Part shown: positions 1 through 64,000 of the stretch, piece by piece
How positions within the stretch are numbered: position 1 is the first letter of the stretch
How the letters are laid out: every line of letters begins with the position of its first letter
Assembly: GCA_964501575.1 (NCBI GenBank)
Contig: CAZCTP010000003.1
Coordinates: 10,384 to 74,383 of the forward strand
DNA from: an uncultured Thermodesulfobacteriota bacterium
GTDB lineage: Bacteria > Desulfobacterota > CAZCTP01
DNA length: 64,000 nucleotides
Direction: 5' to 3'
Program-made: the position numbers and the translations under genes
Notes under the pieces: model-generated
Databases searched by the model: none
Told to the model about the DNA's origin: nothing
What the model saw: only the letters and a program-made list of their open reading frames with translations

Positions 1-829
1 TTTTAAAAAATCTTACTCCTTTTAGAAAATCTCCATCAGTAACTCCAGTAGCTACAAATATTGTTTCTCCCTTAACAAGTTCATCTAAATTATATACTTT
101 GTTGAAATCGTTTATTCCAAATTTTCTTGCTATTTCCATATCTTCAGAGTTTTTTATTACCAACTTCCCTTGCATATCTCCCCCCATACACTTCAGTGCA
201 GATGCAGTAACAATTCCTTCTCTTGCTCCTCCAATCCCCATCAATATATTGATGCCAGACTCCTTATTGGCAGTAGATATTCCAGCTGATACATCACCAT
301 CTCCAATGAGTTTAATCCTTGCCCCTGCATCTCTTATCTCTTTAATTAATTCCCTATGCCTTGGTCTATCCAATATAACTACTGTGAGGTCTTCAATTCT
401 TACTTCTAAAGCTTCAGCAATAGCTTTCAAATTCTGGGATGGAGATAAATTTATATCTATAGTCCCTTTTAACTCAGGACCAACTGCTATCTTTTCCATA
501 TAAAGGTCAGGAACTTTTAGAATATCTCCCTTATCAGATATAGTAATTATAGATAGAGCATTATTCCCACCTTTTGAGCATATAGATGGTCCTTCCAAAG
601 GGATAAAGACTATATCTAAATCAGGATGAATAACCCTCTCATATTTATCATAAACTGAATCATCACCCTCATCTATGACATTCCAACCAATTCTATTAAA
701 TCCTCTTTTCATTTCATTAATAGCCAATTTATCAACCAATATTTCATCTCCCTTGCCCATAAACCTTGAGGCTGATATAGCAGTCTCTTCAGTAATATAT
801 AAGCATTCCAATTCTAACTTTTTATCCAT
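1..829 (-). CDS. glpX: Fructose-1,6-bisphosphatase class II (GlpX), C-terminally truncated by window edge
   Basis: Minus-strand translation from ATG at 827-829 reads MDKKLELECLYITEETAISASRFMGKGDEILVDKLAINEMKRGFNRIGWNVIDEGDD...VVILDRPRHRELIKEIRDAGARIKLIGDGDVSAGI..., the GlpX signature region. Absent from the supplied ORF track; the + strand ORF 99..503 is its antisense shadow. Start overlaps the upstream gene stop by 1 nt. Confidence 0.8.
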   Translation of the reverse strand, partial: MDKKLELECLYITEETAISASRFMGKGDEILVDKLAINEMKRGFNRIGWNVIDEGDDSVYDKYERVIHPDLDIVFIPLEGPSICSKGGNNALSIITISDKGDILKVPDLYMEKIAVGPELKGTIDINLSPSQNLKAIAEALEVRIEDLTVVILDRPRHRELIKEIRDAGARIKLIGDGDVSAGISTANKESGINILMGIGGAREGIVTASALKCMGGDMQGKLVIKNSEDMEIARKFGINDFNKVYNLDELVKGETIFVATGVTDGDFLKGVRFFK

Positions 830-1236
830 TACTTTTCTACCACAGGAGAAATTTTTTTAATTATGAAGTCTGGTATCCTCCTTATTTTTCCCTCTTTATC
901 TGTTAAAGCATGCATAGTGTATCCATTCACAAGCTCAATTTCACTATCTTCAAGAAATATTTCATAATGTATCTTTATACTTGCTCTCTTTACCTCTGTA
1001 AACATAGTTTCAATCCTCAATAGATCGTCATATCTTGCAGGTTTTATATACTTACAATATGCGCTTACTACAGGCAATAAAAATCCCTTTTTTTCAATCT
1101 CTTTATATGGAATACCAAGGTTCCTTAAATATTCTGTTCTACCCATCTCAAACCACTTAAAGTAATTAGAGTGATAAGCAACTCCCATTGCATCAGTATC
1201 AGCATATGTTACCCTATAATTGCACATAAATTTCAT
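829..1236 (-). CDS. Acyl-CoA thioesterase, 4HBT/YbgC hotdog family
   Basis: 135 aa; N-terminus YRVTYADTDAMGVAYHSNYFKWFEMGRTEYL matches the YbgC/4-hydroxybenzoyl-CoA thioesterase hotdog-fold signature (catalytic Asp in the DTD motif). Confidence 0.75.
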   Translation of the reverse strand: MKFMCNYRVTYADTDAMGVAYHSNYFKWFEMGRTEYLRNLGIPYKEIEKKGFLLPVVSAYCKYIKPARYDDLLRIETMFTEVKRASIKIHYEIFLEDSEIELVNGYTMHALTDKEGKIRRIPDFIIKKISPVVEK

Positions 1237-1249
1237 AGAATTTCCTAAA

Positions 1250-2446
1250 TTAGATAAATAAGTTCATAAGTTCAAAACCATCCTTAATATATATACCACT
1301 ATTCTTTGCAGATTTTTCATCAAATCCTCTGTAATCTACTACATTTTTCTTCACTCTTGAATTATATATCGCAAAAGGAACAGGAGAAGAAAAATGTGTT
1401 TTTAAAGAAACAGGGGTAAAATGGTCTGTTAAAATCAGTATCTTATAGTCACTATATATCTCCATGCCTTCAATTACTGTCCCAACAACCTTACTATCCA
1501 CCTCTTCAATTGCTTTAATCTTCTTCTCGATGTCTCCTTCATGAGAAGCTTCATCTGGAGCTTCTACATGGATATATACAAAATCCTTTTCTTTCAGTTC
1601 ATTTAATGCGTAATCAGCCTTCCCATAGAAATTAGTATCAAGATAACCGGTAACTCCTGGAACATCAACCACATCAAGGCCAGCATATATTCCTATACCT
1701 TTAATTAGATCCACCGCAGATATTACAGACCCAGAAATATTATACTTTTCCTTAAATGTAGGGATATCAGGAGCCTTTCCTTCACCCCATAGCCATATTG
1801 AATTCGCTGGTTTTAATCCCTTGTTTATTCTATTTTTATTGATTTTTAAATCTTTGAGGAATTTCTGGGATTCAAATATCAGTTCTCTTATTCTTTTATC
1901 TCCTTTACCTTCTGGAAGATAATCCATAATATTCTTTCCAATAATATCATGGGGTGGATAAGTTAGCATCCCATTTTCTCCATTTTCCCATACCATAAGA
2001 TTTCTGTAGCTAACACCCGGATAAAATCTTATATCATTTCCTCCTAATCTCAGATTTATCTCCTCTATTATCTTTTCAGCCTCCTCAGTTGATATATGAC
2101 CTGCACTAAAATCATCCATATATATCTCTCCGTTTTTAAATAGGAGTGTTACCAAATTACACCTAAAAGCAACATCATTTTCTGTGAGATTTATACCTAT
2201 ACTTGCAGCTTCAAAAGGAGCTCTACCAGTATAATATCTCTTTGAACTATATCCAAATATCTCAAGATTTGATACATCACTTCCTGCGGGAAATCCATCA
2301 GGGATCGTTTTAATAAGCCCCAATATACCCTTAGTGGCTATAATATCCATATTAGGAGTGGATGCAACTTGAAGAGGAGTTTTATCTCCTAATTCAGATA
2401 TTGAATAATCACCCATTCCATCTCCCAAGATTACAATATATTTCAT
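1250..2446 (-). CDS. Cofactor-independent phosphoglycerate mutase (ApgM) family protein; by operon position the proposed non-canonical homoserine kinase
   Basis: 398 aa, [13 protein letters not shown]...TPNMD... metalloenzyme-superfamily motifs of archaeal-type iPGM. Lies immediately downstream of, and overlaps, thrC and hom in a threonine operon that has no thrB. Confidence 0.7.
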   Translation of the reverse strand: MKYIVILGDGMGDYSISELGDKTPLQVASTPNMDIIATKGILGLIKTIPDGFPAGSDVSNLEIFGYSSKRYYTGRAPFEAASIGINLTENDVAFRCNLVTLLFKNGEIYMDDFSAGHISTEEAEKIIEEINLRLGGNDIRFYPGVSYRNLMVWENGENGMLTYPPHDIIGKNIMDYLPEGKGDKRIRELIFESQKFLKDLKINKNRINKGLKPANSIWLWGEGKAPDIPTFKEKYNISGSVISAVDLIKGIGIYAGLDVVDVPGVTGYLDTNFYGKADYALNELKEKDFVYIHVEAPDEASHEGDIEKKIKAIEEVDSKVVGTVIEGMEIYSDYKILILTDHFTPVSLKTHFSSPVPFAIYNSRVKKNVVDYRGFDEKSAKNSGIYIKDGFELMNLFI

Positions 2447-3501
2447 TATAACTCAAATGCCTCTACTATAGCATCTGTATTTGCTGGTAGAGTAACAGGT
2501 TTTTCTGATGTCTTTATCGCTAAATTAGGGTCCTTAAGACCATGACCTGTAAGAGTGCATACTATAATATCATCCTTATTAAAAAAGAGTTTCTTATTCA
2601 ACTTTATAATACCAGCAATAGATGCTGCAGACGCAGGCTCTACAAATATACCTTCCAATCTTGCTAATAATCTGTATGCATTAAGTATATCTTCATCTGA
2701 TACCATATCAATAATTCCTTGAGATTCATTTCTTGCTTTTTCTGCACCCTTCCAGTTTGCTGGATTTCCTATCCTTATAGCAGTAGCAATTGTTTCAGGA
2801 TTACTGATTGGATATCCCCTTACAATTGGAGCAGCCCCTTCTGCCTGAAAACCTAACATTTTTGGCAAAGAATCTATTAATCCATGCTCTTTATATTCTT
2901 TATAACCTTTCCAGTAAGCAGTTATATTTCCCGCATTTCCAACCGGAATAGAGTGATATGTTGGAGCAAAGCCAAGTTTATCACATATTTCAAAAGCAGC
3001 AGTTTTTTGGCCTTCAAGCCTATAGGGATTTAATGAGTTAACAAGGGTTACATTATATCTTTTTACTATATCCTTAACAATTGAGAGGGCATCATCAAAA
3101 TTTCCTTTTATCTGAATAACTTTGGCACCATGAAGAGTTATCTGAGATAGTTTTCCTAAAGCTATCTTTCCTTCTGGAATCAATATATATGCCTTTAAGT
3201 TTCCCCTTGCTGCATAAGCTGCTGCGGATGCAGCAGTATTTCCAGTAGATGCGCATATAATAGTCTTTGATCCTTCTTCTAAAGCCTTTGATACAGCAAC
3301 AGTCATACCTCTATCCTTGAATGATCCTGTAGGATTAGTCCCTTCATACTTTAAATATATCTTAATATTCTTATTTATGTAATCTCTGAGTCTCTTACTC
3401 TCTATTAGTGGAGTATTCCCTTCATTTAATGAGACAATGTTTTCATCATGTTCAATTGGTAAAAACTCCTTATATTTCTTTATTACCCCCATCCACTTCA
3501 T
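2446..3501 (-). CDS. thrC: Threonine synthase
   Basis: 351 aa; PLP-lysine motif [16 protein letters not shown] and overall threonine synthase layout; 1-nt/4-nt overlaps with flanking thr genes. Confidence 0.9.
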
Positions 3502-4799
3502 ATATTATTTTCAATCCTTATAAGGTTTGATTTATCAAGAACAACAGACAATTCATCTATTTCTTTAAGAGCTATTTTTACATCTCTTTCTTTAGCTTCA
3601 TGTGTCATAAGGACAATCGGTACACCTTCCTTTATCTCTCTACCTCTCTGGATCATAGATGCTATACTTATATTATTATCTCCAAGGATAGCTGATATCT
3701 TTGCAAGCACACCAGGTTTATCAACCACAATAAATCTCAAATAATAATTATTTATTATATCATCCATAGATTTTATCTTACTTTTTTTAATCTTCTGGTA
3801 AGATAAAGGAGGTACTCTCTGTTTAACTCCTTTCATAATATTCCTTGCTAACTCTATTATATCACTTACAATAGAACTTCCTGTAGGCATCATACCTGCT
3901 CCTTTACCATAAAATAGAGTAGGGCCAACAGCATCACCAGTTACAAGTATAGCATTAAATACTCCATCAACAGAAAATAAAGGATTATCTTTAGGAAGCA
4001 TTGTAGGATGAACCCTTATCTCGATTTCATTTCCGTTATCTTTTGCAATAGCAAGTAGCTTTATCTTATAACCGAACTCTTTTGCAAATTCAATATCAAT
4101 AGGGGTTATTTTAGAAATACCTTCAACATATACATCATCTATGTTTATCTCTACTCCAAAAGCAATTGACGCAAGAATAGCTATTTTATGAGCTGTATCT
4201 ATACCTTCAACATCAAGGGTTGGATCCGCTTCTGCATATCCTTTAGCTTTAGCTATTTCAAGAACTTCTTTAAAATTTTTTCCTTCTGCTGTCATATCAC
4301 TCAATATATAATTTGCAGTTCCGTTAATTATTCCAAATATAGATTTAATATTATTAGCACAGAGTCCTTCTTTCATAGCTCTTATAATAGGTATTCCCCC
4401 GCCAACACTTCCCTCAAATCCTATATCAACGCCATATAGAGAAGCAGCATCAAATATCTCTTTTCCATGGACAGCGAGTAAAGCCTTGTTTGCAGTAATA
4501 ACATGTTTACCATTTCTAATAGCCTTTAATATAAAACTTTTAGCAGGTTCATAACCACCTATAAGTTCAATTACAATGGATATCTGTGGATCATCTATAA
4601 TCTCCTCTGGATTATCTGTTAATATAGATCTGTCAATATCTATTCCCCTATCCTTCTCTAAGTCTATATCAGCAATCTTCTTTAATACAATTTTTCCGCC
4701 TAATTTTTCTTCTAATATGTCCCCATTCTCATTAAGTATCTTGACAACTCCGGTACCTATTGTCCCAAATCCTATAAGACCTACCTTTATCTCTTTCAT
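3498..4799 (-). CDS. hom: Homoserine dehydrogenase with C-terminal ACT domain
   Basis: 433 aa; N-terminal Rossmann [13 protein letters not shown], homoserine dehydrogenase catalytic region, C-terminal ACT-like domain. Confidence 0.9.
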
Positions 4800-5962
4800 A
4801 ATATTTTCTTTATTCCCTTTATAGCCTGTCTTATTCTATGCTCATTTTCCACAAGTGCAAATCTTATATAGTCATCTCCATATTCACCAAATCCTATACC
4901 TGGAGAGACAGCTACCTTTGCTTTACTTAAAAGAATCTTTGAGAATTCAAGGGATTTCATCTCTAAATAGCTTTCAGGAAGTTTAGCCCATACAAACATA
5001 GTAGCTTTTGGCTTTTCAACCTTCCAGTGTAATCTATTTAAACCATTAATAAGGGTATCCCTTCTTGATCTGTATATCTTCCTTATTTCTTCAACAGAAT
5101 CATCAGATTCATTAAGTGCAATTATAGAGGCAATCTGGATTGGCTGAAATATACCATAATCGAGATAGCTTTTTAATCTTGTTAAAGCAGAGATCACCTT
5201 GCTATTACCAACGGCAAATCCAACTCTCCATCCGGGCATACTGTAACTTTTAGAAAGGGTAAACAATTCAACAGCTACATCCTTTGAATCTTTAATCTGT
5301 AAAATACTTGGTGCTTTATATCCATCAAAAACCAGGTCTGCGTAAGCCAAATCATGAACTACCAATATATTATGTTCTCTTGCAAAATCTACTATCTTTT
5401 GGAAGAATTCTATATTAACCACTGTTGTTGTGGGATTATGAGGAAAGTTTATTATTAACATCTTGGGTTTGGGCCATGTTTCCTTTGTAGCTTTTAAGAG
5501 ATGATCAAAAAAATTATTATCATCAAGAAGAGGAATACTTCTTAAATCGCCTCCTGCAATTACAACAGAATAAGAATGTATAGGGTATGTAGGATTCGGA
5601 ACAAATACTACATCTCCCCTATCTATAACTGCCAAGACCAGATGAGAAATTCCCTCTTTAGAGCCTATTGTTACTATAGCTTCAGAATCAGGATCAAGTT
5701 CAACATCATATCTCTTTTTATACCAGTTTGTAATAGCTAATCTTAATTTGTATATGCCTCTTGATACAGAGTATCTATGATTTCTTGTGTTATATACTGC
5801 TTCTACTAATTTATCCACTATATGCTTTGGTGTAGGGAGATCCGGATTACCCATGCCCAAGTCAATTATATCCTCTCCCATTTTTCTTGCCTGGATTTTT
5901 AGGTTGTTAACAATATTAAATACATAAGGAGGCAATCTTTTAATTCTGTTAAATTCTTCCAT
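4796..5962 (-). CDS. PLP-dependent aminotransferase class I/II (AspC/AlaA-like)
   Basis: 388 aa; [12 protein letters not shown]...[15 protein letters not shown]-terminal motif and [15 protein letters not shown]-lysine motif typical of class I aminotransferases. Confidence 0.8.
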
Positions 5963-6312
5963 TTGTGTAATTAAAACCTCTTAGCTTTATCTATTATTAT
6001 CTATTTAACTAAATTTATGGAAACAAGTCAAGTAAAATCCCTCATTGAACAATGATTTTACAACCTTTACAAATTTTTTAATATAAAAGAGGATGAAGAA
6101 TAAAATAGTAACTGCTAATCCCTATGAGAAATTTCCCCAACTAAATGTTCCAGTGGATGGGATTTTTAACCTAAAAAAATTCCTGATAATATTACTATAG
6201 GTAGGATTTTCCAATTTAGCAATCTTGATTATATAACTATAGTCAGAATATTCTGTACCCATTTTATAAAAGATACATGATTTAATGAATAAATTGCTAA
6301 TTCTATGATACT

Positions 6313-7362
6313 TTACTTAAATAAATGAGAAAAGTAATTCCCCTTCCTTTTTAATCTTACTCTTTCTGAGAGTGCATGGCTGATTATTGGTAAAGCAATA
6401 GTGGCATCACAGTAACATTGGATAAATCCTCCAGTAGCTGCCAATTCCTTTCCCCATGATACAGCTTCTTCAAATGTACATCCTGACAATCCACCCCATT
6501 GCGGAGAATCTGTTGTGATTTGTACAGCATACTTATGGGGATAATAAGTTTCATTTATAATATTACGTTTATGTCCCCCTTTTCTATTGGGTATTCTTCT
6601 ATCTTCATATAATAGGTCACCAGTAACTGCAAAAAGTTGAATAAAATCCTTAGGGACTCCTCCACCAATATAAATTACTCCCGTATCTTTTACCTTCTCT
6701 CCTAAACTCATAAATTCAACATAATCTTTTACTGCGTCGATTATTAAATTAAATCCTTTACTCTTCGCAATAAGAGAGGCATCACCATAAGGACTATCTA
6801 TTATAGCAGGACAAAAAATCGGAATTTTATTCTCTGCTGCTATCGCAACAATACTTCTTATCTCTCTTTCTAAAAGCCATTGCCCAAAAAGGTATAGAAA
6901 TTCTCTTGAAGAATATGCATAATTTTCATTAAGTGTTAATATAAATTCCGCAATTAATTCAGTCATTTTTAAATAATCTTCTTCCTTCCCGAAGACATCA
7001 TAATATCTATTGAGCCCTTCTTTAAATAATTTCTGATCATCAACAAGATGAGAACCTTGAAAGTAACAGAACCCCATAGCTTCAACTATATCTTCAGAAA
7101 TATTAGCACCTGTTGAAACAAGTATATCTACAAAATGATTTTCTATTAACCAATTAATTATCTTCCATTGTCCTGTTGTAGATAAAGAACCAGCGTAACC
7201 AAGAAGTATTGTAATATTTTTATCTTTAATCATTTCTTCAATAATATCTGTTGCTTCAGCTAATTTTCTCCCCTGGAAGCCTGTTTTTGACATTTCAGAT
7301 AGAAGCTGAGATATTGATTTTTTATTTTCTACGCTAATTGCTCTAACCTTATTAGTAGGCAA
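6313..7362 (-). CDS. Deoxyhypusine synthase-like protein (DHS / homospermidine synthase-like)
   Basis: 349 aa; GGLSGCTFEEAVSWGKE matches the DHS active-site region (catalytic Lys in WGK); NAD-binding TGANISEDI segment. Confidence 0.75.
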   Translation of the reverse strand: MPTNKVRAISVENKKSISQLLSEMSKTGFQGRKLAEATDIIEEMIKDKNITILLGYAGSLSTTGQWKIINWLIENHFVDILVSTGANISEDIVEAMGFCYFQGSHLVDDQKLFKEGLNRYYDVFGKEEDYLKMTELIAEFILTLNENYAYSSREFLYLFGQWLLEREIRSIVAIAAENKIPIFCPAIIDSPYGDASLIAKSKGFNLIIDAVKDYVEFMSLGEKVKDTGVIYIGGGVPKDFIQLFAVTGDLLYEDRRIPNRKGGHKRNIINETYYPHKYAVQITTDSPQWGGLSGCTFEEAVSWGKELAATGGFIQCYCDATIALPIISHALSERVRLKRKGNYFSHLFK

Positions 7363-7521
7363 ATCTACCTCCCATGTTCTTAATTTTTGCTAAAGTTTAA
7401 TTTACTCATTTTCATTAAATATTGTCAATACCTTTTGAAAGGAACAGGCTATTTTTTTCTTTATCTTTATTATGGGGGGATACTATGTATATGGTATTTC
7501 CAAGAGGAGGTGAGAAAAGAC

Positions 7522-7551
7522 TTGACATGTATTATGTATACTGTATACAAT
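7522..7551 (+). promoter_or_regulatory. Candidate sigma70-type promoter (TTGACA-N18-TACAAT) overlapping a GTATAC-GTATAC palindromic GntR/FadR-like operator
   Basis: TTGACA at 7522-7527 and TACAAT at 7546-7551; tgtatactgtataca (7535-7549) contains two overlapping GTATAC palindromes, resembling FadR/GntR-family operators. Lies about 45 nt upstream of the GntR gene. Confidence 0.3.
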
Positions 7552-7593
7552 AGAACTTATTATAATGAAATATACATTTTTTGATTTTTAATA

Positions 7594-8262
7594 GTGATAA
7601 TGAAAAAGAAGTTTTTAAGGATTGAAAATCATCAGACATTAAGAGAAAAAATAGTAAATTCTATAAGAGAAGCTATTATAAAAGGAGTGCTTGAACCTGG
7701 AGAGAAAGTTCCTGAACCTGAATTAGCAAGAAGATTTGGAACAAGTAGAACCCCTATTAGAGAATCCTTTAGACAGTTAGAATCAGAAGGTTTTTTAACA
7801 GTTATTCCAAGGAAGGGAGCTATAGTTCGCTCTTTTACCAAGAAAGATATTGAAGAGTTTTATGCTATTAAAGCTTTATTAGAAGGATATGCAGCAAGAA
7901 TAGCTGTGGAGAAGATAACGGAAGATGATATCAAGAAAATGGAGATATTAAATGATAAATTAGAAAGGGTTTCAGATATTCAAGATTTAAAGAGGGCTTT
8001 AGAGATCCATAATGAATTTCATGAAGTATTTATAAAGGCATGTGGCAATGATAAACTTTATCGACTTATAGATAATCTTGTGTCACAATTTTCAATCTTT
8101 AGGTTCTCTATCTCTCAAAAAGGTAGAATAGAAGGTTCTATAGAACAACATAAGGCTATAATAGATGCATTTAAAAAGAGAGATTCCGAACTTGTAGAAA
8201 AGTTAGTCAGAGAGAATGCTATGTATGGAAGAGATGTATTGATCAGAGAAATGAAAGAATAA
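7594..8262 (+). CDS. GntR-family transcriptional regulator (FadR/FCD subfamily)
   Basis: 222 aa; N-terminal winged HTH (LEPGEKVPEPELARRFGTSRTPIRESFRQLESEGFL) and C-terminal FCD-like helical domain. Confidence 0.8.
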   Translation: MIMKKKFLRIENHQTLREKIVNSIREAIIKGVLEPGEKVPEPELARRFGTSRTPIRESFRQLESEGFLTVIPRKGAIVRSFTKKDIEEFYAIKALLEGYAARIAVEKITEDDIKKMEILNDKLERVSDIQDLKRALEIHNEFHEVFIKACGNDKLYRLIDNLVSQFSIFRFSISQKGRIEGSIEQHKAIIDAFKKRDSELVEKLVRENAMYGRDVLIREMKE

Positions 8263-8269
8263 TAAATAT

Positions 8270-9256
8270 ATGGAAGTTAGTGAGATTGGAGAAGAAGAAT
8301 TAATTAATAGGATAAAGAAAAAGGTTAGATATAATGATAGATTGATACTAAAAGGAATTGGAGATGATGCAGCTGTTATAAAATTTTTAACTGGTAAAAA
8401 TCTTCTTTTTACAACAGATCTACTTATAGAAAATATCCATTTCGATCTTAATTTTATAGATCCCTATAGACTGGGCAAAAAATCTTTGGCTGTTAGTTTA
8501 AGTGATATTGCAGCAATGGGAGGGAATCCAAAATATTTTAATATTTCTATTGGAATCCCTTTAAGAATATCGGTTGAGTTTATAGAAGCATTATATAATG
8601 GTATAATTGATATTTCTAAAGCCTATAATGTATCCTTAGTTGGTGGAGATATATCTAAATCGAAGGATAAATTGATTATAGATATATCGTTAATAGGGGA
8701 AGGGGAGAACGTAATATTTAGAAATGGGGCTGGAGTTGGAGATCAGATATTCGTAACTGGCAATTTAGGTGATTCAGCATTTGGATTGAATATTTTGAAA
8801 AATTGTTATAAAATTAAAAATGAGAGATTTATTAATAAACATTTGGAACCATGTCCAAGGGTAAGAGAGGGAATGATTCTTTCAAAACTAAACTTGCCAA
8901 CATCTATGATAGACATTAGTGATGGACTTATTAAAGATTTGGGGCATATTATTAAAGAAAGTGATGTTGGTGCAATTATATGGATGGAAAAACTTCCCTT
9001 TTCGGAAGAAATGCTGGAAGTGATAGATATTGAAGAAGTTTGGAATTTAGCATTAACCGGGGGAGAGGACTATGAACTTTTATTTACAGTAAAAAAAGAT
9101 AGAATAGGAGAATTGGTTAACATTTCTAAAAAATATAATATGAAGATTAGCCATATAGGAGAAATTAAAAAAGATAAAAAGGATATTAAATTCCTCGTTA
9201 AAGATGGGAGAGTTTATAACCCTAAGGGTTACGGTTACGATCATTTTAGGGATTAA
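8270..9256 (+). CDS. thiL: Thiamine-monophosphate kinase
   Basis: 328 aa; GIGDDAAV N-terminal motif, AIR-synthase-related fold, C-terminal KGYGYDHF matching the ThiL C-terminus. Confidence 0.85.
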   Translation: MEVSEIGEEELINRIKKKVRYNDRLILKGIGDDAAVIKFLTGKNLLFTTDLLIENIHFDLNFIDPYRLGKKSLAVSLSDIAAMGGNPKYFNISIGIPLRISVEFIEALYNGIIDISKAYNVSLVGGDISKSKDKLIIDISLIGEGENVIFRNGAGVGDQIFVTGNLGDSAFGLNILKNCYKIKNERFINKHLEPCPRVREGMILSKLNLPTSMIDISDGLIKDLGHIIKESDVGAIIWMEKLPFSEEMLEVIDIEEVWNLALTGGEDYELLFTVKKDRIGELVNISKKYNMKISHIGEIKKDKKDIKFLVKDGRVYNPKGYGYDHFRD

Positions 9257-9258
9257 GA

Positions 9259-10479
9259 TTGGATCCCTCATTTATAATTAGAATTATAATATTGTTAATT
9301 TTTTTATCTCTGTCAGCTTTCTTTGCTGCTTCAGAGACTTCTTTGTTTTCTTTGGGGTCGCTCAAATTAGAAAGGCTAAAAGAGGAAAAGCATCCAAATT
9401 CAAGAGTAATTAGTGATTTACTTAAGTATCCCAGAAGGCTTCTAATATCTATAATTGTGGGCAATGAGCTCGTTAATATAGGAGCTTCAGCTATAATGAC
9501 ATCAATAATTATCACAATATGGGGAGATTCTAAAAAGTGGATTGCAATTGGAATAATGTTTCCTATTATATTAATATTCTGTGAAATCATTCCAAAGAGT
9601 ATTGGAGCTACTGACCCAGAAAAACTGTCAATAATATTTGCTAAACCAATAAAATACTTTATATTTCTTGTTACACCCATTAGGTGGATTATTAGGAATA
9701 TTTCTGATAGGGTAGTGAAAATATTTATAAAGAATGCTGAAAATAGGGAAGATATAATAATGGAGGATGAATTTAGGAGTATCGTAGATATTAGTCGCAA
9801 AGAAGGGATAATAGAAGAGTCTGAAAGAAAGCTGATACATAATGTATTTGAATTTGGAGATATATATGTATCAGAAGTAATGACACCAAGAATAGATATA
9901 TTTAGTCTTTCAATAGGTTTTGAACTTAATGAAATAATAAAGATGGTTAAGAATAGTGGGTATTCAAGGATTCCAATATATGAGGGGGATAAAGATAATA
10001 TAATAGGGATACTTTACGCTAAAGATCTATTTAAAGGTGAAAGAAATCTAAAAAATATATTAAGAAAACCATACTTTATACCTAAAAATAAAAGACTTGA
10101 TGATCTATTTAGGGAATTTCAAACAAAAAGGATTCACTTAGCAATTGTTGTAGATGAATATGGCGGCATTGCCGGTATTGTTACTATAGAGGATCTTATA
10201 AAAAAGCTGTTTGGAGAGATAATGGATGTAAGTAGATTGTATAAAAAAGTAGATGGTAAATATATAGTTTCATCAAAGCTTTTAATAGATGAATTTAATA
10301 AAATATTTGATACAGATATTCCTGATTCTGATTACAAGACTATCGGAGGTTTTATATTAAATCTCTTTGGCAGATTGCCGAAAGTTGGGGATTATATTAA
10401 TTATTCTAATTTTATATTTTTGGTAAATAAGGTAAAAGGAACAAGAATACTTGAAATAATTGTAAAGAGAGAAGACTAA
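9259..10479 (+). CDS. CNNM/CorC/HlyC-family transporter-associated protein (DUF21-CBS-CorC_HlyC)
   Basis: 406 aa; N-terminal 4-TM DUF21, CBS pair, C-terminal CorC_HlyC domain (GDY motif). Confidence 0.8.
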   Translation: MDPSFIIRIIILLIFLSLSAFFAASETSLFSLGSLKLERLKEEKHPNSRVISDLLKYPRRLLISIIVGNELVNIGASAIMTSIIITIWGDSKKWIAIGIMFPIILIFCEIIPKSIGATDPEKLSIIFAKPIKYFIFLVTPIRWIIRNISDRVVKIFIKNAENREDIIMEDEFRSIVDISRKEGIIEESERKLIHNVFEFGDIYVSEVMTPRIDIFSLSIGFELNEIIKMVKNSGYSRIPIYEGDKDNIIGILYAKDLFKGERNLKNILRKPYFIPKNKRLDDLFREFQTKRIHLAIVVDEYGGIAGIVTIEDLIKKLFGEIMDVSRLYKKVDGKYIVSSKLLIDEFNKIFDTDIPDSDYKTIGGFILNLFGRLPKVGDYINYSNFIFLVNKVKGTRILEIIVKRED

Positions 10480-11682
10480 ATGGACATATTTATAGTGATG
10501 ATTATGCTTCTTATATTTGAAGCATTTTTCTCTGGGTCAGAAATAGCTATATTGGCAGTCGATAAGATAAAGGTTAAATATATGGCTGAATCAGGCTCAA
10601 AGAGGGCTAAGCTAATAGATAATATATTAAAAACTCCTGAGAAAATTTTAGGAACGGTCAATATAGGTACAAATTTATCAATAATAACAAATACTACATT
10701 AGCGACTTCAATCATACTTTCTATCTTCCCAGATAAAGGTGATTTACTAACAACCCTTATTATGACTCCAATAATATTGATATTTGGAGAAATAATACCT
10801 AAGAGTATTGCCCAGAATAAAGCGCAATATATTTCTCTGAAAGTGATACCGTTTTTATGGATATTCTACTATATTTTTTCTCCTATAATATTTTTAATTA
10901 CAAGTATATATAAATTTATAAAAAAAGATAGAGATATAGTTCCCTTTATGACAAAGGAAGAATTGTCCCTATTATTAAGGACAAGGGGAAGAAGTATAGA
11001 CTTATCAGAAAAAAATATGATTAATAGGATATTTGATTTTTCAGAAAAGACTGTAAAAGAAGTAATGATTCCATTAATAGAAGTTCAAGCTATTTCAGAA
11101 GATGCTAAGATAAGCAATGCAATAGATATGATTAATAATACAGGTTTTTCAAAATTTCCTGTGTATCGAGATAGAATAGATAATATTATAGGGGTATTGA
11201 AAGCTTTTGATATTCTGAATGAGTCAGAAGAAGAGGGTATAAAAAAATATATAAAAAATGCTTATTATGTCCCGGAGACTAAATCTATAGATGAGTTGCT
11301 TGTAGAGCTTGAAAAAAATAGAGAAGGTATGGGAGTAGTAGTAGACGAGTATGGAGGAGCAGTAGGTATAATAACTATAGAGGATATACTTGAAGAGATT
11401 GTAGGAGAAATAGAGGATGAATATGATGTAAAGGAAGAGCTTTATAGAAAGATTGGCGAAAAAAAATATATTGTAAATGTCAGGATGGAAGTAGACAAAA
11501 TAAACGAGATATTAGATTTAAATCTTCCAAAGGGAGATTATGAAACATTAGGAGGATTTATATTGGAAAGGATGGGAAAAATTCCCAAGGTAGGGGAAGT
11601 TTTAAGATATAATAATATAACATTTATAATTAAGAAGGGGACAAATCGTTTTATATCAGAGGTTATAGTTAAAATAGATTGA
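10480..11682 (+). CDS. CNNM/CorC/HlyC-family protein, tandem paralog
   Basis: 400 aa; same DUF21-CBS-CorC_HlyC architecture as the preceding gene; start immediately follows the previous stop. Confidence 0.8.
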
Positions 11683-11737
11683 TTTTTAATTGTAATAATA
11701 TTATTATATTTAAAATTAAAATGAAAGGAGATAAGAA

Positions 11738-12235
11738 ATGGTTAAGGTTCTTAAATTACCAGATGAGGTTGTAGAGATAATCAATAATCCTAAAACATTT
11801 AAAGTTGTTGCTACTAAGGATGAGGAAGGAGTTCCTCATGTAGTTTTTAAAGGTTCATTAAGGGCAATAGATAATGAGACAATAGCTTTTGCAGAACTCT
11901 TAGAGAACTCAAGAACTGGAAAAAATATACTAAGACTTATGAATTTCGATTACGACAAAAAGAAACTTATAGCTATTTCTGTATTTAATTCTGAAAATGG
12001 AATATCCTATCAAATAAAAGGAGAGCCTTATCAGCTTGAGGTAGAAGGACCAATATGGGATGAGTTTTTAAAGATGATTTGGAAGTGGAATAGAGATGCG
12101 GATCCAGTCGGAGTATGGTTAGTAAGACCAAGGGAGTTATTAAATCAAACATATAATTTCAGAAAACAGGAGGAGGAAAATAGATTACAACCTCCTGATT
12201 CCATGTGGTTCAAATATCTTGGTCCAAGAGAGTAG
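11738..12235 (+). CDS. PNPOx-like FMN-binding split-barrel family protein (function unknown)
   Basis: 165 aa; shares NNP...KV.AT.D..G.PH....AFA.L...SYQIKG pattern with the 35297..35710 product (paralogs). Fold assignment is by pattern, not by search. Confidence 0.45.
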   Translation: MVKVLKLPDEVVEIINNPKTFKVVATKDEEGVPHVVFKGSLRAIDNETIAFAELLENSRTGKNILRLMNFDYDKKKLIAISVFNSENGISYQIKGEPYQLEVEGPIWDEFLKMIWKWNRDADPVGVWLVRPRELLNQTYNFRKQEEENRLQPPDSMWFKYLGPRE

Positions 12236-12986
12236 AAGAATGAAGAGAGTGGTTGAGCCAAAGAATAGAATAATCTTCCCTTTAGATGTTAATTCTGAAA
12301 GAGACGTTAGAAAATGGGTGAGATTATTAAAGGATTATGTAGGATTATTTAAAGTTGGGAATGAACTATTTACCTATTATGGTCCTAAAATCTTAGATAT
12401 AGTCTATGAGAATGATTGTAAGGTATTTCTTGATCTTAAATTTCATGATATCCCAAATACAGTTGTAAAGGCATCAAAGGAGGCTTTAAAACTTAACGTA
12501 TCTATGTTTAGTGTGCATTCATTAGGTGGATATGAAATGATGAGAGGAAGTGTTGAGGCTATTAAAGAGGTATCAGAAAGATTAAGGCCTTTAATTTTAT
12601 CTGTTACAATATTAACAAGTATGGATAATAACTCTCTCAAGGAGATAGGGATATATGATAGTATAGAAAACTCTGTGCTTCGGCTCGCTTCTCTTTCCCA
12701 AAAAGCTGGTGTTGATGGAGTTGTTGCTTCAGGAAGTGAAACAAAGAGAATTAAAGAAAAATTTGGGAATGATTTTATAGTTGTTACTCCAGGTATAAGA
12801 ATCAATGACCTGTATCACGATCAGAAGAGGGTATCAGGAGTGGTTGAAGCGATAAAAAATGGAGCGGATTATATTGTTGTAGGACGGCCTATAAGAGAGT
12901 CAAAAGACCCTTTAAAGGCAGTTCAAACAATAATAGATGATATTCTAAAAGCTGAACATTATATGCTTGAAGAAAGGATTATATGA
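12219..12986 (+). CDS. pyrF: Orotidine 5'-phosphate decarboxylase
   Basis: 255 aa; FPLDV...[11 protein letters not shown] motifs of OMP decarboxylase; true start probably the internal MKRVV at about 12240. Confidence 0.85.
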
Positions 12987-13858
12987 AGTTTCAGGATATT
13001 ATTTTTTCCCTTCAAAGATTCTGGAGTGAGAAAGGATGTATAATTCAACAACCATACGATGTAGAAGTGGGGGCAGGCACTTTTAATCCTGCTACCTTTT
13101 TAAGAGTACTTGGGCCAGAGCCATGGAGAGTCGCCTATGTTGAACCCTCAAGACGGCCTACTGATGGTAGATATGGAGAAAATCCAAATAGACTTCAGCA
13201 CTATTATCAATTCCAGGTTATATTAAAGCCATCTCCAATTGATATTCAGGATATATATATTGATAGTCTGAAGTATTTGAATATTAACCCATTGGAACAT
13301 GATATAAGATTTATAGAAGATGATTGGGAATCCCCGACACTTGGAGCATGGGGATTGGGATGGGAAGTATGGCTCGACGGAATGGAAATTACACAATTTA
13401 CATATTTCCAACAGGCAGGTGGAATTGATCTTAAACCTATATCTGTTGAGATAACCTATGGTATAGAAAGGATAGCTATGTATTTACAGGAAGTAGACAA
13501 TGTATTTGATATTGAATGGGGTGAAAGAATAAAATATGGTGATATCCATTATCAATCAGAGGTAGAATTTTCCATATATAATTTTGAGGAAGCAGATATA
13601 AATATGTTATTCAATTTATTTGATATTTATGAAAAAGAAGGTATCAGGCTAATAGAAAGAGAGATTGTGTTACCTGCTTATGATTACTGTTTAAAATGTT
13701 CTCATATATTTAACCTTCTTGAAGCAAGGGGCGCAATAAGCGTAACAGAGAGAACAGGATATATTGGAAGGGTCAGGAATCTTGCATCTCTATGTGCTAA
13801 GAAATATTTAGATAGGCGTGAGAGAGCAGGATATCCTTTGTTAAGGAAGAAAAAATGA
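12983..13858 (+). CDS. glyQ: Glycine--tRNA ligase alpha subunit
   Basis: 291 aa; [41 protein letters not shown] is the highly conserved GlyQ N-terminus. Confidence 0.95.
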
Positions 13859-15921
13859 ATAAAGATCTTATACTTGAGATAGGAATTGAAGAAATGCCCG
13901 CAAGATTTTTGCCTAAGATATTGAAAGATTTATATAATATTGCTATTAAAGAATTTGATGATAAAGTAATTAAATTTAAAGAGGTTAAAACATTTGGAAC
14001 CCCAAGGAGAATAACTCTATATATAAATAATATTGATGAGAAGCAGGAAGATTTCCGTATGAAGGTTATAGGGCCTCCATCTAAAGTAGCATTTAATTCT
14101 GATAATAGACCTACAAAAGCTGCTATAAAATTCGTAAAATTCCACGGTATGGATATATCTAATATAAAAATTATTTCTCTTGAGAAAGGAGATTATATAT
14201 ATTTAGATAAATTCAAGAAAGGAGAGAGTACAAGGCTTCTTCTTCCAGAAATACTAAAAAAAATAATCTTTTCTCTCCCATTTCCTAAATCTATGAAGTG
14301 GGGAGATTGGGATATCAGATTTGTAAGACCTATACATTGGATTCTTTCAATATATGATGGTGAAACCATTCCTATTGAGATAGCCGGCATTAAGAGTAAC
14401 AATCTATCTTATGGACACAGGTTTCTATCTCCTTCACCGTTTGTTGTAAAGGATTATTTTTCATATATAGAGGGATTAAAAGATAGATATATTATACTTG
14501 ATCAGGCAGAAAGGAAAGAGATAATAAATAATGAAATAAAGAGACTGTCAGAAATGGTTTCGGGTAAAATCATAGATGATCCCGAGCTTATTGAAACTGT
14601 TACATATTTAATAGAATATCCTTTTGCAATATTGGGAAGGATTAATCATGATTTTCTTAATCTTCCAAAGGATGTTATTATTACTGTTATAAGAGATGTA
14701 CAGAAATTCTTCCCTGTAGTAGATAATAAGGGAAAGCTTCTACCATATTTTATATCTATAATTAATACGAAGGTAAATGATCCGGATGTTGTAATTAAAG
14801 GGAATGAAAGAGTTTTAAATGCTAAGCTTAATGATGCAAAGTTCTTTTTTAATGAGGATATAAAAAGAAGACTTGAAAATTATGTAGAAAGGTTAAAGGG
14901 TGTAATATTTCAATCAAAGTTAGGCTCATACTATGAAAAAAGTTTAAGAATTAAAGAAATATCTCTATACCTAGCTGGTAAAATAGATAATAATATAATA
15001 GAGACAGTAGAAAGAGGAGCTATGTTATGCAAAGCTGATCTTGTTACTTCAATGGTATCAGAATTTCCGAATCTTCAAGGAGTGATGGGAAGAGAATATG
15101 CTATACTTTCGGATGAAAAGATAGAAGTAGCTGATGCAATATATGAACACTATTTACCAACTTCATCAAAAGATATAATACCTACTTGCAACGCTGGAGC
15201 AATTATAGGTATTGCAGATAGAATAGATACAATAGTAGGATGTTTTGGTATAGGATTAATACCATCAGGGACTTCAGATCCCTATGGATTAAGAAGAAAT
15301 ACTATTGCTATAATAAATATAGTAATTGGAAAGGGTTATCATATATCATTGAATGCTCTTGTTAACAAGGGGTTAGAACTCCTTGAAAATAAAATAGAGA
15401 GAGATAAGGACAGTATTAAAAGTGATATAATAGAGTTTTTTAGAATTAGACTAAATAACAAACTTGTTTCAGAGGGACATTTATATGATACAGTTGATGC
15501 GGTATTATCAGTATATTTTGATGATATATTAGATTCAGTAGAACGCATAAGAGCTTTATCATATGCAAGATCTTATCTTAAATTTGATGACCTTATAATA
15601 CCCTTTAAAAGGGCTATAAATATAATTAAAGGTTTTGAATATTCAGAAATAAATGAAACTCTATTTGAGAATAAAGTTGAAAAAGAACTTTATGAAATTC
15701 TTATTCCTATAGAAGAAAGGACTAACATTTTGATAGAAAGGAGGGATTATACAGGGGTATTAAAAGAGATGTTATCACTTAGAAAGCCTATAGATAATCT
15801 ATTTAATAAGGTAATGATAATGACAGAGGATGAAAATATAAGAAATAATCGTATATCCCTTCTTAGAAGGATATGCATGTTATTTTCTAAATTTGCCGAT
15901 TTTTCAAAGATATCATTTTAA
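13855..15921 (+). CDS. glyS: Glycine--tRNA ligase beta subunit
   Basis: 688 aa; follows glyQ with 4-nt overlap; GlyS tRNA-binding and anticodon-binding regions. Confidence 0.9.
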
Positions 15922-15936
15922 TTTAAGGAGGTTTCA

Positions 15937-18588
15937 ATGGCTCTAAAATATATTTACTTTTTTGGAGAAGGAAAAGCCGATGGTAACGCAAATATGAAGG
16001 ATTTATTAGGTGGTAAAGGAGCAAATCTTGCTGAAATGACAAATTTAGGTATTCCTGTTCCTCCGGGTTTTACAATAACAACCCAGGCTTGTATAGAGTT
16101 TTTTAAGAATGAGGGCGAATATCCAGATGGTATGTGGGAAGAGTTGATTGAAAATTTAAACAAATTAGAATCTATCATGGGAACAAAGCTTGGTGATTCA
16201 GAAAATCCTCTTTTAGTTTCTGTAAGATCTGGTGCTAAGTATTCTATGCCTGGTATGATGGATACGATCTTAAATCTTGGTCTTAATGATAACTCTCTTA
16301 AAGGACTTATAAAGAAAACAAATAATGAGAGATTTGCATATGATGCATATAGACGTTTTATTGCAATGTTTGGATCTATTGTAATGAATATTGATAAAAA
16401 GAGATTTGAAAATATATTAGAAGAGAAGAAAAAAGAGGCTGGGATAAAGGATGATACAGAGCTTTTAGTACAGGACCTAAAAGATATAACAGATAAATAT
16501 AAGATGATTTATAAAAAAGAGACAGGCGATGAACTACCTTCTAATCCACTGGACCAATTGAAACTTGCTATAAACGCTGTCTTTAATTCATGGTGGAGTG
16601 AAAGAGCAAAAACCTATAGAAAACTTCATGGTATTTCTGATGATTTAGGCACAGCGGTAAATGTTGTTACAATGGTTTTCGGAAATATGGGGGATACATC
16701 AGGGACTGGTGTAGCATTTACAAGGAATCCTTCTACAGGAGAAAATAAATTTTATGGTGAGTATTTAGCAAATGCTCAGGGAGAAGATGTGGTTGCAGGT
16801 ATAAGAACTCCTCTTCCTATAGAAGCTCTCTCAAAGAGTATGCCAGATGTGTATAATGAGCTTATAAATATTTATAAAAAACTTGAAAATCATTATAAAG
16901 ATATGCTTGATATTGAATTTACTGTTCAAGAAGGAAAGTTATATATACTACAAACAAGAGTTGGTAAACGGACAGCGAGGGCTGCCCTTAAAATTGCTGT
17001 AGATATGGTAAAGGAAGGATTAATAGATAAAAAGGACGCTATTCTTAGAATAACTCCTGAACAGGTTGAGCAACTCCTTCATCCAATGATAAATCCTGAT
17101 ATAAAGGTTAATAAGATAGCAAAGGGGCTTCCTGCTTCTCCTGGAGCTGCTGTTGGAAGAGTGGTGTTTACAGCTACAGATGCAGAAAGGATAGCATCTA
17201 AAAAAGAAAAAGTTATTCTTTTAAGACTTGAAACTTCTCCAGAAGATATAGGTGGTATGCATGCAGCAGAAGGTATACTAACAGCAAGAGGTGGTATGAC
17301 TTCACATGCAGCAGTTGTTGCAAGAGGTATGGGGAAGCCATGTATTGTGGGTTGTGGGGAATTAGTAATTAATGAGGAAGAGAAATATTTTACTGTGAAT
17401 GATGTAAAGGTCAATGAGGGCGATTATATAACAATAGATGGAAGTACGGGAGAAGTTATTCTTGGGGCAGTAGATCTTGTTGAACCAAAACTTACCGGGG
17501 ATTTTAGTACACTTATGGAGTGGGCAGATGAATTCAGAGAAATAGGAGTCCGTGCAAATGCTGATACTCCAAAAGATGCAAAGGTAGCAAGGGAGTTTGG
17601 AGCTGAAGGCATAGGATTGTGTAGAACAGAACATATGTTTTTTGGAGGAGACAGAATAAAGGCAATGCGCGAAATGATACTTGCAAATGATAAACAAGGA
17701 AGAGAGAGAGCTCTTGCTAAAATTCTACCAATGCAGAAGAATGATTTTATAGAAATATTTAAGGCTATGGAAGGGTATCCTGTAACTATAAGACTTCTTG
17801 ATCCTCCTCTTCATGAATTTCTTCCTCATACAGATGATGAGATAAAGGAACTCTCGAAAGAAATGGGAGTTTCTGTTGAAGAATTAAAGGCAAAGCAAAA
17901 GGCTTTATTTGAATTTAATCCTATGCTTGGATACAGAGGATGCCGTCTTGGAATAACGTATTCTGAAATATATGAGATGCAGGTTAATGCTATAATGGAA
18001 GCTGCATGTAAACTTACAAAAGAAGGTATAGAGGTTATACCAGAAATAATGATCCCTCTTGTAGCATATGTGAATGAGTTAAGGGTGATGAAAGAAATGA
18101 CGATTAAGACAGCAGATAAAGTGATGAGTAAATATGGTGTTAAAGTAGATTATAAAATTGGAACCATGATAGAGCTTCCAAGAGCAGCCCTCACAGCAGA
18201 TGAGATTGCTAAAGAGGCAGAATTTTTTTCATTTGGGACAAATGATCTTACACAAACTACTATCGGACTTAGTCGTGATGATGCAGGTAAATTCTTACCT
18301 TATTATGTAGAAAATAGGATAATTGATAAGGATCCTTTTATTAGCATAGATCAAAGTGGTGTAGGACTTCTCATAAAAATAGGTGTTGAAAAGGGGAGAA
18401 AAACAAAGCAGGATTTAAAAATAGGAATTTGTGGAGAACATGGAGGAGATCCTGCATCTATAGAATTCTGTCATATTAACGGATTGAATTATGTCAGTTG
18501 TTCTCCATATAGAGTTCTTATAGCAAGATTATCAGGAGCTCAGTCTAATTTAAAGAAGGAGGCTGTAGAATCAATTGACTATAGATAA
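15937..18588 (+). CDS. ppdK: Pyruvate, phosphate dikinase
   Basis: 883 aa; PEP-utilising His domain GGMTSHAAVVARGMGKPC, C-terminal PEP/pyruvate TIM barrel with GICGEHGGDP. Confidence 0.95.
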   Translation: MALKYIYFFGEGKADGNANMKDLLGGKGANLAEMTNLGIPVPPGFTITTQACIEFFKNEGEYPDGMWEELIENLNKLESIMGTKLGDSENPLLVSVRSGAKYSMPGMMDTILNLGLNDNSLKGLIKKTNNERFAYDAYRRFIAMFGSIVMNIDKKRFENILEEKKKEAGIKDDTELLVQDLKDITDKYKMIYKKETGDELPSNPLDQLKLAINAVFNSWWSERAKTYRKLHGISDDLGTAVNVVTMVFGNMGDTSGTGVAFTRNPSTGENKFYGEYLANAQGEDVVAGIRTPLPIEALSKSMPDVYNELINIYKKLENHYKDMLDIEFTVQEGKLYILQTRVGKRTARAALKIAVDMVKEGLIDKKDAILRITPEQVEQLLHPMINPDIKVNKIAKGLPASPGAAVGRVVFTATDAERIASKKEKVILLRLETSPEDIGGMHAAEGILTARGGMTSHAAVVARGMGKPCIVGCGELVINEEEKYFTVNDVKVNEGDYITIDGSTGEVILGAVDLVEPKLTGDFSTLMEWADEFREIGVRANADTPKDAKVAREFGAEGIGLCRTEHMFFGGDRIKAMREMILANDKQGRERALAKILPMQKNDFIEIFKAMEGYPVTIRLLDPPLHEFLPHTDDEIKELSKEMGVSVEELKAKQKALFEFNPMLGYRGCRLGITYSEIYEMQVNAIMEAACKLTKEGIEVIPEIMIPLVAYVNELRVMKEMTIKTADKVMSKYGVKVDYKIGTMIELPRAALTADEIAKEAEFFSFGTNDLTQTTIGLSRDDAGKFLPYYVENRIIDKDPFISIDQSGVGLLIKIGVEKGRKTKQDLKIGICGEHGGDPASIEFCHINGLNYVSCSPYRVLIARLSGAQSNLKKEAVESIDYR

Positions 18589-18633
18589 ACTTTATGATAT
18601 TTGTTAATAAAATCAAAAACAAAAAGGTGAGCT

Positions 18634-19983
18634 ATGTCTAAAAAAGTTTTATTGGCAGACGATAGTATTACTATTCAAAAGGCTATTTCCATAATTTTTT
18701 CTACAGAGGATATCTCTCTAACAATGGTTAATAACGGTACAGATGCTATAACCAAGGCAAAGGAGCTAAAACCAGATTTAATATTAGCAGATGTATCTAT
18801 GCCTGGGAAAAATGGCTTTGAGGTGTGTGAATATATAAAAAATGATCCAGAGTTAAAAGATATACCTGTGCTTATATTGGCAAGTACATTTGAGCCATTC
18901 AATGAGGAGGAATACAGAAAGGTTAGAGCTGATGACTATATAGTTAAGCCTTTTGAATCGAAAGAATTAATGGATAAAGTTAACTCTTTATTATTTATGA
19001 AGAAGACTGGTGAAGAAGTTACAGAATATGAGGAAATTCTGGAAGAAACAGAAGAGTTGACTTTTGAGGAAGAACCTCAAATTGAGGATGAAGGCGAAAG
19101 ATTATCTGAAGAAGAGGATTTACTAACAGAAGAGGATTTAAAATTCTTAGACTCTCTCGAAGAGGAAATTTCAGAGAAGGAAGCTGAAGAAGAGATTAGA
19201 GAGGAATTTTCTTTAGAAGAGTCCTTTACCGAAGAACCTCAAATAAAAGAGACTGGAGAGAAAACTTTTCAAAGTGAGTCTAAAGAATCATTAGGAGAAA
19301 TAGGTATATGGGACGATGAATTTATTGAAGAAATAGAAGAGAGGGAAGTAGTTGAAGAGCTTCCTGAAGGGGAAATTATAGAGGAACTACCAGAAGAGGA
19401 AATAATTTTAGAAGAAGAAATAGAAGACCTTTCAGAAGAAGGAAAGATAGAATTATCTCCTGAGGAGCTGAAGATAGAATCTGATGTAGAAAAACCATTA
19501 GAAAGTGAAGAGGAGGAGATAATAGAAGAATTAGAAGAAATTTCAGAAGAGTGGGAAGAAGAGGCAGAGGAATTAGAAGAGATTCCAGAGGAATTAAAGA
19601 TAGAAGAAAAGGAATTATTAGAAGAAATAGATAAATTTCCAAAGGAGGATATAGAGGCGTTTCCTAAAGAAGAAATTAAATTGGAAGAAGGCGGGGCTGA
19701 AGAAGCTGTTTTAGATGAATTTAATAGGGAGATAACGGATCATTACGAAACGGTTTATAAGATTGAGGAAATTTCGGAATCACCTAGTGAAAAAGAAGAG
19801 AGGGAATTAGAAAAACGTATTGAAAGTGAAATTAAAGCTATTCCTGAGAAAAAGTTAGAAGATATAATTGCAAATGTTGCTAAAGATATAATAAAAGATA
19901 TTGCTTGGGAAGTTATTCCTGATATAGCTGAAAATTTGATAAAGGATGAGATAAGAAGGTTAAAGGAGGGGGAGGTATCCTGA
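18634..19983 (+). CDS. CheY-like receiver domain protein with about 320-residue Glu-rich low-complexity tail
   Basis: N-terminal REC domain (LLADDS...DLILADVSMPGKNG...DDYIVKPF); the remainder is EE[IL]xE-type acidic repeats encoded by GAAGAA-rich DNA. Confidence 0.7.
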   Translation: MSKKVLLADDSITIQKAISIIFSTEDISLTMVNNGTDAITKAKELKPDLILADVSMPGKNGFEVCEYIKNDPELKDIPVLILASTFEPFNEEEYRKVRADDYIVKPFESKELMDKVNSLLFMKKTGEEVTEYEEILEETEELTFEEEPQIEDEGERLSEEEDLLTEEDLKFLDSLEEEISEKEAEEEIREEFSLEESFTEEPQIKETGEKTFQSESKESLGEIGIWDDEFIEEIEEREVVEELPEGEIIEELPEEEIILEEEIEDLSEEGKIELSPEELKIESDVEKPLESEEEEIIEELEEISEEWEEEAEELEEIPEELKIEEKELLEEIDKFPKEDIEAFPKEEIKLEEGGAEEAVLDEFNREITDHYETVYKIEEISESPSEKEERELEKRIESEIKAIPEKKLEDIIANVAKDIIKDIAWEVIPDIAENLIKDEIRRLKEGEVS

Positions 19984-19987
19984 AGTT

Positions 19988-22615
19988 ATGGGTAAATTAT
20001 TAGAGAAGGTTTATAATCCTCATAAGATAGAAGATAAATGGTATAATTTCTGGATAGAAAATAATTTCTTCCATGCGGAGGAGGACTCTGATAAAAAACC
20101 CTTTTCGATTGTAATTCCACCACCAAATATCACCGGTTCCCTTCATATGGGTCATGCATTAAATAATACACTTCAAGATATAATTGCCAGATATAAGAGA
20201 ATGCAGGGCTATAATGTTTTATGGATGCCAGGGACAGATCATGCCGGTATCGCTACCCAAAATGTAGTAGAGAGAGATATAATGAAGAAGGGATTTACTC
20301 GTCAATCATTAGGAAGAGAGGAGTTTATAAAGAGGATATGGAAATGGAAAGGGAAATATGGTAACGAGATAATAAATCAGCTTAAAAGGCTTGGTGCATC
20401 CTGCGATTGGGAAAGAGAAAGGTTTACAATGGATGAAGGGCTTTCTCTGGCTGTAAAAGAAGTATTTGTAAGACTTTATGAAGAGAATCTTATATATATA
20501 GGTGATTATATAATAAATTGGTGCCCAAGATGCTTAACGGCTTTATCTGATCTTGAGGTAGAGCATAAAGAGGTGGATGGAAATCTTTACTATATAGATT
20601 ATCCGGTAAAAAATAGCACTTATTCTATACAAATTGCTACTACAAGGCCAGAAACTATGCTCGGAGATACAGCAGTTGCTGTTAATCCCGAGGATAAGAG
20701 ATATTCAGATTTTGTAGGTAAGGTTGCAATTTTACCCATTGTAAATAGAGATATTCCTATTATTATGGATGAATATGTTGACATGGATTTCGGATCTGGA
20801 GCTTTAAAGATTACCCCTGCCCATGATCCATATGACTTTGAAGTTTCAAAAAGGCATAATTTGGATGTGATAAAGATGATGGAAGATGATGGAACTATTA
20901 AGAAAGGATTTGGTAAATATAGCGGTATGGATAGATTTTACTGCAGAGATGAAATTGTAAAAGACTTAAAAAATTTAGGCTTTTTGAAAAGAATAGAGGA
21001 ATATAAACATACAGTAGGACATTGCTATAGATGTAGGTCTATCGTGGAACCGATATTATCAAAACAATGGTTTGTTAAAGTAAAACCGCTCTCCTTATCT
21101 GCAATTGAGGCTGTAAAAAAGGGTAAAACAAGAATAATACCCAAGGGGTGGGAGAAAACATACTTTGAATGGATGAAGAATATAAAAGATTGGTGTATAT
21201 CACGCCAAATATGGTGGGGACATAGAATACCAGCATGGCATTGTGATGACTGTAAAGAGATAACGGTGGCAAGGGAAGAGCCAACAATTTGTAAACATTG
21301 TAATAGTAAAAATATTCACCAGGATACAGATGTTCTTGATACATGGTTTTCCTCAGCTTTATGGCCATTTAGTACATTTGGCTGGCCTAGTCATACAAAA
21401 GAATTAGAGGTATTCTATCCAACATCGCTTCTTGTAACAGGGTTTGATATTCTATTCTTCTGGGTTGCAAGGATGATGATGATGGGGATAAAATTCATGC
21501 ATGATGTTCCATTTAGAGATGTATACATTCATGCTCTTGTAAGGGATGCTGAAGGACAGAAGATGAGTAAATCTAAGGGTAATGTTATTGATCCATTAAT
21601 AATTATGGATAAATATGGAACAGATGCATTTCGTTTTACACTTGCTGCATTTGCTGCTCAAGGTAGGGATGTTAAACTTTCAGAGGATAGAATAGAAGGA
21701 TACAGAAACTTTATGAATAAGCTATGGAATGCTTCTCGATTTTCTCTAATGAATATTGATGATGCTTCAATAGAGATTAAAAAAGAATTTTTATCTATTC
21801 CTGATAAATGGATTCTATCAAGATTAAGAGATGTAACCTCTCAGACAATAAAGGCACTTGATGAGTATAGATTTAATGATGGGGCACATATATTATATCA
21901 ATTTGTATGGCATGAATTCTGTGACTGGTATATTGAGTTTATAAAACCATTATTATATGGAGATAGTGATCCATCTCAAAAGATATGTACGAAAAAGGTT
22001 CTTGAAATAGCTCTTAGAGCAATTCTTAGACTACTCCATCCCTTTATACCTTTCATTACCGAAGAAATATGGCAATCTCTGCCATCCACAAAGGAGAGCT
22101 TGACAATATCAAGATATCCAGAGATAGATGAATTTCCATCATTTGAAGATGAGTCAAAAGAGATAGCTCTTATAACAGATATAATTAGTGGAATAAGAAA
22201 TATTAGAGGAGAGATAAGAATATCTCCATCTGAATATGTTGATTTGATCCTCTTAACCAATAATAAAAATAATCTTATATATATAGAGAGGAATGTGGAA
22301 TATATAAAAAATTTAGCAAAAGTTAGAGAAATACATATAAATACGGATAGGCCGCTAAATAGTGCTACCGGAGTTGTAAAGGATATAGAAATATTTGTAC
22401 CTATAGCCAATATTCAGAGTGAGATAAAAAGGCTGAATAAAGAAATAGAAAAGATAGATAAAGAGTTTAAATTAATAAATAAGAAGCTCTTAAATGAAGA
22501 TTTTATTGAAAATGCACCAGATGAGATAGTTGAAAAAGAAAGAAGAAAGGCTAAAGAGCTTGTTGAAAAAAGGGATAAACTCAAAAAGAGTTTAGAGAAT
22601 ATTGAAAGAATTTAA
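19988..22615 (+). CDS. valS: Valine--tRNA ligase
   Basis: 875 aa; HMGH and KMSKS class I signature motifs, C-terminal coiled-coil. Confidence 0.95.
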   Translation: MGKLLEKVYNPHKIEDKWYNFWIENNFFHAEEDSDKKPFSIVIPPPNITGSLHMGHALNNTLQDIIARYKRMQGYNVLWMPGTDHAGIATQNVVERDIMKKGFTRQSLGREEFIKRIWKWKGKYGNEIINQLKRLGASCDWERERFTMDEGLSLAVKEVFVRLYEENLIYIGDYIINWCPRCLTALSDLEVEHKEVDGNLYYIDYPVKNSTYSIQIATTRPETMLGDTAVAVNPEDKRYSDFVGKVAILPIVNRDIPIIMDEYVDMDFGSGALKITPAHDPYDFEVSKRHNLDVIKMMEDDGTIKKGFGKYSGMDRFYCRDEIVKDLKNLGFLKRIEEYKHTVGHCYRCRSIVEPILSKQWFVKVKPLSLSAIEAVKKGKTRIIPKGWEKTYFEWMKNIKDWCISRQIWWGHRIPAWHCDDCKEITVAREEPTICKHCNSKNIHQDTDVLDTWFSSALWPFSTFGWPSHTKELEVFYPTSLLVTGFDILFFWVARMMMMGIKFMHDVPFRDVYIHALVRDAEGQKMSKSKGNVIDPLIIMDKYGTDAFRFTLAAFAAQGRDVKLSEDRIEGYRNFMNKLWNASRFSLMNIDDASIEIKKEFLSIPDKWILSRLRDVTSQTIKALDEYRFNDGAHILYQFVWHEFCDWYIEFIKPLLYGDSDPSQKICTKKVLEIALRAILRLLHPFIPFITEEIWQSLPSTKESLTISRYPEIDEFPSFEDESKEIALITDIISGIRNIRGEIRISPSEYVDLILLTNNKNNLIYIERNVEYIKNLAKVREIHINTDRPLNSATGVVKDIEIFVPIANIQSEIKRLNKEIEKIDKEFKLINKKLLNEDFIENAPDEIVEKERRKAKELVEKRDKLKKSLENIERI

Positions 22616-23432
22616 TTATGATAGTTTAATAGAATCTGCGATTAAAGAGGATATTGGCTCAGGTGATATAACTACCTATTCTCTTGAGCTTAGTGATAGG
22701 TATGGAGAAGGATTAATAATAGCTAAAGAAGATCTTATATTAGCCGGTATCGATATAGCAGAAAGAGTATTCAAGATTTTAAATCCCGAAATAATATTTA
22801 ATAAAAATTATATAGATGGAGATGAAGTTAATAAAGGTAGAGTTATAGGTTCAATCAAAGGTAAGGTTGAATACTTACTTGCTGGTGAGAGAGTAGCCTT
22901 AAACTTTCTACAGAGATTGAGTGGAATTTCTACTTTGACAAGAAGATATGTTGATATGGTTAAAGATTATAATGTTAGAATATTAGATACAAGAAAGACT
23001 ACGCCAGGACTCAGGACGTTAGAGAAGTATGCTGTGAAGATTGGTGGAGGGTTTAATCATAGATTTGGGCTTTTTGATGGAGTTCTTATAAAGGATAATC
23101 ATATTAAGGCTGTCGGTGGAATAAGGGAGGCTATTAAAAGAGCGAGGTCTACTATACCTCATACATTAAAAATTGAGGTAGAGGTTAAAGATTTAGATGA
23201 GGTGGAGGAGGCTCTCAATGGAGGGGCTGATATTATAATGCTTGATAATATGTCTATCAATGATATTGAAAGGGCAGTAAATATTATTAATAAGAAAATA
23301 CCTATTGAGGTATCAGGTAATATAAAGCTGGATAATATTATAGAGGTAGCAAAGACAGGGGTTAATTTTATATCAATAGGAGCATTGACACACTCCTCAA
23401 AGGGAGTAGATATTAGCTTGGAGATTATTTGA
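22602..23432 (+). CDS. nadC: Nicotinate-nucleotide pyrophosphorylase (carboxylating)
   Basis: 276 aa; quinolinate phosphoribosyltransferase type II fold motifs (LDTRKTTPGLR, LLDNM). Confidence 0.85.
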   Translation: MKEFNYDSLIESAIKEDIGSGDITTYSLELSDRYGEGLIIAKEDLILAGIDIAERVFKILNPEIIFNKNYIDGDEVNKGRVIGSIKGKVEYLLAGERVALNFLQRLSGISTLTRRYVDMVKDYNVRILDTRKTTPGLRTLEKYAVKIGGGFNHRFGLFDGVLIKDNHIKAVGGIREAIKRARSTIPHTLKIEVEVKDLDEVEEALNGGADIIMLDNMSINDIERAVNIINKKIPIEVSGNIKLDNIIEVAKTGVNFISIGALTHSSKGVDISLEII

Positions 23433-24259
23433 TAGGACTAAAGAATATACTCAATACAGACTTCATTGGAAAAGATATATACTATTTTAAAGAAATAGAT
23501 TCTACAAATAATAAAGCCTATGAGTTAGCTGAAAAGGGAGCTGAGGAAGGAATTGTTATAATAGCTGAATCTCAAACCAGAGGTAAAGGAAGATTAGGTA
23601 GAAGATGGGAATCTCCATATGGTGTAAATTTATATACCTCTATTATATTGAGGCCTCAAATATCACCTAATATAGCTACATTGATAACAATAATGTCATC
23701 TATCGCTGTATCAGATGCTATTAATAAATCTTTTAATATAGTCCCACAAATTAAATGGCCAAATGATATTATTATAAATAACAAAAAGGTTTCTGGAATA
23801 CTAACAGAGATGGATTCTAACATAAGTTTAGTAAATTTTATTATACTTGGAATAGGAGTAAATCTCAATATGGATGTTCCAGAATATTTAAAGGATAAAG
23901 CTATATCTATAAAAGAGATTATGAATAAGGAAGTTTCAAGAGTGGAGTTTACAGCAATTTTGTTTAAGATGATAGAAAAATGGTATAATAATTTTTTGAA
24001 GAAGGGATTTGAATCCATAATATATCCATGGAATAGATATTCTATGATGGAGGGAAAGCTTATAAAGGTTTCATCTCATGGAGAGACTATAGAAGGATAT
24101 TCAATAGGGTTAGATAGGGATGGTGCTCTTATTTTAAGAGATAGAAATGGTATAATAAGAAGAGTTATAGCTGGAGATGTGACAGTTATTCAGGGTGACA
24201 AATACTTCTCCGATTTTCTCAAACAAGAGAATGTAATCAAACAAGAGAATGTAAAATGA
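23429..24259 (+). CDS. birA: Biotin--[acetyl-CoA-carboxylase] ligase, group I (no DNA-binding domain)
   Basis: 276 aa; GRGRLGRRWESP biotin-binding loop; C-terminus ends with an 18-bp tandem duplication (KQENVIKQENVK). Confidence 0.8.
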   Translation: MIGLKNILNTDFIGKDIYYFKEIDSTNNKAYELAEKGAEEGIVIIAESQTRGKGRLGRRWESPYGVNLYTSIILRPQISPNIATLITIMSSIAVSDAINKSFNIVPQIKWPNDIIINNKKVSGILTEMDSNISLVNFIILGIGVNLNMDVPEYLKDKAISIKEIMNKEVSRVEFTAILFKMIEKWYNNFLKKGFESIIYPWNRYSMMEGKLIKVSSHGETIEGYSIGLDRDGALILRDRNGIIRRVIAGDVTVIQGDKYFSDFLKQENVIKQENVK

Positions 24260-24313
24260 GAGTTTATATTTAGAGGATTCAAATAAATTTAAGGCTTCTT
24301 TAGAGAGGCTACC

Positions 24314-25093
24314 ATGCTTTTAGTAATAGATGTCGGTAATACTCATATAGTGTTTGGTGTATATAAAAAGGATAAACTTATAAATGACTGGAGGATAGAG
24401 ACAGATGCTCAAAAAACATCCGATGAGTATGGAACTATTCTAAGATCATTCTTTTTATATAATGATATATCCTACAGAGGGATAAATGATATTATAATAT
24501 CTAATGTGGTTCCTCCACTTCATAATGTGCTAATAGAGATGTCAAGAAAATATTTTAATGTTGATCCAATAATGGTTGAGCCAGGTATAAAGACTGGAAT
24601 GGCAATACTCTGTGATAATCCAAAAGAAGTTGGAGCTGACAGAATTGTAAATGCAGTGGCAGCTTATGAAAAACACAAAAGAAGCCTGATAATAGTAGAC
24701 TTTGGAACAGCAACTACCTTTGACTATGTGAATTCAATAGGAGAATATATAGGTGGTATAATAGCACCAGGAATAATAATTTCATCTGAGGCTCTTTTTC
24801 AAAAGGCATCAAAGCTTCCAAGAATTGAGCTTAAAAAACCTTCTTCCGTAATAGGTAAGAATACTATAAATAGCATGCAGTCTGGTATAATATATGGATA
24901 TGTTGGACTTGTAGATGGGATAATAACTCGTATGAAAGCAGAAGTAAGAGAAGACTCCTATGTAATTGCTACAGGAGGATTGGCTAAAGTTATTGCACCA
25001 GAGACAGCTTCAATAAATGAGATAGACGATTCCTTAACATTGGAAGGATTAAGAATTATATATAACAAAAATAGAAGATCATCTATAAGATAA
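24314..25093 (+). CDS. coaX: Type III pantothenate kinase
   Basis: 259 aa; [11 protein letters not shown] and GTATT motifs of the CoaX/Bvg accessory factor family; classic birA-coaX adjacency. Confidence 0.85.
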
Positions 25094-25242
25094 AAAATTT
25101 CCTACTATGAGAAAAGCTCCAATTATCAATATAATTAATGGGATAAAAACCGAAATCTCCATTTATCTACCTCCCTTTAAACTATCCAATTTAATATTTT
25201 TAATAAATTTTTAACATAATGTCAAGGGAAATATGGAAATAA

Positions 25243-26292
25243 GTGAAAATAAGTGAAAAAATAAAAATCTTATCCCTTCAGGCAAAATATGATATCTCTT
25301 CACCATATGGAGTATATTATGCTTATTTACAAGGAGGTAAAAAAATTTCTTTGTTTAAGATTCTATTGACAAATATCTGTGAAAAAGATTGTTATTACTG
25401 TGGTAATAGTTCTTTATTGGATATACCAAGGAAAAGTTTCAATCCAGAAGAATTAGCAAAAATATTTATGGAATATTATAATCGTGGTTATGTAGAAGGC
25501 TTGTTCCTTTCCTCTGGTATAGCTAAAAACTCTTTATTTACAATGAGAAGAATGATTGATACAGTGGAAATATTAAGAAATAGATATAAATACAAGGGAT
25601 ATATACACCTTAAAATTCTGCCTGGAGCAGATCTCGGATCTATAGAAAAAGCTATACAATTAAGCGATAGGGTATCTGTAAATATAGAGGCTCCCAATCC
25701 ATGGAGGCTCAAGAAAATCTCATCTATGAAACTCTACTACGAAGAGATATTAAGTATAATGAATCACATAAAAATTATATTAAAAAAGAATCCAGGCCTT
25801 CTTCCTTCAGGGTATACCACCCAGTTTGTTGTTGGAGCATCAAATGAGTCAGATAAAGAGATATTAGTCTCAGTTGATAGATTATATAAAGAATTTAATA
25901 TAAAGAGACCATATTTTAGTCCGTTTAATCCTATACCTAAAACTCCACTTGAGAATCTTATTCAAGTTCCTGTAACAAGAGCTCATAGATTATATCAGGC
26001 AGATTGGCTTTTAAGAAACTATGGATTTAACATAAAAGACCTTATATTTGAGGGAGGGAATCTTCCTGTAAGTCTTGATCCAAAACTTTTATGGGCGAGA
26101 GCAAATCCTCAACTTTTCCCCATAGATATAAATAAGGCTTCTTATCATGAACTTATACTTATTCCTGGAATAGGCCCACTATCCGCTAAAAAAATAATAA
26201 AATTTAGAAGAGAAAAAAAATTTAAAGATACATCTGATTTAAAGAAAGCTGGTTTACCTATTAAGAGAGCTTTGTCATTTATTAAATTATAA
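25243..26292 (+). CDS. Radical SAM protein with C-terminal helix-hairpin-helix (resembles the 'putative DNA modification/repair radical SAM protein' family)
   Basis: 349 aa; CX3CX2C (LTNICEKDCYYCGN) near the N-terminus; C-terminal HhH (ELILIPGIGPLSAKKII). Translationally coupled (TAATG) to the next gene. Confidence 0.55.
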   Translation: MKISEKIKILSLQAKYDISSPYGVYYAYLQGGKKISLFKILLTNICEKDCYYCGNSSLLDIPRKSFNPEELAKIFMEYYNRGYVEGLFLSSGIAKNSLFTMRRMIDTVEILRNRYKYKGYIHLKILPGADLGSIEKAIQLSDRVSVNIEAPNPWRLKKISSMKLYYEEILSIMNHIKIILKKNPGLLPSGYTTQFVVGASNESDKEILVSVDRLYKEFNIKRPYFSPFNPIPKTPLENLIQVPVTRAHRLYQADWLLRNYGFNIKDLIFEGGNLPVSLDPKLLWARANPQLFPIDINKASYHELILIPGIGPLSAKKIIKFRREKKFKDTSDLKKAGLPIKRALSFIKL

Positions 26293-27248
26293 TGAATATT
26301 GGTATATTCGAGTTTTATCTTAGAGCAATAGAAAGAATTCTTTTACCTCCCTATAAAGGTTCAACAATAAGAGGAGGATTTGGTAATGTTTTTAAAAAGG
26401 TTGTATGTGCAATAAAAAATAATAAAATGTGTAATAATTGTATACTTAGAGAGAGATGTATATATTCATATATATTTGAAACCAAGCCTCCTTCAGATAC
26501 GAAAATAATGCGAAAATATGAAAGAGTCCCACATCCATTTATTATAGAGCCTCCATATAAAGACAAAATAGAGTATAATATAGGAGAAATAATTGAATTC
26601 AATCTGATACTTATAGGGAGAGCTATAGATTATCTTCCGTATTTCATATATACCTTTGATGAGCTCGGAAAGATAGGAATTGGAAAGGGTAGGGGAAAAT
26701 ATGAACTGAAAAGTGTTAAGATTCAAAAGTCGATGATCAAAAGTGAAGAAATTTATTCATCTGATACAAAAATTCTTAAACCATTTAAAATAAATCCATT
26801 ATCTTTACAGCCTCTATCTCTTGGAAATGACTTCACCTATCTAAAGAATTTAACCCTTTATTTCCTTACACCAACCCGTATTATTCACAATGGCCATCTA
26901 ATATTTGATCTTGAATTTCATATATTTATAAGAAATTTATTAAGAAGGATTGCACTTATTTATTACTTCCATTGTGGAGGGAGCCCTTTCAAAATACGTT
27001 TTAAAGAGTTAATATATAAAGCAATGGAGATAAAGGTTAGAGATAGAAATCTAAAATGGTATGACTGGGAGAGATACTCAGCAAAGCAGGATATAAAAAT
27101 TAAAATGGGAGGATTTATAGGGAATATAACATTTGAAGGGGATATAAATAAGTTTATTCCTTATATAAATATTGGTGAATATATTCATGTAGGCAAAGGA
27201 ACAAGCTTTGGGCTTGGAAAGTATGAAGTAAGTTATGAAAATTTTTAA
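26292..27248 (+). CDS. Cas6-like RAMP-fold protein (two glycine-rich loops), not CRISPR-associated here
   Basis: 318 aa; C-terminal VGKGTSFGLGKYEV matches the Cas6 G-rich loop pattern GxGxxxxxGxG near the C-terminus; second internal loop GIGKGRGKYEL; N-terminal C-x7-C-x2-C-x5-C cluster. Confidence 0.35.
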   Translation: MNIGIFEFYLRAIERILLPPYKGSTIRGGFGNVFKKVVCAIKNNKMCNNCILRERCIYSYIFETKPPSDTKIMRKYERVPHPFIIEPPYKDKIEYNIGEIIEFNLILIGRAIDYLPYFIYTFDELGKIGIGKGRGKYELKSVKIQKSMIKSEEIYSSDTKILKPFKINPLSLQPLSLGNDFTYLKNLTLYFLTPTRIIHNGHLIFDLEFHIFIRNLLRRIALIYYFHCGGSPFKIRFKELIYKAMEIKVRDRNLKWYDWERYSAKQDIKIKMGGFIGNITFEGDINKFIPYINIGEYIHVGKGTSFGLGKYEVSYENF

Positions 27249-27314
27249 AAATATTTTTTTCAAAAGAAATTAAAAAATTGCCATAAGTTACCTATATCAA
27301 CGTTTAAATTCGCC

Positions 27315-27343
27315 TTGACATAAAAGAATTAAATATTTAAAAT
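27315..27343 (+). promoter_or_regulatory. Candidate sigma70 promoter TTGACA-N17-TAAAAT directly abutting the regulator start codon (leaderless or near-leaderless)
   Basis: TTGACA 27315-27320, 17-nt spacer, TAAAAT 27338-27343; ATG of the sigma-54 activator at 27353. Confidence 0.35.
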
Positions 27344-27352
27344 AGAATTATA

Positions 27353-29329
27353 ATGGGAGTTTATCCTATTAATTTAAATGTATCTGTTGAATCCATATTA
27401 AAGGCAAAAGATAAATTTCTCAGAACAGGATTTATAGATAAAAGGGTTGTTCGTCAAATAATTGCGGATTCCTGGATCAGGTCTAGGGATTTTTACAATA
27501 TAGATCCGGAGAGTATAAATACCTCTACCTATTTAGATGATGCGGAATATAGGGAAAAATTGGATGAAAATGAATATCTTCTTAGATTTTCTATACCATT
27601 CTTAGAAAAGCTTATTCCATTTTTAAGAGAGGATGGGTATGTATTAGTATTATATTCAAAAGATGGTTATCATATATATCATTCAGGAGAGCTTTATCCT
27701 AAAGAGAAAAGAGTAATAAAGCTTTATGAAATTCTCAAGCGAGTATGTTGGAATGAGGAATATATAGGTACATCTCCATTTTCATTGGTAAAAAGACTAA
27801 GATCAGCGGTTCAGGTATTTGGACCGGAATATTATTGCAATATAATGTGTAACTTTTGTGGTTCTTTTGCACCTATTATAGTGGAAAACAATGAATTTAT
27901 AGGTGCAATAGGGATTACTTCCTATGGTAAGATACCTCACCCCCATACATTGGGTATAGCCATATCCGCTGCTTCAGCTATAGAGAATCATATAAAGCAT
28001 GAAAGAGTGAATGAAAGATTAAGATTTTATATTGAAAATATAAGGATTACTCTTAATTCCATGAAGGATGGTCTTGTGTGGACAGATGAAAATGGGAAGA
28101 TCATAGAGATAAATGAATCTGCTATAGAAATGCTCGGTATTATAGGAAAGGACGTAAAGGGTAAAAATGTTAAAGATATAGTTAATTCCTATCCTTCGTT
28201 ATCTGATTTAATAAAATCAGCGCTTTCTATGAAGAAAGTCCCTTCTGATGAGGAGATTATTGTGGAGTCTATTGATGGAATAAATAGACTCATTACTTCT
28301 ATAACGGCTGTTAAGATAGATGGTGGAGAATATATTGGTACGATTATATCATTAAAAAACATAAAGAGCATTAAAAAGATTGCTAAGAATATTGCATCTT
28401 ACGAAGCTAAGTTTTTACTCTCCGATATTGTAGGAAATAGTAAAACAATCAGAGAATTAAAGGAATATGTTTTACTTATTGCAAGGAGTGATTCTAATAT
28501 ATTAATTGAAGGTGAAAGCGGAACCGGTAAAGAGTTAATAGCTCATTGTATTCATAATTATAGTGATAGGAGTGAGGGGCCATTTGTTCCAATTAATTGC
28601 GCTGCGATTCCTCCGGAATTATTTGAAAGTATCCTTTTTGGATATGAGAAAGGGGCGTTTACGGGGGCCAAAGCAGAAGGAAGCCATGGAAAATTCGAGA
28701 TTGCCAATGGTGGGACACTATTCTTAGATGAAATAGGAGAACTCCCTTTTCATATGCAGTCAAAGCTATTGAGGGCAATATCAGAGGGGAGAATTGAGAA
28801 AATAGGTGGGAGAAGGCCAATAAATGTCGATGTAAGATTAATTTCTGCTACAAACAAATCCTTGCTGGATGAGATAGATAGTGGTAGATTTAGAAAAGAT
28901 TTATATTATAGAATAAATGTTTTTAATATAAAGACTCCTTCTCTTAGAGAGATTATAGATGATATTCCTCTATTAGTAGAATATTTTATAAAAAAATCTG
29001 GGAAGAAAATAAAATATATCTCAGAAGATTTTTATAATGTTCTTAAAGCATATTCATGGCCTGGTAATGTGAGGGAACTTGAAAATATTTTAGAGAGAGC
29101 TATTCATACTAGTAAAGATGGTATAATAGATATTAATTCCCTTCCTGAATATATTATAAACAACCAGGAATTCCTTTTACCTAAAAAGATTTTACCACTT
29201 TCAGAAATAGAGAGGAATGTTATAAAAATGGCTCTCGATATCTGTAAAGGCAATAAGAGTAAATCTGCAAAACTTTTAGGAATAGGAAGAGATACTCTAT
29301 ATAGGAAGATAAGGTCTTATCACATATAA
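27353..29329 (+). CDS. Sigma-54-dependent transcriptional activator (sensory N-terminal domain + PAS + AAA+ sigma54-interaction + HTH)
   Basis: 658 aa; GESGTGKE Walker A, GAFTGA sigma54-contact motif (EKGAFTGAK), C-terminal Fis-type HTH. Confidence 0.85.
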
Positions 29330-29517
29330 ATGTATTAATACAATACATTGTCTTATTATAGGATATTTTTATTTATAATTTTTAATCAGTATATGAGAAT
29401 ATTATTTTAATATTTTAGTTGTTTTATTTTTAATCTATTCTAATATTATGTCTTGAAATAATACATGCAAATTCATTCCTCTACACCTTTACCTTTGATT
29501 ATAGATACTTCTTATTA

Positions 29518-29533
29518 TGGCATGATAATTGCA
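29518..29533 (+). promoter_or_regulatory. Sigma-54 (-24/-12) promoter candidate TGGCAT-N5-TTGCA
   Basis: TGGCATgataaTTGCA: GG at 29519-29520 and GC at 29531-29532 with canonical 10-nt spacing. Located 200 bp downstream of a sigma-54 activator gene and about 17 nt upstream of the MoaD-like start. Confidence 0.5.
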
Positions 29534-29549
29534 TAATTATATTTTATAT

Positions 29550-29849
29550 ATGAAAATTAAGGTGAAGTTTTATGGAACAGTTAGAGATATAGTGAAGGAA
29601 AAAGAAGTTGAAATAGAGGGTAATGGAATATTAAACATTATGGACATTATAAATATTTTTATAGAGAGATATGGAAACAGGTTTAAAGAGAGAATTTTAA
29701 CTAATAATGGGAAGCTTCAGAGTTATGTAAGAATATTTATAAATGATGATCCTGTAGATTATAGAGAATTGGATAAGAAACTTATTAACAAAGGAGACTC
29801 AGAGATATTAATATATATATTACCAGCTCAAATGGGAGGATTATTATGA
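29550..29849 (+). CDS. MoaD/ThiS-family beta-grasp small protein with GG followed by two extra residues
   Basis: MKIKVKFYGTVRDIVKEKEVEIEG... aligns with the MoaD N-terminus (MIKVLFFAQVRE...); ends ...AQMGGLL. Stop overlaps the next gene start (ATGA). The upstream ATG at 29529 used by the ORF track would place the promoter inside the gene. Confidence 0.55.
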   Translation: MKIKVKFYGTVRDIVKEKEVEIEGNGILNIMDIINIFIERYGNRFKERILTNNGKLQSYVRIFINDDPVDYRELDKKLINKGDSEILIYILPAQMGGLL

Positions 29850-32413
29850 ATAATATAAAAGAGGATGTATGGATACCATCATCATGTAATATATGCTATG
29901 GAGGCTGTTCAATTTTAGCCCATAGAGTTAATGGGGTTTTAACAAAGATAGAAGGAAATCCAGAGAGTCCTATAGGTATGGGGAGATTATGTCCTAAGGG
30001 AGTATCCGGGATTATGATTTTATATGACCCTAATAGGGTGAATGTCCCATTAAAAAGGACAAATCCTGAGAAAGGATTTGGAGTTGATCCTAAATGGGTG
30101 GAAATTACCTGGGATGAAGCACTTGATACTATTGTAGAAAGGCTTAAAAAGATAAGGGAAGATGATCCAAGAAAGCTCTTCTTTATGGGTACCACAACAT
30201 GTGGGAATACAATGACATCTGGAGGGGTAACATTTATATCTGCCTTTGGTTCCCATAACTTCCTTGTTGGTGGAGGAGGTCTTCATTGTGGAAATGGTGC
30301 TCATCTTTTGAATGGTGTAATGCATGCATCATGGTCTTTAGTTCCTGATTTTGAATATTCTAACTATATTATATATTTTGGAGCAAGCAAAGGACATGCT
30401 GCAGGTCATGCAGCAAATTCTAATGCACAGAAGGCTGCTGATGCAAGGGCAAGGGGTGCAAAGTTTGTTGTTGTTGATCCAATGTGTAATTTTTCAGCAT
30501 CAAAGTCTGTTGAATGGATTCCTATTAAACCTGGGACTGATGGAGCATTCGCAATAGCAATTATAAATATACTTCTAAATGAGCTTAATATATATGATAG
30601 GGAGTATATAAAGAAACATACAAATGGTCCATATCTTATCAGACCCGATGGGTATTACATGAGAGATGAGAATGGAACTCCTTTAATATGGGATCCTGTT
30701 GATAATAGAGCAAAGCCTTACAATGACTTAAGTATAAAAGATCTTTCTATAAAGGGTGAATACGAAATTAGTGGAACTATCTGTAAACCAGGATTTCAGT
30801 TGCTTAAAGAACATGTTAGGAAATATACTCCTGAAGAGGTTTCAAGGATAACAACCATACCTCCAGATACAATAAGAAGAATAGCAAAAGAATTCGGAGA
30901 AGCAGCCCGAGTTGGAAGTAAAATAGTGATAGAAGGGGTAGAGCTTCCCTATAGACCTGCATGTGCAATATATTTTAGAGGAGCCCAGGGGCATAAGAAT
31001 TCTACATTAACGTGTATGGCAATAGAGCTTCTAAATCAGGTAGTTGGGGCTGCTGATGTCCCTGGTGGAGCACTCGGATTTACACCTGTTAGTTATGGCC
31101 ATCCAGATACCGGGAGACCCTATTTTGTTCCAAAGGAAGGGGAGGATGGAATAATGCTTACCGGAACATGGATGGTTCCTCATCTCCCATATCCACCTAA
31201 TGAACCAAGGGTCCCGGAGTCAATAGGGCTTGGAGAACTATTCCCTTTAGGTATGCTTACTCCTCTAACTGTTTCATCTGATCAGGAAGAGCTCTGGGAA
31301 AAGGTTGGACTTCCCTATAGGGTGGAGATGATAATCAATTTTGGATCAAACCCTATAATGAGTGTTGGTAATCCCGGGATAGTTGCTGAATCTATAAAGA
31401 GAATACCATTTATTGTATCCTTTGATATATTTCTTACAGAATTTTCACAATTTGCAGATATAGTTTTGCCTGATGGATGTTATCTTGAGAGGTTTGATCC
31501 GGGTCCAGCGTATCCACCAATTCTTAATCATCCAGCAGGTATGGGTGAATGGGGATGGCCGATAAGACAATCTGTTGTTGAACCGGCTTTTAAGAGAAGA
31601 AATTTTACAGAAGTTATGCTTGAAATTGCGGATAGGATAGGAATGAGAGACGATTTCTATGCTGTATTAAATCTCTTTTACGAACTTAAAGGGCCTTATA
31701 AACTTGATTCTAAAAGAGAATATACCTGGGAAGAGATATGCAACAATATTCTGAAGAATAATTTTGGGGAGGAGCATGATATAAATTGGTTCAGAAAGAA
31801 TGGTATTATAAAGTGGAAGAAAAGAGTTGAAGAGGTATATTGGAGGCCATTCTTAAATGTGAGGGTTCCAATATATTTTGAATATATTAGAAGAGTTGGT
31901 GATAAGGTTAAGGAAATTGCGGATAAATTGGATATTAAGCTCGATTATTCCTATTATCAGCCTTTACCAGATTACAGGCCCTGTGTATCACATCAGGTAG
32001 CTGATGAAAACTATGATTTATATGGATTCTATTACCGGGATGTGTTACACACAAACTCATTTACAATGGAAAATCCATGGCTTGATGAGGCTTCTTTAAT
32101 GAATCAGCATACCTATTATATCTCAATAAATTTGGATACCGGGAGAAAAAAAGGTATAAAGGATGGTGATACTATATTGGTAGAATCAACAAAGGGACGC
32201 AGGATAAAGGGTAAGGTAAAACTTATAGAGGGAATACATCCAGAGTGTCTTGGAATAGCTGCCTGTTCCGGTCATTGGAGTCCAAATATGCCTGTAGCTA
32301 AAGGTAAGGGGGTCCTTTTTAATGAACTCCTTGAGGTAGATCTTGAACATTCTGATCCAGCAAACCTTAATATGGATCTATGTGTTAAGGTGAGAATATA
32401 TAAGGAGGGTTAA
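29846..32413 (+). CDS. Molybdopterin (Mo/W-bisPGD) oxidoreductase catalytic subunit, PsrA/PhsA-like, no twin-arginine signal
   Basis: 855 aa; N-terminal FeS motif C-x2-C-x3-C...C (SSCNICYGGCS...GRLCPKG), MopB domains. N-terminus MNNIKEDVWIPSSC lacks an RR Tat motif. Confidence 0.85.
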   Translation: MNNIKEDVWIPSSCNICYGGCSILAHRVNGVLTKIEGNPESPIGMGRLCPKGVSGIMILYDPNRVNVPLKRTNPEKGFGVDPKWVEITWDEALDTIVERLKKIREDDPRKLFFMGTTTCGNTMTSGGVTFISAFGSHNFLVGGGGLHCGNGAHLLNGVMHASWSLVPDFEYSNYIIYFGASKGHAAGHAANSNAQKAADARARGAKFVVVDPMCNFSASKSVEWIPIKPGTDGAFAIAIINILLNELNIYDREYIKKHTNGPYLIRPDGYYMRDENGTPLIWDPVDNRAKPYNDLSIKDLSIKGEYEISGTICKPGFQLLKEHVRKYTPEEVSRITTIPPDTIRRIAKEFGEAARVGSKIVIEGVELPYRPACAIYFRGAQGHKNSTLTCMAIELLNQVVGAADVPGGALGFTPVSYGHPDTGRPYFVPKEGEDGIMLTGTWMVPHLPYPPNEPRVPESIGLGELFPLGMLTPLTVSSDQEELWEKVGLPYRVEMIINFGSNPIMSVGNPGIVAESIKRIPFIVSFDIFLTEFSQFADIVLPDGCYLERFDPGPAYPPILNHPAGMGEWGWPIRQSVVEPAFKRRNFTEVMLEIADRIGMRDDFYAVLNLFYELKGPYKLDSKREYTWEEICNNILKNNFGEEHDINWFRKNGIIKWKKRVEEVYWRPFLNVRVPIYFEYIRRVGDKVKEIADKLDIKLDYSYYQPLPDYRPCVSHQVADENYDLYGFYYRDVLHTNSFTMENPWLDEASLMNQHTYYISINLDTGRKKGIKDGDTILVESTKGRRIKGKVKLIEGIHPECLGIAACSGHWSPNMPVAKGKGVLFNELLEVDLEHSDPANLNMDLCVKVRIYKEG

Positions 32414-32414
32414 G

Positions 32415-33086
32415 ATGGTGAGATATGGGATGGTTATAGATCTCTTAAGATGCATAGGATGTTTCGGATGTCAGCTTGCATGCAAGGCTGAGAATGCCAC
32501 TCCAAAGGGAATTCTATGGGCAAGGGTTGAGGAGAAGGAGATAGGTAAATTTCCATCTGTAAGGAAAATATATCTTCCTCTGCTCTGTATGCATTGTAGA
32601 GAACCTGAGTGTGAAAAGGTATGTCCTACAAAGGCAACTACGAAAAGAGAAGATGGAATAGTGGATATTGATGATACAAAGTGCATAGGGTGTAGATATT
32701 GTATGACAGCATGTCCATATGGGTCAAGATATTTCATGGATGGAATTAAAAGTTATTTTGATAATGCTATTACTCCATATGAGGATTTTGGATATAAAAA
32801 GTGGCAAAAGGGTGTTACAGTTAAGTGCAATATGTGTAAGGATAGGATAGAGAACGGAATAAAGAGGGGGTTAAACCCTGGGATTGATAGAGCCGCAACC
32901 CCAGCCTGTGTGATAAACTGTATGAGTAAAGCGAGATACTTTGGAGATCTTGATGATCCAACGAGTGAAGTTTCAAGATTGATTGCAACTGGTCAGGCAT
33001 TTCAACTGCTTCCAGAGATAGGAACAGATCCTCAGGTTTATTATTTAGCCCCTGGAAGACTGATGCCTATACAATCACCACCATAG
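32415..33086 (+). CDS. 4Fe-4S ferredoxin-type electron-transfer subunit (PsrB/DmsB-like)
   Basis: 223 aa; four Cys cluster motifs (CIGCFGCQLAC, CMHCREPECEKVC, CIGCRYCMTAC, CNMCKDR...). Confidence 0.85.
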   Translation: MVRYGMVIDLLRCIGCFGCQLACKAENATPKGILWARVEEKEIGKFPSVRKIYLPLLCMHCREPECEKVCPTKATTKREDGIVDIDDTKCIGCRYCMTACPYGSRYFMDGIKSYFDNAITPYEDFGYKKWQKGVTVKCNMCKDRIENGIKRGLNPGIDRAATPACVINCMSKARYFGDLDDPTSEVSRLIATGQAFQLLPEIGTDPQVYYLAPGRLMPIQSPP

Positions 33087-33098
33087 GGAGGTTTTGAT

Positions 33099-33962
33099 AT
33101 GGATGTAACACAGACTATATGGAGATGGAAGGTAGCTTTTTATCTGTTTCTTGCAGGAGTTGGTGCCGGGAGTTATTTTATAGGAATTATTGAAGATTTT
33201 AGAGGGTATGATTCGGTGGCTACTATAGGTATCTGGCTCGGTGTTATCTTGGTATTTATATCTATCCTATTTTTACTCTGGGATCTTGGAAGACCTGAGA
33301 GATTTTATAAAGCAATAAATAATCCCAATTCATGGATCACAAAGGGTGTTTTTATACTCACTTTATTTGTTGTAGTGGGTATTGTTACTATTTTTATTGG
33401 TAATCCATTAAACTTTTATTTTAAAATTATTGGAATCATATTAGCTATAGCAATAGCTATATATACAGGGGTATTAATAGGAGTCGTTGCTGGAAGACCG
33501 ATATGGGGTAATTCAATGCTTCCTATACTTTTCTTAGTTTCAGCAATATCTACAGGAATAGGTGGAATAATGACTGTATATGTATTTAATATAGGAGACT
33601 TAAGTATTATTGATAGACTTGGATTGTTAGATATATTTCTGATAATATTAGAAGGGCTCGTTATATACCTATATCTTGTTATAATATTCTGGAGATTTCC
33701 AGAGAGTGTTAACATATTGATAAAGGGAAGACTCTCTCTCCAATTCTGGATAGGGCTTATATTTATAGGTCTTATTCTCCCATTGGTATTAGAATATATA
33801 AATCTATATACCGAAGTAGAGATAGTAAAGCTTCTTATTGCTTTTACAACTGGTATATCACTATTAATAGGTGGGTTTTTATTGAGAATTCTGATACTTG
33901 GAGCAGGGATTAGAAGACCTTTATATGTTGGGGTTCCCTTTTATGTACGTCCTGATGAGTGA
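33099..33962 (+). CDS. NrfD/PsrC-family integral membrane quinone-interacting subunit
   Basis: 287 aa, about 8 predicted TM helices, WRWKVAFYLFLAGVGAGSY N-terminal pattern typical of NrfD/PsrC. Confidence 0.75.
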   Translation: MDVTQTIWRWKVAFYLFLAGVGAGSYFIGIIEDFRGYDSVATIGIWLGVILVFISILFLLWDLGRPERFYKAINNPNSWITKGVFILTLFVVVGIVTIFIGNPLNFYFKIIGIILAIAIAIYTGVLIGVVAGRPIWGNSMLPILFLVSAISTGIGGIMTVYVFNIGDLSIIDRLGLLDIFLIILEGLVIYLYLVIIFWRFPESVNILIKGRLSLQFWIGLIFIGLILPLVLEYINLYTEVEIVKLLIAFTTGISLLIGGFLLRILILGAGIRRPLYVGVPFYVRPDE

Positions 33963-33973
33963 GGAGGGTAATT

Positions 33974-35239
33974 ATGCAGATTAGAAGGTTATATGAGAAA
34001 TTTTTATGGGTTGCAGAGCCAATAATATTAAAAATTGAGATTTTAAGAACAGGTTTAAAATTTACAGATGCTGCTAAGAATGCTCTAAAAGAGAGGGATG
34101 ATATATTATTTAAAGGATTCTGGCTATTTTCATATGATAGGGGAGAACCTGTTATGTATGGAGAGAAAATCCCTTTTCTTATAAGACTAAAAGATGAGAC
34201 TCCCATTCAGGTTAGAACAAATGAGAATTCTCCATATTATATAGATTATACTGATGGGAAATATATGCTTTGCGATCCTGATGGGCCACTTGAGGAAATT
34301 TTTTTTGATAGATCTCCAAAATATTATTCTAAAATTCTTTCAGATGGTACTCCAATGGCATCTATTGTCCAGGCAGTTGGCGATCTATTATTTGTAACAA
34401 TAAATAAATATTGCGAAATGTGGAAGGGTGGAAATCAGTGTCTGTTCTGTGATTTCAATGCCCAGACAAGAACTCAATCCCAAAAAGGGGAGGCTACAAT
34501 AGTAAGGAAAACTCCAGAAGTTATTGCAGATGTCTTGGAGATTGCATTCCATGAACCACAGTTCAGATATATGCTTATAACCGGCGGTTCAATTCTATCA
34601 TCTTATGAGGGTAAGAATGAAGTAGAGTATTATTGCGAACATTTAAATACTATAAGAAAGAGACTCAGGGTATGGTATCCAGCGGCATTTCAGATTGGTG
34701 CATTAAAAGAAGATGACTGGAAGAGAATATATGATACTGGAATTGGAACTGTTGAGCCAAATATAGAAGTGTGGGATAAAAGGCTATTTCAGATATTGTG
34801 TCCTGGTAAGGAGAAGGCGGTTGGATATGATGAATGGATAAGGAGAACTATTAAAGCTGTTGATATATTTGGACCTGGTAATGTTGTTCCAAACTTTGTA
34901 ACAGGGATTGAAATGGCAAAACCCTATGGATTTGAAAGATGGGAAGATGCTGTTAAATCTACATTGGATGGATTTGACTATTTGATGGATTATGGAGTCT
35001 TACCAAGGATGGATATGTGGTGTATAGAACCCAATTCTGTTCTTGCGAAATATAATCCAGAACCACCCCCTATAGAATATTATGTACATTTAGAAAAGGG
35101 ATATATGGAATTAAGGGAAAAGCATGACTTTATGACACTACAGGCGGGAATATCAAGATATTCTTATATCCATAACTGTGCTTGTGATTTCGCATACTAT
35201 CATGGGAATGGCCCCGGGTCAAAGAAGATACTTGGTTAA
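33974..35239 (+). CDS. Uncharacterised Cys-rich protein X1 (possible non-canonical radical SAM/TIM-barrel FeS enzyme); paralog of 62235..63512
   Basis: Strong SD GGAGGGT 6 nt before ATG 33974 (the track's GTG at 33959 overlaps the NrfD stop). Conserved with X2: FKGFWLFSYD.GEPVMYG, C-x9-C-x2-C (YCEMWKGGNQCLFCD), ITGG, EPNIEVW, ICPGK, MWCIE, C-terminal CxC. Confidence 0.5.
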   Translation: MQIRRLYEKFLWVAEPIILKIEILRTGLKFTDAAKNALKERDDILFKGFWLFSYDRGEPVMYGEKIPFLIRLKDETPIQVRTNENSPYYIDYTDGKYMLCDPDGPLEEIFFDRSPKYYSKILSDGTPMASIVQAVGDLLFVTINKYCEMWKGGNQCLFCDFNAQTRTQSQKGEATIVRKTPEVIADVLEIAFHEPQFRYMLITGGSILSSYEGKNEVEYYCEHLNTIRKRLRVWYPAAFQIGALKEDDWKRIYDTGIGTVEPNIEVWDKRLFQILCPGKEKAVGYDEWIRRTIKAVDIFGPGNVVPNFVTGIEMAKPYGFERWEDAVKSTLDGFDYLMDYGVLPRMDMWCIEPNSVLAKYNPEPPPIEYYVHLEKGYMELREKHDFMTLQAGISRYSYIHNCACDFAYYHGNGPGSKKILG

Positions 35240-35296
35240 ATAAAGTTTCAAGGGGAATACCCCTTTGAATCAAATTAATTAAAAAGGAGGTTTGAT

Positions 35297-35710
35297 ATGG
35301 CTAATATGACAAAAGAGGTAATGGATATGTTTAATAATCCAGCTGCTTCAAAAGTATTGGCTACAGTAGATTCAAATGGGAAGGTTCACGCAGTCCCCCA
35401 TGGATCTATAGTAGCTATCGGTCCTGATAGAGTAGCATTTGCAAAACTTGTTAAGGGGAAGACATTGGAGAATCTTGAATCTACTAAAAATGTTTCTGTA
35501 ACAGCCTTTGTTCCATCACAACAACCAGGAGAGTCTATAGGTTATCAGATTAAGGGGATATTTGAAGGACTTCAGAATTCCGGTCCACTATTTGATAACT
35601 ACCAATCAAAGATGCCACCTAATATGAAACTGGCAGGGGTTGGAACAATAAAGGTTGAAGAAGTCTATGAGGTAAGTCCTGGACCAAACTGCGGTAAGAG
35701 GCTTGCCTGA
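35297..35710 (+). CDS. PNPOx-like FMN-binding split-barrel family protein (paralog of 11738..12235)
   Basis: 137 aa; shares the ...VLATVDSNGKVHAVPHGS...VAFAKL...YQIKG pattern with the housekeeping-region paralog. Confidence 0.45.
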   Translation: MANMTKEVMDMFNNPAASKVLATVDSNGKVHAVPHGSIVAIGPDRVAFAKLVKGKTLENLESTKNVSVTAFVPSQQPGESIGYQIKGIFEGLQNSGPLFDNYQSKMPPNMKLAGVGTIKVEEVYEVSPGPNCGKRLA

Positions 35711-35736
35711 AAATTTAATATAAAAGGAGGTGTAAG

Positions 35737-38208
35737 ATGGCAAGAGAAGCAGTAGTGAGGAAGATAGTAACTCCAAGAGAAGTAAAAGGAGAACCTTCAA
35801 CTCCAAGATCAAGGATTGTAAGAGAAAGATATTTGAAGGCAGAACCAAGAGTTGATCCTGAAAGAGCATATCTATATACCAAATCATGGAAAGAGACAGA
35901 AGGAGAGCCTGTTGAGATAAGAAGAGGGAAATCATTTAAGTATGTGATGTCAAATCTAACTCCGGTAATAAGAGAAGGAGAATTGATTGTTGGTAATACA
36001 ACAAGGTATGTTCGTGGTTCATCCCCTTATCCTGAATTTTCAGTAAAATGGATGAAAAATGTGCTGAAGCAGGTACTTGATGAGGATGAGAAGTATGTTG
36101 ATGTCGGAACATATACAAAAGAGGCAAATTTTGGTGTATACAAAATAAGTACAGAAGACCTTAATATGCTCAAGGAATGTATTGAATACTGGGATGGGAG
36201 ATCATTGGACTGTCTTGCAAGAAAGTATATAGGTATGACGGATTGGAAGGATGAATTCGAAGCTGGTGAATCTGCTCAATGGTTTACAAGGCTTGGTTCA
36301 GAAATTCCAGAGGGTAGATTGGTGCTTGATTATGGAAAAGTCTTAAAATTGGGATTTAGGGGTATAATAGATGAGGCTAAAAACTGGATGAAATTACTCG
36401 AGGTAGTTACAATGGATGATTTCAGAAAACTTGCTTTCTATCAGGGAGTTATTAATGCATTAGAAGGAGTAATCCAATTTGCAAAGAACTATGCAAATGA
36501 GGCAAGAAGATTATCAAAGGAGGAGAAAAACAGGGATAGAGAAAAAGAACTTCTTGAGATTGCAGAGAGATGTGAATGGGTATCTGAGAACCCTCCAAGA
36601 GGGTTTAAAGATGCTTTACAGCTATACTGGTTTACAGTTTTATCCGGTCAGATTGAAAGTTTTTCATTCGGATTCTCTCCTGGAAGATTCGATCAATATA
36701 TGTATCCCTTCTATAGAAAAGATATAGACGAAGGTAAGATTACAAATAAGGAGGTCCTTGAACTACTTGAGCTATTAAGAGTTAAGTTTACAGAGATTCA
36801 GAGGGTCTGTTCGAGGTTCTGGGAAGGTCATGGTTCCGGTAATCTCTACCAGAATATGATGCTTGGAGGGATGAAAGCCGATGGCGAGGATGCAAGTAAT
36901 GAATTATCTATTCTTGTTCTTCAGGCAGCTATAAATCAGCAGACAACCCAGCCAACTCTATCGGTTAGATGGAATGATAAACTTAATGAGGAATTCCTGT
37001 TAAAGGCTATAGAACTTGTAAAAACCGGGGTCGGTATGCCAGCATGGTTTAATGATGAAGTGGCAATCCAACATTTCTTGGGCTATACTGGCTGCACATT
37101 AGAGGAGGCAAGAGATTATGCAATGGGTGGATGTACAGAAATGACACTTCCTGGAAAGAGATACGGTATTGTTACACCTGGTTTTGTAAATCAGGCGAAA
37201 TGTCTTGAGCTTGCTCTAAATAATGGTGTAAATCCTATAGATGGGAAGCAGCTTGGGCCGAAAACAGGCAAAATTAATAGCTTTGAAGATCTGCACAGAG
37301 CATTTCTCATACAGATGCAAAGGGCTATTGAGCTTATGTGTAAAGGACATGCAATATTAATGGGAGTTCATAGAGAGCTTGTTCCTCTTATATTCCATTC
37401 AGCAGTTATGGATGACTGCCTTGAAAAGGGTTTAAGCATGGATAATGGGGGAATAAGATATAAGGATTCGCCAACAATACTCTCTGTGGGGATGATAAAT
37501 GTTGCAAACTCTATGGCTGCTATAAAAAAGTGTGTATTTGAAGATAAAACATTCACGTTGAATGAGCTTAAAAAGGCATTGATTTCTAACTTTAAAGGAG
37601 ATGGATACGCAAGTGTTCACAGGAAGCTTCTTGATGCCCCTAAGTTTGGTAATGATGATGATTATGTAGACTTAATAGCAAAGGAGTTATACGAAGAGTT
37701 TGCAGAGGAAGTTTATAAATATAAGAACTATTTTGGTGTTCCTTATACCCCTGGAGCTCTTTCAATAAGCAGTCATCCACACTTTGGCAGGGTATGCGGT
37801 GCAAGCCCTGATGGAAGATTGGCAGGTGTCTCTCTATGCGATGGAGCTGTATCTGCATTTCCAGGAACAGATAAAAATGGACCAACATCCCTTGTTAAAT
37901 CCGCAACCAAGGTTGATTCCATTCCCCATATGGTGGTCCTCTTTAATATGAAATTCCATCCAACAGCTTTAAAGGGAATAGAGGGGTCAAAGAAGCTATT
38001 ATCTCTGATTAAGACATATTTTGATAGGGGTGGATGGCATGTTCAATTCAATGTAGTTGATACAAAGATGCTGAGGGATGCCCAGAGGAATCCTGAAAAA
38101 TACAGGGATCTTATTGTAAGGGTAGCAGGATTCAGTGCCTACTGGGTTGAGTTATCAAAGGCGGTTCAGGACGAGGTAATAGCAAGAACCGAGTATGAGA
38201 CATGTTAA
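35737..38208 (+). CDS. Glycyl radical enzyme GRE1 (PFL superfamily), unknown specificity
   Basis: 823 aa; C-terminal glycyl radical motif [13 protein letters not shown] (Gly codon 38128-38130); catalytic Cys loop MGGCTEM (Cys codon 37132-37134) with Glu two residues after Cys, as in GRE eliminases/decarboxylases. Confidence 0.9.
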   Translation: MAREAVVRKIVTPREVKGEPSTPRSRIVRERYLKAEPRVDPERAYLYTKSWKETEGEPVEIRRGKSFKYVMSNLTPVIREGELIVGNTTRYVRGSSPYPEFSVKWMKNVLKQVLDEDEKYVDVGTYTKEANFGVYKISTEDLNMLKECIEYWDGRSLDCLARKYIGMTDWKDEFEAGESAQWFTRLGSEIPEGRLVLDYGKVLKLGFRGIIDEAKNWMKLLEVVTMDDFRKLAFYQGVINALEGVIQFAKNYANEARRLSKEEKNRDREKELLEIAERCEWVSENPPRGFKDALQLYWFTVLSGQIESFSFGFSPGRFDQYMYPFYRKDIDEGKITNKEVLELLELLRVKFTEIQRVCSRFWEGHGSGNLYQNMMLGGMKADGEDASNELSILVLQAAINQQTTQPTLSVRWNDKLNEEFLLKAIELVKTGVGMPAWFNDEVAIQHFLGYTGCTLEEARDYAMGGCTEMTLPGKRYGIVTPGFVNQAKCLELALNNGVNPIDGKQLGPKTGKINSFEDLHRAFLIQMQRAIELMCKGHAILMGVHRELVPLIFHSAVMDDCLEKGLSMDNGGIRYKDSPTILSVGMINVANSMAAIKKCVFEDKTFTLNELKKALISNFKGDGYASVHRKLLDAPKFGNDDDYVDLIAKELYEEFAEEVYKYKNYFGVPYTPGALSISSHPHFGRVCGASPDGRLAGVSLCDGAVSAFPGTDKNGPTSLVKSATKVDSIPHMVVLFNMKFHPTALKGIEGSKKLLSLIKTYFDRGGWHVQFNVVDTKMLRDAQRNPEKYRDLIVRVAGFSAYWVELSKAVQDEVIARTEYETC

Positions 38209-38318
38209 AAAGAGCGGAAGTCCTGAAGTGCTGAGGAACGGAAGTGCGGAAGCAAAGACTTTAGATTTCTGAGTTTTCGTGCTTCTGTTCTCTTATAAAG
38301 TATAAAGGAGATAAAAAT

Positions 38319-39245
38319 ATGGTTGATAATGGAGAGAGAGCTCTTATATTTAATATTCAGAGATATTCTGTCCATGATGGTCCTGGAATAAGAACTACAG
38401 TATTTATGAAGGGATGCCCATTAAGATGTATATGGTGTCAGAATCCAGAAGGTATAAAGGGAAGGGTAGAGATAGGTTATAGCAAAAGATTGTGTTGTAG
38501 AGACTATCTCTGTTTAAAGGCGTGTCCAAATGGAGCAATAACTCTCTTAAAAAACGGAGAGATAAGGATAAATAGGAATATATGTTATCTATGTGAAAAT
38601 AGAAATTGTTTGTCAGTATGTAATACAAGAGCTATAGAACCGATAGGGAGATACATGACAGTTGATGAATTATTAAAAGAGGTTATGAAAGACAGCCTCT
38701 TTTATAGAAATTCGGATGACGGTGGAGTTACCCTATCCGGTGGTGAATCAACAACACAATGGAGATTTGTATTGGAGTTTTTTAAGAAATGTAAAGAGAG
38801 GGGGGTCCATACTGTTCTTGATACATGTGGATATGTTAAATGGGAAAGACTGTTAAATATATTGGAATATACGGATATAATTCTTTACGATATAAAGCAT
38901 ATGAATAGTAAGGAACATAAAAGACTTACCGGGGTTTCAAATGAACTTATTTTAAAGAATGCAGAGAATATTGCTAAGTTAAAGGATAAAAAGGTTATTA
39001 TAAGATATCCTGTTATCCCCGGGTATAATGATTCTATAGAAAACATAGATGCTTTAGGAGAATTTATGAATAAAATAGGTTTAAAGGAGATATGCCTTTT
39101 ACCCTATCACAGATTGGGCTCAGGTAAATATGAGAAAATAGGAAGGAAATATAGATTAGACCATGTTTTGGCTCCAAGTGAATCACAATTAAAGGGAATA
39201 AAGGATATTTTTGATAGAAGAGGGTTTATCTGTTCTATACAATGA
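38319..39245 (+). CDS. Glycyl radical enzyme activating enzyme (radical SAM, with two-ferredoxin insert)
   Basis: 308 aa; CX3CX2C in GCPLRCIWCQN, then two ferredoxin-like Cys motifs (CCRDYLCLKACP, CYLCENRNCLSVCN) as in BssD/CutD/GD-AE-type activases. Confidence 0.9.
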   Translation: MVDNGERALIFNIQRYSVHDGPGIRTTVFMKGCPLRCIWCQNPEGIKGRVEIGYSKRLCCRDYLCLKACPNGAITLLKNGEIRINRNICYLCENRNCLSVCNTRAIEPIGRYMTVDELLKEVMKDSLFYRNSDDGGVTLSGGESTTQWRFVLEFFKKCKERGVHTVLDTCGYVKWERLLNILEYTDIILYDIKHMNSKEHKRLTGVSNELILKNAENIAKLKDKKVIIRYPVIPGYNDSIENIDALGEFMNKIGLKEICLLPYHRLGSGKYEKIGRKYRLDHVLAPSESQLKGIKDIFDRRGFICSIQ

Positions 39246-39802
39246 ATCTTAAAAGGATTTTAAAACTTGATCCGGATAGAATAAGTTTAGGGACAAATAT
39301 AGCCCTTATAGGAGCAATAAGATTTGCAGTGAAAAATAAAAGTAGTGAAGTATACCCTGAACATATTATATATTCCCTTTTTACCATGGAGGATGCTGTT
39401 CTGCCTTTACTGATATCCAATCTTGGAGGCGATCCAGAAGAGGTTATTAGTAGTATAGAAAAGAGAATTAAAGATATTCAGGATAAAAAAAGAGTAGCTG
39501 ATAGAATTGAGAATGTTAAATTGTCTTTCAAATTAAGAAGGATAATAAATGAGGCTCTTAAGGAATCAGAGATGAGAGGAGAGCTTTTGTGTAATGATCA
39601 TCTTATGGTCGCTCTTTTTAAAGAAAAGGGTGGATTATTTTCGGAGATCCTTTTAAGTAATGGTATTAAGGAGTTTGATGTAAAACCCTTCAATTGTGGA
39701 GGATGTCCCAACGTATGTGAAGATATTATTGAATATATTGTAAACGGTGAGGTAATTGGAAGATATGGTGGGATATGTGGAACATGGAGGTTTAACCTAT
39801 GA
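39242..39802 (+). CDS. Stand-alone Clp N-terminal-domain (double Clp_N repeat) protein with Cys-rich C-terminal tail
   Basis: 186 aa; two Clp_N repeats (PEHIIYSLFTMEDAVLPLLISNLGGDPEEV and NDHLMVALFKEKGGLFSEILLSNGIKEF); tail C-x2-C-x3-C...C. ATGA overlap with the AE gene. Confidence 0.55.
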   Translation: MNLKRILKLDPDRISLGTNIALIGAIRFAVKNKSSEVYPEHIIYSLFTMEDAVLPLLISNLGGDPEEVISSIEKRIKDIQDKKRVADRIENVKLSFKLRRIINEALKESEMRGELLCNDHLMVALFKEKGGLFSEILLSNGIKEFDVKPFNCGGCPNVCEDIIEYIVNGEVIGRYGGICGTWRFNL

Positions 39803-39887
39803 AGAACATAGGCGGGAAGAGTGGAAGCGCGGAAGGACTTTGTAATTGGAAGAAATAGAGAATATGTGGAACATGGAGGTTTAACCT
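39773..39887 (+). repeat. Perfect 26-bp direct repeat (39773-39798 and 39862-39887) bracketing a 63-bp GGAAG-rich segment
   Basis: ATATGTGGAACATGGAGGTTTAACCT occurs twice; copy 1 is the 3' end of the Clp_N gene, copy 2 supplies the RBS of the next small ORF. The bracketed segment resembles the GGAAG-rich element at 38209-38265. Confidence 0.8.
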
Positions 39888-39888
39888 G

Positions 39889-40457
39889 ATGCGAAATATA
39901 ACAATTTTGAAGGAATCTGTAATTATAATGTTATCCATTCTATTTTTTGGATTTACCCCTATTAACAGGAACTATCTTGGAATAGATATTGGCATATCCC
40001 CTGATGAGTTTGTTAAGAGAACAAATGGAAAGGAGGTGACATACAATCTTTTTCATGTAAAGGATGAGAGAACAATCTTTTTCATGTAAAGGATGAGAGA
40101 ATATTCGAAGCTGTGGATTATAAGAAGGGTGTAAATATCCATTCATATTTTTATAAGGGGGTCCTATATAGATTTGATGTGGAATATCCTGCTGACTGTT
40201 TACCCTGTGAATCATTATGGAATAATGAGATCAGAACTTTCTTTAAAGCTTATAATGCCCCAATGATTAATAATGAGGCTATTTCCGTATGGAATGACGG
40301 CAAGACAGAACTTATATTGTTTAAGAAGAGTAAAGTAATAATATTAAGAGATGATAGGGTAGCAGATATAATAGAAATGGAGGAAAATAAAAACCCTCTT
40401 ATCAAGAATATGGAAGAAAAGGCAAGAAATATATTTAAAGATAAAAATAAAGAATAG
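39889..40457 (+). pseudogene. Small membrane-anchored protein gene split by a 29-bp tandem duplication (frameshift)
   Basis: ORFs 39889..40089 and 40113..40457 become one continuous about 180-aa frame if one copy of the 29-bp unit is removed (...LFHVKDER|IFEAVDYKKGVNIH...). Confidence 0.5.
40044..40101 (+). repeat. 29-bp perfect tandem duplication (CAATCTTTTTCATGTAAAGGATGAGAGAA x2)
   Basis: Units at 40044-40072 and 40073-40101 are identical; the duplication introduces a TAA at 40087-40089 in the second copy. Confidence 0.85.
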
Positions 40458-40532
40458 AATGAGAGAATATTTTTACTCTAATGATTTTAAAATTAATTTT
40501 TAATCTAATAATTTTGATTAAGGAGGTGCTTT

Positions 40533-42035
40533 ATGAGATTAATAAAATATAGTGTTATAATTTTAATGATATTTTTATGGGTTAATCCTTCCTATAGTGG
40601 AACAACTTTTACTACAAAAGCAGGGATACTATCTATTGGTGGTTATTTTGAAAATGCGAGTGGTTTAAGGCTTGGGCAGGAGGGTAGAGGCAGATTAACA
40701 ATGTGTAGAACCTCAATTCAGCCTGATATATTCTTTGATACCGGAAAGGGCGTAAGATTCTTTTTAGCTCAAAGACTGGTTAAGGAGACTAAATATACTC
40801 TTGAGGATAAATTGAGAAAGAAAGCAGGATTGCCACCCCTTGAGAGCGATTTTTATGATGAATATGATTCATGGTCTGTAAGAGAGTTATATTTTGATAT
40901 TGATCTTTTGGAAAATTTAAATATAAGGATTGGAAGACAATTGATAACATGGGGTGAGACAGATGTATTTACCCTTTTAGATGTTATTGACCCTCAAGAT
41001 TCAAGCTGGAATCTACCAGGTCTATTCCCTCTTGAAGAAACAAGGCTTCCGTTATCAGGTTTAAGGGCTCTATGGACAATGCCATCAATGGGAATGACGA
41101 CAAACCCTGTATTTGAGTTTGTTTACTTCCCCGGCCTTGATGATTTCAGAGTTAACAAGGGTGCTCCCACAGCAGGAAGATTTCGTCCCCATCCTGAGGA
41201 CAGACCAGGAGCAGCGTTTCCATTTCAGTTTCCTCAGATCCCGCTAAGTGATTGGAGAAGCATTGGAAGGAATGTTGGTGTAAGAACAGTCCTTCCTGAA
41301 AAGCATGGTGATAATGGAAGGGTTGGAGGCAGATTGTATTTCTTTATTGGTAGATGGAATTTCTCTATTGCAGACTATTATACATATAACCTATCTCCTA
41401 ACTTCTATATTGAAAATATAGAAAGGGATGATTTGGGAATTGCAAGGGCTGCCCAGTTTGCTGTTAAATATAAGAGGCAGAATATAGTCGGATTTACCTT
41501 CAATGTTTCTGATGACTATACAAAGGCAACATATAATGGTGAGTTCGCATATTATATAAATAAGCCTTATAATACATATGATCCAAATATTAAAAATGCA
41601 GTTGTTCAGAAGGATACCCTATCCTCTGTGATAAGGATTGAAAGACCAACCTATATTCCACTTCTTCAGCCATATGATCCTACAAGAGAATTTGTTATCT
41701 CATTTCAGTGGTTTCAGGATCTTATTTTGAGTAAGGATGATAATCTCCATTTTCTTATATATAAGACTCCCATTGATAAAGTTACAACAAGGTTGACCCT
41801 TTCTATAGCCACAGGGTATAAGAACGACCAATGGAAACCATCTGTATTCTGGGCGTATGATCCTGATAGGAACAACGGACTGTTTAGAGGGATATTGGAA
41901 TATAATCCCCCCTGGAATGAAAGATATAAGTTGCAGATCCTTTACGAAAACTTCTGGGGTAAGGATTCCTATAACTTCGCTGGTTTCTTCAGAGAAAAGG
42001 ATTCTATATTCTTTAAAATACGGTATCAATTTTAG
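40533..42035 (+). CDS. Secreted/outer-membrane protein, DUF1302-like (putative beta-barrel of hydrophobic-substrate uptake cluster)
   Basis: 500 aa; cleavable signal peptide (MRLIKYSVIILMIFLWVNPSYSG); C-terminal aromatic residue (…KIRYQF); gene order OMP-BNR-RND-DUF1329 matches the known DUF1302/DUF1329 cluster architecture. Family assignment is by context and pattern. Confidence 0.45.
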   Translation: MRLIKYSVIILMIFLWVNPSYSGTTFTTKAGILSIGGYFENASGLRLGQEGRGRLTMCRTSIQPDIFFDTGKGVRFFLAQRLVKETKYTLEDKLRKKAGLPPLESDFYDEYDSWSVRELYFDIDLLENLNIRIGRQLITWGETDVFTLLDVIDPQDSSWNLPGLFPLEETRLPLSGLRALWTMPSMGMTTNPVFEFVYFPGLDDFRVNKGAPTAGRFRPHPEDRPGAAFPFQFPQIPLSDWRSIGRNVGVRTVLPEKHGDNGRVGGRLYFFIGRWNFSIADYYTYNLSPNFYIENIERDDLGIARAAQFAVKYKRQNIVGFTFNVSDDYTKATYNGEFAYYINKPYNTYDPNIKNAVVQKDTLSSVIRIERPTYIPLLQPYDPTREFVISFQWFQDLILSKDDNLHFLIYKTPIDKVTTRLTLSIATGYKNDQWKPSVFWAYDPDRNNGLFRGILEYNPPWNERYKLQILYENFWGKDSYNFAGFFREKDSIFFKIRYQF

Positions 42036-42050
42036 TAAGAAGGATAGAAA

Positions 42051-43067
42051 ATGGAATTTAAGAGAGTATCTATTCTATTAATGATGGTTCTCCTTCTCTT
42101 AATGAATTTCAGGATAGTCCGTGCCTCTGATAGAATTGTAAGATATTATGACAATCTGTATGATGTTGAAATAGTGGGAAAGAATATATGGGCTGTGGGT
42201 TATTATGGAACCATACTTTATTCAAAGGATGGTGGTGAAAACTGGACTATTCAGAAAAGTCCAACAAAGAATCCCTTATTCAGGGTAGAATTTCTCGATG
42301 GATCAAATGGATGGATTGTCGGAAATTATGGGACAATTTTGCATACCTCAGATGGTGGAAGAAGCTGGAATATTCAGAAGAGTGGAACAAATAACCATCT
42401 ATTTGGTATCTCTTTTATAAACCCGGTAAAAGGATGGGTTGTAGGAGAGATGGGAACCATTCTTCATACCGATGATGGTGGTAAGAGCTGGATTGACCAA
42501 TCATTAAAGAATGAAGATATCATTCTAAATAGTATATGCTTTATTGATGAGGAAAATGGATGGATAGGAGGGGAATTCGGGGTTATATATGCTACAAAAG
42601 ATGGAGGCAGGAGCTGGATTAAGCAGAATAGTCCGGTAGAGGTTGGAAGATTTTCAGGGATTAGCCAGGTTATAAATAAGATTTGCTTCAATGATTTAAA
42701 AAGAGGATGGGCTGTAGGTTTAGATGGTGTTATTCTCAAGACAGAGGATGGAGGTAATAGCTGGAGGATTGTTGATAAAAAGGGGATATCCAAGCATGAG
42801 ATGGCAAGGAGTTATCTTTTAGACCTTACAAGTAACAGTGAAGATATATGGGCTGTTGGTTTAAGGGGAGCAATAATCTTCAGCAAGAATGAAGGTAAAG
42901 AATGGCATGTTATGGACTTAGGATACAGATTCCATCTAAATGGTATAGATATGAATAAAAAAGGACTTGGAATTATAGTTGGAGATAAAGGGTTTATTCT
43001 TAGAACCTTAGACGGTGGGAAAAGCTGGGATGTTATAAAACTTGAGGGAAGAGGAGAGAGAAAATGA
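42051..43067 (+). CDS. BNR/Ycf48-like beta-propeller repeat protein, secreted
   Basis: 338 aa; signal peptide; six to seven repeats of the DGG(K/R)SW BNR/Asp-box motif. Confidence 0.65.
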   Translation: MEFKRVSILLMMVLLLLMNFRIVRASDRIVRYYDNLYDVEIVGKNIWAVGYYGTILYSKDGGENWTIQKSPTKNPLFRVEFLDGSNGWIVGNYGTILHTSDGGRSWNIQKSGTNNHLFGISFINPVKGWVVGEMGTILHTDDGGKSWIDQSLKNEDIILNSICFIDEENGWIGGEFGVIYATKDGGRSWIKQNSPVEVGRFSGISQVINKICFNDLKRGWAVGLDGVILKTEDGGNSWRIVDKKGISKHEMARSYLLDLTSNSEDIWAVGLRGAIIFSKNEGKEWHVMDLGYRFHLNGIDMNKKGLGIIVGDKGFILRTLDGGKSWDVIKLEGRGERK

Positions 43068-45370
43068 AAATATTAGCCACTTTTATTATAAAATATCGCT
43101 TGCCAATCCTGACTGTAATAGTTCTAATTACCCTATTCTTTGCTTATCAAATACTCCATATAGAGATGTATACGGTCTTTGAAGACCTTCTTCCTTCAAA
43201 TCATCCATATATAAAGATGCATAGAGAGTTTAAGGATATATTTGGAGGGGCAAACCTTGTTCTTATATCAATTGAGGTAAAAAAAGGGAATATATTTAAT
43301 TACGATATCCTCTATAAGGTTAAGAAGATGACAGAGGCTGTTGAGATGTGCCATGGGGTGAATAACTATTTAATATACTCCATTGCAAGGCAGAAGGTTA
43401 AGGATATGAAGGCAACATCATGGGGGATTGAGATACAGCCTGTAATGTTTCCGAATCCACCGAAAACCAAGGAAGGTATGGAAGAACTTAAGAATGTTAT
43501 ATACTCCAATGATACAATATTTGGTAAGCTTGTTTCCCTTGACAGCAAGGCTGCTTTAATAACAGCCTCATTTATGGAGAAGAGGCTCGACTATAAATAT
43601 ATATTTGACCATATAATGAGGGCAGCGGATTCACTAAAAGATGAGAATACAATAATTAATGTTGCTGGTGAACCCATATTATATGGATGGATGTATTATC
43701 ATCTAAGGGAAATATCTGTAATATTTATTATTACCATCTCTACTATAGTTCTTCTACTAATCCTTTACTTTAGAAATATACCTGGTGTTATTATACCCAT
43801 GCTTTCTCTTATAGTTACAGCTATATGGGGTGTAGGATTTAATGGCGTTATGGGGTATAACTTTGATCCATTAATCCTTGTAGTTCCATTCCTTATATCT
43901 GCAAGGACAGTCAGTCACTCTGTTCAGATGACTTCTCGATTCTTTGAAGAATATGTTAGATCGGGTGATAGAAAAGAATCAGCGAGGATATCCATTGAAG
44001 GTTTACTGATCCCTGGATTAACATCCATAATAACAGATGCATTTGGTATTCTTGTTATTATTATTGCTCCCATACCAATCCTGGTGAGATTGGGTGTTGT
44101 TGGAACATTCTGGATAATAACGAATATTGTGAGTGTTCTTATATTAGCTCCTATCATATTTACATATATTCCGGTTCCTAAAAAGATAAGAGAGGAAAAG
44201 AGTGAAGATCTCCTTGGGAGAACCCTGTATAGAGCTGGAAAGGGATGCTTTGGGTTTCCACGATTTGGTATAGTAGGAGCAGCTATAATCATTGTTATAT
44301 GGTCTTCATGGAATGTAAGATATCTGACAATAGGGGATTCTCGCCCCGGTTCCCCTTTATTATGGCCAGATGCTCCTTTTAATCTCAGCACAAAGCATAT
44401 AAATGATAAGTTTCCAGGAACAAACCAGTTGATAATATTTGTAAAAGGGAAACATGAAAATACAATAAAATCTCCTGCTTTATTGTACAAGATGGAGGAA
44501 TTTGAAAGGTATTTAAGGAGATATTCAAAGGTTGGTGGAACAGAGTCTATAATAAATCTTGGTAAGAGGGCATATATGGTATTTCATAACGATGATCCAA
44601 GATGGAGATTCCTGTGTAAATCCAGGAATGATATGGGCAATATCTTCTATTTAGCCCAGGAAGGAACAGAGCCTGGGGACTTAGATAAATGGGTAAATTA
44701 TAACTGGCAGCATGGAACTATTATAGCCTATTTAAAGGACCATAAGGGAGATACTATAAGGGAGATTATAGGTAGAGCAAAGAGATTCATTGATAAAAAT
44801 CCAGTTAAAGATGCAGAATGGAAGCTTGCTGGTGGTCTTATAGGTATAGTCGCTGCAGGGAACGAAGTTATTGCAAAAGCCCATGAGTGGAATCTATTCC
44901 TTATACTATTTATAACCTTCCTATGCTGTGCAATAGGCTATAGGTCTATTATTGGTGGTATACTATTTATAGTATCTACATCAATAGCCAATTTTACCAC
45001 CTTGGCTATAATGGCATATTATAACCTTGGTTTAAATGTTAATACAATCCCTGTTGTGACATTAGGTATAGGATTGGGGGTTGATTATGGTCTCTATGTT
45101 GTAAGCAGAATAAAGGAGGAATATGAAATATCTAAGGATTTGAAGATCGCTATTCCCCTGGCTATATCCACTGCTGGTAAGGCTGTTCTATTTACAGCAT
45201 TAACAATAACAGCAGGTATTATATTCTGGTGGTTTTCACCCCTTAGGTTCCAGGCTGAGATGGGGGGGCTTTTGACAATAGTACTTCTCTTTAATATGCT
45301 CGGGGGTATGTTTCTACTTCCGGCACTTATATATATTATAAAACCAAAATTTGTTATTGGAAGGGGGTGA
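43064..45370 (+). CDS. RND-superfamily exporter (MMPL/'predicted exporter of the RND superfamily' type)
   Basis: 768 aa; two 6-TM bundles each preceded by a large extracytoplasmic loop; sterol-sensing-domain-like TM region. Confidence 0.75.
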   Translation: MKILATFIIKYRLPILTVIVLITLFFAYQILHIEMYTVFEDLLPSNHPYIKMHREFKDIFGGANLVLISIEVKKGNIFNYDILYKVKKMTEAVEMCHGVNNYLIYSIARQKVKDMKATSWGIEIQPVMFPNPPKTKEGMEELKNVIYSNDTIFGKLVSLDSKAALITASFMEKRLDYKYIFDHIMRAADSLKDENTIINVAGEPILYGWMYYHLREISVIFIITISTIVLLLILYFRNIPGVIIPMLSLIVTAIWGVGFNGVMGYNFDPLILVVPFLISARTVSHSVQMTSRFFEEYVRSGDRKESARISIEGLLIPGLTSIITDAFGILVIIIAPIPILVRLGVVGTFWIITNIVSVLILAPIIFTYIPVPKKIREEKSEDLLGRTLYRAGKGCFGFPRFGIVGAAIIIVIWSSWNVRYLTIGDSRPGSPLLWPDAPFNLSTKHINDKFPGTNQLIIFVKGKHENTIKSPALLYKMEEFERYLRRYSKVGGTESIINLGKRAYMVFHNDDPRWRFLCKSRNDMGNIFYLAQEGTEPGDLDKWVNYNWQHGTIIAYLKDHKGDTIREIIGRAKRFIDKNPVKDAEWKLAGGLIGIVAAGNEVIAKAHEWNLFLILFITFLCCAIGYRSIIGGILFIVSTSIANFTTLAIMAYYNLGLNVNTIPVVTLGIGLGVDYGLYVVSRIKEEYEISKDLKIAIPLAISTAGKAVLFTALTITAGIIFWWFSPLRFQAEMGGLLTIVLLFNMLGGMFLLPALIYIIKPKFVIGRG

Positions 45371-45459
45371 GGGAAGTCAATTAAGAATTATGAATTAGGA
45401 ATTATGAATTATGAGTTATTATTAAGCAGGAAGTAAAAAATATAAAGAAGGAGGTTTAT

Positions 45460-46716
45460 ATGAAAAAATCAAAATATTTCGTTATTCCTTTTATAATTTT
45501 ATCCTTTATTTTTCTTCTTAATACGAGAAGGGGCTTTGCGGATGTTAAGCCAGGGGATGTTATAGGTCCAAATAACTGGGAGAAAGTTAAAGACCTATTT
45601 TTACCATGGATGTTAGGGCAGATAAAAAAAGGCTGGACAATAAAGATAAGAAAGACAGAGCCTATTCTCCCCACATTTTCAAAGGGATACTTAGAGGCAA
45701 CCCGGAAGTATGCAGGGCAGGCAAAGATAGGGCTCAATGATGGGTTGCTTAACTATAAAGGTGGCCTTCCATTTCCGAAGATAGACCCCGATGACCCTCA
45801 AGCTGGAATAAAGATTATGTATAACTTCTACTGGAGATGGACAGGAGATGATAAGGTTCTCGCTGTTGATAAAACCGGAAAGAGAATAGTACCCTGGAGG
45901 AGATGGGTTATTGATAGGCACGGAAATGAGATAACTGCAGATACATATGGATATTTTTTGAAAGCGAGTGCAAGAACAGATATACCTCCAATATCTGCTT
46001 TTAAAGGAAAGGAGCATATAGAGAGTTATAGTATGTGGATAAATGTATGGCCAAGGGATTCATCGGGAACGGTTGTCTTTTATTACAGATATTATGATCC
46101 TAAAAAATGGGATGACCAGTGGATATTTATACCGAGTATAAGAAGAGTAAGAAGATGGCCAACATCTCAGAGATGTTCAACAAAAGCTCCAACAGACTAT
46201 ATATGGGATGATAACTGGGGATGGGATTCAAAGGTAAGCCTTTTTAAATATAAACTTCTTGGTGAAAAGAAGATGTTAACCATATTTCATGGAAAGCATA
46301 TTCCATATAAGAAGAAGAAAGGTTCTCCATGGTTGCTGGATGAAGAGTTTGAAGTAAGGGACTGTTATGTTGTTGAGATAACTGCAAAGGATCCAAACTA
46401 CTGCTATAGAAGACAGGTATACTATGTAGACAAAGAGAGTTTTCATGGAGTTGCAAAGGAGGTGTATGACAGGAAAAATGAATACTGGAAAGAGATGTTA
46501 ATGTTTGGAACCAATTATGAATATCCTGATGGAAGGAAATTCTGGGGGATTTTAGGATCTATATTTGTAAATGTTCAGACAGAACATATAAATATAAACT
46601 GCCCTTCTGAATCTGGGGCTACAATATATTATAATATAGGACTTACTCCAAAGTTCTTTACCCTATCTCAGATGCAGCAATTTCAGAGAGGGATGGGTTA
46701 TGTGAAGATTAAGTGA
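45460..46716 (+). CDS. Secreted protein, DUF1329-like (partner of DUF1302-like protein)
   Basis: 418 aa; signal peptide MKKSKYFVIPFIILSFIFLLNTRRGFADV; paralog at 61160..62233. Confidence 0.45.
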   Translation: MKKSKYFVIPFIILSFIFLLNTRRGFADVKPGDVIGPNNWEKVKDLFLPWMLGQIKKGWTIKIRKTEPILPTFSKGYLEATRKYAGQAKIGLNDGLLNYKGGLPFPKIDPDDPQAGIKIMYNFYWRWTGDDKVLAVDKTGKRIVPWRRWVIDRHGNEITADTYGYFLKASARTDIPPISAFKGKEHIESYSMWINVWPRDSSGTVVFYYRYYDPKKWDDQWIFIPSIRRVRRWPTSQRCSTKAPTDYIWDDNWGWDSKVSLFKYKLLGEKKMLTIFHGKHIPYKKKKGSPWLLDEEFEVRDCYVVEITAKDPNYCYRRQVYYVDKESFHGVAKEVYDRKNEYWKEMLMFGTNYEYPDGRKFWGILGSIFVNVQTEHININCPSESGATIYYNIGLTPKFFTLSQMQQFQRGMGYVKIK

Positions 46717-46742
46717 GAGAAGGTTTAAAGTAGAGGATAAAG

Positions 46743-47525
46743 GTGAGGCTCAAGGATAGGGTAGCAATAGTAACAGGTGGCGGGACTGGTATTGGTAAAG
46801 CTATTGCTCTTGGCTTTGCAAGGGAGGGAGCAGATGTTGTAATTGCCCAGAGGAGGATGGAACTGGCAGAAAAAACAGCAGAGGAGATAAAAGTTATAGG
46901 CAGAAGAGCAATTGCTATTAAGACTGACATCTCTATAATTAGAGATGTCAATAACTTGGTTGATAGGACTATAGAGAATTTTGGTAAGATAGACATCCTC
47001 GTAAACAATGCATCTCTATTTCCTGGGGGTTCATTTTTAGAAATATCAGAAGAGGAACTGGATAGAGTGTTTTCAGTAAATCTTAAGGGGACATTTCTTT
47101 TAACCCAGAGAGTCGCTAAGGAGATGACCAGTAGAAGGAAGGGGAAGATAATAAATATATCTTCGGGCCGTTCCATTGTTGGGATACCCGGGCTTACCCA
47201 TTATACTGTTACAAAAGGAGGGATTAATGCATTTACGAGGGGACTGGCTGCAGAACTCGGTCCCTATGGAATAAATGTAAATGCTATTGTTTGTGGGTTT
47301 GTACCTGATACGGACGGGGTTAATGCTCTGTTTTCCTCTCTGGGTGAAGGGCTCTCCAGAAAGATCCTTGAAACTCAGATATTACAAACAGCCTTGAAAA
47401 GGTTCGGAAAGCCAGATGATTTTGTGGGTATTGCTGTCTATTTAGCAAGCGATGAAAGTAATTTTATAACGGCAGAGTGTATAACCGTGGATGGAGGCTT
47501 AGCTTATACTCGGATGAGATGGTAG
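46743..47525 (+). CDS. Short-chain dehydrogenase/reductase (FabG-like)
   Basis: 260 aa; TGGGTGIGKAIA Rossmann motif, NNAS, catalytic YTVTK (YxxxK). Confidence 0.85.
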   Translation: MRLKDRVAIVTGGGTGIGKAIALGFAREGADVVIAQRRMELAEKTAEEIKVIGRRAIAIKTDISIIRDVNNLVDRTIENFGKIDILVNNASLFPGGSFLEISEEELDRVFSVNLKGTFLLTQRVAKEMTSRRKGKIINISSGRSIVGIPGLTHYTVTKGGINAFTRGLAAELGPYGINVNAIVCGFVPDTDGVNALFSSLGEGLSRKILETQILQTALKRFGKPDDFVGIAVYLASDESNFITAECITVDGGLAYTRMRW

Positions 47526-47609
47526 ATATAAGGAATAAATGGAAGGGTTTTTTTGTTTGTAGGAAAGAGTATTAACTTAACTCTTAAACCTTTAATATAA
47601 GGAGGTAAA

Positions 47610-47998
47610 ATGGCAAGAGAAGCAGTAATAAAGGAAATAATAGCTCCAAGGGAGGTTCAGGGTGAGCCTTCAACTGAAAGATCAAGACTTGTAAGGGAGA
47701 GATATCTAAAGGCAGAGCTTGAAGTAGATCCTGAAAGGGCGGATCTCTATACAAAATCATGTAAGGAAACATAGGGAGAGCCTCTTGAAATAAGGAGAGG
47801 TAAGGCATTCAAATATATTATAGGTGGCATATACAGTTCAATGTAGTTGATACAAAGATGCTGAGGGATGCACAGAGGAATCCTGATAAATACAGGGGTC
47901 TTATTGTAAGGGTTGCAGGATTCAGTGCCTACTGGGTTGAGCTTTCTAAAGCAGTGCAGGATGAAGTTATAGCAAGAACTGAGTATGAGACATGCTAA
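47610..47998 (+). pseudogene. Glycyl radical enzyme remnant: GRE1-type N-terminus (about 70 aa) fused to C-terminal glycyl-radical motif segment, with an in-frame stop and about 700 codons deleted
   Basis: Begins with the same SD + ATGGCAAGAGAAGCAGTA as GRE1 (MAREAVIKEIIAPREVQGEPSTERSRLVRERYLKAE...), TAG at 47772-47774, then at about 47840 jumps to sequence about 90% identical to the last about 160 nt of GRE1 ([55 protein letters not shown]), out of frame. Confidence 0.75.
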
Positions 47999-48053
47999 AG
48001 AGGCAATAGGTAAGAGGTGATAGGTAAGAAATTATGAGATGAGGAAATAAAGA

Positions 48054-50345
48054 ATGAAAAGATACTCTGTGATTGGTAAAAGTTTGCCTATGGTGGATAG
48101 TATACCAAAGGTTACCGGGGAGGCTAAATATTCTATCGATATATTTTTACCAGGGATGCTACATGGGAAGATTCTAAGGAGTCCCTGTCCCCACGCAAGA
48201 ATTCTTAATATAGATGTCAGTGAGGCTAATAAACTTTCTGGGGTGAAGGCTATAATAACCGGTAGAGAAACCCTGGGAATAAAACGTAGCTTCTTTTCTA
48301 ACCCACCCCAGTATGATGATGAGTTTCCATTAGCTATAGATAGGGTCAGATATATTGGTGATCCATTGGCTGCAGTGGCTGCAGTAAATGAATATATAGC
48401 TGAAGAGGCATTAGAGCTTATTAAAGTAGAATATGAGGTATTACCTGCTTTCTTTTCTCCTGAGGAGGCTATGGAAGAGGGGGCTCCAATGATTCATGAG
48501 CATGTTAAGAATAATATAGCCCACCAACTCCATCTTGATTTTGGTGATATAGATAATGGTTTTAGTCAATCTGATTATATCCGTGAGGATAGATTCATTT
48601 CCAATCCCCTTCATCAGGGTTTTCTTGAACCTCATATCTCTGTAGCATCCTATGATTCTATGGGTGAATTGACTATCTGGACCTCTACTCAAATACCATT
48701 TTCCCTTAGAAGTGAATTATCTAAAACACTGGGAGTGAAAGAAGGGATGATAAGGGTAATTAAACCCTATGTGGGTGGGGCTCATTGTAGCAAATTAGAG
48801 TTACTTGCCCACCATTTCTGTTCGGCTCTCCTTTCAAAGAAGACAGGGAAGCCAGTAAAGATAGAGTTGACAAGGGAAGAAGTTTTTCAAATCAATAGAG
48901 GATCCCATCCTGTTACTATTGATCTAAAAACAGGGGTTAAGAAGGATGGAACTCTGATGGCTCAATATGCTAAGCTTATCGCTGATGCTGGAGCATATTT
49001 AAGCGCTGGATTGCTTCTAAATATCCTTTCAGGCCTTTTTATCTCCCTGCCTTATAAAATAGATAACTTTCGCTATGATGGATACATTGTATATACAAAT
49101 AACCCTGTCTGTGCAACTCAAAGAGCAATGGGATTGATTCAGATGCGCTTTGCAATTGATTCTCAACTGGATATAATTGCCAGGAACTTAGGAATAGACA
49201 TTAAAGATTTAATGATCAAGAATGCTGTTACCAGTGGGTATACTACTATAACTAAAAATAAGATATCAAGCTGTGGTCTTATAGAATGTATACAAAAAAC
49301 TGAAGAAAGTTCTTACTGGAGGGAAAGGCATAGTAAATTATTAAATAATAATAGAGGACTGGGAATAGGATGCGGATTCTGTACCTCAGGGGTAAAGGGG
49401 ACCAAGGTAACAGGGGATACCTGGGCTAAGTTAAAGATAGATTCAGATGGCATAGTTACTCTATTTACAGGGGCTTCAGATCTCGGCCAGGGAAGCAATA
49501 CTATTTTATCCCAGATAGTCGCTGAGGAACTGGGTATAGATTTAAAAAATATAAAAATAATCTCTGCAGACACAAAGATTACTCCAACAACTCCTGGAAG
49601 CTTTGGAAGCAGGGTTACCTTCCAGGTAGGAAATGCTGTAAAGCTGGCTGCTGCCGATGCAAAAAGGATTCTTCTAAGAACCGCTGCTAAAAAATTAAAG
49701 GTAAAATATGAATTCTTAGATATCAAAGATAATCGTATCTTTGTTAAGAATTTTCCAGATAGAGCCATATCTTTTTTAGATGCTGTTCGGGTATCTCTCG
49801 AATACCAACAGAGAAGAGATTCTATAATAGGCGAAGGATATTATACCCCTCCTGGTGAAATGCCGGATCCAGACACCTATGAGGGGAATATCGCTTCAGC
49901 CTTTAGCTTTGGGACAACAATAGCTGAAGTGGAGGCTGATCCTGAAACAGGAAGAGTTAATGTATTAAAAATAACTCATTCCCATGACTGCGGTTTTCCG
50001 ATAAATCCTATGGCAGTTGAAGGTCAGATTGAAGGTCAGGTAGCTTTTGGATTGGGACAGGCTTTATATGAAGAGCGTATTTTAGAAAATGGATTAATGG
50101 TCAATCCTTCTTTCTTGGGATATAAGATCCCTATAGCTTCAGAAATGCCGAGTGTAAATTCTATATTAATAGAAACCCATGATCCTAACGGGCCTTTTGG
50201 AGCTAAAGAATGCGGTGAGGGACCTCAAACTTCTGTAGTTCCAGCTATAGCCAATGCTATCTATAATGCAATCGGTATAAGGATTAAAGATTTACCCATA
50301 ACCCCTGAAAAGATATTGAAGGGATTGGAAGAAAAAAGCCTGTGA
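48054..50345 (+). CDS. Xanthine dehydrogenase/aldehyde oxidase-family molybdopterin-binding large subunit (CoxL/HcrA-like), no adjacent FeS or FAD subunit genes
   Basis: 763 aa; N-terminal a/b-hammerhead domain (SVIGKSLPMVDSIPKVTGEAKYSID...), MoCo-binding domains. Confidence 0.8.
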   Translation: MKRYSVIGKSLPMVDSIPKVTGEAKYSIDIFLPGMLHGKILRSPCPHARILNIDVSEANKLSGVKAIITGRETLGIKRSFFSNPPQYDDEFPLAIDRVRYIGDPLAAVAAVNEYIAEEALELIKVEYEVLPAFFSPEEAMEEGAPMIHEHVKNNIAHQLHLDFGDIDNGFSQSDYIREDRFISNPLHQGFLEPHISVASYDSMGELTIWTSTQIPFSLRSELSKTLGVKEGMIRVIKPYVGGAHCSKLELLAHHFCSALLSKKTGKPVKIELTREEVFQINRGSHPVTIDLKTGVKKDGTLMAQYAKLIADAGAYLSAGLLLNILSGLFISLPYKIDNFRYDGYIVYTNNPVCATQRAMGLIQMRFAIDSQLDIIARNLGIDIKDLMIKNAVTSGYTTITKNKISSCGLIECIQKTEESSYWRERHSKLLNNNRGLGIGCGFCTSGVKGTKVTGDTWAKLKIDSDGIVTLFTGASDLGQGSNTILSQIVAEELGIDLKNIKIISADTKITPTTPGSFGSRVTFQVGNAVKLAAADAKRILLRTAAKKLKVKYEFLDIKDNRIFVKNFPDRAISFLDAVRVSLEYQQRRDSIIGEGYYTPPGEMPDPDTYEGNIASAFSFGTTIAEVEADPETGRVNVLKITHSHDCGFPINPMAVEGQIEGQVAFGLGQALYEERILENGLMVNPSFLGYKIPIASEMPSVNSILIETHDPNGPFGAKECGEGPQTSVVPAIANAIYNAIGIRIKDLPITPEKILKGLEEKSL

Positions 50346-50375
50346 CCGGGTTGAAAATATAAAAGGGAGTTTAGA

Positions 50376-51842
50376 ATGGCAAGAGATATGTTTGATGAGG
50401 AGTATGATGTAGTTATAATCGGTGCAGGTATGGGAGGACTTACCTGTGGAGCAGCTCTTGCTAAAAAAGGAAAGAGAGTAAAGATATTTGAACAGCACAT
50501 TCTTCCAGGAGGATATGCCTCTTCCTTTGTTAGAAAGGGCTTTAAATTTGATGTCGCTATTCATTATGTAATCGGTTTGGGTAATGGGGGACAGGTATAT
50601 AAAATATTATCAGAAATTGGGCTTAGTGACGGATTAGATTCCATTAAATTTGATAATCTTTACAGATGCTTTTTCCCGGGAGAATCTTTTATTGTCCCCA
50701 GTAATTTGGAAGATTATTTAAATTTTCTCTCTCAAAGATTTCCAGAGGAAAAGATAGGAATAAAAACCCTTTTTGGTACAATGGGACTCATCTATGAAGA
50801 TAGTAAGAACCTTCCATCACTGACCTCTTTATTAACCCGATATAAAGATAAGACGCAAAAGGAATTATTAGATGAGTTTATAAAGGATGGTAAGCTTAAG
50901 AGTATAGTTTCTTCACTATTTTATGGGGGCTTGCCACCATCTAAGATATCAGCTATTCAGAGATCCTGCTCAATAATGGGAGCCTTTTCAAATGGGGCAT
51001 TTTATCCAGTAGGAGGTTCACAAGCATTAGTCAATATCTTGGTAAATGGATTAAAAAGAGCTGGAGGAGAATTAGAATTGGGTAGATTAGTGAATAGAAT
51101 TATTGTAAAGAATGGAAGGGCTATTGGAATTGAAACATCAGATGGTAAGAGAATAAAAGCTAATTGGATTGTATCTAATTCAGATATTATGGAAACCTTT
51201 TTTAAGTTAATCGGGGGAAAAGAGTTAGAAGGGATAAATCCTGCATTTCTAAAAGGCTTAAGGGAAATGCAGCCATCTTTATCCTCTTTTGATGTATACC
51301 TTGGAGTGGACTTGGATATAAAATCCATTGGTATCACTGACCATGAGATTATAGTGCATGAAAGCTGGAATATAGAGGAGGAATTTAAAGAATTATTAGA
51401 GGATGGTTTCTCGGGGGTTCCCTATTCTATAACAATACCAACACTTTCTGATCCTTCACTTGCTCCTGTGAATCATCATATAGTAATTATCTTTACACCA
51501 GCGCCTTATCATTTAAAAGGAGGGGATTGGAAGGCTGATAAAGAGAGGATTACGAATGAAATGATATTAAAGGCAGAGTCTGTTATACCTGGATTATCCA
51601 AGCATATAGTAGTAAAAGACTCCGCTACCCCTTTGACAAAGGAAAGGTATACATTAAATTTTAGGGGGTCTATTGGAGGTTGGGCTAATTATCCAAACAT
51701 AATATTTAATAAGCCATTACCCAAGACCCCGGTTGAGAATCTTTATCTTACCGGTCATTGGACACTTCCTGGAGGTGGAATTTCAGGGGTAATCTCTTCT
51801 GGATGGGCAGTTGCTAATATGATAGGGGAAAATAGCTTTTAG
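50376..51842 (+). CDS. FAD-dependent oxidoreductase, phytoene-desaturase (CrtI/COG1233) family
   Basis: 488 aa; N-terminal DVVIIGAGMGGLTCGAALAKKGKRVKIFEQHILPGGYA dinucleotide-binding motif characteristic of the CrtI-like amine-oxidase fold. Confidence 0.7.
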   Translation: MARDMFDEEYDVVIIGAGMGGLTCGAALAKKGKRVKIFEQHILPGGYASSFVRKGFKFDVAIHYVIGLGNGGQVYKILSEIGLSDGLDSIKFDNLYRCFFPGESFIVPSNLEDYLNFLSQRFPEEKIGIKTLFGTMGLIYEDSKNLPSLTSLLTRYKDKTQKELLDEFIKDGKLKSIVSSLFYGGLPPSKISAIQRSCSIMGAFSNGAFYPVGGSQALVNILVNGLKRAGGELELGRLVNRIIVKNGRAIGIETSDGKRIKANWIVSNSDIMETFFKLIGGKELEGINPAFLKGLREMQPSLSSFDVYLGVDLDIKSIGITDHEIIVHESWNIEEEFKELLEDGFSGVPYSITIPTLSDPSLAPVNHHIVIIFTPAPYHLKGGDWKADKERITNEMILKAESVIPGLSKHIVVKDSATPLTKERYTLNFRGSIGGWANYPNIIFNKPLPKTPVENLYLTGHWTLPGGGISGVISSGWAVANMIGENSF

Positions 51843-51883
51843 TTAATTTTTTAAAATATTATGAATTAATAAGGGGGTATAAA

Positions 51884-54385
51884 ATGGCAAGAGAATCAGC
51901 AATAAGGGAACTAATAACCGATAGGGAAATAAGGAGAGAGCCTACTACAGAGAGAACAAAGATGCTCAGAAAAAGATTTCTTCAGGAAAAGCTTACAGTA
52001 TGCACTGAGAGGGCATTTTTATTTACAGAGGCTTTTAAAAAAGGCGATGGTCTGCCAATAATGGTAAGAAGAGCAGAAGCATTCAAATATTACTTGAGCA
52101 ATATGAAGCCCATTATCAGAGATGGAGAGCTTATTGTAGGAAATTATACAAGATTTGTAAGGGGCGCTGCACTCTATCCTGATGGGGGTGTAAAGTGGAT
52201 AAAGGACGTATTAAAAGGGATTCTTTCTGAAGCCGAACAGAAATATGTAGAGCTCCCGGATGGGGGTGGAATTGTAAGGGACTTTGTCACATATAGGCTT
52301 GCACTGAGTAAGAAGGAAGAGGAAAAGTTATGGGAGGTGTTAGACTACTGGGATGGTAAAAGTTTTGATTGTATGATTAGAAAATATTTTGAAAAGACCG
52401 ATAGTTATGCCCTTCTAAAAGAATTAGAGTCTACATTAACTATTTCTCCATTTATTACAACCAATCTCTGTGAAGGTAGGATGGTTCTTGATTATGAAAA
52501 GGTTTTAAATAAGGGATTTAATGGAATAATAGAAGAGATAAATGAGAAACTAAGAGAGCTCAGAAGGATAGGGCATAGAGTGAGGCTTATGGATGATATG
52601 GATAAGATAATCTTCTACGAATCTGCTATATCATCCTGTGAAGGGGTAATAGCACTATCAGAGAATTATGCCTCCGAGGCAGAGAGATTGGCAAGAAACG
52701 AAAAGAATAGAAATAGAAAAGATGAACTAATGAGAATAGCAGGGGCATGCAGATGGGTTCCTGCAAATCCAGCGAGGAATTTATATGAGGCATTACAGTC
52801 ATGGTATTTCACTCATATGGCTGGATTCTTAGAGTCTGGTGGAGCAGCTTATTCTCCTGCAAGGTTTGATCAATATATGTATCCCTTCTATAAAAAGGAT
52901 ATAGAAGAGAATAAAATAACAAGGAGTGAGGCTTTAGAGCTATTAGAATGCTTAAGGTTAAAAATCGCTCAATATCAGTATGTAACCACTGTTATGAATG
53001 AAGGGCTTTTTTCAGGGACTACAAATCAGAATCTTGTGTTAGGGGGATGCACAAAGGATGGAAAACCTGCTGATAATGATTTGTCAACCCTCATATTAGA
53101 ATCAGCAATAACAATGCAGACAAATCAGCCAACTCTATCTATCAGATATAATGATAAACTTAATGAGGATTTCCTGCTTAAGGCTATAGAATTGGTAAAG
53201 ACAGGTATTGGGATGCCTGCATGGTTTAATGATGAGGTTGGCATTGCTCATGCATTATCCCATACCGGTGCTTCCTTAGAAGATGCAAGGGATTGGGCAC
53301 TGGGGGGTTGTGTTGAGCAGGTTGTATCCCATAGAAGGGGAGGATTCCAATTATCATTCTATACAAACCTCGGGAAGACACTGGAATTAGCACTGAATAA
53401 TGGAATTGATCCAGTAAGCAGGAAAAGGGTTGGTATTGAGACAGGTGATCCTCAGAATATGAGCTATGATGAGCTTGTTGATGCCTGGAAAAAACAGACA
53501 GCATATGTTTATCATCTTGCCCAGGACTACTGGAATATGGCAATGGGCTTGCACCCTCATATCCTTCCACTACCCTATGCATCTGTTTTAACAGATGATT
53601 GTATTGAAAGGGGTAAGAGTTTAGATGAAGGTGGAGCAAGGTACTCAGATGGACCAACCCATTTAATTACAGGTCTTATAGATGTAGCTAATTCCTTTGC
53701 AGCTATAAAGAAGTGTGTATTTGAAGATAAGGTCTTTACAATGGGGGAGTTAATTAATGCATTAAATAGAGACTTTAAAGGGTATGAGGATATTCAAAGG
53801 AAGCTTATTGATGCTTCAAAGTTTGGAAATGATGATGATTATGTGGATGATATAGCCCAAGATCTTTATGGATATCTTGCAGAGGAATCGCTCTCCCATA
53901 AGAATTGGTTTGGTCATCCAATCCCTCCTGCACCGGCTACTGTAACCACACATCCAATATTTGGTAAGGCATGTGGTGCTCTGCCAGAAGGAAGAAAGAA
54001 GGGGATTGCCCTATGTGATGGTTCTGTTTCGGCACTTCCCGGGACGGATAAAAATGGTCCAACAGCTCTTGTTAATTCTGCATCCAAGGTAGATGCTATT
54101 CCATATTCATGTCATCTATTAAATATTAAGTTTCATCCAACAGCTCTGAAGGATATAGATGGATCAAGAAAACTTTTGGCATTGATTAAGACCTATATGG
54201 ATAGGGGTGGATATCATGTTCAATTTAATGTGGTTGATACAAAGATGTTAAGGGATGCTCAGAGGAGACCGGAAGATTATCAGGATTTATGGGTAAGGGT
54301 AGCCGGATTCAGTATGAGGTGGGTTGAGCTATCAAGGGCTGTTCAGGATGAGATAATCAGAAGAACAGAGTATGAAGAATGCTAA
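51884..54385 (+). CDS. Glycyl radical enzyme GRE2 (PFL superfamily), paralog of GRE1
   Basis: 833 aa; C-terminal RVAGFSMRWVELS glycyl radical motif (Gly codon 54304-54306); catalytic loop LGGCVEQ (Cys codon 53309-53311). No activase or small subunit genes adjacent. Confidence 0.9.
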   Translation: MARESAIRELITDREIRREPTTERTKMLRKRFLQEKLTVCTERAFLFTEAFKKGDGLPIMVRRAEAFKYYLSNMKPIIRDGELIVGNYTRFVRGAALYPDGGVKWIKDVLKGILSEAEQKYVELPDGGGIVRDFVTYRLALSKKEEEKLWEVLDYWDGKSFDCMIRKYFEKTDSYALLKELESTLTISPFITTNLCEGRMVLDYEKVLNKGFNGIIEEINEKLRELRRIGHRVRLMDDMDKIIFYESAISSCEGVIALSENYASEAERLARNEKNRNRKDELMRIAGACRWVPANPARNLYEALQSWYFTHMAGFLESGGAAYSPARFDQYMYPFYKKDIEENKITRSEALELLECLRLKIAQYQYVTTVMNEGLFSGTTNQNLVLGGCTKDGKPADNDLSTLILESAITMQTNQPTLSIRYNDKLNEDFLLKAIELVKTGIGMPAWFNDEVGIAHALSHTGASLEDARDWALGGCVEQVVSHRRGGFQLSFYTNLGKTLELALNNGIDPVSRKRVGIETGDPQNMSYDELVDAWKKQTAYVYHLAQDYWNMAMGLHPHILPLPYASVLTDDCIERGKSLDEGGARYSDGPTHLITGLIDVANSFAAIKKCVFEDKVFTMGELINALNRDFKGYEDIQRKLIDASKFGNDDDYVDDIAQDLYGYLAEESLSHKNWFGHPIPPAPATVTTHPIFGKACGALPEGRKKGIALCDGSVSALPGTDKNGPTALVNSASKVDAIPYSCHLLNIKFHPTALKDIDGSRKLLALIKTYMDRGGYHVQFNVVDTKMLRDAQRRPEDYQDLWVRVAGFSMRWVELSRAVQDEIIRRTEYEEC

Positions 54386-54475
54386 TAAGGTGAAGGATAA
54401 AAACCGATAAAGAATAAAAAAGATGATGTGACAGGTATATAAAAAAATATTATTTTAATTGAAGGGGAATAAAAA

Positions 54476-56029
54476 ATGGAATATGATATTATTGTGATAG
54501 GAAGCGGACATAATGGTTTAACAACCGCATGTTATCTTGCAAAATGGGGACTTAAGGTTATTGTTTTGGAAAAAAGGAATGTCTTCGGTGGAGGATGTAT
54601 TACTGAAGAGGTAACGCTCCCTGGTTTTAAGCATGATATTCATTCAGAAAATCATCTGTGGGTGAGAATATCCCCTACAATGGATGAACTTCAACTTGAA
54701 AAATATGGACTGGAATATTATATACCGGAAAAACTTATTGGTTCAGGATTTCCTGATGGAAGTTCCATAGTTCAAAATATAGATATAGATAAAACACTTG
54801 AGAGTATATCAAAGATAAATGAGGAAGATGCAGATTCATATAAAAGGTTTTATGAGAGATATTTAGAGGTTTCAAAGATAATATTTGATTCCTTCTTTTT
54901 AACAACCCCTCCTGGAACAGGATTTATGCAGGCAATGGAGGGAAGTAGAGAAGGTGCAGAAATATTGAGATATATGCTTCTTTCTCCAAAAGATGTATTA
55001 GACGAAAATTTTAAAGATGACAGGGTTAAAACATGGCTATATGCTTATGCTGAACAGCTTGGAAATGCTCCTGATGAACCAGGGAGCGGTTTCTCTATAT
55101 TTCTTCTTCCCTCATTTGTTCAACAATATGGTCTGGGGAAGCCGATTGGAGGCTCTGGTATGCTTACAGAAGCATTTCTAAAATGTTTTAAATCTTTAGG
55201 AGGAGAGGTAAGAGGGAATTCTGAGGTTAGAAGGATAATAATTGAAGGGGGGGGAGCAAGCGGCGTTGAACTTATTAGTGGAGAGAAGATAAGGGCTAAA
55301 AAGGCTATCGTGTCGATGATGTCATTTCCCTACCTGATTAAGGCTACTGGAGAAGAAAATCTTGGCTATGATTTTGTAAAGAGAGCAAATAACTTTAGAT
55401 ATGGATATGGAATATTTATGGTTCATGCTGCCCTTGATGATCAATTAAATTTTATTTCTCCTGAGCTTGATGATGCAACAACAATAACCCTTTATGAATC
55501 AATGGATAACTGCCTTAAATGTTTTCATCAAATATCCATGGGAGAGATACCATGGGATAATATACTTGTATTTGTGAGTAACTATTCTGTAAAGCTATGT
55601 GAAAAGACAAAAAAGGTACCACATGGAAAAGCTACATTATATCTTGCATCTCCTGAATGTATTCCAAATACCAAAAATTTAAGAAATGGAACATGGGATT
55701 ATAATAAGGTAAGGTTTGGAGAAGCACTTATAAATAAACTCTCTATGTATGCACCGAATCTCAAAGATATTCTTTTAAAGGTATATTTTGATTCACCAGC
55801 AGACATCGAGAGGAGAAATCCTACAATGGCATACGGAGATGCAGTCTTAGGGAGATCTACTTTAGAACAGTTCTTAATGAGACCATTTCCAGGATATACA
55901 GAATATAAAACATCCATATCTAATCTGTATATGACGGGGGGGCATACATGGCCATCCGGAGGTGTAACAACAGCCCCAGGATATAACTGTGCAAGAATTA
56001 TAAAAAGAGATCTTAAGATAGGAGGATAG
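54476..56029 (+). CDS. FAD-dependent oxidoreductase, phytoene-desaturase (CrtI/COG1233) family
   Basis: 517 aa; [45 protein letters not shown] dinucleotide-binding motif. Confidence 0.7.
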   Translation: MEYDIIVIGSGHNGLTTACYLAKWGLKVIVLEKRNVFGGGCITEEVTLPGFKHDIHSENHLWVRISPTMDELQLEKYGLEYYIPEKLIGSGFPDGSSIVQNIDIDKTLESISKINEEDADSYKRFYERYLEVSKIIFDSFFLTTPPGTGFMQAMEGSREGAEILRYMLLSPKDVLDENFKDDRVKTWLYAYAEQLGNAPDEPGSGFSIFLLPSFVQQYGLGKPIGGSGMLTEAFLKCFKSLGGEVRGNSEVRRIIIEGGGASGVELISGEKIRAKKAIVSMMSFPYLIKATGEENLGYDFVKRANNFRYGYGIFMVHAALDDQLNFISPELDDATTITLYESMDNCLKCFHQISMGEIPWDNILVFVSNYSVKLCEKTKKVPHGKATLYLASPECIPNTKNLRNGTWDYNKVRFGEALINKLSMYAPNLKDILLKVYFDSPADIERRNPTMAYGDAVLGRSTLEQFLMRPFPGYTEYKTSISNLYMTGGHTWPSGGVTTAPGYNCARIIKRDLKIGG

Positions 56030-56033
56030 GAAT

Positions 56034-57461
56034 ATGCCTTTCAATGATATAAGGGAGTTTATAGAAAGATTAAGAGAGACAGGAGATCTATTAGAGATTA
56101 ATAGAGAGGTCGACTGGAATCTTGAGGCAGGCGCTATAATGAGAAGGTGTAATGAAACAAATGAAAGGGCTCAACTTTTTAATAATATAAAGGGATATCC
56201 AGAAGGATACAGGTTATTTGGGAGTCCATTAGCAAATTTAAGAAGAGTCGCTATAGCACTCGAGATGTCTCCAGAATCCTCTTATACAGAAATATTAGAT
56301 GAGTATATTAAGAGGCGCAATAATATTATAAAGCCTATAATTGTGAGTGATGGTCCATGTAAGGAGAATATATATAAGGGAGAAGAGGTCGATCTGTTTA
56401 AATTTCCTTCTCCTATGATTCATGCAGGGGACGGAGGGCGTTATATAGGAACATTGGATGTAGGGGTATGTAAAGATCCGGACTCTGACTGGATAAATTG
56501 GGGTACATATAGGTTAATGATCCATGATAGAGATTCCATAGGTATATTTCTTATTCCTGCTCAACATGTTGGGATGATATATTCAAAGTATAAATCAAGC
56601 AATAAACCTATGGAATATGTTGCATTTATGGGCTGTGAACCAATAACAAATCTTGTTGCAACGACGGGGATACCCTATGGAGTGAGTGAAGTGGATGTAA
56701 TAGGAGCTGTTAGAAGAGAACCTTTAAAGGTGGTTAAATGTGAGACTGTTGACCTCTTTGTCCCTGCAAGCGCAGAGATTGTTATTGAAGGGGAGATACT
56801 TCCTCATGTCAGAAAGGATGAAGGACCATTTGGAGAAGGGGCTGGTTACCAGGTTACTGGAAGGGTTCCGAGACCAGTATTTAAAGTAAAAGCCATTACA
56901 CATCGAAATGCTCCAATACTTCCTGTTTCATGCATAGGTGTTCCTGTAGATGACAGTCATGTAGCAAGTAATATAGGATTTATATCAGGTATAAAGATAG
57001 CATTAGTTGAAGCTGGTATTCCAATTACTGGAATATATATGCCCCCAGAATCCGGGCTTTCCCTGTGTATTGTTTCAACAAAGACTCCGACTCCAAATAT
57101 AGCGAGAAGGATTGCAAGTTGTGTATGGGGAGATAAAAATGGCCAATATCTGCCCAAAATAGTAGTAGTTGATGAAGATATTGATCCAACAAATATGGCT
57201 CAGGTCATCCATGCATTTGCTACCAAGTGTCATCCATCAAGAGGGATAATGATTATGGATAATGTATTTAATTCTCCAATATTAGGATACTTAAGTAAGG
57301 AGGAGAGGACTTTAAGTAGTGGAAGCAATGTTTTGTTTGATTGTACATGGCCTAAAAGCTGGAAGACAGAAGATATTCCACCAAAATCCTCCTTTGACAA
57401 TATATACCCAGATGAGGTTAGAGAGATGGTTATATCTAATTGGAAGGAATATGGATTTTAG
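56034..57461 (+). CDS. UbiD-family (prenylated-FMN-dependent) decarboxylase/carboxylase
   Basis: 475 aa; MPFNDIREFIERLRETGDLLEINREVDWNLEAGAIMRR is the conserved UbiD N-terminus; no ubiX in window. Confidence 0.85.
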   Translation: MPFNDIREFIERLRETGDLLEINREVDWNLEAGAIMRRCNETNERAQLFNNIKGYPEGYRLFGSPLANLRRVAIALEMSPESSYTEILDEYIKRRNNIIKPIIVSDGPCKENIYKGEEVDLFKFPSPMIHAGDGGRYIGTLDVGVCKDPDSDWINWGTYRLMIHDRDSIGIFLIPAQHVGMIYSKYKSSNKPMEYVAFMGCEPITNLVATTGIPYGVSEVDVIGAVRREPLKVVKCETVDLFVPASAEIVIEGEILPHVRKDEGPFGEGAGYQVTGRVPRPVFKVKAITHRNAPILPVSCIGVPVDDSHVASNIGFISGIKIALVEAGIPITGIYMPPESGLSLCIVSTKTPTPNIARRIASCVWGDKNGQYLPKIVVVDEDIDPTNMAQVIHAFATKCHPSRGIMIMDNVFNSPILGYLSKEERTLSSGSNVLFDCTWPKSWKTEDIPPKSSFDNIYPDEVREMVISNWKEYGF

Positions 57462-57555
57462 AGTTATTGCAATTGCTTATAAATTTATGTACATAAATCA
57501 ATGAATTGTAAATATTTACTATAATTTATGTTAATATTATATAAGGAGGACGTAT

Positions 57556-57930
57556 ATGAAATATGTAACAATTGTAAATATTAATCCATCTCAGGCAGAA
57601 AGGCTTAGAGAGTCTATTCCAGCAGAGGCTTTTCTACATCTTGAAGAGGCTATTCACTCAGGAAGAACTCCCTCGGAGGAAGAGTTATTAAGTAAGGGGG
57701 TGGAAAAGGAATTCGCAGAGCTTTTAGTAGCTCATCTAAGCTATCTAAAAAGTTTAAATGATAGAGGTATCCTTGAGAGCGGAGGGCCATGCAAAGGATT
57801 TAATAAAGCTGTTAATATATTTGAGGCTGATTCAGAGGAAAAGGCGAGAGAATTTCAAGAGGGGGACCCGTTCTTTAAGTATGGGATGCTTTCAGATTAT
57901 GAGATCTTAGAGTGGAATAAAGTATTTTAG
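57556..57930 (+). CDS. Small YciI/Dabb-like protein (tentative)
   Basis: 124 aa; size and hydrophobic pattern with ...DRGILESGGP... resemble YciI-like ferredoxin-fold proteins common in aromatic catabolic clusters. Weak assignment. Confidence 0.35.
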   Translation: MKYVTIVNINPSQAERLRESIPAEAFLHLEEAIHSGRTPSEEELLSKGVEKEFAELLVAHLSYLKSLNDRGILESGGPCKGFNKAVNIFEADSEEKAREFQEGDPFFKYGMLSDYEILEWNKVF

Positions 57931-58100
57931 TCTTAATTGCATAGAAATAATTCAGGCTAAAGATTGATAGAGAAAAGAATAAGATATTTTAGAATTATCT
58001 ATAATAAATTTTTTTGTTAATTAGATTTTAAAGGAATTATCATTTTTAAGATTAGTGAAAGGGGGAAAAATTCTAATTTAATAATGAAGATATAATTTAA

Positions 58101-59727
<1,627 letters not shown>

Positions 59728-59731
<4 letters not shown>

Positions 59732-61149
59732 AAGGAAAGGTTTTATTAATTGTATTAATAGCTTTATTTATAGATAAAAGAGCTTTCTCCTTTAATATTG
59801 CTTCATTCAATCCCATAGGTAATAGCCTTAGTAAAATAAAGAAGAGTATACCAAATCTGGATATTAAAGGGTTTATTGAAAATGAAACCGATATAGATCT
59901 TCATGGACATAGATATAATACCCAGAAGATAGAGTGGCTTTCAGAGATTGATCTAAGATATAGGTTATCCAGTGATATGGAGATAGTGAACATCTATAAT
60001 TTTCTATATGATTCAATATTTGACTGGGAGGCAAAACATGTATTCTCTTCAGAAACAGAAAGGAAGTTAAGAGTATACAGGAATGGAAAGAGGATATTAA
60101 GAGAGTTATATCTTGACTGGGCACTTAATGACTGGAGATTTATTTTAGGAAAACAACAGGTTGTTTGGGGAAAGGTTGATGGAAGAAAGGTTCTTGATAT
60201 GATAAATCCAGAGGATTTTAGAGAGGGTCCATGGGATGCTGCAATGGATGATTGGAAGTATACAAGAATTCCGTTATGGATGGCAAATATATCATGGAGT
60301 GGAGAGATATATAACCTCCAATTTTTATGGATTCCTGACTTTGAGCCAAATCCCTTAATACCTGAGGACTGGATATGGGGATTTAAGAGAAGACCAGATC
60401 CATCGATTAGAACGGTAATTAGAGATATTATTAAACCCGATGAAGATAGGATTGAAAATCATGAATTCGCTCTAAAGTTAGAATTTGAGCAAAATGGATG
60501 GGATATATTCTTTGTTTACTTTTATGGATGGAGTTATAATCCTACTCTCTTTAGAAAGGATACTATAATATCCACTAATAAAGGAGATCCAATAACATTT
60601 GTTCTTGAACCAAGATATACCCGCTTGCACAGATTCGGCTTTGCCCTTGATAAAGCATTCTCCTTTTTAGGATATGATTGGGTTGGAAGAATAGAATCTG
60701 TTTACAAAAAGAATCTATATATAGCCACTGATAATGAACCACTGAATGAGGATGGTCAGACTCAAAGGGACAGGCTTTTAACATCGCTTGCTTTAGAGAC
60801 TATAATCTTTGTAGACTGGGATATTCTTCTCACTATTCTACCTGAATATACATTTGGAAGTATGGAGGGATTGAGATTTATGCCGATAAGAACACCTCTT
60901 AATCACTGGGAAAATTATTATTCTCTTACAATAACAAAGAGTTTTTATTATGACAGGGGTACTTTATCCCTTACAATGGCTTATGGTGACCATGGAGAGG
61001 AAAGGCTTAGAACTCGTATATTCTTTAGGCTTTCCGATTTTATAACATTGAGTGTCGGGATTCATTCCTTCTGGGGGAAGGATAGTACAGTTACAGGACA
61101 ATTCTCAAAGAATGACGAAGTAGAATTCGGGATAAAATATGAATTTTAA
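59728..61149 (+). CDS. Secreted/outer-membrane protein, DUF1302-like, second copy
   Basis: 473 aa; signal peptide MKGKVLLIVLIALFIDKRAFSF; C-terminal aromatic residue (…GIKYEF); paired with DUF1329-like gene as in the first module. Confidence 0.4.
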
Positions 61150-61159
61150 GGAGGAGAGT

Positions 61160-62233
61160 ATGATGAGAAAAATAATTTTTTTAATCCCCTTTATATTTTT
61201 CCAATCTTTATTATATGCAGGTCAATGGAAGAACCCAAGGGATATCATAGGGGATCCTATGATTGTCAGGCTACAACAGGGCAGGAAAGAGCTTACTTCA
61301 GAGGAAAAGGAAGAAATAAAGAGATATGGATATACAGGATTGGAGATAATGAGCTATGTGATGTGCAACAAGGACCCCGGAAAAGACAATGAGGGATTCT
61401 ATAAAAGTATATCTGTAGATTCATCAGGAAATATCCAGATCAGAGAGGTTATAAGAAGGAGAAAATATTATTATAAGGATTATAGGGCAAGGTTTACCTA
61501 TGATGGGATTAAGCCCGGGGATGTAGTTTACAAAAGAGCAGGTATGCAGTTATATCCCCCTCGTGATAGAGGAACCACATTTATAAGAATTGCCTATCTA
61601 AAATCAAAGGATAATTATAAGCCAGATACCCTTTTCGTAAGGTCTATATCTCTGAAGAGGATAAGGCAATATCCAACCCCTAACAATCAGGATAAATTTT
61701 ACAAAGAGGATATGACTCATGATGACTGGTATGCAAGAGAGGCGTGGCAGGAAAATCACAGGATTATAGGAGAGGATAATATAAGGGGTAAGGACTGCTT
61801 TGTTATAGAGAGCAAAAACTGGTATTATCCGAATTACTATCTCAGCAAGAGGGTAACCTGGGTTGAGAAGAAGAACTTTCTTGATCTACATGAAGAACAG
61901 TTTGATAGGAAGGGCAGGCTATTTAAAATAATGGACAAAGAGTGGGTCCAGGTTCCACCATGGAACTATTGGGTGAGAAAAAACTGGGATATTATAGATC
62001 TCAGCACAAAATCAAGAACCATTGAATATACCTATGATTGGATATTTGATCAGGGTTTTACAGAAAAGAAATTCTCTAAGGCGATGCTTAAGAATGAGAA
62101 GGTGTGGAGAGAACCTAAAAATCCGCCTCCATCCATTAGAAAACTTTCAGATCTACCTAATCCACCACAGGTAAGGTCAGAGTTCTGGAAGAGGATGGAT
62201 GTAGCACCAAATATTTTTGGGAGGGGGAAGTAA
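61160..62233 (+). CDS. Secreted protein, DUF1329-like, second copy
   Basis: Start ATG 61160 preceded by AGGAGG; signal peptide MMRKIIFLIPFIFFQSLLYAGQ; shares size, signal peptide and W/Y-rich composition with 45460..46716. Confidence 0.4.
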   Translation: MMRKIIFLIPFIFFQSLLYAGQWKNPRDIIGDPMIVRLQQGRKELTSEEKEEIKRYGYTGLEIMSYVMCNKDPGKDNEGFYKSISVDSSGNIQIREVIRRRKYYYKDYRARFTYDGIKPGDVVYKRAGMQLYPPRDRGTTFIRIAYLKSKDNYKPDTLFVRSISLKRIRQYPTPNNQDKFYKEDMTHDDWYAREAWQENHRIIGEDNIRGKDCFVIESKNWYYPNYYLSKRVTWVEKKNFLDLHEEQFDRKGRLFKIMDKEWVQVPPWNYWVRKNWDIIDLSTKSRTIEYTYDWIFDQGFTEKKFSKAMLKNEKVWREPKNPPPSIRKLSDLPNPPQVRSEFWKRMDVAPNIFGRGK

Positions 62234-62234
62234 T

Positions 62235-63512
62235 ATGGAGCTATTTGAAGCATTTAAAAGATTTTCGGATGTTGCAGAGCCTATAATTATAAAATCTGAT
62301 GTTGTAAGACTCGGGCTAAGATTCAGTGACAGAGCAAAGGAGTCCTTCAAAGAGAGGAAGGATATTCTATATAAAGGATTCTGGCTATTTTCCTATGATA
62401 AGGGAGAACCTGTTATGTATGGAGATAATATACCATTTCTTATAATCCTTGATGATGGAACAGAAGAGGGAACGACGATTCAGGTTAGAACATCTGAGGA
62501 TACCCCGTATATGGTTGATATAGTTGATGGAGAATATAAGCTATTCTGGAATGAAGAACCTATAGGAAGGGTCGGTTTTGATAAGCCCCCAAAGTTTTTT
62601 GAGAGGATGATAGATGGAATTCCTATGGCATCCCTGGTTCAGGGAGCAAGGGATACTCTATTTGTTACTGCTAATAAACATTGTGACTATTTCTCAATAA
62701 AGAAGGAGTGCCTGTTCTGTGATCTTACACCCCATGCCGCTGCCCAGAAAAAGAAGGGTGAGACAATGATATTAAGAAAAAAAGGGGATATGGTTGCTGA
62801 AGTCCTGGAAATTGGGCTTCATGAGTCGAGGTTCAGGCATCTATTTATAACCGGAGGGACATTCCTGAAGGAATATGAGGGTAAGAAGGAACTGGATTGG
62901 TATTGTGATTTCTTAGAATCCATAAGAAAAAGGCTAAAGGTATGGTATCCTGTAAATTTTCAGATAGGAGCCCTTGATGATGAGGGATGGAAGAGATTAA
63001 AGGATACAGGAATTACCAATATTGAACCAAATATTGAGGTATGGAATAGGAAGCTATTTGAAATAATATGTCCTGGTAAGGCTTCCCATGTCGGGTATGA
63101 TGAATGGATAAAAAGGACTATAAGGGCTGTTGATTTCTTTGGAGTCGGGAATGTTAACCCGAACTTTGTTTCAGGAGTTGAGATGGCAAAACCCTTTGGA
63201 TTTACCGATGTAGATGAGGCTGTTGAATCCACAGTTAATGGATTTGACTTCCTTATGAGTCATGGTGTTCTTCCAAGACAGGGGGACTTCTGGTGTATTG
63301 AGCAAAAATCAAAGCTTTCCCACTCTGAACCACCACCTTTAGAGTATTTTATAAAACTTGGAATAGGATATCTTGAGGTAAGAGAGAAGTATGGATTTAT
63401 GTCTCCAACTCTATCATTGTGTAGATATTGTCTCCCTCATGGGACAGAGTATGACTTTGAATACTGGCATGGTAATGGGCCATATTCAAAGAAAAATGAA
63501 AAAGGAGGGTAA
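62235..63512 (+). CDS. Uncharacterised Cys-rich protein X2 (paralog of X1 at 33974..35239)
   Basis: Start ATG 62235 preceded by GGGAGGGGG; about 60% identical to X1 by eye, with the same conserved blocks (YKGFWLFSYDKGEPVMYG, C-x8-C-x2-C in HCDYFSIKKECLFCD, ITGG, EPNIEVW, ICPGK, FWCIE). Confidence 0.5.
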   Translation: MELFEAFKRFSDVAEPIIIKSDVVRLGLRFSDRAKESFKERKDILYKGFWLFSYDKGEPVMYGDNIPFLIILDDGTEEGTTIQVRTSEDTPYMVDIVDGEYKLFWNEEPIGRVGFDKPPKFFERMIDGIPMASLVQGARDTLFVTANKHCDYFSIKKECLFCDLTPHAAAQKKKGETMILRKKGDMVAEVLEIGLHESRFRHLFITGGTFLKEYEGKKELDWYCDFLESIRKRLKVWYPVNFQIGALDDEGWKRLKDTGITNIEPNIEVWNRKLFEIICPGKASHVGYDEWIKRTIRAVDFFGVGNVNPNFVSGVEMAKPFGFTDVDEAVESTVNGFDFLMSHGVLPRQGDFWCIEQKSKLSHSEPPPLEYFIKLGIGYLEVREKYGFMSPTLSLCRYCLPHGTEYDFEYWHGNGPYSKKNEKGG

Positions 63513-63513
63513 C

Positions 63514-64000
63514 ATGGATTTAATAGAACCTTTAGCAGAAAATATAGTCAATATAAATTATAATGATCTCCCAGAAGATATTATAGATATCACGAAGATG
63601 TGCATCCTTGATTCTATAGGAACAATGATTGCAGGTTCAGATGCCCCCGGATGCAGGAATATAGTGGAAATAGTTAAAGAATGGGGTGGTAAGGAGGAAT
63701 CCACAATAATGATATATGGGGGTAAAGTTCCAGCGCATGATGCTGCTTTAGCAAATGCAGTTATGGCAAGGGCTCTTGACTTTGATGATGGGGTTGATAA
63801 GGGGATGCATATGAGTTCATCTTTAATCCCAACCGCATTTGCAGCAGGAGAAAAGATAGGAGGAATTAATGGTAAAGAATTTCTGACTGCTATCGCATTA
63901 GGAACAGATATTGCAGTCAGGATAAGTAAGGCAACACTTGATTATCATGGATTTGATCCAACATTAACTTGTGGTATATTTGGAACAACAGCCTGTGCAG
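63514..64000 (+). CDS. MmgE/PrpD-family protein (2-methylcitrate dehydratase-like), N-terminal part, runs off window
   Basis: MDLIEPLAENIVNINYNDLPEDIIDITKMCILDSIGTMIAGSDAPG... matches the MmgE/PrpD N-terminal domain. Confidence 0.7.
   Translation, partial: MDLIEPLAENIVNINYNDLPEDIIDITKMCILDSIGTMIAGSDAPGCRNIVEIVKEWGGKEESTIMIYGGKVPAHDAALANAVMARALDFDDGVDKGMHMSSSLIPTAFAAGEKIGGINGKEFLTAIALGTDIAVRISKATLDYHGFDPTLTCGIFGTTACA

Follow-up and report, generated by a model that had tools for sequence, protein, structure and literature searches.

We describe a gene island at least 57 kb long in an uncultured anaerobe. We read the island as chromosomal, catabolic and driven by a sigma-54 activator; its substrate is probably a hydrophobic acid, likely an aromatic one. 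The host is probably a thermophilic diderm anaerobe. In the window (the whole 64-kb stretch of DNA analyzed), ORF, Pfam and NCBIfam profile searches identified about 28 genes between position 27353 and the window end, all on the + strand behind the activator gene. As presented in Table 1, every gene family listed in the original prediction was recovered in its place on this strand, and literature searches found no match to a described pathway for this gene combination, as had been proposed. The locus had been taken to end at 64000; instead, the island goes on for at least 20 kb on the source contig (JGI 3300038380, Ga0434945_000178), with MmgE/PrpD, AMP-forming CoA ligase, TPP enzyme and unknown 437-aa protein genes and, further on, XDH-type FAD, 2Fe-2S and Mo subunits. 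The DNA surveyed, including this continuation, amounted to about 85 kb.

By sequence comparison, the island is made of two diverged paralogous halves. A glycyl radical enzyme (GRE), a variant radical-SAM protein and a Mo enzyme are present in either half, together with a DUF1302/DUF1329 envelope module and one small unknown protein. Their junction carries the relic of a third GRE copy. This relic, a split CrtI-like gene and a frameshifted small gene (a paralog of a 182-aa protein downstream of the window) show that part of the island is in decay.

Table 1. Features of the island in the window.
Feature	Position	Strand	Basis
Sigma-54 enhancer-binding activator: N-terminal sensor, PAS, AAA+ (Sigma54_activat), HTH_8	27353..29329	+	Pfam, NCBIfam
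Palindrome ATGTATTAATACAATACAT	29330..29348	+	inverted-repeat search
Sigma-54 -24/-12 promoter-like site TGGCATGATAATTGCA	29518..29533	+	1 mismatch to TGGCAC-N5-TTGCW
MoaD/ThiS-like small protein, 99 aa, ends ..MGGLL	29550..29849	+	ThiS E=0.009
Mo/W-bisPGD catalytic subunit, Tat-less, PadB/PsrA-like	29846..32413	+	Pfam, NCBIfam
Four-cluster-type 4Fe-4S electron-transfer subunit	32415..33086	+	Fer4_11 and related families
NrfD/PsrC-type membrane quinone-interacting subunit	33099..33962	+	PF03916, 109 bits
Variant radical SAM protein X1, motif CX8CX2C	33974..35239	+	NF045502, 219 bits vs cutoff 125
PNPOx-like split-barrel flavin-binding protein	35306..35710	+	PF01243, 28.6 bits
GRE1, 823 aa: Cys466-x-Glu468, Gly801, Arg194	35737..38208	+	Pfam, NCBIfam
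GRE activating enzyme, radical SAM with ferredoxin-like insert	38319..39245	+	TIGR02494, 344 bits vs cutoff 174
Clp_N-domain protein, Cys-rich C-terminus, 4-nt overlap with activase stop	39242..39802	+	PF02861
Frameshifted copy of small unknown protein	39961..40457	+	tblastn matches in two frames, 35-37% identity
First envelope module: DUF1302 40533-42035, BNR/Ycf48-like 42051-43067, RND/MMPL 43064-45370, DUF1329/LolA-like 45460-46716	40533..46716	+	Pfam
SDR oxidoreductase, part of conserved SDR+GRE pair	46743..47525	+	Pfam
Relic of third, GRE1-type GRE gene	47610..47998	+	N-terminal 74 + C-terminal 57 codons, different frames
XDH-family Mo-binding subunit, 4-hydroxybenzoyl-CoA reductase alpha-like	48054..50345	+	TIGR03194, 767 bits vs cutoff 995
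CrtI/CrtISO-family flavoprotein a	50376..51842	+	Pfam, NCBIfam
GRE2, 833 aa: Cys476-x-Glu478, Gly811	51884..54385	+	Pfam, NCBIfam
CrtI/CrtO-family flavoprotein b, motif GFKHDIHS	54476..56029	+	Pfam, NCBIfam
UbiD-family (de)carboxylase	56034..57461	+	TIGR00148, 304 bits vs cutoff 245
YciI-like protein	57556..57930	+	Pfam, NCBIfam
CrtI-like c, split gene, ORFs 58119-59168 and 59240-59731	58119..59731	+	comparison with CrtI-like b
Second envelope pair: DUF1302b 59728-61149, DUF1329/LolA-like b 61139-62233	59728..62233	+	Pfam
Second variant radical SAM, 55% identical to X1	62235..63512	+	NCBIfam, motif
MmgE/PrpD-family gene, 5' part, start 63469 or 63514, runs off window	63514..64000	+	translation

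Regulation of the island

The island opens, as expected, with a sigma-54 activator gene and a -24/-12 promoter-like site. The activator had been called NtrC/XylR-type; the sigma-54 class holds, but its best full-length NCBIfam matches were PrdR (392 bits) and DhaR (350 bits), not XylR, and its record carries a weak MimR_N domain. The site TGGCATGATAATTGCA is located downstream of the activator gene and 17 nt before the ATG of the first structural gene, which encodes the MoaD/ThiS-like protein. It is the sole intergenic one of two matches with at most one mismatch in the 64 kb, and the window scan found no second good intergenic -24/-12 site. About 180 bp upstream of it, the palindrome ATGTATTAATACAATACAT is a candidate binding site for the activator.

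Glycyl radical enzymes

GRE1 and GRE2 are 53% identical and, from their predicted residues, are complete GREs, with the Gly, the Cys-x-Glu motif and an Arg at the HPAD Arg223 position. Profile-model scores place both in a large clade of uncharacterised enzymes, nearest to indoleacetate decarboxylase (IAD). The IAD model gave 870 bits for GRE1, 750 for GRE2 and 723-871 for ten of their relatives, all under the cutoff of 1100; the second-best model for the pair was the general PFL2-3 (653 and 577 bits). Both GREs scored under the cutoff of every curated family, in support of the original prediction of an undescribed pathway. Arg194, kept in 116 of 118 clade members, corresponds to HPAD Arg223 by HMMER alignment end-points (query 2-186 to chain 190-378). 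HPAD Arg223 and its IAD counterpart Arg226 both belong to the active site (PMC13450708; PMC13232127). The conserved Arg194 suggests an anionic or aromatic ligand. Unlike in IAD, His514 is absent from both enzymes (Thr and Leu at Cys+14) and, unlike in HPAD, so is Glu2 (Leu582). Their pocket positions are hydrophobic, with residues unlike even those of their own nearest relatives (60% and 57% identical).

A PDB search with GRE1 placed B12-independent glycerol dehydratase (GDH) first, at 590 bits, and the CXE motif is common to GRE eliminases and isomerases (PMC13450708). The GREs might accordingly be dehydratase-like 1,2-eliminases or isomerases, whose aldehyde or ketone product would be processed by SDR, AFOR or XDH-type enzymes; it is SDR and aldehyde:ferredoxin oxidoreductase (AFOR) genes that most regularly accompany the clade. 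However, the GDH substrate-binding residues are replaced in the hydrophobic pocket (His164 by Arg, His281/Ser282 by Phe/Gly, Asp447 by Thr or Leu), and the HypD, CutC, HpsG and HpfG models score 200-350 bits below the IAD model. We regard such an activity as highly improbable.

Two full-length GREs sharing one activase, with no small subunits of the X-succinate-synthase kind, had been proposed, and we observed the same arrangement: the activase has no counterpart elsewhere in the window or in contig L088, and the intergenic gaps beside the two GREs, 110 and 91 nt long, hold no HPAD- or BSS-type small-subunit ORF. The decayed third copy was also recovered. Its ends are 73-78% and 95% identical to those of GRE1 at the amino acid level (90% nucleotide identity at the 3' end), and an internal deletion and a frame change lie between them. 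The PNPOx-like gene directly precedes GRE1 in a sister sample (L002) too, and SDR homologs (42-45% identical) adjoin a GRE in L003, L093, L094 and L097.

Molybdenum enzymes and their partners

The MoaD/ThiS-like protein is 41% identical to a 106-aa protein with a GG C-terminus, above the ThiS cutoff, encoded just ahead of an equivalent Mo-FeS-NrfD trio in contig L091. The 4Fe-4S and NrfD subunits are 69% and 43% identical to their counterparts there, and the four-gene module is kept. For the catalytic subunit, the top NCBIfam match was PhsA (249 bits vs cutoff 694), with Cys148, aligned with the ArrA ligand, as candidate metal ligand. A Tat motif was absent from all 120 relatives compared. Relatives about 60% identical include some annotated 'related to phenylacetyl-CoA:acceptor oxidoreductase', and the name PadB-like comes from this source annotation and the subunit architecture. 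The putatively cytoplasm-facing complex is likened to PadBCD of the Pad pathway (PMC5109826), whereas PadEFGHI, a PaaK-type ligase, benzoyl-CoA reductase genes and UbiX were all absent from the ~85 kb surveyed.

The XDH-family Mo subunit, described as an orphan, is one only inside the window, since a 43%-identical paralog downstream is accompanied by FAD and FeS subunits; this FAD subunit gave no continuous match to HcrB. UbiD scored 391 bits as PpcA-like (phenylphosphate carboxylase alpha; cutoff 565), and its top PDB matches were HudA/PA0254 and Fdc1 (~296 bits). X1 had been presented as an uncharacterised FeS-like protein; it is a variant radical SAM protein with a paralog at 62235, and this paralog is linked to MmgE/PrpD and CoA ligase genes in L100 as well. 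The full MmgE/PrpD gene in contig L088 has both MmgE_PrpD_N and MmgE_PrpD_C domains.

CrtI-like flavoproteins and envelope modules

Three CrtI-family flavoproteins were found as predicted, although the third is split into two ORFs of 349 and 163 aa, 38% and 31% identical to the N- and C-terminal parts of CrtI-like b. The split is identical in three independent assemblies (L087, L088, L089). G-F-L/R-X-N/S-T/L-H-A is the covalent-flavin motif of limonene dehydrogenase CtmAB and sterol delta-24 desaturase (PMC11061730; PMC4109377), and GFKHDIHS of CrtI-like b fits it at motif level, with His at the flavinylation position. CrtI-like a and b, 25% identical, flank GRE2, which recalls CtmA/CtmB and alpha/beta pairs.

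The island could on this basis encode an anaerobic terpenoid/isoprenoid or other hydrocarbon pathway, in which Ctm-like flavoproteins would act on an allylic position by hydroxylation or desaturation, the GREs would catalyze a new transformation and the envelope modules would import the substrate. The hydrophobic GRE pocket is compatible with this, as are the geranylgeranyl-reductase-family flavoproteins beside related GREs in L003 and L004 and the strong expression of DUF1302/DUF1329/RND clusters in a benzene degrader (PMC13101534). Yet the motif His is present in only one of the three CrtI-like proteins: CrtI-like a reads GFKFDVAIH, and of the two without it one is split. The GREs are farthest from the X-succinate synthases in the PDB search (TutD and MasD 325-342 bits, 8iof 361 bits, vs 590 for GDH), beta and gamma subunits and mrc- or geo-type terpene genes are absent, and Arg194 suggests another ligand. 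We consider this pathway unlikely, and the isoprenoid substrate first suggested is left with one motif-bearing flavoprotein and two related-GRE contigs.

Cofitness of the DUF1302, BNR, RND and DUF1329 families has been recorded in Pseudomonas (bioRxiv 10.1101/2020.07.04.188060), and the same four make up the 'Nanopod' cluster (PMC13101534). Uptake, the role first suggested for such modules, is here, as in these published cases, a candidate direction of transport.

Recurrence of the sub-modules

Three sub-modules turn up again in contigs unrelated to this one. The first is SDR+GRE, in some cases together with AFOR, UbiD or DUF1302/DUF1329/RND genes; the others are MoaD+Mo-FeS-NrfD and radical SAM+PrpD+CoA ligase. 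Among the contigs compared, their union occurs in this organism only. Each sub-module is found elsewhere without the others, as would be expected of a catabolic hotspot, where independent modules (those three, XDH and envelope) lie side by side, act on different substrates and form no single pathway. Such hotspots are documented in Desulfococcus multivorans (PMC5109826). The island GC of ~0.37, against ~0.31 in flanking housekeeping genes, agrees with this, as do its duplications and its relic, split and frameshifted genes. The single pathway first proposed remains putative, with GRE links to the Mo enzyme, radical SAM and CrtI-like genes seen in this organism only. On the other side stand the ~28 co-oriented genes with mostly very short or overlapping junctions and one sigma-54 site, the activase common to both GREs, and cross-links that recur: PadB-like with XDH-Mo (L090), and a GRE2-like gene with RND, DUF1329, DUF1302, BNR-like, SDR and AFOR genes (L093). 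A hotspot is, in our view, rather unlikely. With several of its gene links found again in other contigs, the locus is more than a chance juxtaposition.

The related GREs neighbour SDR, AFOR, VorB-type oxidoreductase, TPP enzyme, UbiD, FAD_binding_4 flavoprotein and 2-hydroxyacyl-CoA dehydratase genes, which would fit 2-oxoacid to aldehyde to acid chemistry. In L097, the gene adjoining a GRE1-like gene is of the VorB type, which would suit branched-chain 2-oxoacids better than aromatic ones and counts against an aryl substrate.

Proposed function

Family-level top matches lean towards aromatic or aryl-acid chemistry over isoprenoid chemistry: IAD/HPAD-like GREs, a PadBCD-like Mo enzyme, 4-hydroxybenzoyl-CoA-reductase-alpha-like and phenylphosphate-carboxylase-alpha-like proteins, and a Fdc/HudA-like UbiD. 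Our reading, held tentatively and at somewhat less than even confidence, is anaerobic catabolism of a hydrophobic arylacetate-type acid, or of two related acids. Decarboxylation and alpha-oxidation of one acid would compete, and not one enzyme of the island attains a curated equivalog cutoff. Both points speak against this reading, as do the missing IAD His514 and HPAD Glu2, the absence of PadEFGHI and the other genes named with them, the lack of a continuous HcrB match and the partial decay of the island.

In the arylacetate scheme, the DUF1302/DUF1329/BNR/RND proteins would help the acid across the envelope or expel a toxic hydrophobic product. The single activase would put the glycyl radical on GRE1 and GRE2, which would remove the carboxyl group of the acid, by Kolbe-type chemistry or by H-abstraction, and leave a methyl-substituted hydrophobic product. 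Ctm-like flavoprotein(s), the SDR and the XDH-family Mo enzyme may then oxidize the methyl group stepwise to a carboxylate, and UbiD may remove or add a carboxyl group. Alongside this, the Mo-FeS-NrfD complex, together with the CoA ligase, would oxidize the acyl-CoA alpha-methylene with the quinone pool as electron acceptor, in the manner of PadBCD acting on phenylacetyl-CoA. The TPP enzyme, MmgE/PrpD and radical-SAM proteins may act in steps further downstream.

Composition, flanks and host of the island

All components claimed for the locus in the original prediction were recovered on the + strand by ORF calls and family profile searches, and their positions are presented in the table below. 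The claim that this composition matches no described pathway also stood, as we found no paper describing the island in a literature search on this gene combination. Its predicted range, 27353-64000, was correct at the start and too short at the end, where the genes go on downstream in L088, an assembly carrying the same island. Half A comprises a MoaD-like gene, the Mo-FeS-NrfD genes, a radical-SAM gene, a PNPOx-like gene, GRE1, the activase, a Clp_N gene, a small gene, an envelope (DUF1302/DUF1329) module and an SDR. Half B begins with a GRE relic, an XDH-type Mo subunit, CrtI-like a, GRE2, CrtI-like b, UbiD, YciI and CrtI-like c, followed by an envelope pair and a second radical-SAM gene. 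Past 64000, it continues in L088 with a 473-aa MmgE/PrpD protein, an AMP-forming CoA ligase of the PRK06187 type, a TPP enzyme (PRK08327, 646 bits), a 437-aa protein with no family given, a small gene and XDH-type FAD, 2Fe-2S and Mo subunits. With the paralog pairs GRE1/GRE2 (53% identity), XDH Mo subunits (43%), small proteins (36%, range 35-37%) and DUF1302 a/b (22%), the island reads as two diverged halves. The small protein, found once per half, is apparently lipoprotein-like.

Positions of the features in the window and on related contigs
Feature	Position	Strand	Remark
Radical-SAM/helix-hairpin-helix and Cas6-family genes	25243-27248		directly upstream of activator gene
Sigma-54 activator	27353-29329	+	
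Palindrome ATGTATTAATACAATACAT	29330-29348		
Half-site related to palindrome	29457-29466		
-24/-12 promoter-like site TGGCATGATAATTGCA	29518-29533	+	
Half A	29550-47525	+	
Mo, FeS and NrfD subunits	29846-33962	+	
X1, probable radical-SAM variant	33974-35239	+	
GRE1	35737-38208	+	
Activase	38319-39245	+	
Clp_N-domain protein	39242-39802	+	
Small protein, half A	39961-40457	+	frameshifted; gene at 40113
SDR	46743	+	
Half B	from 47610	+	
GRE relic	47610-47998	+	C-terminal 57 codons, 47825-47998
46-aa ORF in relic	47858-47998	+	ATG-initiated
XDH-type Mo subunit	48054-50345	+	
CrtI-like a	50376-51842	+	
GRE2	51884-54385	+	
CrtI-like b	54476-56029	+	
UbiD	56034-57461	+	
CrtI-like c	58119-59731	+	
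Second radical-SAM protein	62235-63512	+	
Small protein, half B	L088:17764-18312		182 aa
ABC system beside PadB-like gene	L090:3165-7965		with extra DUF4340
ABC system beside GRE1-like gene	L094:780-4060		
Radical-SAM, PrpD and ligase locus	L100:1635-7377		Ga0082335_1001806

The window genes match contig Ga0434945_000178 of JGI metagenome 3300038380 (window position = contig position - 11336), and genes identical to those of the island were also present in sample 3300038381, in 3300023444 and in SRR9849951. The 27 kb from position 1 up to the island carry genes of an ordinary chromosome (GlyS beta, pyruvate phosphate dikinase, ValRS, NadC, BirA, CoaX, homoserine dehydrogenase, deoxyhypusine synthase) and the radical-SAM/HhH and Cas6-like genes; no further cas genes or CRISPR array were noticed within the window. 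GC content rises from about 0.31 in this housekeeping flank (window 1-30000) to about 0.37 in the island (30000-64000), a step compatible with acquisition from another lineage. The Zeldovich relation links the IVYWREL fraction of proteins to optimal growth temperature, and the fraction of 0.422 obtained over all island proteins (27353-64000) suggests a thermophilic host with a growth optimum near 60 °C. Signal peptides on the DUF1302 and DUF1329 proteins indicate a diderm cell. Scans of the window for Rfam families, the Moco riboswitch included, and for tRNAs gave none.

Regulation of the island

The activator carries PAS, sigma-54 AAA+ (PF00158, 229 bits) and HTH_8 domains behind an N-terminal sensor. 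It had been described as NtrC/XylR-type; it is a sigma-54 activator, and the likeness to XylR was not borne out, the best full-length matches being PrdR and DhaR. As predicted, a -24/-12 promoter-like site, TGGCATGATAATTGCA (TGGCAT-N5-TTGCA), lies between the activator gene and the first structural gene, 17 nt from the ATG of the 99-aa ThiS/MoaD-like gene. Searching 64 kb for TGGCAC-N5-TTGCW with at most one mismatch returned two matches, TGGCATGATAATTGCA being the sole intergenic one, and neither the window nor the 21 kb that follow it in L088 have another good sigma-54 site between genes. Both hallmarks of a sigma-54 regulon, an enhancer-binding protein with a Sigma54_activat AAA+ domain and a promoter with -24 GG and -12 GC, are thus present. 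The palindrome ATGTATTAATACAATACAT, about 180 bp upstream of this element, and a related half-site, likewise upstream, are possible binding sites for the activator. In simple scans, counts of sigma-70 promoters and terminators were no higher than chance, and therefore no transcription-unit boundaries could be drawn.

Family placement of GRE1 and GRE2

GRE1 (823 aa) and GRE2 (833 aa) belong to the glycyl radical enzyme superfamily according to PF02901 (653 and 628 bits) and PF01228 (102 and 92 bits), with an RVAGFS motif at Gly801 and Gly811 and a Cys-x-Glu loop at Cys466/Glu468 and Cys476/Glu478, respectively. The activase downstream of GRE1 (TIGR02494, 344 bits) is the sole one present. Among curated models, the indoleacetate decarboxylase (IAD) model NF033718 of NCBIfam scored best by far, at 870 bits for GRE1 and 750 bits for GRE2, below its cutoff of 1100; the runner-up, the general PFL2-3 model, gave 653 and 577 bits, and the 4-hydroxyphenylacetate decarboxylase (HPAD) model 640 and 561 bits (cutoff 1150). 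Ten relatives scored 723-871 bits with the IAD model, all below 1100. The nearest come from 'Deltaproteobacteria bacterium DG_8', which holds one GRE1-type and one GRE2-type enzyme, and others from Anoxybacter, Ignavibacteria and archaea. Since these ten behave like GRE1 and GRE2, the two enzymes represent a large uncharacterised clade beside IAD, not IAD itself. Members of this clade, none with an assigned reaction, occur in Desulfobacterota-like bacteria, Ignavibacteria, Bacteroidota, Chloroflexota, Firmicutes and archaea; a 2026 review of glycyl radical enzymes names HPAD, PAD, IAD and AAD as the four decarboxylases, and none of its classes fits the clade. A genome-collection scan with GRE1-derived patterns, which are generic GRE motifs, returned 80 loci with at most 43% identity and no synteny.

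The small beta/gamma FeS subunits of X-succinate synthases are absent, as predicted, and TutD (325 bits) and MasD (342 bits) were the weakest class-I-type PDB matches, which speaks against membership in the BSS/ASS/MAS group. No small ORF corresponding to the FeS small subunit of HPAD adjoins GRE1 or GRE2.

Active sites of GRE1 and GRE2

The top PDB match of GRE1 was B12-independent glycerol dehydratase (GDH), and both enzymes have its CXE motif. Despite this match, a diol dehydratase function (a 1,2-eliminase of the glycerol/propanediol dehydratase type) is argued against by the replacement of the GDH substrate residues: in the alignment to 1r8w, supported by clade-wide counts, His164 becomes Arg194, His281/Ser282 become Phe/Gly and Asp447 becomes Thr. 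We consider eliminase-type GREs quite improbable.

In the HMMER alignment with 2y8n, which pairs query 2-186 with chain 190-378, the end-points place Arg194, kept in 116 of 118 clade members, at HPAD residue 223, and from them we infer that it is equivalent to HPAD Arg223 and IAD Arg226. The latter, homologous to HPAD Arg223, stacks on the substrate ring (PMC13232127). Together with Glu468 and Glu478 as Glu1 of the Cys-x-Glu dyad, this gives the two enzymes the dyad and active-site Arg of IAD and HPAD. The position inferred to correspond to HPAD Glu2 (the phenol-binding Glu637) and IAD Leu616 is Leu582 and is hydrophobic clade-wide, so that the GREs share a hydrophobic residue with IAD and, in contrast to HPAD, lack Glu2. 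At Cys+14, a position assigned by spacing from the Cys, GRE1 carries Thr480 and GRE2 a Leu, compared to Asp447 in GDH and His514 in IAD, which hydrogen-bonds the indole N-H (PMC6181972, PMC13232127). With IAD, HPAD, PhdB/PAD and AAD, the two enzymes share the PFL-like fold, the Gly radical domain, the Cys-x-Glu loop and a dedicated activase; like IAD they have no small subunit, but they are about 40 residues shorter. Whereas the arylacetate decarboxylases lie in fermentative GRE-activase-MFS cassettes, GRE1 and GRE2 are embedded in a catabolic island of respiratory type, alongside Mo enzymes and envelope modules. Their pocket positions are also unlike those of their nearest relatives (60% and 57% identity), so their specificities may be their own.

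Neighbourhoods of related GREs, the relic and the activase neighbour

An SDR 42-45% identical to that of the window adjoins a GRE in four independent contexts (L003, L093, L094 and L097). In L003 and L097, two aldehyde:ferredoxin oxidoreductases accompany the SDR, with a VorB-type 2-oxoacid:ferredoxin oxidoreductase and an ACT protein in addition in L097. In L094, the GRE stands beside the SDR, a UbiD-family protein and Amidohydro_2, and in L093 the order is RND, DUF1329, DUF1302, a BNR-like protein, a FAD_binding_4 flavoprotein, GRE, SDR and AFOR. More distant GREs adjoin a TPP enzyme (L004), 2-hydroxyacyl-CoA dehydratase genes (Anoxybacter, L095) or an activase only (L096). The chemistry common to these neighbours, that of 2-oxoacids, aldehydes and acids, suits a decarboxylase acting on an acid; given the VorB-type enzyme in L097, such acids need not be aromatic.

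What is left in the GRE relic are 74 codons from the start and 57 from the end of a GRE1-type gene, no longer in the same frame. The relic probably is the remnant of an SDR-coupled copy, because the window SDR directly precedes it. Amino-acid identity to GRE1 was 73-78% at the first end and 95% at the second, with 90% nucleotide identity over the 3' part, so that most differences in the C-terminal codons are synonymous. This part could be either in recent decay or a retained mini 'spare-part' peptide. A 46-aa ORF within it spans the glycyl-radical motif and is far shorter than GrcA.

The Clp_N-domain protein has a Cys-rich C-terminal tail (CGGCPNVCED...GGICGTW), and its coding sequence begins with a 4-nt overlap of the activase stop. 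These features suggest a candidate chaperone- or adaptor-like partner in GRE activation; no Clp_N-type protein was found beside the other activases examined.

The Mo-FeS-NrfD complex

Among curated models and structures, the 855-aa Mo subunit came closest to PhsA/PsrA, with a PhsA score of 249 bits (cutoff 694) and a structural match largely confined to the N-terminal 250 residues. The NrfD-type anchor and the gene order A-B-C are as in PsrABC/PhsABC, and so is a Cys in the place of the Mo ligand, Cys148, which lines up with the metal-ligand Cys of ArrA. PsrA and PhsA are, however, Tat-exported, whereas the N-terminus of the Mo subunit runs straight into the Cys motif at residue 14, and a twin-arginine motif is missing from it and from all of 120 full-length relatives (55-66% identity). 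On this family-wide lack of a Tat signal, we rejected the reading as a Psr/Phs-type sulfur reductase operon. Relatives come from Chloroflexota, Methylomirabilota/Rokubacteria, Acidobacteriota and others.

Several relatives, about 60% identical, are annotated as 'related to phenylacetyl-CoA:acceptor oxidoreductase'. That enzyme, PadBCD, converts phenylacetyl-CoA to phenylglyoxylate (PMC5109826). The predicted complex has the PadBCD-type architecture of a membrane-bound, three-subunit Mo-FeS enzyme with an NrfD anchor. Because it has no export signal, its Mo active site should face the cytoplasm, as needed for a CoA-ester substrate. PadBCD is reported (Rhee and Fuchs 1999) to be a Mo-FeS enzyme of the membrane whose subunits measure about 93, 27 and 26 kDa, in line with the 855-, 223- and 287-aa proteins of the island. 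As in Thauera and Aromatoleum, Mo-bisPGD, FeS and membrane subunits occur together, here with a CoA ligase in the same island. In this comparison, where the likeness lies in the relatives' annotation and the architecture, the island differs from PadBCD by a conserved fourth member, the MoaD/ThiS-like gene, and by the wide spread of its Mo family in Chloroflexota, Methylomirabilota/Rokubacteria and Acidobacteriota. Neither padEFGHI-like genes nor a padJ of the PaaK type turned up in the window and L088.

On contig L091, the same four genes stand in the same order: a 106-aa ThiS-like protein with a GG end (41% identical to the window's), Mo subunit (63%), FeS subunit (69%) and NrfD (43%). The MoaD-like gene is therefore part of the Mo module. 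On L090, a Mo-subunit relative (66% identical) and an XDH-type Mo subunit (48% identical to the window's) stand 7 kb apart. We also observed an unusual ABC system (ABC_tran, an ABC2 membrane protein and DUF7088/ABC_transp_aux) beside a PadB-like gene in L090 and beside a GRE1-like gene in L094, which indirectly links the two families.

A probable radical-SAM family with a CX8CX2C motif

X1 had been noted as an uncharacterised FeS-like protein. It is probably a variant radical-SAM protein with a paralog, the two being about 54-55% identical and sharing CX8CX2C in place of the CX3CX2C of the superfamily. The three Cys are kept without exception in 58 family members, and none of some 500 relatives has a functional name. 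A PDB sequence search with X1 gave no relative, even at E up to 1. The AlphaFold model (pLDDT 95.4) matched full-barrel radical-SAM enzymes over about 236 of 421 residues (HydG 17.4; LipA 17.2; PylB 16.5; ThiH 15.1; NosL 15.0), and its N-terminal 130 residues form an extra domain. A metagenome scan with X1 and its paralog, which gives no frequencies, returned a single locus, L100 (57% GC), from an unrelated high-GC organism. Here, behind a GntR regulator, MmgE/PrpD (57% identical) and a CoA ligase (45%) stand together with two tandem radical-SAM paralogs (64% and 61%); the locus also encodes a solute-binding protein, an acyl-CoA dehydrogenase, a second ligase and Amidohydro_2. Since the grouping recurs there, radical SAM, PrpD and ligase form a third conserved module. 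Several other contigs also carry two CX8CX2C family members, e.g., P0410/P0426 and P0359/P0385.

Other enzymes and envelope modules

The XDH-family Mo subunit was closest to the alpha subunit of 4-hydroxybenzoyl-CoA reductase (767 bits, cutoff 995), and the downstream FAD subunit matched HcrB, a subunit marked by an extra FeS-binding insertion, in two discontinuous stretches (138 bits, cutoff 405); with both below their cutoffs, membership in HcrABC is not supported. The Mo subunit is not the orphan it was taken for, as its paralog lies downstream with FAD and 2Fe-2S subunits. UbiD has three UbiD domains and passes TIGR00148 (304 bits, cutoff 245). Its nearest other curated model was phenylphosphate carboxylase alpha (391 bits, cutoff 565), and its nearest solved structures were HudA/PA0254 and Fdc1. 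No gene for UbiX, its partner for prFMN, was seen in the window or L088 and must therefore lie elsewhere.

Three CrtI-like flavoprotein genes are present as predicted, but the third, c, is not intact: it is split into ORFs of 349 and 163 aa with a 72-nt gap and is about 48 residues short of b. L087, L088 and L089, which are independent assemblies, all three show the same split, so it is not an assembly error. All are distant from CrtI (50 bits). In CtmAB and sterol delta-24 desaturase, the His of the N-terminal motif G-F-L/R-X-N/S-T/L-H-A carries a covalent flavin (PMC11061730; also PMC4109377). Compared by motif with these COG1233 enzymes, the island shares the phytoene-desaturase-like fold and two diverged paralogs, possibly a heterodimer, one with the motif His (b, GFKHDIHS); in contrast, the other two copies lack the full motif (a, GFKFDVAI; c, GFKWDVFG), and the island has no ctmEF-type ferredoxin/reductase genes. 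A terpenoid or hydrocarbon route appears unlikely.

The DUF1302-BNR-RND-DUF1329 set brings together the same four families that form the 'Nanopod' cluster of the benzene degrader ORM2a (PMC13101534) and are cofit in Pseudomonas as PP_0765/0766 and PP_2018/2019 (bioRxiv 10.1101/2020.07.04.188060). Like these systems, the island set would be associated with metabolism of hydrophobic compounds, but identity to other such sets is low (22-39% to L093), and it is duplicated inside an enzyme operon. The benzene 'Magic' cluster of ORM2 came into consideration because its paper (PMC13101534) mentions DUF1329 and GREs. It was rejected, as it encodes an acyl-CoA synthetase, a hot-dog hydratase, a GlcDEF-like complex and a CoA transferase, a set unlike that of the island; the likeness to ORM2 is confined to the envelope modules and the 'Nanopod' transport cluster.

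Proposed function and significance

The island is made of known superfamilies, represented by uncharacterised subfamilies, in an anaerobic catabolic setting. Taken together, the results point to a real, regulated catabolic island composed of at least three modules, which also occur separately elsewhere. That separate occurrence bears on a rival reading, a hotspot of independent modules with no single pathway; as the modules are co-oriented here behind one promoter, we regard this as possible but rather doubtful. Our tentative proposal, built on family likeness, a few active-site positions and gene neighbourhoods and held with less than even confidence, is that the island may degrade an arylacetate-type hydrophobic acid. 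The GREs would be radical decarboxylases of this acid, and the Mo complex would act as an acyl-CoA alpha-oxidase passing electrons to the quinone pool. A bolder version, which we think has little chance of being correct, would make GRE1 and GRE2 a new GRE class, sister to the arylacetate decarboxylases, in a previously unrecognised O2-independent route with the cytoplasm-facing, quinone-linked Mo enzyme, its dedicated MoaD-like subunit and the CX8CX2C radical-SAM proteins as a new enzyme family, acting on a non-classical hydrophobic substrate (e.g., an isoprenoid-derived or alicyclic acid, or a methyl-arene).

A new GRE branch matters because the anaerobic breakdown of inert hydrophobic compounds relies on few enzyme types. 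Two more families, the Tat-less Mo-FeS-NrfD enzymes with their MoaD-like partner and the CX8CX2C radical-SAM proteins, are likewise widespread and unstudied. With three orphan families behind one promoter, a single inducer screen or expression set could assign functions to all of them. Should arylacetates prove to be decarboxylated by the GREs of a respiring bacterium from sediment or a vent, volatiles of the toluene, cresol or skatole type would be degradation intermediates, besides being fermentation end products.

What the first reader, a model, noticed from the sequence alone, without database searches (positions are those of the whole stretch)
29550..33962. MoaD-like beta-grasp gene followed by a PsrABC-type Mo/W-bisPGD complex whose catalytic subunit lacks a Tat signal
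The PsrA-like subunit starts MNNIKEDVWIPSSCNICYGGC with no twin-arginine motif, and the FeS subunit has no signal either, yet a NrfD/PsrC-type membrane anchor follows. This implies a cytoplasm-facing, quinone-linked molybdo/tungstoenzyme, unusual for Psr/Phs/Ttr-type complexes. The small MoaD/ThiS-like protein ends GG-LL, so it would need C-terminal processing to act as a sulfur carrier or ubiquitin-like modifier. Its position directly upstream of a Mo enzyme suggests a dedicated cofactor-sulfuration or tagging role.
Basis: partly seen in the sequence, partly recalled or inferred. Interest (0 to 1): 0.65.

Follow-up and report, generated by a model that had tools for sequence, protein, structure and literature searches.

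The report
Inward-facing PadBCD-type molybdoenzyme with MoaD-like partner
This is a membrane-bound molybdenum or tungsten enzyme that faces the cell interior and belongs to the large but little-studied phenylacetyl-CoA oxidoreductase (PadBCD)-like family; the small ubiquitin-like gene in front of it turns out to be a regular, apparently undescribed companion of that family.

Summary
At 29550-33962 four tightly packed genes encode a 99-aa MoaD/SAMP1-fold protein ending GG-LL, an 855-aa Mo/W-bisPGD subunit, a four-cluster ferredoxin and an 8-helix NrfD anchor. None has a signal peptide.

It is not a Psr/Phs/Ttr enzyme. It belongs to a family of more than 2300 proteins (55-66% identical) that submitters call "related to phenylacetyl-CoA:acceptor oxidoreductase" (PadBCD).
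- Lack of a Tat signal is family-wide: 112 of 113 N-termini have no RR.
- The anchor's Lys/Arg distribution is the reverse of PsrC and E. coli NrfD in 43 of 43 members, which independently supports an inward-facing complex.
- Inward-facing NrfD-anchored molybdoenzymes are already known (PadBCD, SoeABC).

New here: the MoaD-like gene sits directly upstream of 46 of 80 family catalytic genes. Four of four MoaD-like proteins looked up independently sit upstream of MopB-FeS-NrfD. 117 of 118 end exactly in GG, and MoaE is never nearby. The window's LL tail and a 74% relative's LYG tail are lineage exceptions.

The module opens a nine-gene sigma-54 operon that also carries a glycyl-radical enzyme. 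That combination was seen in no related locus.

Verdict: a new member of a known kind, with a moderately interesting conserved ubiquitin-like partner.

The parts
27353..29329 (+). Sigma-54-dependent transcriptional activator (658 aa) with a PAS sensor, an AAA+ sigma-54 interaction domain and a Fis-type HTH. Presumed regulator of the operon downstream.
   Evidence: Pfam Sigma54_activat 229 bits, PAS and HTH_8. Best NCBIfam matches are PrdR and DhaR, both below cutoff. A weak MimR_N hit is on record.
29330..29466 (.). Two ATGT-N11-ACAT palindromes (29330-29348 and 29448-29466), about 190 and 70 nt upstream of the -24 element of the promoter. Possible activator binding sites; not tested.
   Evidence: Read from the sequence. 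Inverted repeat I2. The region is very AT-rich, so chance cannot be excluded.
29518..29533 (+). Sigma-54 (-24/-12) promoter TGGCATgataaTTGCA. The predicted transcript start is about 29544, leaving a leader of about 6 nt before the first ATG.
   Evidence: It is the only match to TGGYAY-N5-TTGCW in 64 kb on both strands; 0.11 expected by chance. It lies directly downstream of the activator gene. The transcript start is inferred.
29550..29849 (+). MoaD/SAMP1-fold beta-grasp protein, 99 aa, 11.6 kDa, ending MGG-LL. Its GGA GGA codons form the Shine-Dalgarno sequence of the next gene, and its TGA stop overlaps that gene's ATG.
   Evidence: TIGR01687 50.1 bits against a cutoff of 49.5; SAMP1 model 38.8 bits against 60. 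AlphaFold2 pLDDT 81.7. Best Foldseek matches are SAMP1 3po0 (TM 0.77/0.84), P. furiosus MoaD-like 1vjk, Urm1, MOCS2A, CysO and MoaD. Conserved synteny.
29846..32413 (+). Catalytic Mo/W-bisPGD subunit, 855 aa, 96.1 kDa. It has an N-terminal CX2CX3CX27C [4Fe-4S] motif, a probable metal ligand Cys148 in the invariant motif GGG[LIV]HCGNGAH, and no Tat signal.
   Evidence: Pfam and NCBIfam results. More than 2300 homologues, the best 120 being 55-66% identical at full coverage. Alignment to the PsrA, ArrA and acetylene hydratase ligand region. Conservation and N-terminus statistics.
32415..33086 (+). Electron-transfer subunit, 223 aa, 25.0 kDa, with 16 Cys in four [4Fe-4S] motifs. No signal peptide.
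   Evidence: Pfam Fer4_11. NCBIfam ArrB, DsrO, QrcC and TtrB models, all below cutoff, align from query residue 2-4 to profile positions 37-43 where those proteins carry their own Tat signal. Cys count.
33099..33962 (+). NrfD/PsrC-type membrane anchor, 287 aa, eight helices. Both termini and loops 2-3, 4-5 and 6-7 are predicted cytoplasmic, which is inverted relative to PsrC.
   Evidence: Pfam NrfD 109 bits. Lys+Arg counts are 13 against 4 in the window protein and average 15.5 against 1.2 in 43 of 43 family members. E. coli NrfD gives 5 against 7. The first half of PsrC gives 3 against 6. PsrC termini lie at the P side (PMC8076601).
33974..35239 (+). Variant radical-SAM protein, 421 aa, with a CX8CX2C motif. 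Same operon, 11 nt after the NrfD gene.
   Evidence: NCBIfam NF045502 variant_rSAM 218.9 bits against a cutoff of 125. A GGAGG sits before the ATG at 33974. A paralogue at 62217-63512 is 54% identical.
35297..35710 (+). PNPOx-like small flavin-binding protein, 137 aa.
   Evidence: Pfam PNPOx_N 28.6 bits against a cutoff of 28.1.
35737..38208 (+). Glycyl radical enzyme, 823 aa, substrate unknown.
   Evidence: Pfam PFL-like 653 bits and Gly_radical 102 bits. The best NCBIfam match is indoleacetate decarboxylase, 870 bits against a cutoff of 1100. The best PDB match is B12-independent glycerol dehydratase, 590 bits.
38319..39245 (+). Glycyl-radical-enzyme activating enzyme, 308 aa.
   Evidence: TIGR02494 343.7 bits against a cutoff of 174.
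39242..39802 (+). Clp_N-domain protein, 186 aa. Last gene of the putative operon; its start overlaps the activase stop.
   Evidence: Pfam Clp_N 40.5 bits. A 310-nt gap follows.

Best explanation
Genes 29550-33962 encode a PadBCD-type membrane-bound molybdenum (or tungsten) bis-pyranopterin enzyme whose catalytic and iron-sulfur subunits sit on the cytoplasmic face of the membrane.

Shown by the analyses here:
- The alpha subunit has an FS0 [4Fe-4S] motif and an invariant His-Cys motif that aligns with the metal-ligand region of PsrA, ArrA and acetylene hydratase.
- The beta subunit has four cluster motifs.
- The gamma subunit is an 8-helix NrfD protein whose charge distribution is the reverse of PsrC and NrfD.
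- No subunit has an export signal.

Inferred:
- By analogy with Thauera aromatica phenylacetyl-CoA:acceptor oxidoreductase, the enzyme uses water to oxidise an activated C-H of a cytoplasmic organic substrate, probably an aryl- or alkyl-acetyl-CoA or a related compound.
[quoted passage not shown] The step would then be electroneutral unless the anchor pumps protons.
- The 99-aa MoaD/SAMP1-fold protein is a dedicated partner of this enzyme family. Its C-terminal Gly-Gly, exposed here only after loss of the LL tail, is most likely adenylated and thiocarboxylated by a housekeeping MoeB-type E1. It would then serve maturation of the cofactor of its own enzyme, either dithiolene sulfur together with MoaE or a terminal sulfido ligand.
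- The four genes open a sigma-54 operon of nine genes controlled by the adjacent PAS-domain activator. The operon also holds a variant radical-SAM protein, a small flavoprotein and a glycyl radical enzyme with its activase. It lies in a larger anaerobic catabolic island.
For: Family placement:
- More than 2300 homologues. The best 120 are 848-886 aa (except one N-terminally truncated 821-aa sequence), 55-66% identical, at 96-100% coverage. Several are named 'molybdenum enzyme, large subunit, related to phenylacetyl-CoA:acceptor oxidoreductase'.
- All Psr, Phs, Ttr, Arr, Dms, Fdh and Nap equivalog models score far below cutoff.
- Subunit masses are 96.1, 25.0 and 32.1 kDa, against 93, 27 and 26 kDa for the purified T. 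aromatica enzyme (my recollection of Rhee and Fuchs 1999).

Orientation:
- No usable upstream start exists.
- 112 of 113 family N-termini lack RR. They are 10-34 aa long and hydrophilic.
- Lys+Arg bias in the anchor is 15.5 against 1.2 in 43 of 43 members, opposite to E. coli NrfD and PsrC.
- PsrC termini are at the P side, and SoeC is expected to be inverted for the same reason (PMC8076601).
- Related loci carry cytoplasmic uptake systems and CoA-activating enzymes: an ABC transporter in L083, TctC-type binding proteins, a CoA ligase whose AMP-binding plus AMP-binding_C_2 domain pair I recall as typical of PaaK (phenylacetate-CoA ligase) in L091, and a family III CoA-transferase in L056.

MoaD-like partner:
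- Fold confirmed.
- Present 3-235 nt upstream on the same strand of 46 of 80 family MopB genes.
- Four of four independently retrieved MoaD-like proteins lie 7 nt upstream of MopB-FeS-NrfD.
- 117 of 118 end exactly in GG.
- MoaE was found in none of about 85 loci and MoeB in two.
- Several copies occur in one genome, each next to its own MopB.

Operon: a unique sigma-54 promoter; gene overlaps or gaps of 1-110 nt.
Against: - No sequence of a biochemically characterised PadB was available, so family membership rests on submitter names, architecture and subunit sizes.
- The window has no phenylglyoxylate oxidoreductase (padEFGHI) or phenylacetate-CoA ligase (padJ) gene, so the substrate is not established.
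- The direction of catalysis, dehydrogenase or reductase, is inferred.
- The window anchor alone has a modest Lys/Arg bias once loop length is allowed for (13 in 73 residues against 4 in 40). The strong signal comes from the family.
- The window's MoaD-like protein does not end in GG, and no protease, E1 or MoaE is nearby.
- 34 of 80 family MopB genes have no MoaD-like gene upstream. These include the Acidobacteria group whose FeS and NrfD subunits are closest to the window's.
- As I recall, the purified T. aromatica enzyme was reported with three subunits, not four.
Confidence: 0.7

Rival explanations
1. The MoaD-like protein does no C-terminal chemistry. It is a non-covalent accessory subunit or an enzyme-specific assembly chaperone for the Tat-less catalytic subunit, filling the role that TorD, DmsD or NarJ play for other molybdoenzymes. 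On this reading the GG-LL tail needs no processing.
For: Each MopB paralogue in one genome has its own MoaD-like copy, which a generic sulfur carrier would not need. MoaE is never nearby and MoeB almost never. The window protein and its 74% relative carry different tails after GG. The two genes are translationally coupled through an ATGA overlap.
Against: 117 of 118 family members end exactly in GG, and both glycines are invariant in the alignments. That is hard to explain unless the free C-terminal carboxylate matters. As I recall, the purified T. aromatica enzyme showed only three subunits.
Confidence: 0.25
2. The complex is a SoeABC-type cytoplasmic sulfite:quinone oxidoreductase. It would detoxify or use sulfite released by a sulfonate-cleaving glycyl radical enzyme in the same operon.
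For: SoeABC has the same architecture (MopB, FeS and NrfD), lacks a Tat signal and is predicted to face the N side with an inverted anchor (PMC8076601). A glycyl radical enzyme is co-transcribed, and sulfopropanediol dehydratase models give 524-538 bits.
Against: The glycyl radical enzyme matches indoleacetate decarboxylase (870 bits) and glycerol or diol dehydratases much better than sulfonate lyases. Homologues are named PadB-related. The family has up to six or more paralogues per genome and four in tandem in L057, which suits varied organic substrates rather than one inorganic ion. Neighbours are UbiD, CoA ligase or transferase, Rieske dioxygenase and a 4-hydroxybenzoyl-CoA reductase-like protein. 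No SoeA sequence was available for a direct comparison.
Confidence: 0.06
3. It is an ordinary periplasmic Psr/Phs-type reductase. The signal is missing because of a mis-called start, or the enzyme is exported by hitch-hiking on another Tat substrate.
For: The closest solved structure is T. thermophilus polysulfide (thiosulfate) reductase PsrA, and the best NCBIfam model is PhsA. The frame upstream of the ATG happens to read QRRLRD.
Against: No start codon can include that RR, and no hydrophobic region follows it. A strong Shine-Dalgarno precedes the called ATG. 120 homologues start at the same conserved (K)EDxWIPS motif. Neither the FeS nor the NrfD subunit has a signal. The anchor's charge bias is inverted in 43 of 43 members. 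PhsA scores 249 bits against a cutoff of 694.
Confidence: 0.02
4. The same inward-facing complex works in the opposite direction, as a quinol-dependent reductase of a cytoplasmic substrate, for example a product of the glycyl radical enzyme, rather than as a dehydrogenase.
For: Most NrfD-anchored relatives (Psr, Phs, Ttr, Arr, Dms) are reductases (PMC8076601). Nothing in the sequence fixes the direction.
Against: The only characterised enzyme the family is named after is a dehydrogenase, and so is the other inward-facing example, SoeABC (PMC8076601). Neighbours in related loci are catabolic uptake and activation genes.
Confidence: 0.12

Closest known systems
Phenylacetyl-CoA:acceptor oxidoreductase PadBCD of Thauera aromatica, Azoarcus evansii and Aromatoleum aromaticum EbN1 (Rhee and Fuchs 1999; pathway summarised in PMC5109826)
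   Same: Three-subunit membrane-bound Mo-FeS enzyme with very similar subunit sizes. The substrate is a CoA ester, so the active site must face the cytoplasm. There is no Tat signal and the acceptor is a quinone. Homologues 60% identical to the window protein are annotated as related to it.
   Different: The window lacks the pathway partners padEFGHI and padJ, so the substrate is probably different. Here the module is fused into a sigma-54 operon with a glycyl radical enzyme, a variant radical-SAM protein and a flavoprotein. Whether the classical pad operon has the MoaD-like gene could not be checked. No direct sequence comparison with a characterised PadB was possible.
SoeABC sulfite:quinone oxidoreductase (Allochromatium vinosum, Aquifex aeolicus)
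   Same: MopB, FeS and NrfD architecture, no Tat signal, a catalytic dimer predicted at the N side and an anchor predicted to be inverted (PMC8076601).
   Different: SoeABC has an inorganic substrate and a sulfur-oxidation gene context. The window family is annotated as PadB-like, is highly paralogous and sits in organic-acid catabolic clusters. Sequence relationship not tested.
Polysulfide/thiosulfate reductase PsrABC (T. thermophilus, PDB 2vpw) and PhsABC, TtrABC, ArrAB
   Same: Closest solved structures and profile matches. Same FS0 motif and Cys ligand region, same four-cluster subunit and the same 8-helix NrfD fold.
   Different: Those enzymes carry Tat signals and face the periplasm, and PsrC has both termini at the P side. 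The window proteins score at a third or less of each equivalog cutoff, and the anchor's charge bias is reversed.
AOR-linked MoaD genes (Iyer, Burroughs and Aravind 2006, PMC1779556)
   Same: A distinct MoaD-family gene strictly adjacent to the gene of a pterin-dependent oxidoreductase, separate from the Moco biosynthesis operon. It was proposed to make pterin cofactor specifically for that enzyme.
   Different: The partner there is a tungsten aldehyde:ferredoxin oxidoreductase, an unrelated fold, and those clusters often include MoeB, MoaE or MoaA. Here the partner is a MopB-family enzyme, and MoaE and MoeB are essentially absent from the neighbourhood.
QbsE/QbsD and PdtH/PdtG sulfur-carrier systems; SAMP1 of Haloferax volcanii
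   Same: MoaD/ThiS-fold proteins. From memory, QbsE is made with two extra residues after GG that a JAMM protease removes. SAMP1 is the closest structural match to the window protein.
   Different: No JAMM protease or E1 is encoded near the window gene. Almost all relatives of the window protein need no trimming.

Membership tests
PadBCD-like (phenylacetyl-CoA:acceptor oxidoreductase-like) Mo-bisPGD enzymes | Three subunits: a MopB catalytic subunit of about 93 kDa, an FeS subunit of about 27 kDa and a membrane subunit of about 26 kDa | tested here: met
   96.1, 25.0 and 32.1 kDa, encoded by adjacent genes. The reference sizes are from my memory of Rhee and Fuchs 1999.
PadBCD-like (phenylacetyl-CoA:acceptor oxidoreductase-like) Mo-bisPGD enzymes | Sequence orthology to a biochemically characterised PadB | not testable with these tools
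   No Thauera or Aromatoleum PadB sequence could be retrieved. Indirect support only: homologues 60% identical carry the submitter name 'related to phenylacetyl-CoA:acceptor oxidoreductase'.
PadBCD-like (phenylacetyl-CoA:acceptor oxidoreductase-like) Mo-bisPGD enzymes | No export signal; active site in the cytoplasm | tested here: met
   signals; anchor topology.
PadBCD-like (phenylacetyl-CoA:acceptor oxidoreductase-like) Mo-bisPGD enzymes | Pathway context: phenylglyoxylate oxidoreductase padEFGHI and phenylacetate-CoA ligase padJ nearby | tested here: not met
   None of the window ORFs scanned, nearly all of those of at least 100 aa, has such a family assignment. The module is therefore a family member but probably not the phenylacetate enzyme itself.
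Psr/Phs/Ttr/Arr periplasmic complex iron-sulfur molybdoenzymes | Twin-arginine signal on the catalytic subunit (or on the FeS subunit) | tested here: not met
Psr/Phs/Ttr/Arr periplasmic complex iron-sulfur molybdoenzymes | Score at or above the NCBIfam equivalog cutoff | tested here: not met
   PhsA 248.7 against 694, ArrA 148.7 against 1600, TtrA 75.4 against 1750, DmsA/YnfE 149.8 against 777.7.
Psr/Phs/Ttr/Arr periplasmic complex iron-sulfur molybdoenzymes | NrfD anchor with termini and the FeS-docking loops at the P (periplasmic) side | tested here: not met
   Positive-inside analysis places those regions in the cytoplasm, with Lys+Arg 13 against 4 in the window and 15.5 against 1.2 across the family. 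This is a prediction, not an experiment.
SoeABC sulfite:quinone oxidoreductase | Sequence orthology of the catalytic subunit to SoeA | not tested
   No SoeA sequence or model was available. No Soe model appeared among the NCBIfam hits.
MoaD/ThiS/SAMP/Urm1 beta-grasp sulfur carriers | Beta-grasp fold of the MoaD type | tested here: met
   AlphaFold2 pLDDT 81.7. Foldseek top hits are SAMP1, MoaD-like 1vjk, Urm1, MOCS2A, CysO and MoaD at probability 1.00. TIGR01687 scores 50.1 against 49.5.
MoaD/ThiS/SAMP/Urm1 beta-grasp sulfur carriers | Gly-Gly at the extreme C-terminus | tested here: not met
   The window protein ends GGLL and its 74% relative ends GGLYG. By contrast 117 of 118 family members end in GG. 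The window protein would need trimming to meet the criterion.
MoaD/ThiS/SAMP/Urm1 beta-grasp sulfur carriers | Functional partners (MoaE, or a MoeB/ThiF-type E1) encoded nearby | tested here: not met
   MoaE in 0 and MoeB in 2 of about 85 loci, and none in the window. Partners may be encoded elsewhere in the genome.
MoaD/ThiS/SAMP/Urm1 beta-grasp sulfur carriers | C-terminal thiocarboxylate or adenylate formed in vivo | not testable with these tools
   Requires mass spectrometry of the native protein.

The most novel reading that the evidence does not exclude
The MoaD/SAMP1-like protein defines an undescribed ubiquitin-like system dedicated to PadB-type molybdoenzymes and conserved across many phyla. 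Each enzyme paralogue brings its own Gly-Gly carrier. The activated C-terminus would install a sulfur ligand on, or covalently mark, its cognate catalytic subunit during maturation. In the window's lineage the carrier is made as a precursor (GG-LL or GG-LYG) that must be trimmed, which adds a control step. In addition, the fusion of this module with a glycyl radical enzyme in one sigma-54 operon could mark a new anaerobic route in which a radical enzyme and a water-dependent Mo hydroxylase act on the same hydrophobic substrate.
Probability: 0.2. Interest if true: 0.7.

Novelty: new member of a known kind. Interest (0 to 1): 0.4.

Why it matters
- PadBCD-like enzymes form a very large family in soil, groundwater and sediment bacteria. 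More than 2300 relatives were found, often with several per genome. As far as I know only one member has been purified, and none appeared among the PDB matches to the catalytic subunit or to the anchor profile. They are candidates for oxygen-independent hydroxylation of organic acids.
- The anchor is consistently inverted. That gives a clean natural example of an NrfD module working at the cytoplasmic face, which bears on current models of how these subunits conserve energy.
- A Gly-Gly beta-grasp protein that Pfam does not recognise travels with the enzyme. This points to an enzyme-specific maturation step that would have to be supplied for heterologous expression.
- For this window alone the result is mostly a correct annotation. 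The finding is real, but the cytoplasmic orientation is the family norm rather than an oddity.

Tried and rejected
- An apparent MoaD-MopB fusion ORF in L017 (980 aa) is an artefact of a run of N in the scaffold.
- My first transmembrane-segment script gave overlapping segments, and the consensus-hydropathy version merged helix pairs. Both were replaced by hand-defined helices mapped onto a family alignment.
- phmmer of the NrfD protein against the PDB found nothing. A profile was needed to reach PsrC.
- A single-sequence search with the MoaD-like protein found only itself and one relative. An alignment query was needed.
- tblastn of the MopB against PLSDB plasmids found no match at 1e-50.
- Literature searches for PadBCD, PadB, padA and phenylacetyl-CoA dehydrogenase returned only passing mentions. 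I found no description of the small upstream gene or of the enzyme's topology. Two genome papers that looked promising for Tat-less Psr complexes described only Tat-bearing ones.
- A look-up of the second radical-SAM protein, intended to extend the contig downstream, failed because the called start differs. The upstream extension showed thiamine genes (ThiH, ThiS, ThiG, ThiE, ThiC) and a multihaem cytochrome, but no Pfam family of an E1, JAMM or MoaE type was on record for its genes.
- The organism could not be named. The window is from JGI metagenome 3300038380, and no taxon was attached to any exact match.
- The housekeeping-MoaD reading was rejected. E. coli MoaD scores 1.7 bits against the family profile, and no Moco biosynthesis genes accompany the gene.

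Full report
**What is there**

On the + strand between 29550 and 33962 lie four tightly packed genes.
- A 99-aa protein ending MGGLL.
- An 855-aa molybdopterin oxidoreductase starting MNNIKEDVWIPSSCNICYGGC.
- A 223-aa ferredoxin with 16 cysteines in four cluster motifs.
- A 287-aa NrfD-family membrane protein.

Pfam and NCBIfam confirm each assignment. The small protein just passes the TIGR01687 MoaD-family cutoff, at 50.1 bits against 49.5. The stop codon of the small gene overlaps the ATG of the catalytic gene (ATGA), and its two glycine codons, GGA GGA, form that gene's Shine-Dalgarno sequence. The next genes follow after 1 and 12 nt, each with a GGAGG.

**No export signal**

- The frame upstream of the catalytic ATG is closed 20 codons back and has no ATG, GTG or TTG.
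- It reads QRRLRD right after the stop, but nothing can initiate before that RR, and no hydrophobic stretch follows it.
- The ferredoxin and anchor frames are closed 8 and 5 codons upstream.
- Profiles and structures of periplasmic relatives align from their residue 37-53 onto query residue 2-12. The query therefore lacks the leader they carry.
- This is not a local annotation problem. In 113 homologues with an intact FS0 motif, the segment before the first cluster cysteine is 10-34 aa (median 20) and hydrophilic. It ends in a conserved (K)EDxWIPS motif and holds RR in one case only.

**Which family**

- The catalytic subunit has more than 2300 relatives. The best 120 are 55-66% identical at 96-100% coverage, and all but one N-terminally truncated sequence (821 aa) are 848-886 aa long. 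They come from Chloroflexota, Methylomirabilota/Rokubacteria, Acidobacteriota, Tectomicrobia, Desulfobacterota-like MAGs, Burkholderiales (including Aromatoleum and Sterolibacterium) and Rhodospirillales.
- Several are deposited as 'molybdenum enzyme, large subunit, related to phenylacetyl-CoA:acceptor oxidoreductase'.
- Every named equivalog scores far below its cutoff. The closest solved structures are PsrA, ArrA and acetylene hydratase, matched mainly over the first 260 residues.
- The subunit masses of 96.1, 25.0 and 32.1 kDa match what I recall for the purified Thauera aromatica enzyme (93, 27 and 26 kDa; Rhee and Fuchs 1999, cited in PMC13416013).
- That enzyme oxidises a CoA thioester, so it must work in the cytoplasm. 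The Pad pathway is summarised in PMC5109826.
- I therefore file the module as PadBCD-like, not Psr/Phs/Ttr-like. I could not compare it directly with a characterised PadB.
- An invariant motif GGG[LIV]-H-C-G-N-G-A-H holds Cys148. This residue aligns with, or one residue from, the metal-ligand cysteine of ArrA, PsrA and acetylene hydratase as I recall their positions.

**Independent test of orientation**

I aligned the window anchor with 42 anchors from related loci and with E. coli NrfD and HybB. I then counted Lys+Arg in the regions between eight hand-defined helices.

| Protein | N-terminus, loops 2-3, 4-5, 6-7, C-terminus | Other four loops |
|---|---|---|
| Window anchor | 13 | 4 |
| Family mean (43 of 43 in this direction) | 15.5 | 1.2 |
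| E. coli NrfD (partner is periplasmic) | 5 | 7 |
| T. thermophilus PsrC, first half | 3 | 6 |

A published review states that PsrC has both termini at the P side. It also states that SoeC should be inverted because SoeAB face the N side (PMC8076601). So the PadD-type anchor is predicted to be flipped, with the side that docks the ferredoxin in the cytoplasm.

For the window protein alone the bias is modest once loop lengths are considered. The family signal is what carries the argument. The same review shows that the general idea of an inward-facing NrfD-anchored molybdoenzyme is already established.

**The small protein**

- An AlphaFold2 model built on 34 sequences has pLDDT 81.7, with only the last six residues disordered. 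Its best structural matches are SAMP1 (TM 0.77/0.84), a P. furiosus MoaD-like protein, Urm1, human MOCS2A, CysO and MoaD.
- A profile built from related loci finds such an ORF 3-235 nt upstream, on the same strand, of 46 of 80 family catalytic genes that have enough upstream sequence.
- The reverse test also holds. Four proteins retrieved with the MoaD-like profile and looked up on long contigs each lie 7 nt upstream of MopB-FeS-NrfD.
- None of these proteins has a precomputed Pfam hit. E. coli MoaD scores only 1.7 bits against the profile.
- MoaE occurs in none of about 85 loci, MoeB in two, and a weak MoaA-like radical-SAM match in one.
- One MAG carries at least four such pairs.
- 117 of 118 retrieved members end exactly in GG, and both glycines are invariant.
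- The window protein (GG-LL), its 74% relative (GG-LYG) and two others (L009, L007) are the exceptions.
- The closest precedent is the set of MoaD genes strictly linked to tungsten aldehyde oxidoreductases, proposed to make pterin for that enzyme (PMC1779556).
- I found no description of the MopB-linked set in the searchable literature. That library misses most subscription journals.

**How it most likely works**

Shown: the architecture, the cofactor motifs, the absence of signals, the inverted charge bias and the conserved synteny.

Inferred:
- The enzyme oxidises a cytoplasmic organic substrate with water at the Mo or W centre. It passes electrons through FS0 and four ferredoxin clusters to a quinone site in the first helix bundle of the anchor, which here lies near the cytoplasmic face.
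- The small protein is an enzyme-specific maturation factor whose C-terminal glycine is activated by a MoeB-type E1 encoded elsewhere.
- The strict terminal GG argues for chemistry at the C-terminus. The one-copy-per-paralogue pattern and the absence of MoaE and MoeB argue for a specific physical partnership. Both may be true.
- In the window the LL tail would have to be removed first. From memory, a similar two-residue tail on QbsE is removed by a JAMM protease. No such protease, E1 or MoaE is encoded among the window ORFs of at least 100 aa that were scanned, and none was on record for the 10 kb fetched upstream.

**Context**

- A single sigma-54 promoter match, TGGCATgataaTTGCA at 29518-29533, lies 16 nt before the first ATG; 0.11 matches are expected by chance. 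It is directly downstream of a PAS-domain sigma-54 activator gene.
- Nine genes follow with overlaps or gaps of 1-110 nt: the four above, a variant radical-SAM protein, a PNPOx-like protein, a glycyl radical enzyme, its activase and a Clp_N protein.
- None of the related loci examined has the radical-SAM, PNPOx or glycyl-radical genes next to the molybdoenzyme. This combination is specific to the window's lineage.
- Related loci instead carry uptake systems, CoA ligases or transferases, UbiD decarboxylases and Rieske dioxygenases. That fits catabolism of aromatic or other organic acids.
- The substrate here is unknown. The glycyl radical enzyme is nearest to indoleacetate decarboxylase by profile (870 bits against a cutoff of 1100) and to glycerol dehydratase among solved structures.

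**Verdict**

The inference of a cytoplasm-facing, quinone-linked enzyme is supported by two independent lines of evidence. The framing as an aberrant Psr complex is wrong, because this is a normal member of the PadBCD-like family and inward orientation has precedents. The part that adds something is the conserved, Pfam-invisible Gly-Gly beta-grasp partner and its unusual tailed form here. Novelty: a new member of a known kind. Interest: moderate.

Noticed in passing
window 51884-54385 and 62217-63512: A second glycyl radical enzyme (53% identical to the one at 35737-38208) and a second variant radical-SAM protein (54% identical to 33974-35239; both have CX8CX2C instead of CX3CX2C). The paired duplication suggests the two protein types work together.
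   Followed up: partly
window 40533-46716 and 59728-62233: Two sets of DUF1302, DUF1329/LolA-like and (in the first set only) BNR/Ycf48-like and MMPL/RND genes. This gene set may be linked to transport of hydrophobic compounds across the cell envelope (my recollection, not checked). They flank the catabolic genes.
   Followed up: no
window 46743-59168: More catabolic genes: an SDR; a 4-hydroxybenzoyl-CoA reductase alpha-like protein (767 bits against a cutoff of 995) with no small-subunit genes of at least 100 aa beside it; three CrtI/amine-oxidase-like flavoproteins; a UbiD decarboxylase; and a YCII protein. UbiD also recurs next to family MopB genes in L056, L089 and L090.
   Followed up: partly
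window 29518-29550: The -12 element of the sigma-54 promoter ends 16 nt before the ATG of the MoaD-like gene. The predicted leader is therefore only about 6 nt and has no Shine-Dalgarno, whereas the next three genes have GGAGG.
   Followed up: no
window 29330-29348 and 29448-29466: Two ATGT-N11-ACAT palindromes upstream of the sigma-54 promoter, possibly activator binding sites. The region is very AT-rich.
   Followed up: no
window 25243-27248: A radical-SAM plus helix-hairpin-helix protein sits directly before a Cas6-like protein. The first matches the 'DNA modification/repair radical SAM' model TIGR03916 at 336 bits, just under its cutoff of 343.5. The second is 318 aa, with Pfam CRISPR_Cas6 at 72 bits. 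No other cas genes were found among the ORFs scanned.
   Followed up: no
L057 102-10559; also L036, L039-L041, L043, L046, L051, L053-L060: Four family MopB genes lie in tandem in one Rhodospirillaceae contig. Many family MopB genes have no FeS or NrfD gene within 8 kb, which suggests that several catalytic paralogues share one electron-transfer module.
   Followed up: no
P0021, P0055, P0056, P0070, P0103 (family MopB homologues): A subset has lost the second cysteine of the N-terminal FS0 motif, for example CGMTYSSC and CSMSYSMC in place of CxxCxxxC. These may lack that cluster.
   Followed up: no
L008, L011, L015, L016, L019, L021, L025, L081 (Acidobacteriota loci): The FeS and NrfD subunits closest to the window's (60-66% and 42-44% identical) belong to loci with no detectable MoaD-like gene upstream of the MopB. 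The MoaD-like gene and the electron-transfer subunits therefore do not share one history.
   Followed up: partly
window 1-64000: G+C is 0.28-0.36 in the housekeeping part up to 30 kb and 0.35-0.39 from 30 kb onward, with strong positive GC skew from about 8 kb to the end of the window. The catabolic island may have a different origin from its surroundings.
   Followed up: no

Follow-up and report, generated by a model that had tools for sequence, protein, structure and literature searches.

The canonical signature of the radical SAM superfamily is a CX3CX2C motif, which follows core strand 1 in a loop and binds the SAM-ligating [4Fe-4S] cluster. A glycine-rich "GGE" motif after strand 2, a ribose motif after strand 4 and a GxIxGxxE motif at strand 5 complete the SAM site, and some radical SAM enzymes, among them QueE and HmdB, have other cysteine spacings. 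The proteins described here carry the variant CX8CX2C. Clusters with this spacing are on the list in a published survey, as RadicalSAM.org Megaclusters 4-6-1, 4-6-3, 4-6-5 and 4-6-6 within the BioB/ThiH-type Megacluster-4, for which neither sequences nor functions are given (PMC9477430). The MSMEG_0568 family is described as "biotin synthase-related" and of unknown function (PMC1199592). A third point of reference is the curated model NF045502, "variant_rSAM", which carries the product name "radical SAM protein" with no function, substrate or partner attached; a literature search found no experimental function for any member of the NF045502 family.

Two members of family NF045502 in one window

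The window, that is, the whole 64,000-nucleotide stretch of DNA analyzed, encodes two variant radical SAM proteins, X1 (33974..35239, + strand, 421 aa) and X2 (62235..63512, + strand, 425 aa). Both open reading frames lie where the earlier note on this DNA had put them. That note was unable to place the family; NF045502 matches X1 with 219.0 bits and X2 with 185.1 bits, well above its cutoff of 125, over model positions 3-354 and 3-348, respectively, of 357. X1 and X2 are new members of this catalogued family, and the match, together with the predicted fold described below, upholds the suspicion of a radical SAM-like Fe-S core with non-canonical spacing. A Ktedonobacterales relative with only 34% identity also scores above the cutoff, at 164 bits.

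Other searches give far less. The Pfam model Radical_SAM (PF04055) scores 25.4 bits for X1 and 23.1 bits for X2, below its gathering threshold of 29.5, in a partial match that spans the core from the second cysteine onward, and models for BioB and ThiH match weakly across the core. A sequence search of the PDB, with X1 alone or with a profile of 83 family sequences, returned no relative, and hhalign of the family profile against an approximate E. coli BioB sequence gave a probability of 0.09 and no meaningful alignment. The family is small: of 1.84 billion representative proteins, 237 clusters match it with E <= 1e-30, a number that rises to about 850 with E <= 1e-10. Most database copies are labeled "hypothetical"; Pfam-based annotation misses the family, and a predicted radical enzyme is thereby overlooked in anaerobic degradation loci.

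X1 and X2 align over their full lengths by BLASTP with 54% identity and 74% positives (E 5e-176), so that the paralogy proposed earlier stands while the figure of about 60% identity that came with it does not. Each protein resembles one from another organism more closely, at 67% identity for X1 and 65% for X2, and the two are therefore old paralogs. An unannotated ORF of 437 aa located 3' of X2 was considered as a third paralog and rejected, as it is unrelated to X1 (BLASTP E 0.8).

Conserved cysteines and the predicted fold

The canonical CX3CX2C motif is not present in X1 or X2; a CX8CX2C triad is in place after the predicted first core strand. In X1 it consists of C147, C156 and C159 (34412..34450, + strand, CEMWKGGNQCLFC), the predicted ligands of a SAM-binding [4Fe-4S] cluster, and in X2, from the translation and the alignment columns, of C150, C159 and C162 (62682..62720, + strand, CDYFSIKKECLFC). 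The earlier description of a C-x8/9-C-x2-C motif in both proteins is right as to the motif and wrong as to its variable spacing, which is CX8CX2C in each. Across an alignment of 83 family members the triad itself is invariant (83/83), and the spacing of 8 occurs in 82 of these 83 close homologs. All of 70 distant relatives, at 32-38% identity, have CX8CX2C as well.

C147, C156, C159 and C276 are the sole four invariant cysteines in the alignment. C276 lies in an LCPGK block of X1 (34796..34810, + strand) in which C276, P277, G278 and K279 are invariant in the 83 sequences; the block reads ICPGK in X2, where its cysteine had rightly been called conserved, and a CPGK/CAGK-type motif occurs in 63 of the 70 distant relatives. 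C276 is a candidate catalytic thiol or hydrogen-atom donor. The other cysteine columns are conserved in at most 63% of sequences. Two of them had also been proposed as conserved: the WCIE position is Cys in just 39% of the 83 members, and the C-terminal CxC of X1 is absent from X2, which has Thr and Tyr at the positions of C402 and C404 (Cys in 61% and 6% of members, respectively) and a CxxC of its own (C396, C399) in its C-terminal region. The designation "Cys-rich" does not fit a family with one invariant cysteine beyond the triad. No second conserved set of cysteines that could ligate an auxiliary cluster appears in the 83-sequence alignment, and because C276 is the sole invariant cysteine outside the triad, an auxiliary cluster is not expected.

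Structure prediction followed by Foldseek, the route that the earlier note had proposed, returned a radical SAM core fold. The AF2 model of X1 has a pLDDT of 95.6, and its predicted fold is that of a radical SAM core, a partial or full (beta/alpha) TIM barrel. The best Foldseek matches are BioB, ThiH, HydE, HydG, LipA and NosL, and matches in the fold comparison also include PylB and NifB. The cysteine motif falls in the loop between a strand at residues 138-142 and a helix at 161-170, and this loop contains a short helix as an insertion (148-152). Downstream of it, as noted earlier, both paralogs have an ITGG or ITGG-like block. In X1 the block (34577..34588, + strand; residues 202-205) stands where core strand 2, predicted at 199-203, ends; its G205 is invariant, and conservation of G204 is 90% or more. 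On the predicted model it would occupy the position of the glycine-rich "GGE"-type SAM-binding motif. PNIEVWD (262-268) and NFVxGxEMA (307-315) likewise mark the ends of predicted strands at 259-261 and 307-310. The assignment of SAM motifs in X1 follows their position in the predicted structure.

The MmgE/PrpD-family partner and the gene neighborhoods

X1 and X2 had been thought to mark both ends of the locus. An MmgE/PrpD-family gene begins 1 nt after the stop of X2 (63514..64000, + strand, 5' part) and runs off the window; X2 itself starts 1 nt past the stop of a LolA-like/DUF1329 gene. On a longer contig (locus L091, Ga0434945_000178) the full partner gene encodes 473 aa, with both MmgE_PrpD domains on record, and is followed by genes for a CoA ligase, a TPP enzyme and a three-subunit enzyme of the xanthine dehydrogenase type. 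A homolog from another locus (L016) scores 174 and 97 bits for the N- and C-terminal MmgE_PrpD domains of Pfam. The PrpD equivalog models give the X2 partner 59-62 bits against cutoffs of 458-575. With the domains present and the equivalog scores so far below cutoff, the partner is therefore a member of the family and not a PrpD ortholog. Blocks near-invariant over 27 partner sequences include RALDxDD and KxYPSC, which we take to be PrpD-family motifs, and their retention suggests that the partner is an active enzyme.

Neighborhoods were compared for about 80 non-redundant copies of X, with genes in the relatives' loci called by conservation-weighted ORF choice. In 34-36 of them the immediate neighbor of X is an MmgE/PrpD gene in the same orientation. 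The count is 21 among the 40 copies whose flanks both extend for 1.4 kb or more, and in 42 of 82 copies such a gene lies within four genes of X. Pairwise distances among X proteins and among their partners correlate with r = 0.70, a value reached by none of 2000 Mantel permutations. X and the MmgE/PrpD gene co-diverge as a conserved gene partnership, on which a literature search found no paper. An adjoining MmgE/PrpD gene is missing from about half of the copies in the clade, X1 included; in the relative nearest to X1 (67% identity) the gene order is MmgE/PrpD-X-CoA ligase, beside a BNR/MMPL/DUF1302/DUF1329 uptake module.

The earlier note had named glycyl radical enzymes (GREs) and Mo enzymes as companions to look for among homologs. 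The recurrent partner is instead MmgE/PrpD: a GRE is found within about 1 kb of X at two of about 80 loci, those of X1 in this window and of a second, unrelated copy (L119), and 13 of 80 copies have a Mo oxidoreductase no more than 7 kb away. Other neighbors of the family are the carboxylate transport systems DctPQM and TctC; genes for CoA ligases, for CoA-transferase III and for enzymes of beta-oxidation, with acyl-CoA dehydrogenase, enoyl-CoA hydratase, SDR and thiolase plus DUF35; and UbiD, Amidohydro_2 and BKACE. A second X lies at most four genes away in 18 of 82 copies, and in one member of the family the protein continues into a fused SCP2 lipid-binding domain. Distant relatives adjoin futalosine or Moco genes, four acidobacterial ones sitting after MoeA-MoaC, and because these contexts are quite different, function within NF045502 is not uniform.

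Proposed role and comparison with known radical SAM enzymes

On balance we favor the reading that X1 and X2 are NF045502 radical SAM enzymes whose clade forms a two-gene module with MmgE/PrpD acting on a carboxylate-type substrate. We infer that X binds both a cluster and SAM: C147, C156 and C159 would hold the predicted [4Fe-4S] cluster in the loop that follows core strand 1, the five extra residues of CX8CX2C forming a short helix, and the free iron of the cluster would bind SAM, with ITGG and NFVxGxEMA lying where the usual SAM-binding motifs are expected. The reduced cluster would cleave SAM to a 5'-deoxyadenosyl radical able to abstract hydrogen from a small-molecule substrate. X1 and X2 probably act in this way on a small carboxylate, although what the substrate is and which reaction takes place are matters of conjecture. 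A likely substrate would be an acyl acid or a di- or tricarboxylic acid bearing substituents, taken up through transporters of the TRAP/TTT or "nanopod" type, on which X would work with an MmgE/PrpD-family enzyme of hydro-lyase/decarboxylase type, often plus an acyl-CoA ligase, ahead of degradation by CoA-dependent, beta-oxidation-like steps. Because there is no sign of an auxiliary cluster, the most plausible reaction would be a radical isomerization, epimerization or carbon-skeleton rearrangement at an unactivated C-H, for which the invariant C276 could serve as hydrogen donor.

A more specific version is tentative and, taken as a whole, rather unlikely: that X and the PrpD-like enzyme constitute a new two-enzyme module of anaerobic catabolism, in which X would rearrange the carbon skeleton of substituted succinate- or citrate-type acids (from hydrocarbons or terpenoids, for instance), epimerize them or activate a C-H bond, before the PrpD-like enzyme dehydrates or decarboxylates the product, and that X1, between a Mo oxidoreductase and a GRE, is a copy recruited to a related substrate. 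Known pathways depend on B12-dependent mutases or on glycyl radical enzymes for steps of this kind. If the module did carry out radical chemistry on substituted dicarboxylates without B12, it would add a new type of step to the anaerobic degradation of hydrocarbons, terpenoids or aromatic acids in uncultured Chloroflexota and Desulfobacterota. Because X and its divergent PrpD-like partner co-diverge as a conserved pair, they offer a concrete, testable handle on function.

X could instead be a maturase, which modifies a protein such as its MmgE/PrpD partner or builds or inserts a cofactor for neighboring Mo enzymes; we judge this quite improbable. X1 is the fourth gene of an operon, all on the + strand, that begins, by Pfam and NCBIfam matches, with a Mo/W-bis-PGD oxidoreductase (29846..32413), a 4Fe-4S subunit (32415..33086) and an NrfD-type membrane subunit (33099..33962). 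The translational linkage to the PsrC-like gene that had been claimed for X1 needs correction: with the ATG at 33974, X1 begins 11 nt past the stop of this NrfD/PsrC-like gene and has its own GGAGGG Shine-Dalgarno sequence, and only an alternative GTG at 33959 would overlap that stop. The Mo oxidoreductases near 13 of 80 copies, the acidobacterial relatives after MoeA-MoaC, and the presence among the top fold matches of LipA and NifB, whose targets are a cofactor or a substrate bound to protein, also speak for a maturase, and tight co-inheritance with one protein partner fits an enzyme-maturase pair too. Most copies, however, have no Mo enzyme nearby, and X lacks auxiliary-cluster cysteines of the MoaA, LipA and NifB kind. 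The diverged X paralogs found together in single catabolic islands (18/82) look more like diversification of substrate range, and the active-site blocks typical of their family seem to be retained by the MmgE/PrpD partners.

Very unlikely, in our estimate, is a protein that binds an Fe-S cluster without cleaving SAM, a radical SAM-derived scaffold that either employs its cluster as a Lewis acid or redox center or has no catalytic activity. Such a scaffold would accord with the non-canonical spacing, with the sub-threshold Pfam score and with the failure to match any solved radical SAM enzyme at the sequence level. Against it, the CX2C spacing of the last two cysteines is kept, conserved glycine-rich and GxEMA blocks occur at the strand ends where they would be expected, and curators at NCBI name the family radical SAM. 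Variant spacings are documented in the superfamily (PMC9477430). The range on record for radical SAM clusters or enzymes runs from CX4 to CX14.

Downstream of X1, Pfam identifies a PNPOx-like split-barrel protein (35297..35710), the glycyl radical enzyme GRE1 (35737..38208), whose nearest models are arylacetate decarboxylases with scores under their cutoffs, and a canonical GRE-activating enzyme (38319..39245), all on the + strand. That X1 or X2 is an unconventional activase for one of the two GREs, supplying the glycyl radical of GRE2, beside which no activase gene lies, is extremely improbable and was rejected on the co-occurrence counts: X1 does lie 500 bp upstream of GRE1 in a window with two GREs and one canonical activase, and L119 repeats the order X then GRE, but these are the only such loci among about 80 copies, X2 is about 7.9 kb from its nearest GRE, and the conserved partner is MmgE/PrpD. 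GRE1 is followed by an activase with a normal motif and a ferredoxin insert. X, at 421 aa, has an additional domain at its N-terminus, so that its motif comes only at residue 147, and the nearest folds are those of small-molecule enzymes such as HydG, PylB and BioB.

Several described groups come closest to X1 and X2. PflA-type activases, such as that at 38319..39245, belong to the same superfamily, and X1 shares an operon with a GRE; they are proteins of 250-310 aa with an N-terminal CX3CX2C, paired with GREs, whereas X has 421 aa and an internal variant motif. The structural group of BioB, ThiH, HydG, HydE, PylB, LipA, NosL and MqnE is related by fold at 10-16% sequence identity. X1 and X2 have CX8CX2C where that group has CX3CX2C, they lack the auxiliary-cluster cysteines of the BioB, LipA, HydG and MoaA type, and X1 has six predicted core strands as opposed to a full eight-stranded barrel. 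The next-best model after NF045502 is TIGR04043, for MSMEG_0568-family radical SAM proteins of Nit1C nitrilase clusters, with 63.8 and 70.3 bits over residues ~75-315; these scores are far under its cutoff of 303.7 and place X1 and X2 outside that family, and no nitrilase, GNAT or AIR-synthase gene occurs among the neighbors of X in the loci examined. Compared by description only, X1 and X2 resemble the four CX8CX2C Megaclusters in motif spacing and in their biotin/thiazole synthase-like superfamily neighborhood. From the rest of NF045502 they are set apart as a distinct clade, in which each shares 42% identity or more with the relatives of the other and which has an MmgE/PrpD partner of its own.

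Family placement and the cysteine motif

The paralogs X1 (33974..35239, forward strand, 421 aa counted from the ATG) and X2 (62235..63512, forward strand, 425 aa) are matched almost end to end by the NCBIfam model NF045502, "variant_rSAM", at 219 and 185 bits against a cutoff of 125. The earlier note had found the Cys motif reminiscent of a radical SAM core, which this match bears out, and could not place the family, which the HMM search it proposed has now done. Pfam Radical_SAM scores, 25.4 bits for X1 and 23.1 bits for X2, fall below the gathering score of 29.5, and most database copies are consequently called "hypothetical". Models for BioB and ThiH give trace matches across the core.

Over their full lengths X1 and X2 share 54% identity and 74% positives (BLASTP, E 5e-176), not the 60% or so first estimated. 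Because each is closer to relatives elsewhere (67% identity for X1, 65% for X2) than to the other, they are old paralogs in separate orthogroups. The X1 ATG is preceded by GGAGGG and agrees with the N-terminal register of homologs. It lies 11 nt past the stop of the NrfD/PsrC-like gene, which corrects the translational linkage proposed between the two; only an alternative GTG at 33959 overlaps that stop. X2 starts 1 nt past the stop of a LolA-like/DUF1329 gene.

The translations place CX8CX2C at 34412..34450 in X1 (CEMWKGGNQCLFC) and at 62682..62720 in X2 (CDYFSIKKECLFC), both on the forward strand, with ITGG 43 residues downstream. Of 83 aligned sequences (the two paralogs and 81 homologs), 82 have eight residues in the first gap, both paralogs included, which narrows the C-x8/9-C-x2-C originally read; the motif also occurs in all 70 more distant relatives examined (32-38% identity). 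Invariant residues include C147, C156, C159 and C276, along with G205, E313 and R345. Among the further cysteines thought to be conserved, that of ICPGK (C276) is; the remaining columns vary (C221 63%, WCIE 39%, C402 61%, C404 6%). In the predicted structure the loop that carries the three cysteines connects strand 138-142 to helix 161-170, and a short inserted helix (148-152) within it accounts for the longer spacing. The glycine-rich, ribose and GxIxGxxE SAM-binding motifs of the radical SAM fold occupy the ends of core strands that in the model (strands 2, 4 and 5) bear ITGG, PNIEVWD and NFVxGxEMA respectively; these are their putative counterparts, a correspondence drawn from general knowledge of the fold rather than from residue-level alignment. 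Sequence searches, the family profile included, detect no solved structure.

Across 1.84 billion representative proteins, a profile matches 1477 clusters at E <= 1e-3, 853 when the limit is tightened to E <= 1e-10 and 237 at E <= 1e-30, and a genome scan found a relative encoded in at least 581 stretches. Among the matches listed there are two tiers of identity to X1, a close clade at 42-67% and a wider set at 32-38% that still exceeds the NF045502 cutoff. Hosts of the close clade, among these matches, are metagenome-assembled genomes of Chloroflexota/Dehalococcoidales, Syntrophaceae, Desulfobacteraceae and Thermodesulfobacteriota, plus one from Xanthobacteraceae; the wider set includes Acidobacteriota, Streptomyces, Micromonospora, Catenulispora, Ktedonobacterales and Metallosphaera. 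One member noted (P0205, 563 aa) carries a fused C-terminal SCP2 sterol/lipid-carrier domain. Another (P0145) has a GntR/FCD regulator at its N-terminus, perhaps because two genes were called as one, and several further members of 570-620 aa have extensions without a Pfam match.

A conserved MmgE/PrpD partner

Neighbourhoods were compared for about 80 non-redundant copies of the family (X), drawn from 14 close-clade loci in genomes and about 60 in metagenomes. By tblastn, 34 of 80 copies have an adjacent, co-directional MmgE/PrpD-family gene, downstream in 20 and upstream in 14; where at least 1.4 kb is available on both flanks the figure is 21 of 40. De novo clustering puts such a gene adjacent to 36 of 82 copies and within four genes of 42. 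Gaps are short, mostly 30-140 bp between aligned regions. Pairwise distances of X and of the adjacent MmgE/PrpD protein are correlated (r = 0.70, a value reached in none of 2000 Mantel permutations), and the two genes have thus been passed on together as a unit. The partners keep near-invariant blocks such as RALDxDD and KxYPSC, and lie far from PrpD proper (about 60 bits, cutoffs 458-575). The close clade alone shows this pairing, apart from one of 70 wider-tier loci.

In 18 of 82 copies a second X paralog lies within four genes, often in the order X-MmgE/PrpD-X. Other genes near the 82 copies encode TRAP components (DctP 14, DctM 14, a 169-aa protein in the DctQ position 10), TctC (7), AMP-forming CoA ligase (11), CoA-transferase III (5), Mo oxidoreductase (10) with its Fe-S subunit, putative cyclase (9), enoyl-CoA hydratase (8), aldehyde:ferredoxin oxidoreductase (7), LUD domain (7), UbiD (6) and acyl-CoA dehydrogenase (6). 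M24/creatinase-like, Amidohydro_2 and BKACE genes also occur, and one locus has a bbs-like set (two CoA-transferase III, a DUF35-type zinc-ribbon/OB protein and a thiolase).

Distant members have other surroundings. In Ktedonobacterales and Actinomycetes, members at 34-37% identity lie between an MqnA/MqnD-family (VitK2_biosynth) gene and a CofH/MqnC-type radical SAM gene (loci L023, L037, L043, L054, L074, L075 and L086; in part L042, L060 and L072), a tentative sign that this branch is connected with the futalosine menaquinone pathway. At four acidobacterial loci (L029, L045, L057, L066) the relative has MoeA, MoaC and a zinc-ribbon gene before it and Fpg after it, with an adenosine-specific kinase gene upstream in two (L029, L057).

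Surroundings of X1 and X2

X2 conforms to the clade pattern: the second uptake module (which X2 was correctly said to follow), X2, MmgE/PrpD (ATG at 63514, forward strand, 1 nt past the X2 stop), CoA ligase and TPP enzyme. Beyond these come a 437-aa ORF (L091 16064..17377), unrelated to X1 and lacking a Pfam or NCBIfam match, and a three-subunit xanthine-dehydrogenase-type enzyme.

X1 is atypical. On one side is a Mo-oxidoreductase/Fe-S/NrfD trio, on the other a PNPOx-like gene, GRE1 (a glycyl radical enzyme, GRE) and a canonical GRE activase; its closest relative (67%) shows the order MmgE/PrpD-X-CoA ligase beside a BNR/MMPL/DUF1302/DUF1329 module. The PNPOx-like FMN-binding split-barrel protein (35297..35710, 137 aa), found beside X in this organism only, could be an electron donor for a radical enzyme. 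The PsrA-like Mo oxidoreductase (29846..32413) has an Fe4S4 domain from residue 9, leaving no space for a Tat signal peptide despite its NrfD-type membrane partner; its orientation may therefore be unusual. A 99-aa ORF (29550..29849) overlapping its start by 4 nt ends in MGGLL and looks like a small beta-grasp (MoaD/ThiS-like) protein; it has no Pfam match. Between a sigma-54 enhancer-binding protein gene (27353..29329) and the Mo-enzyme/X1/GRE1 string lies a sigma-54-type -24/-12 element, TGGCATGATAATTGCA (29518..29533), with one mismatch to TGGCAC-N5-TTGCW. Its location weakly suggests sigma-54 dependence of that operon; 0.74 such matches per window are expected by chance, making the element weak alone. 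Outside the catabolic locus, at 25243..27248, are a radical SAM gene with a C-terminal helix-hairpin-helix domain (25243..26292) and a Cas6-like gene (PF10040; AF_1859_N on record) whose start overlaps it by one base (26292).

The two GREs of the window (35737..38208 and 51884..54385) score best against indoleacetate and 4-hydroxyphenylacetate decarboxylase models yet stay below their cutoffs (870 and 750 bits, cutoff 1100), and the window has only one canonical activase (38319..39245).

Proposed reaction and known systems

The best-supported reading takes X for a true radical SAM enzyme whose cluster loop is a variant one. The absence of auxiliary-cluster ligands, the small-molecule substrates of the closest folds, the several diverged paralogs per island, and the transporter and CoA-activation genes nearby favour a role in small-molecule catabolism over protein activation or sulfur insertion. 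Known substrates of MmgE/PrpD-family enzymes are substituted succinate- or citrate-type acids, among them 2-methylcitrate, cis-aconitate and iminodisuccinate, and neighbouring TRAP/TTT transporters point to (poly)carboxylates. On these grounds X is proposed to abstract hydrogen from an acid of this type, free or as the CoA ester, and so to isomerise it, epimerise it or rearrange its skeleton. C276 may serve as the hydrogen donor, and the PrpD-like enzyme would either use what X makes or provide what X consumes.

That X matures the Mo enzyme, Moco or the PrpD-like protein is unlikely: Mo oxidoreductase, whose co-occurrence had been put forward as a check, does lie near 10 of 82 copies but not near most, and the missing auxiliary-cluster ligands count against it. 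An Fe-S protein without SAM cleavage, to be weighed with the sub-threshold Pfam score on one side and the NF045502 match on the other, is less probable still. A GRE activase is very improbable: among about 80 copies a GRE lies within about 1 kb only at X1 and at one metagenomic locus, L119, and X2 is about 7.9 kb from the nearest, so that the co-occurrence the note had asked about gives way to MmgE/PrpD as the conserved partner. L119 (4244..13795), independent of the window, has the order LUD-DctPQM-MmgE/PrpD-X-GRE-cyclase-Mo oxidoreductase, with a DctP fragment also present; its GRE is broken by either frameshift or sequencing error into a pair of ORFs that overlap (7720..9771 and 9591..10103). 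The X, GRE and Mo combination thus recurs at least once, not as a rule, and we read it as common pathway context rather than an activase relationship.

Returning to the catabolic enzyme proposed here, what is new about it is that in anaerobic carboxylate-catabolic islands it has a conserved MmgE/PrpD partner with which it co-diverges, a pairing on which a literature search found no paper. With so many radical SAM subfamilies uncharacterised, specialists would find this at most moderately surprising; the module nonetheless offers a concrete enzyme-discovery target. The DUF1302/BNR(YCF48)/MMPL/DUF1329-type uptake modules of the window (40533..46716 and 59728..62233) both resemble the 'Nanopod' cluster, whose expression is high in anaerobic benzene degraders and for which a role in transporting hydrophobic substrates has been proposed there (PMC13101534). 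The next model after NF045502, TIGR04043 (MSMEG_0568-family radical SAM, Nit1C clusters), is far off at 64-70 bits against a cutoff of 304. A superfamily survey records uncharacterised CX8CX2C clusters inside the BioB/ThiH-type Megacluster-4 (PMC9477430), within which X1 and X2 plausibly fall; they are new members of a catalogued, uncharacterised family.
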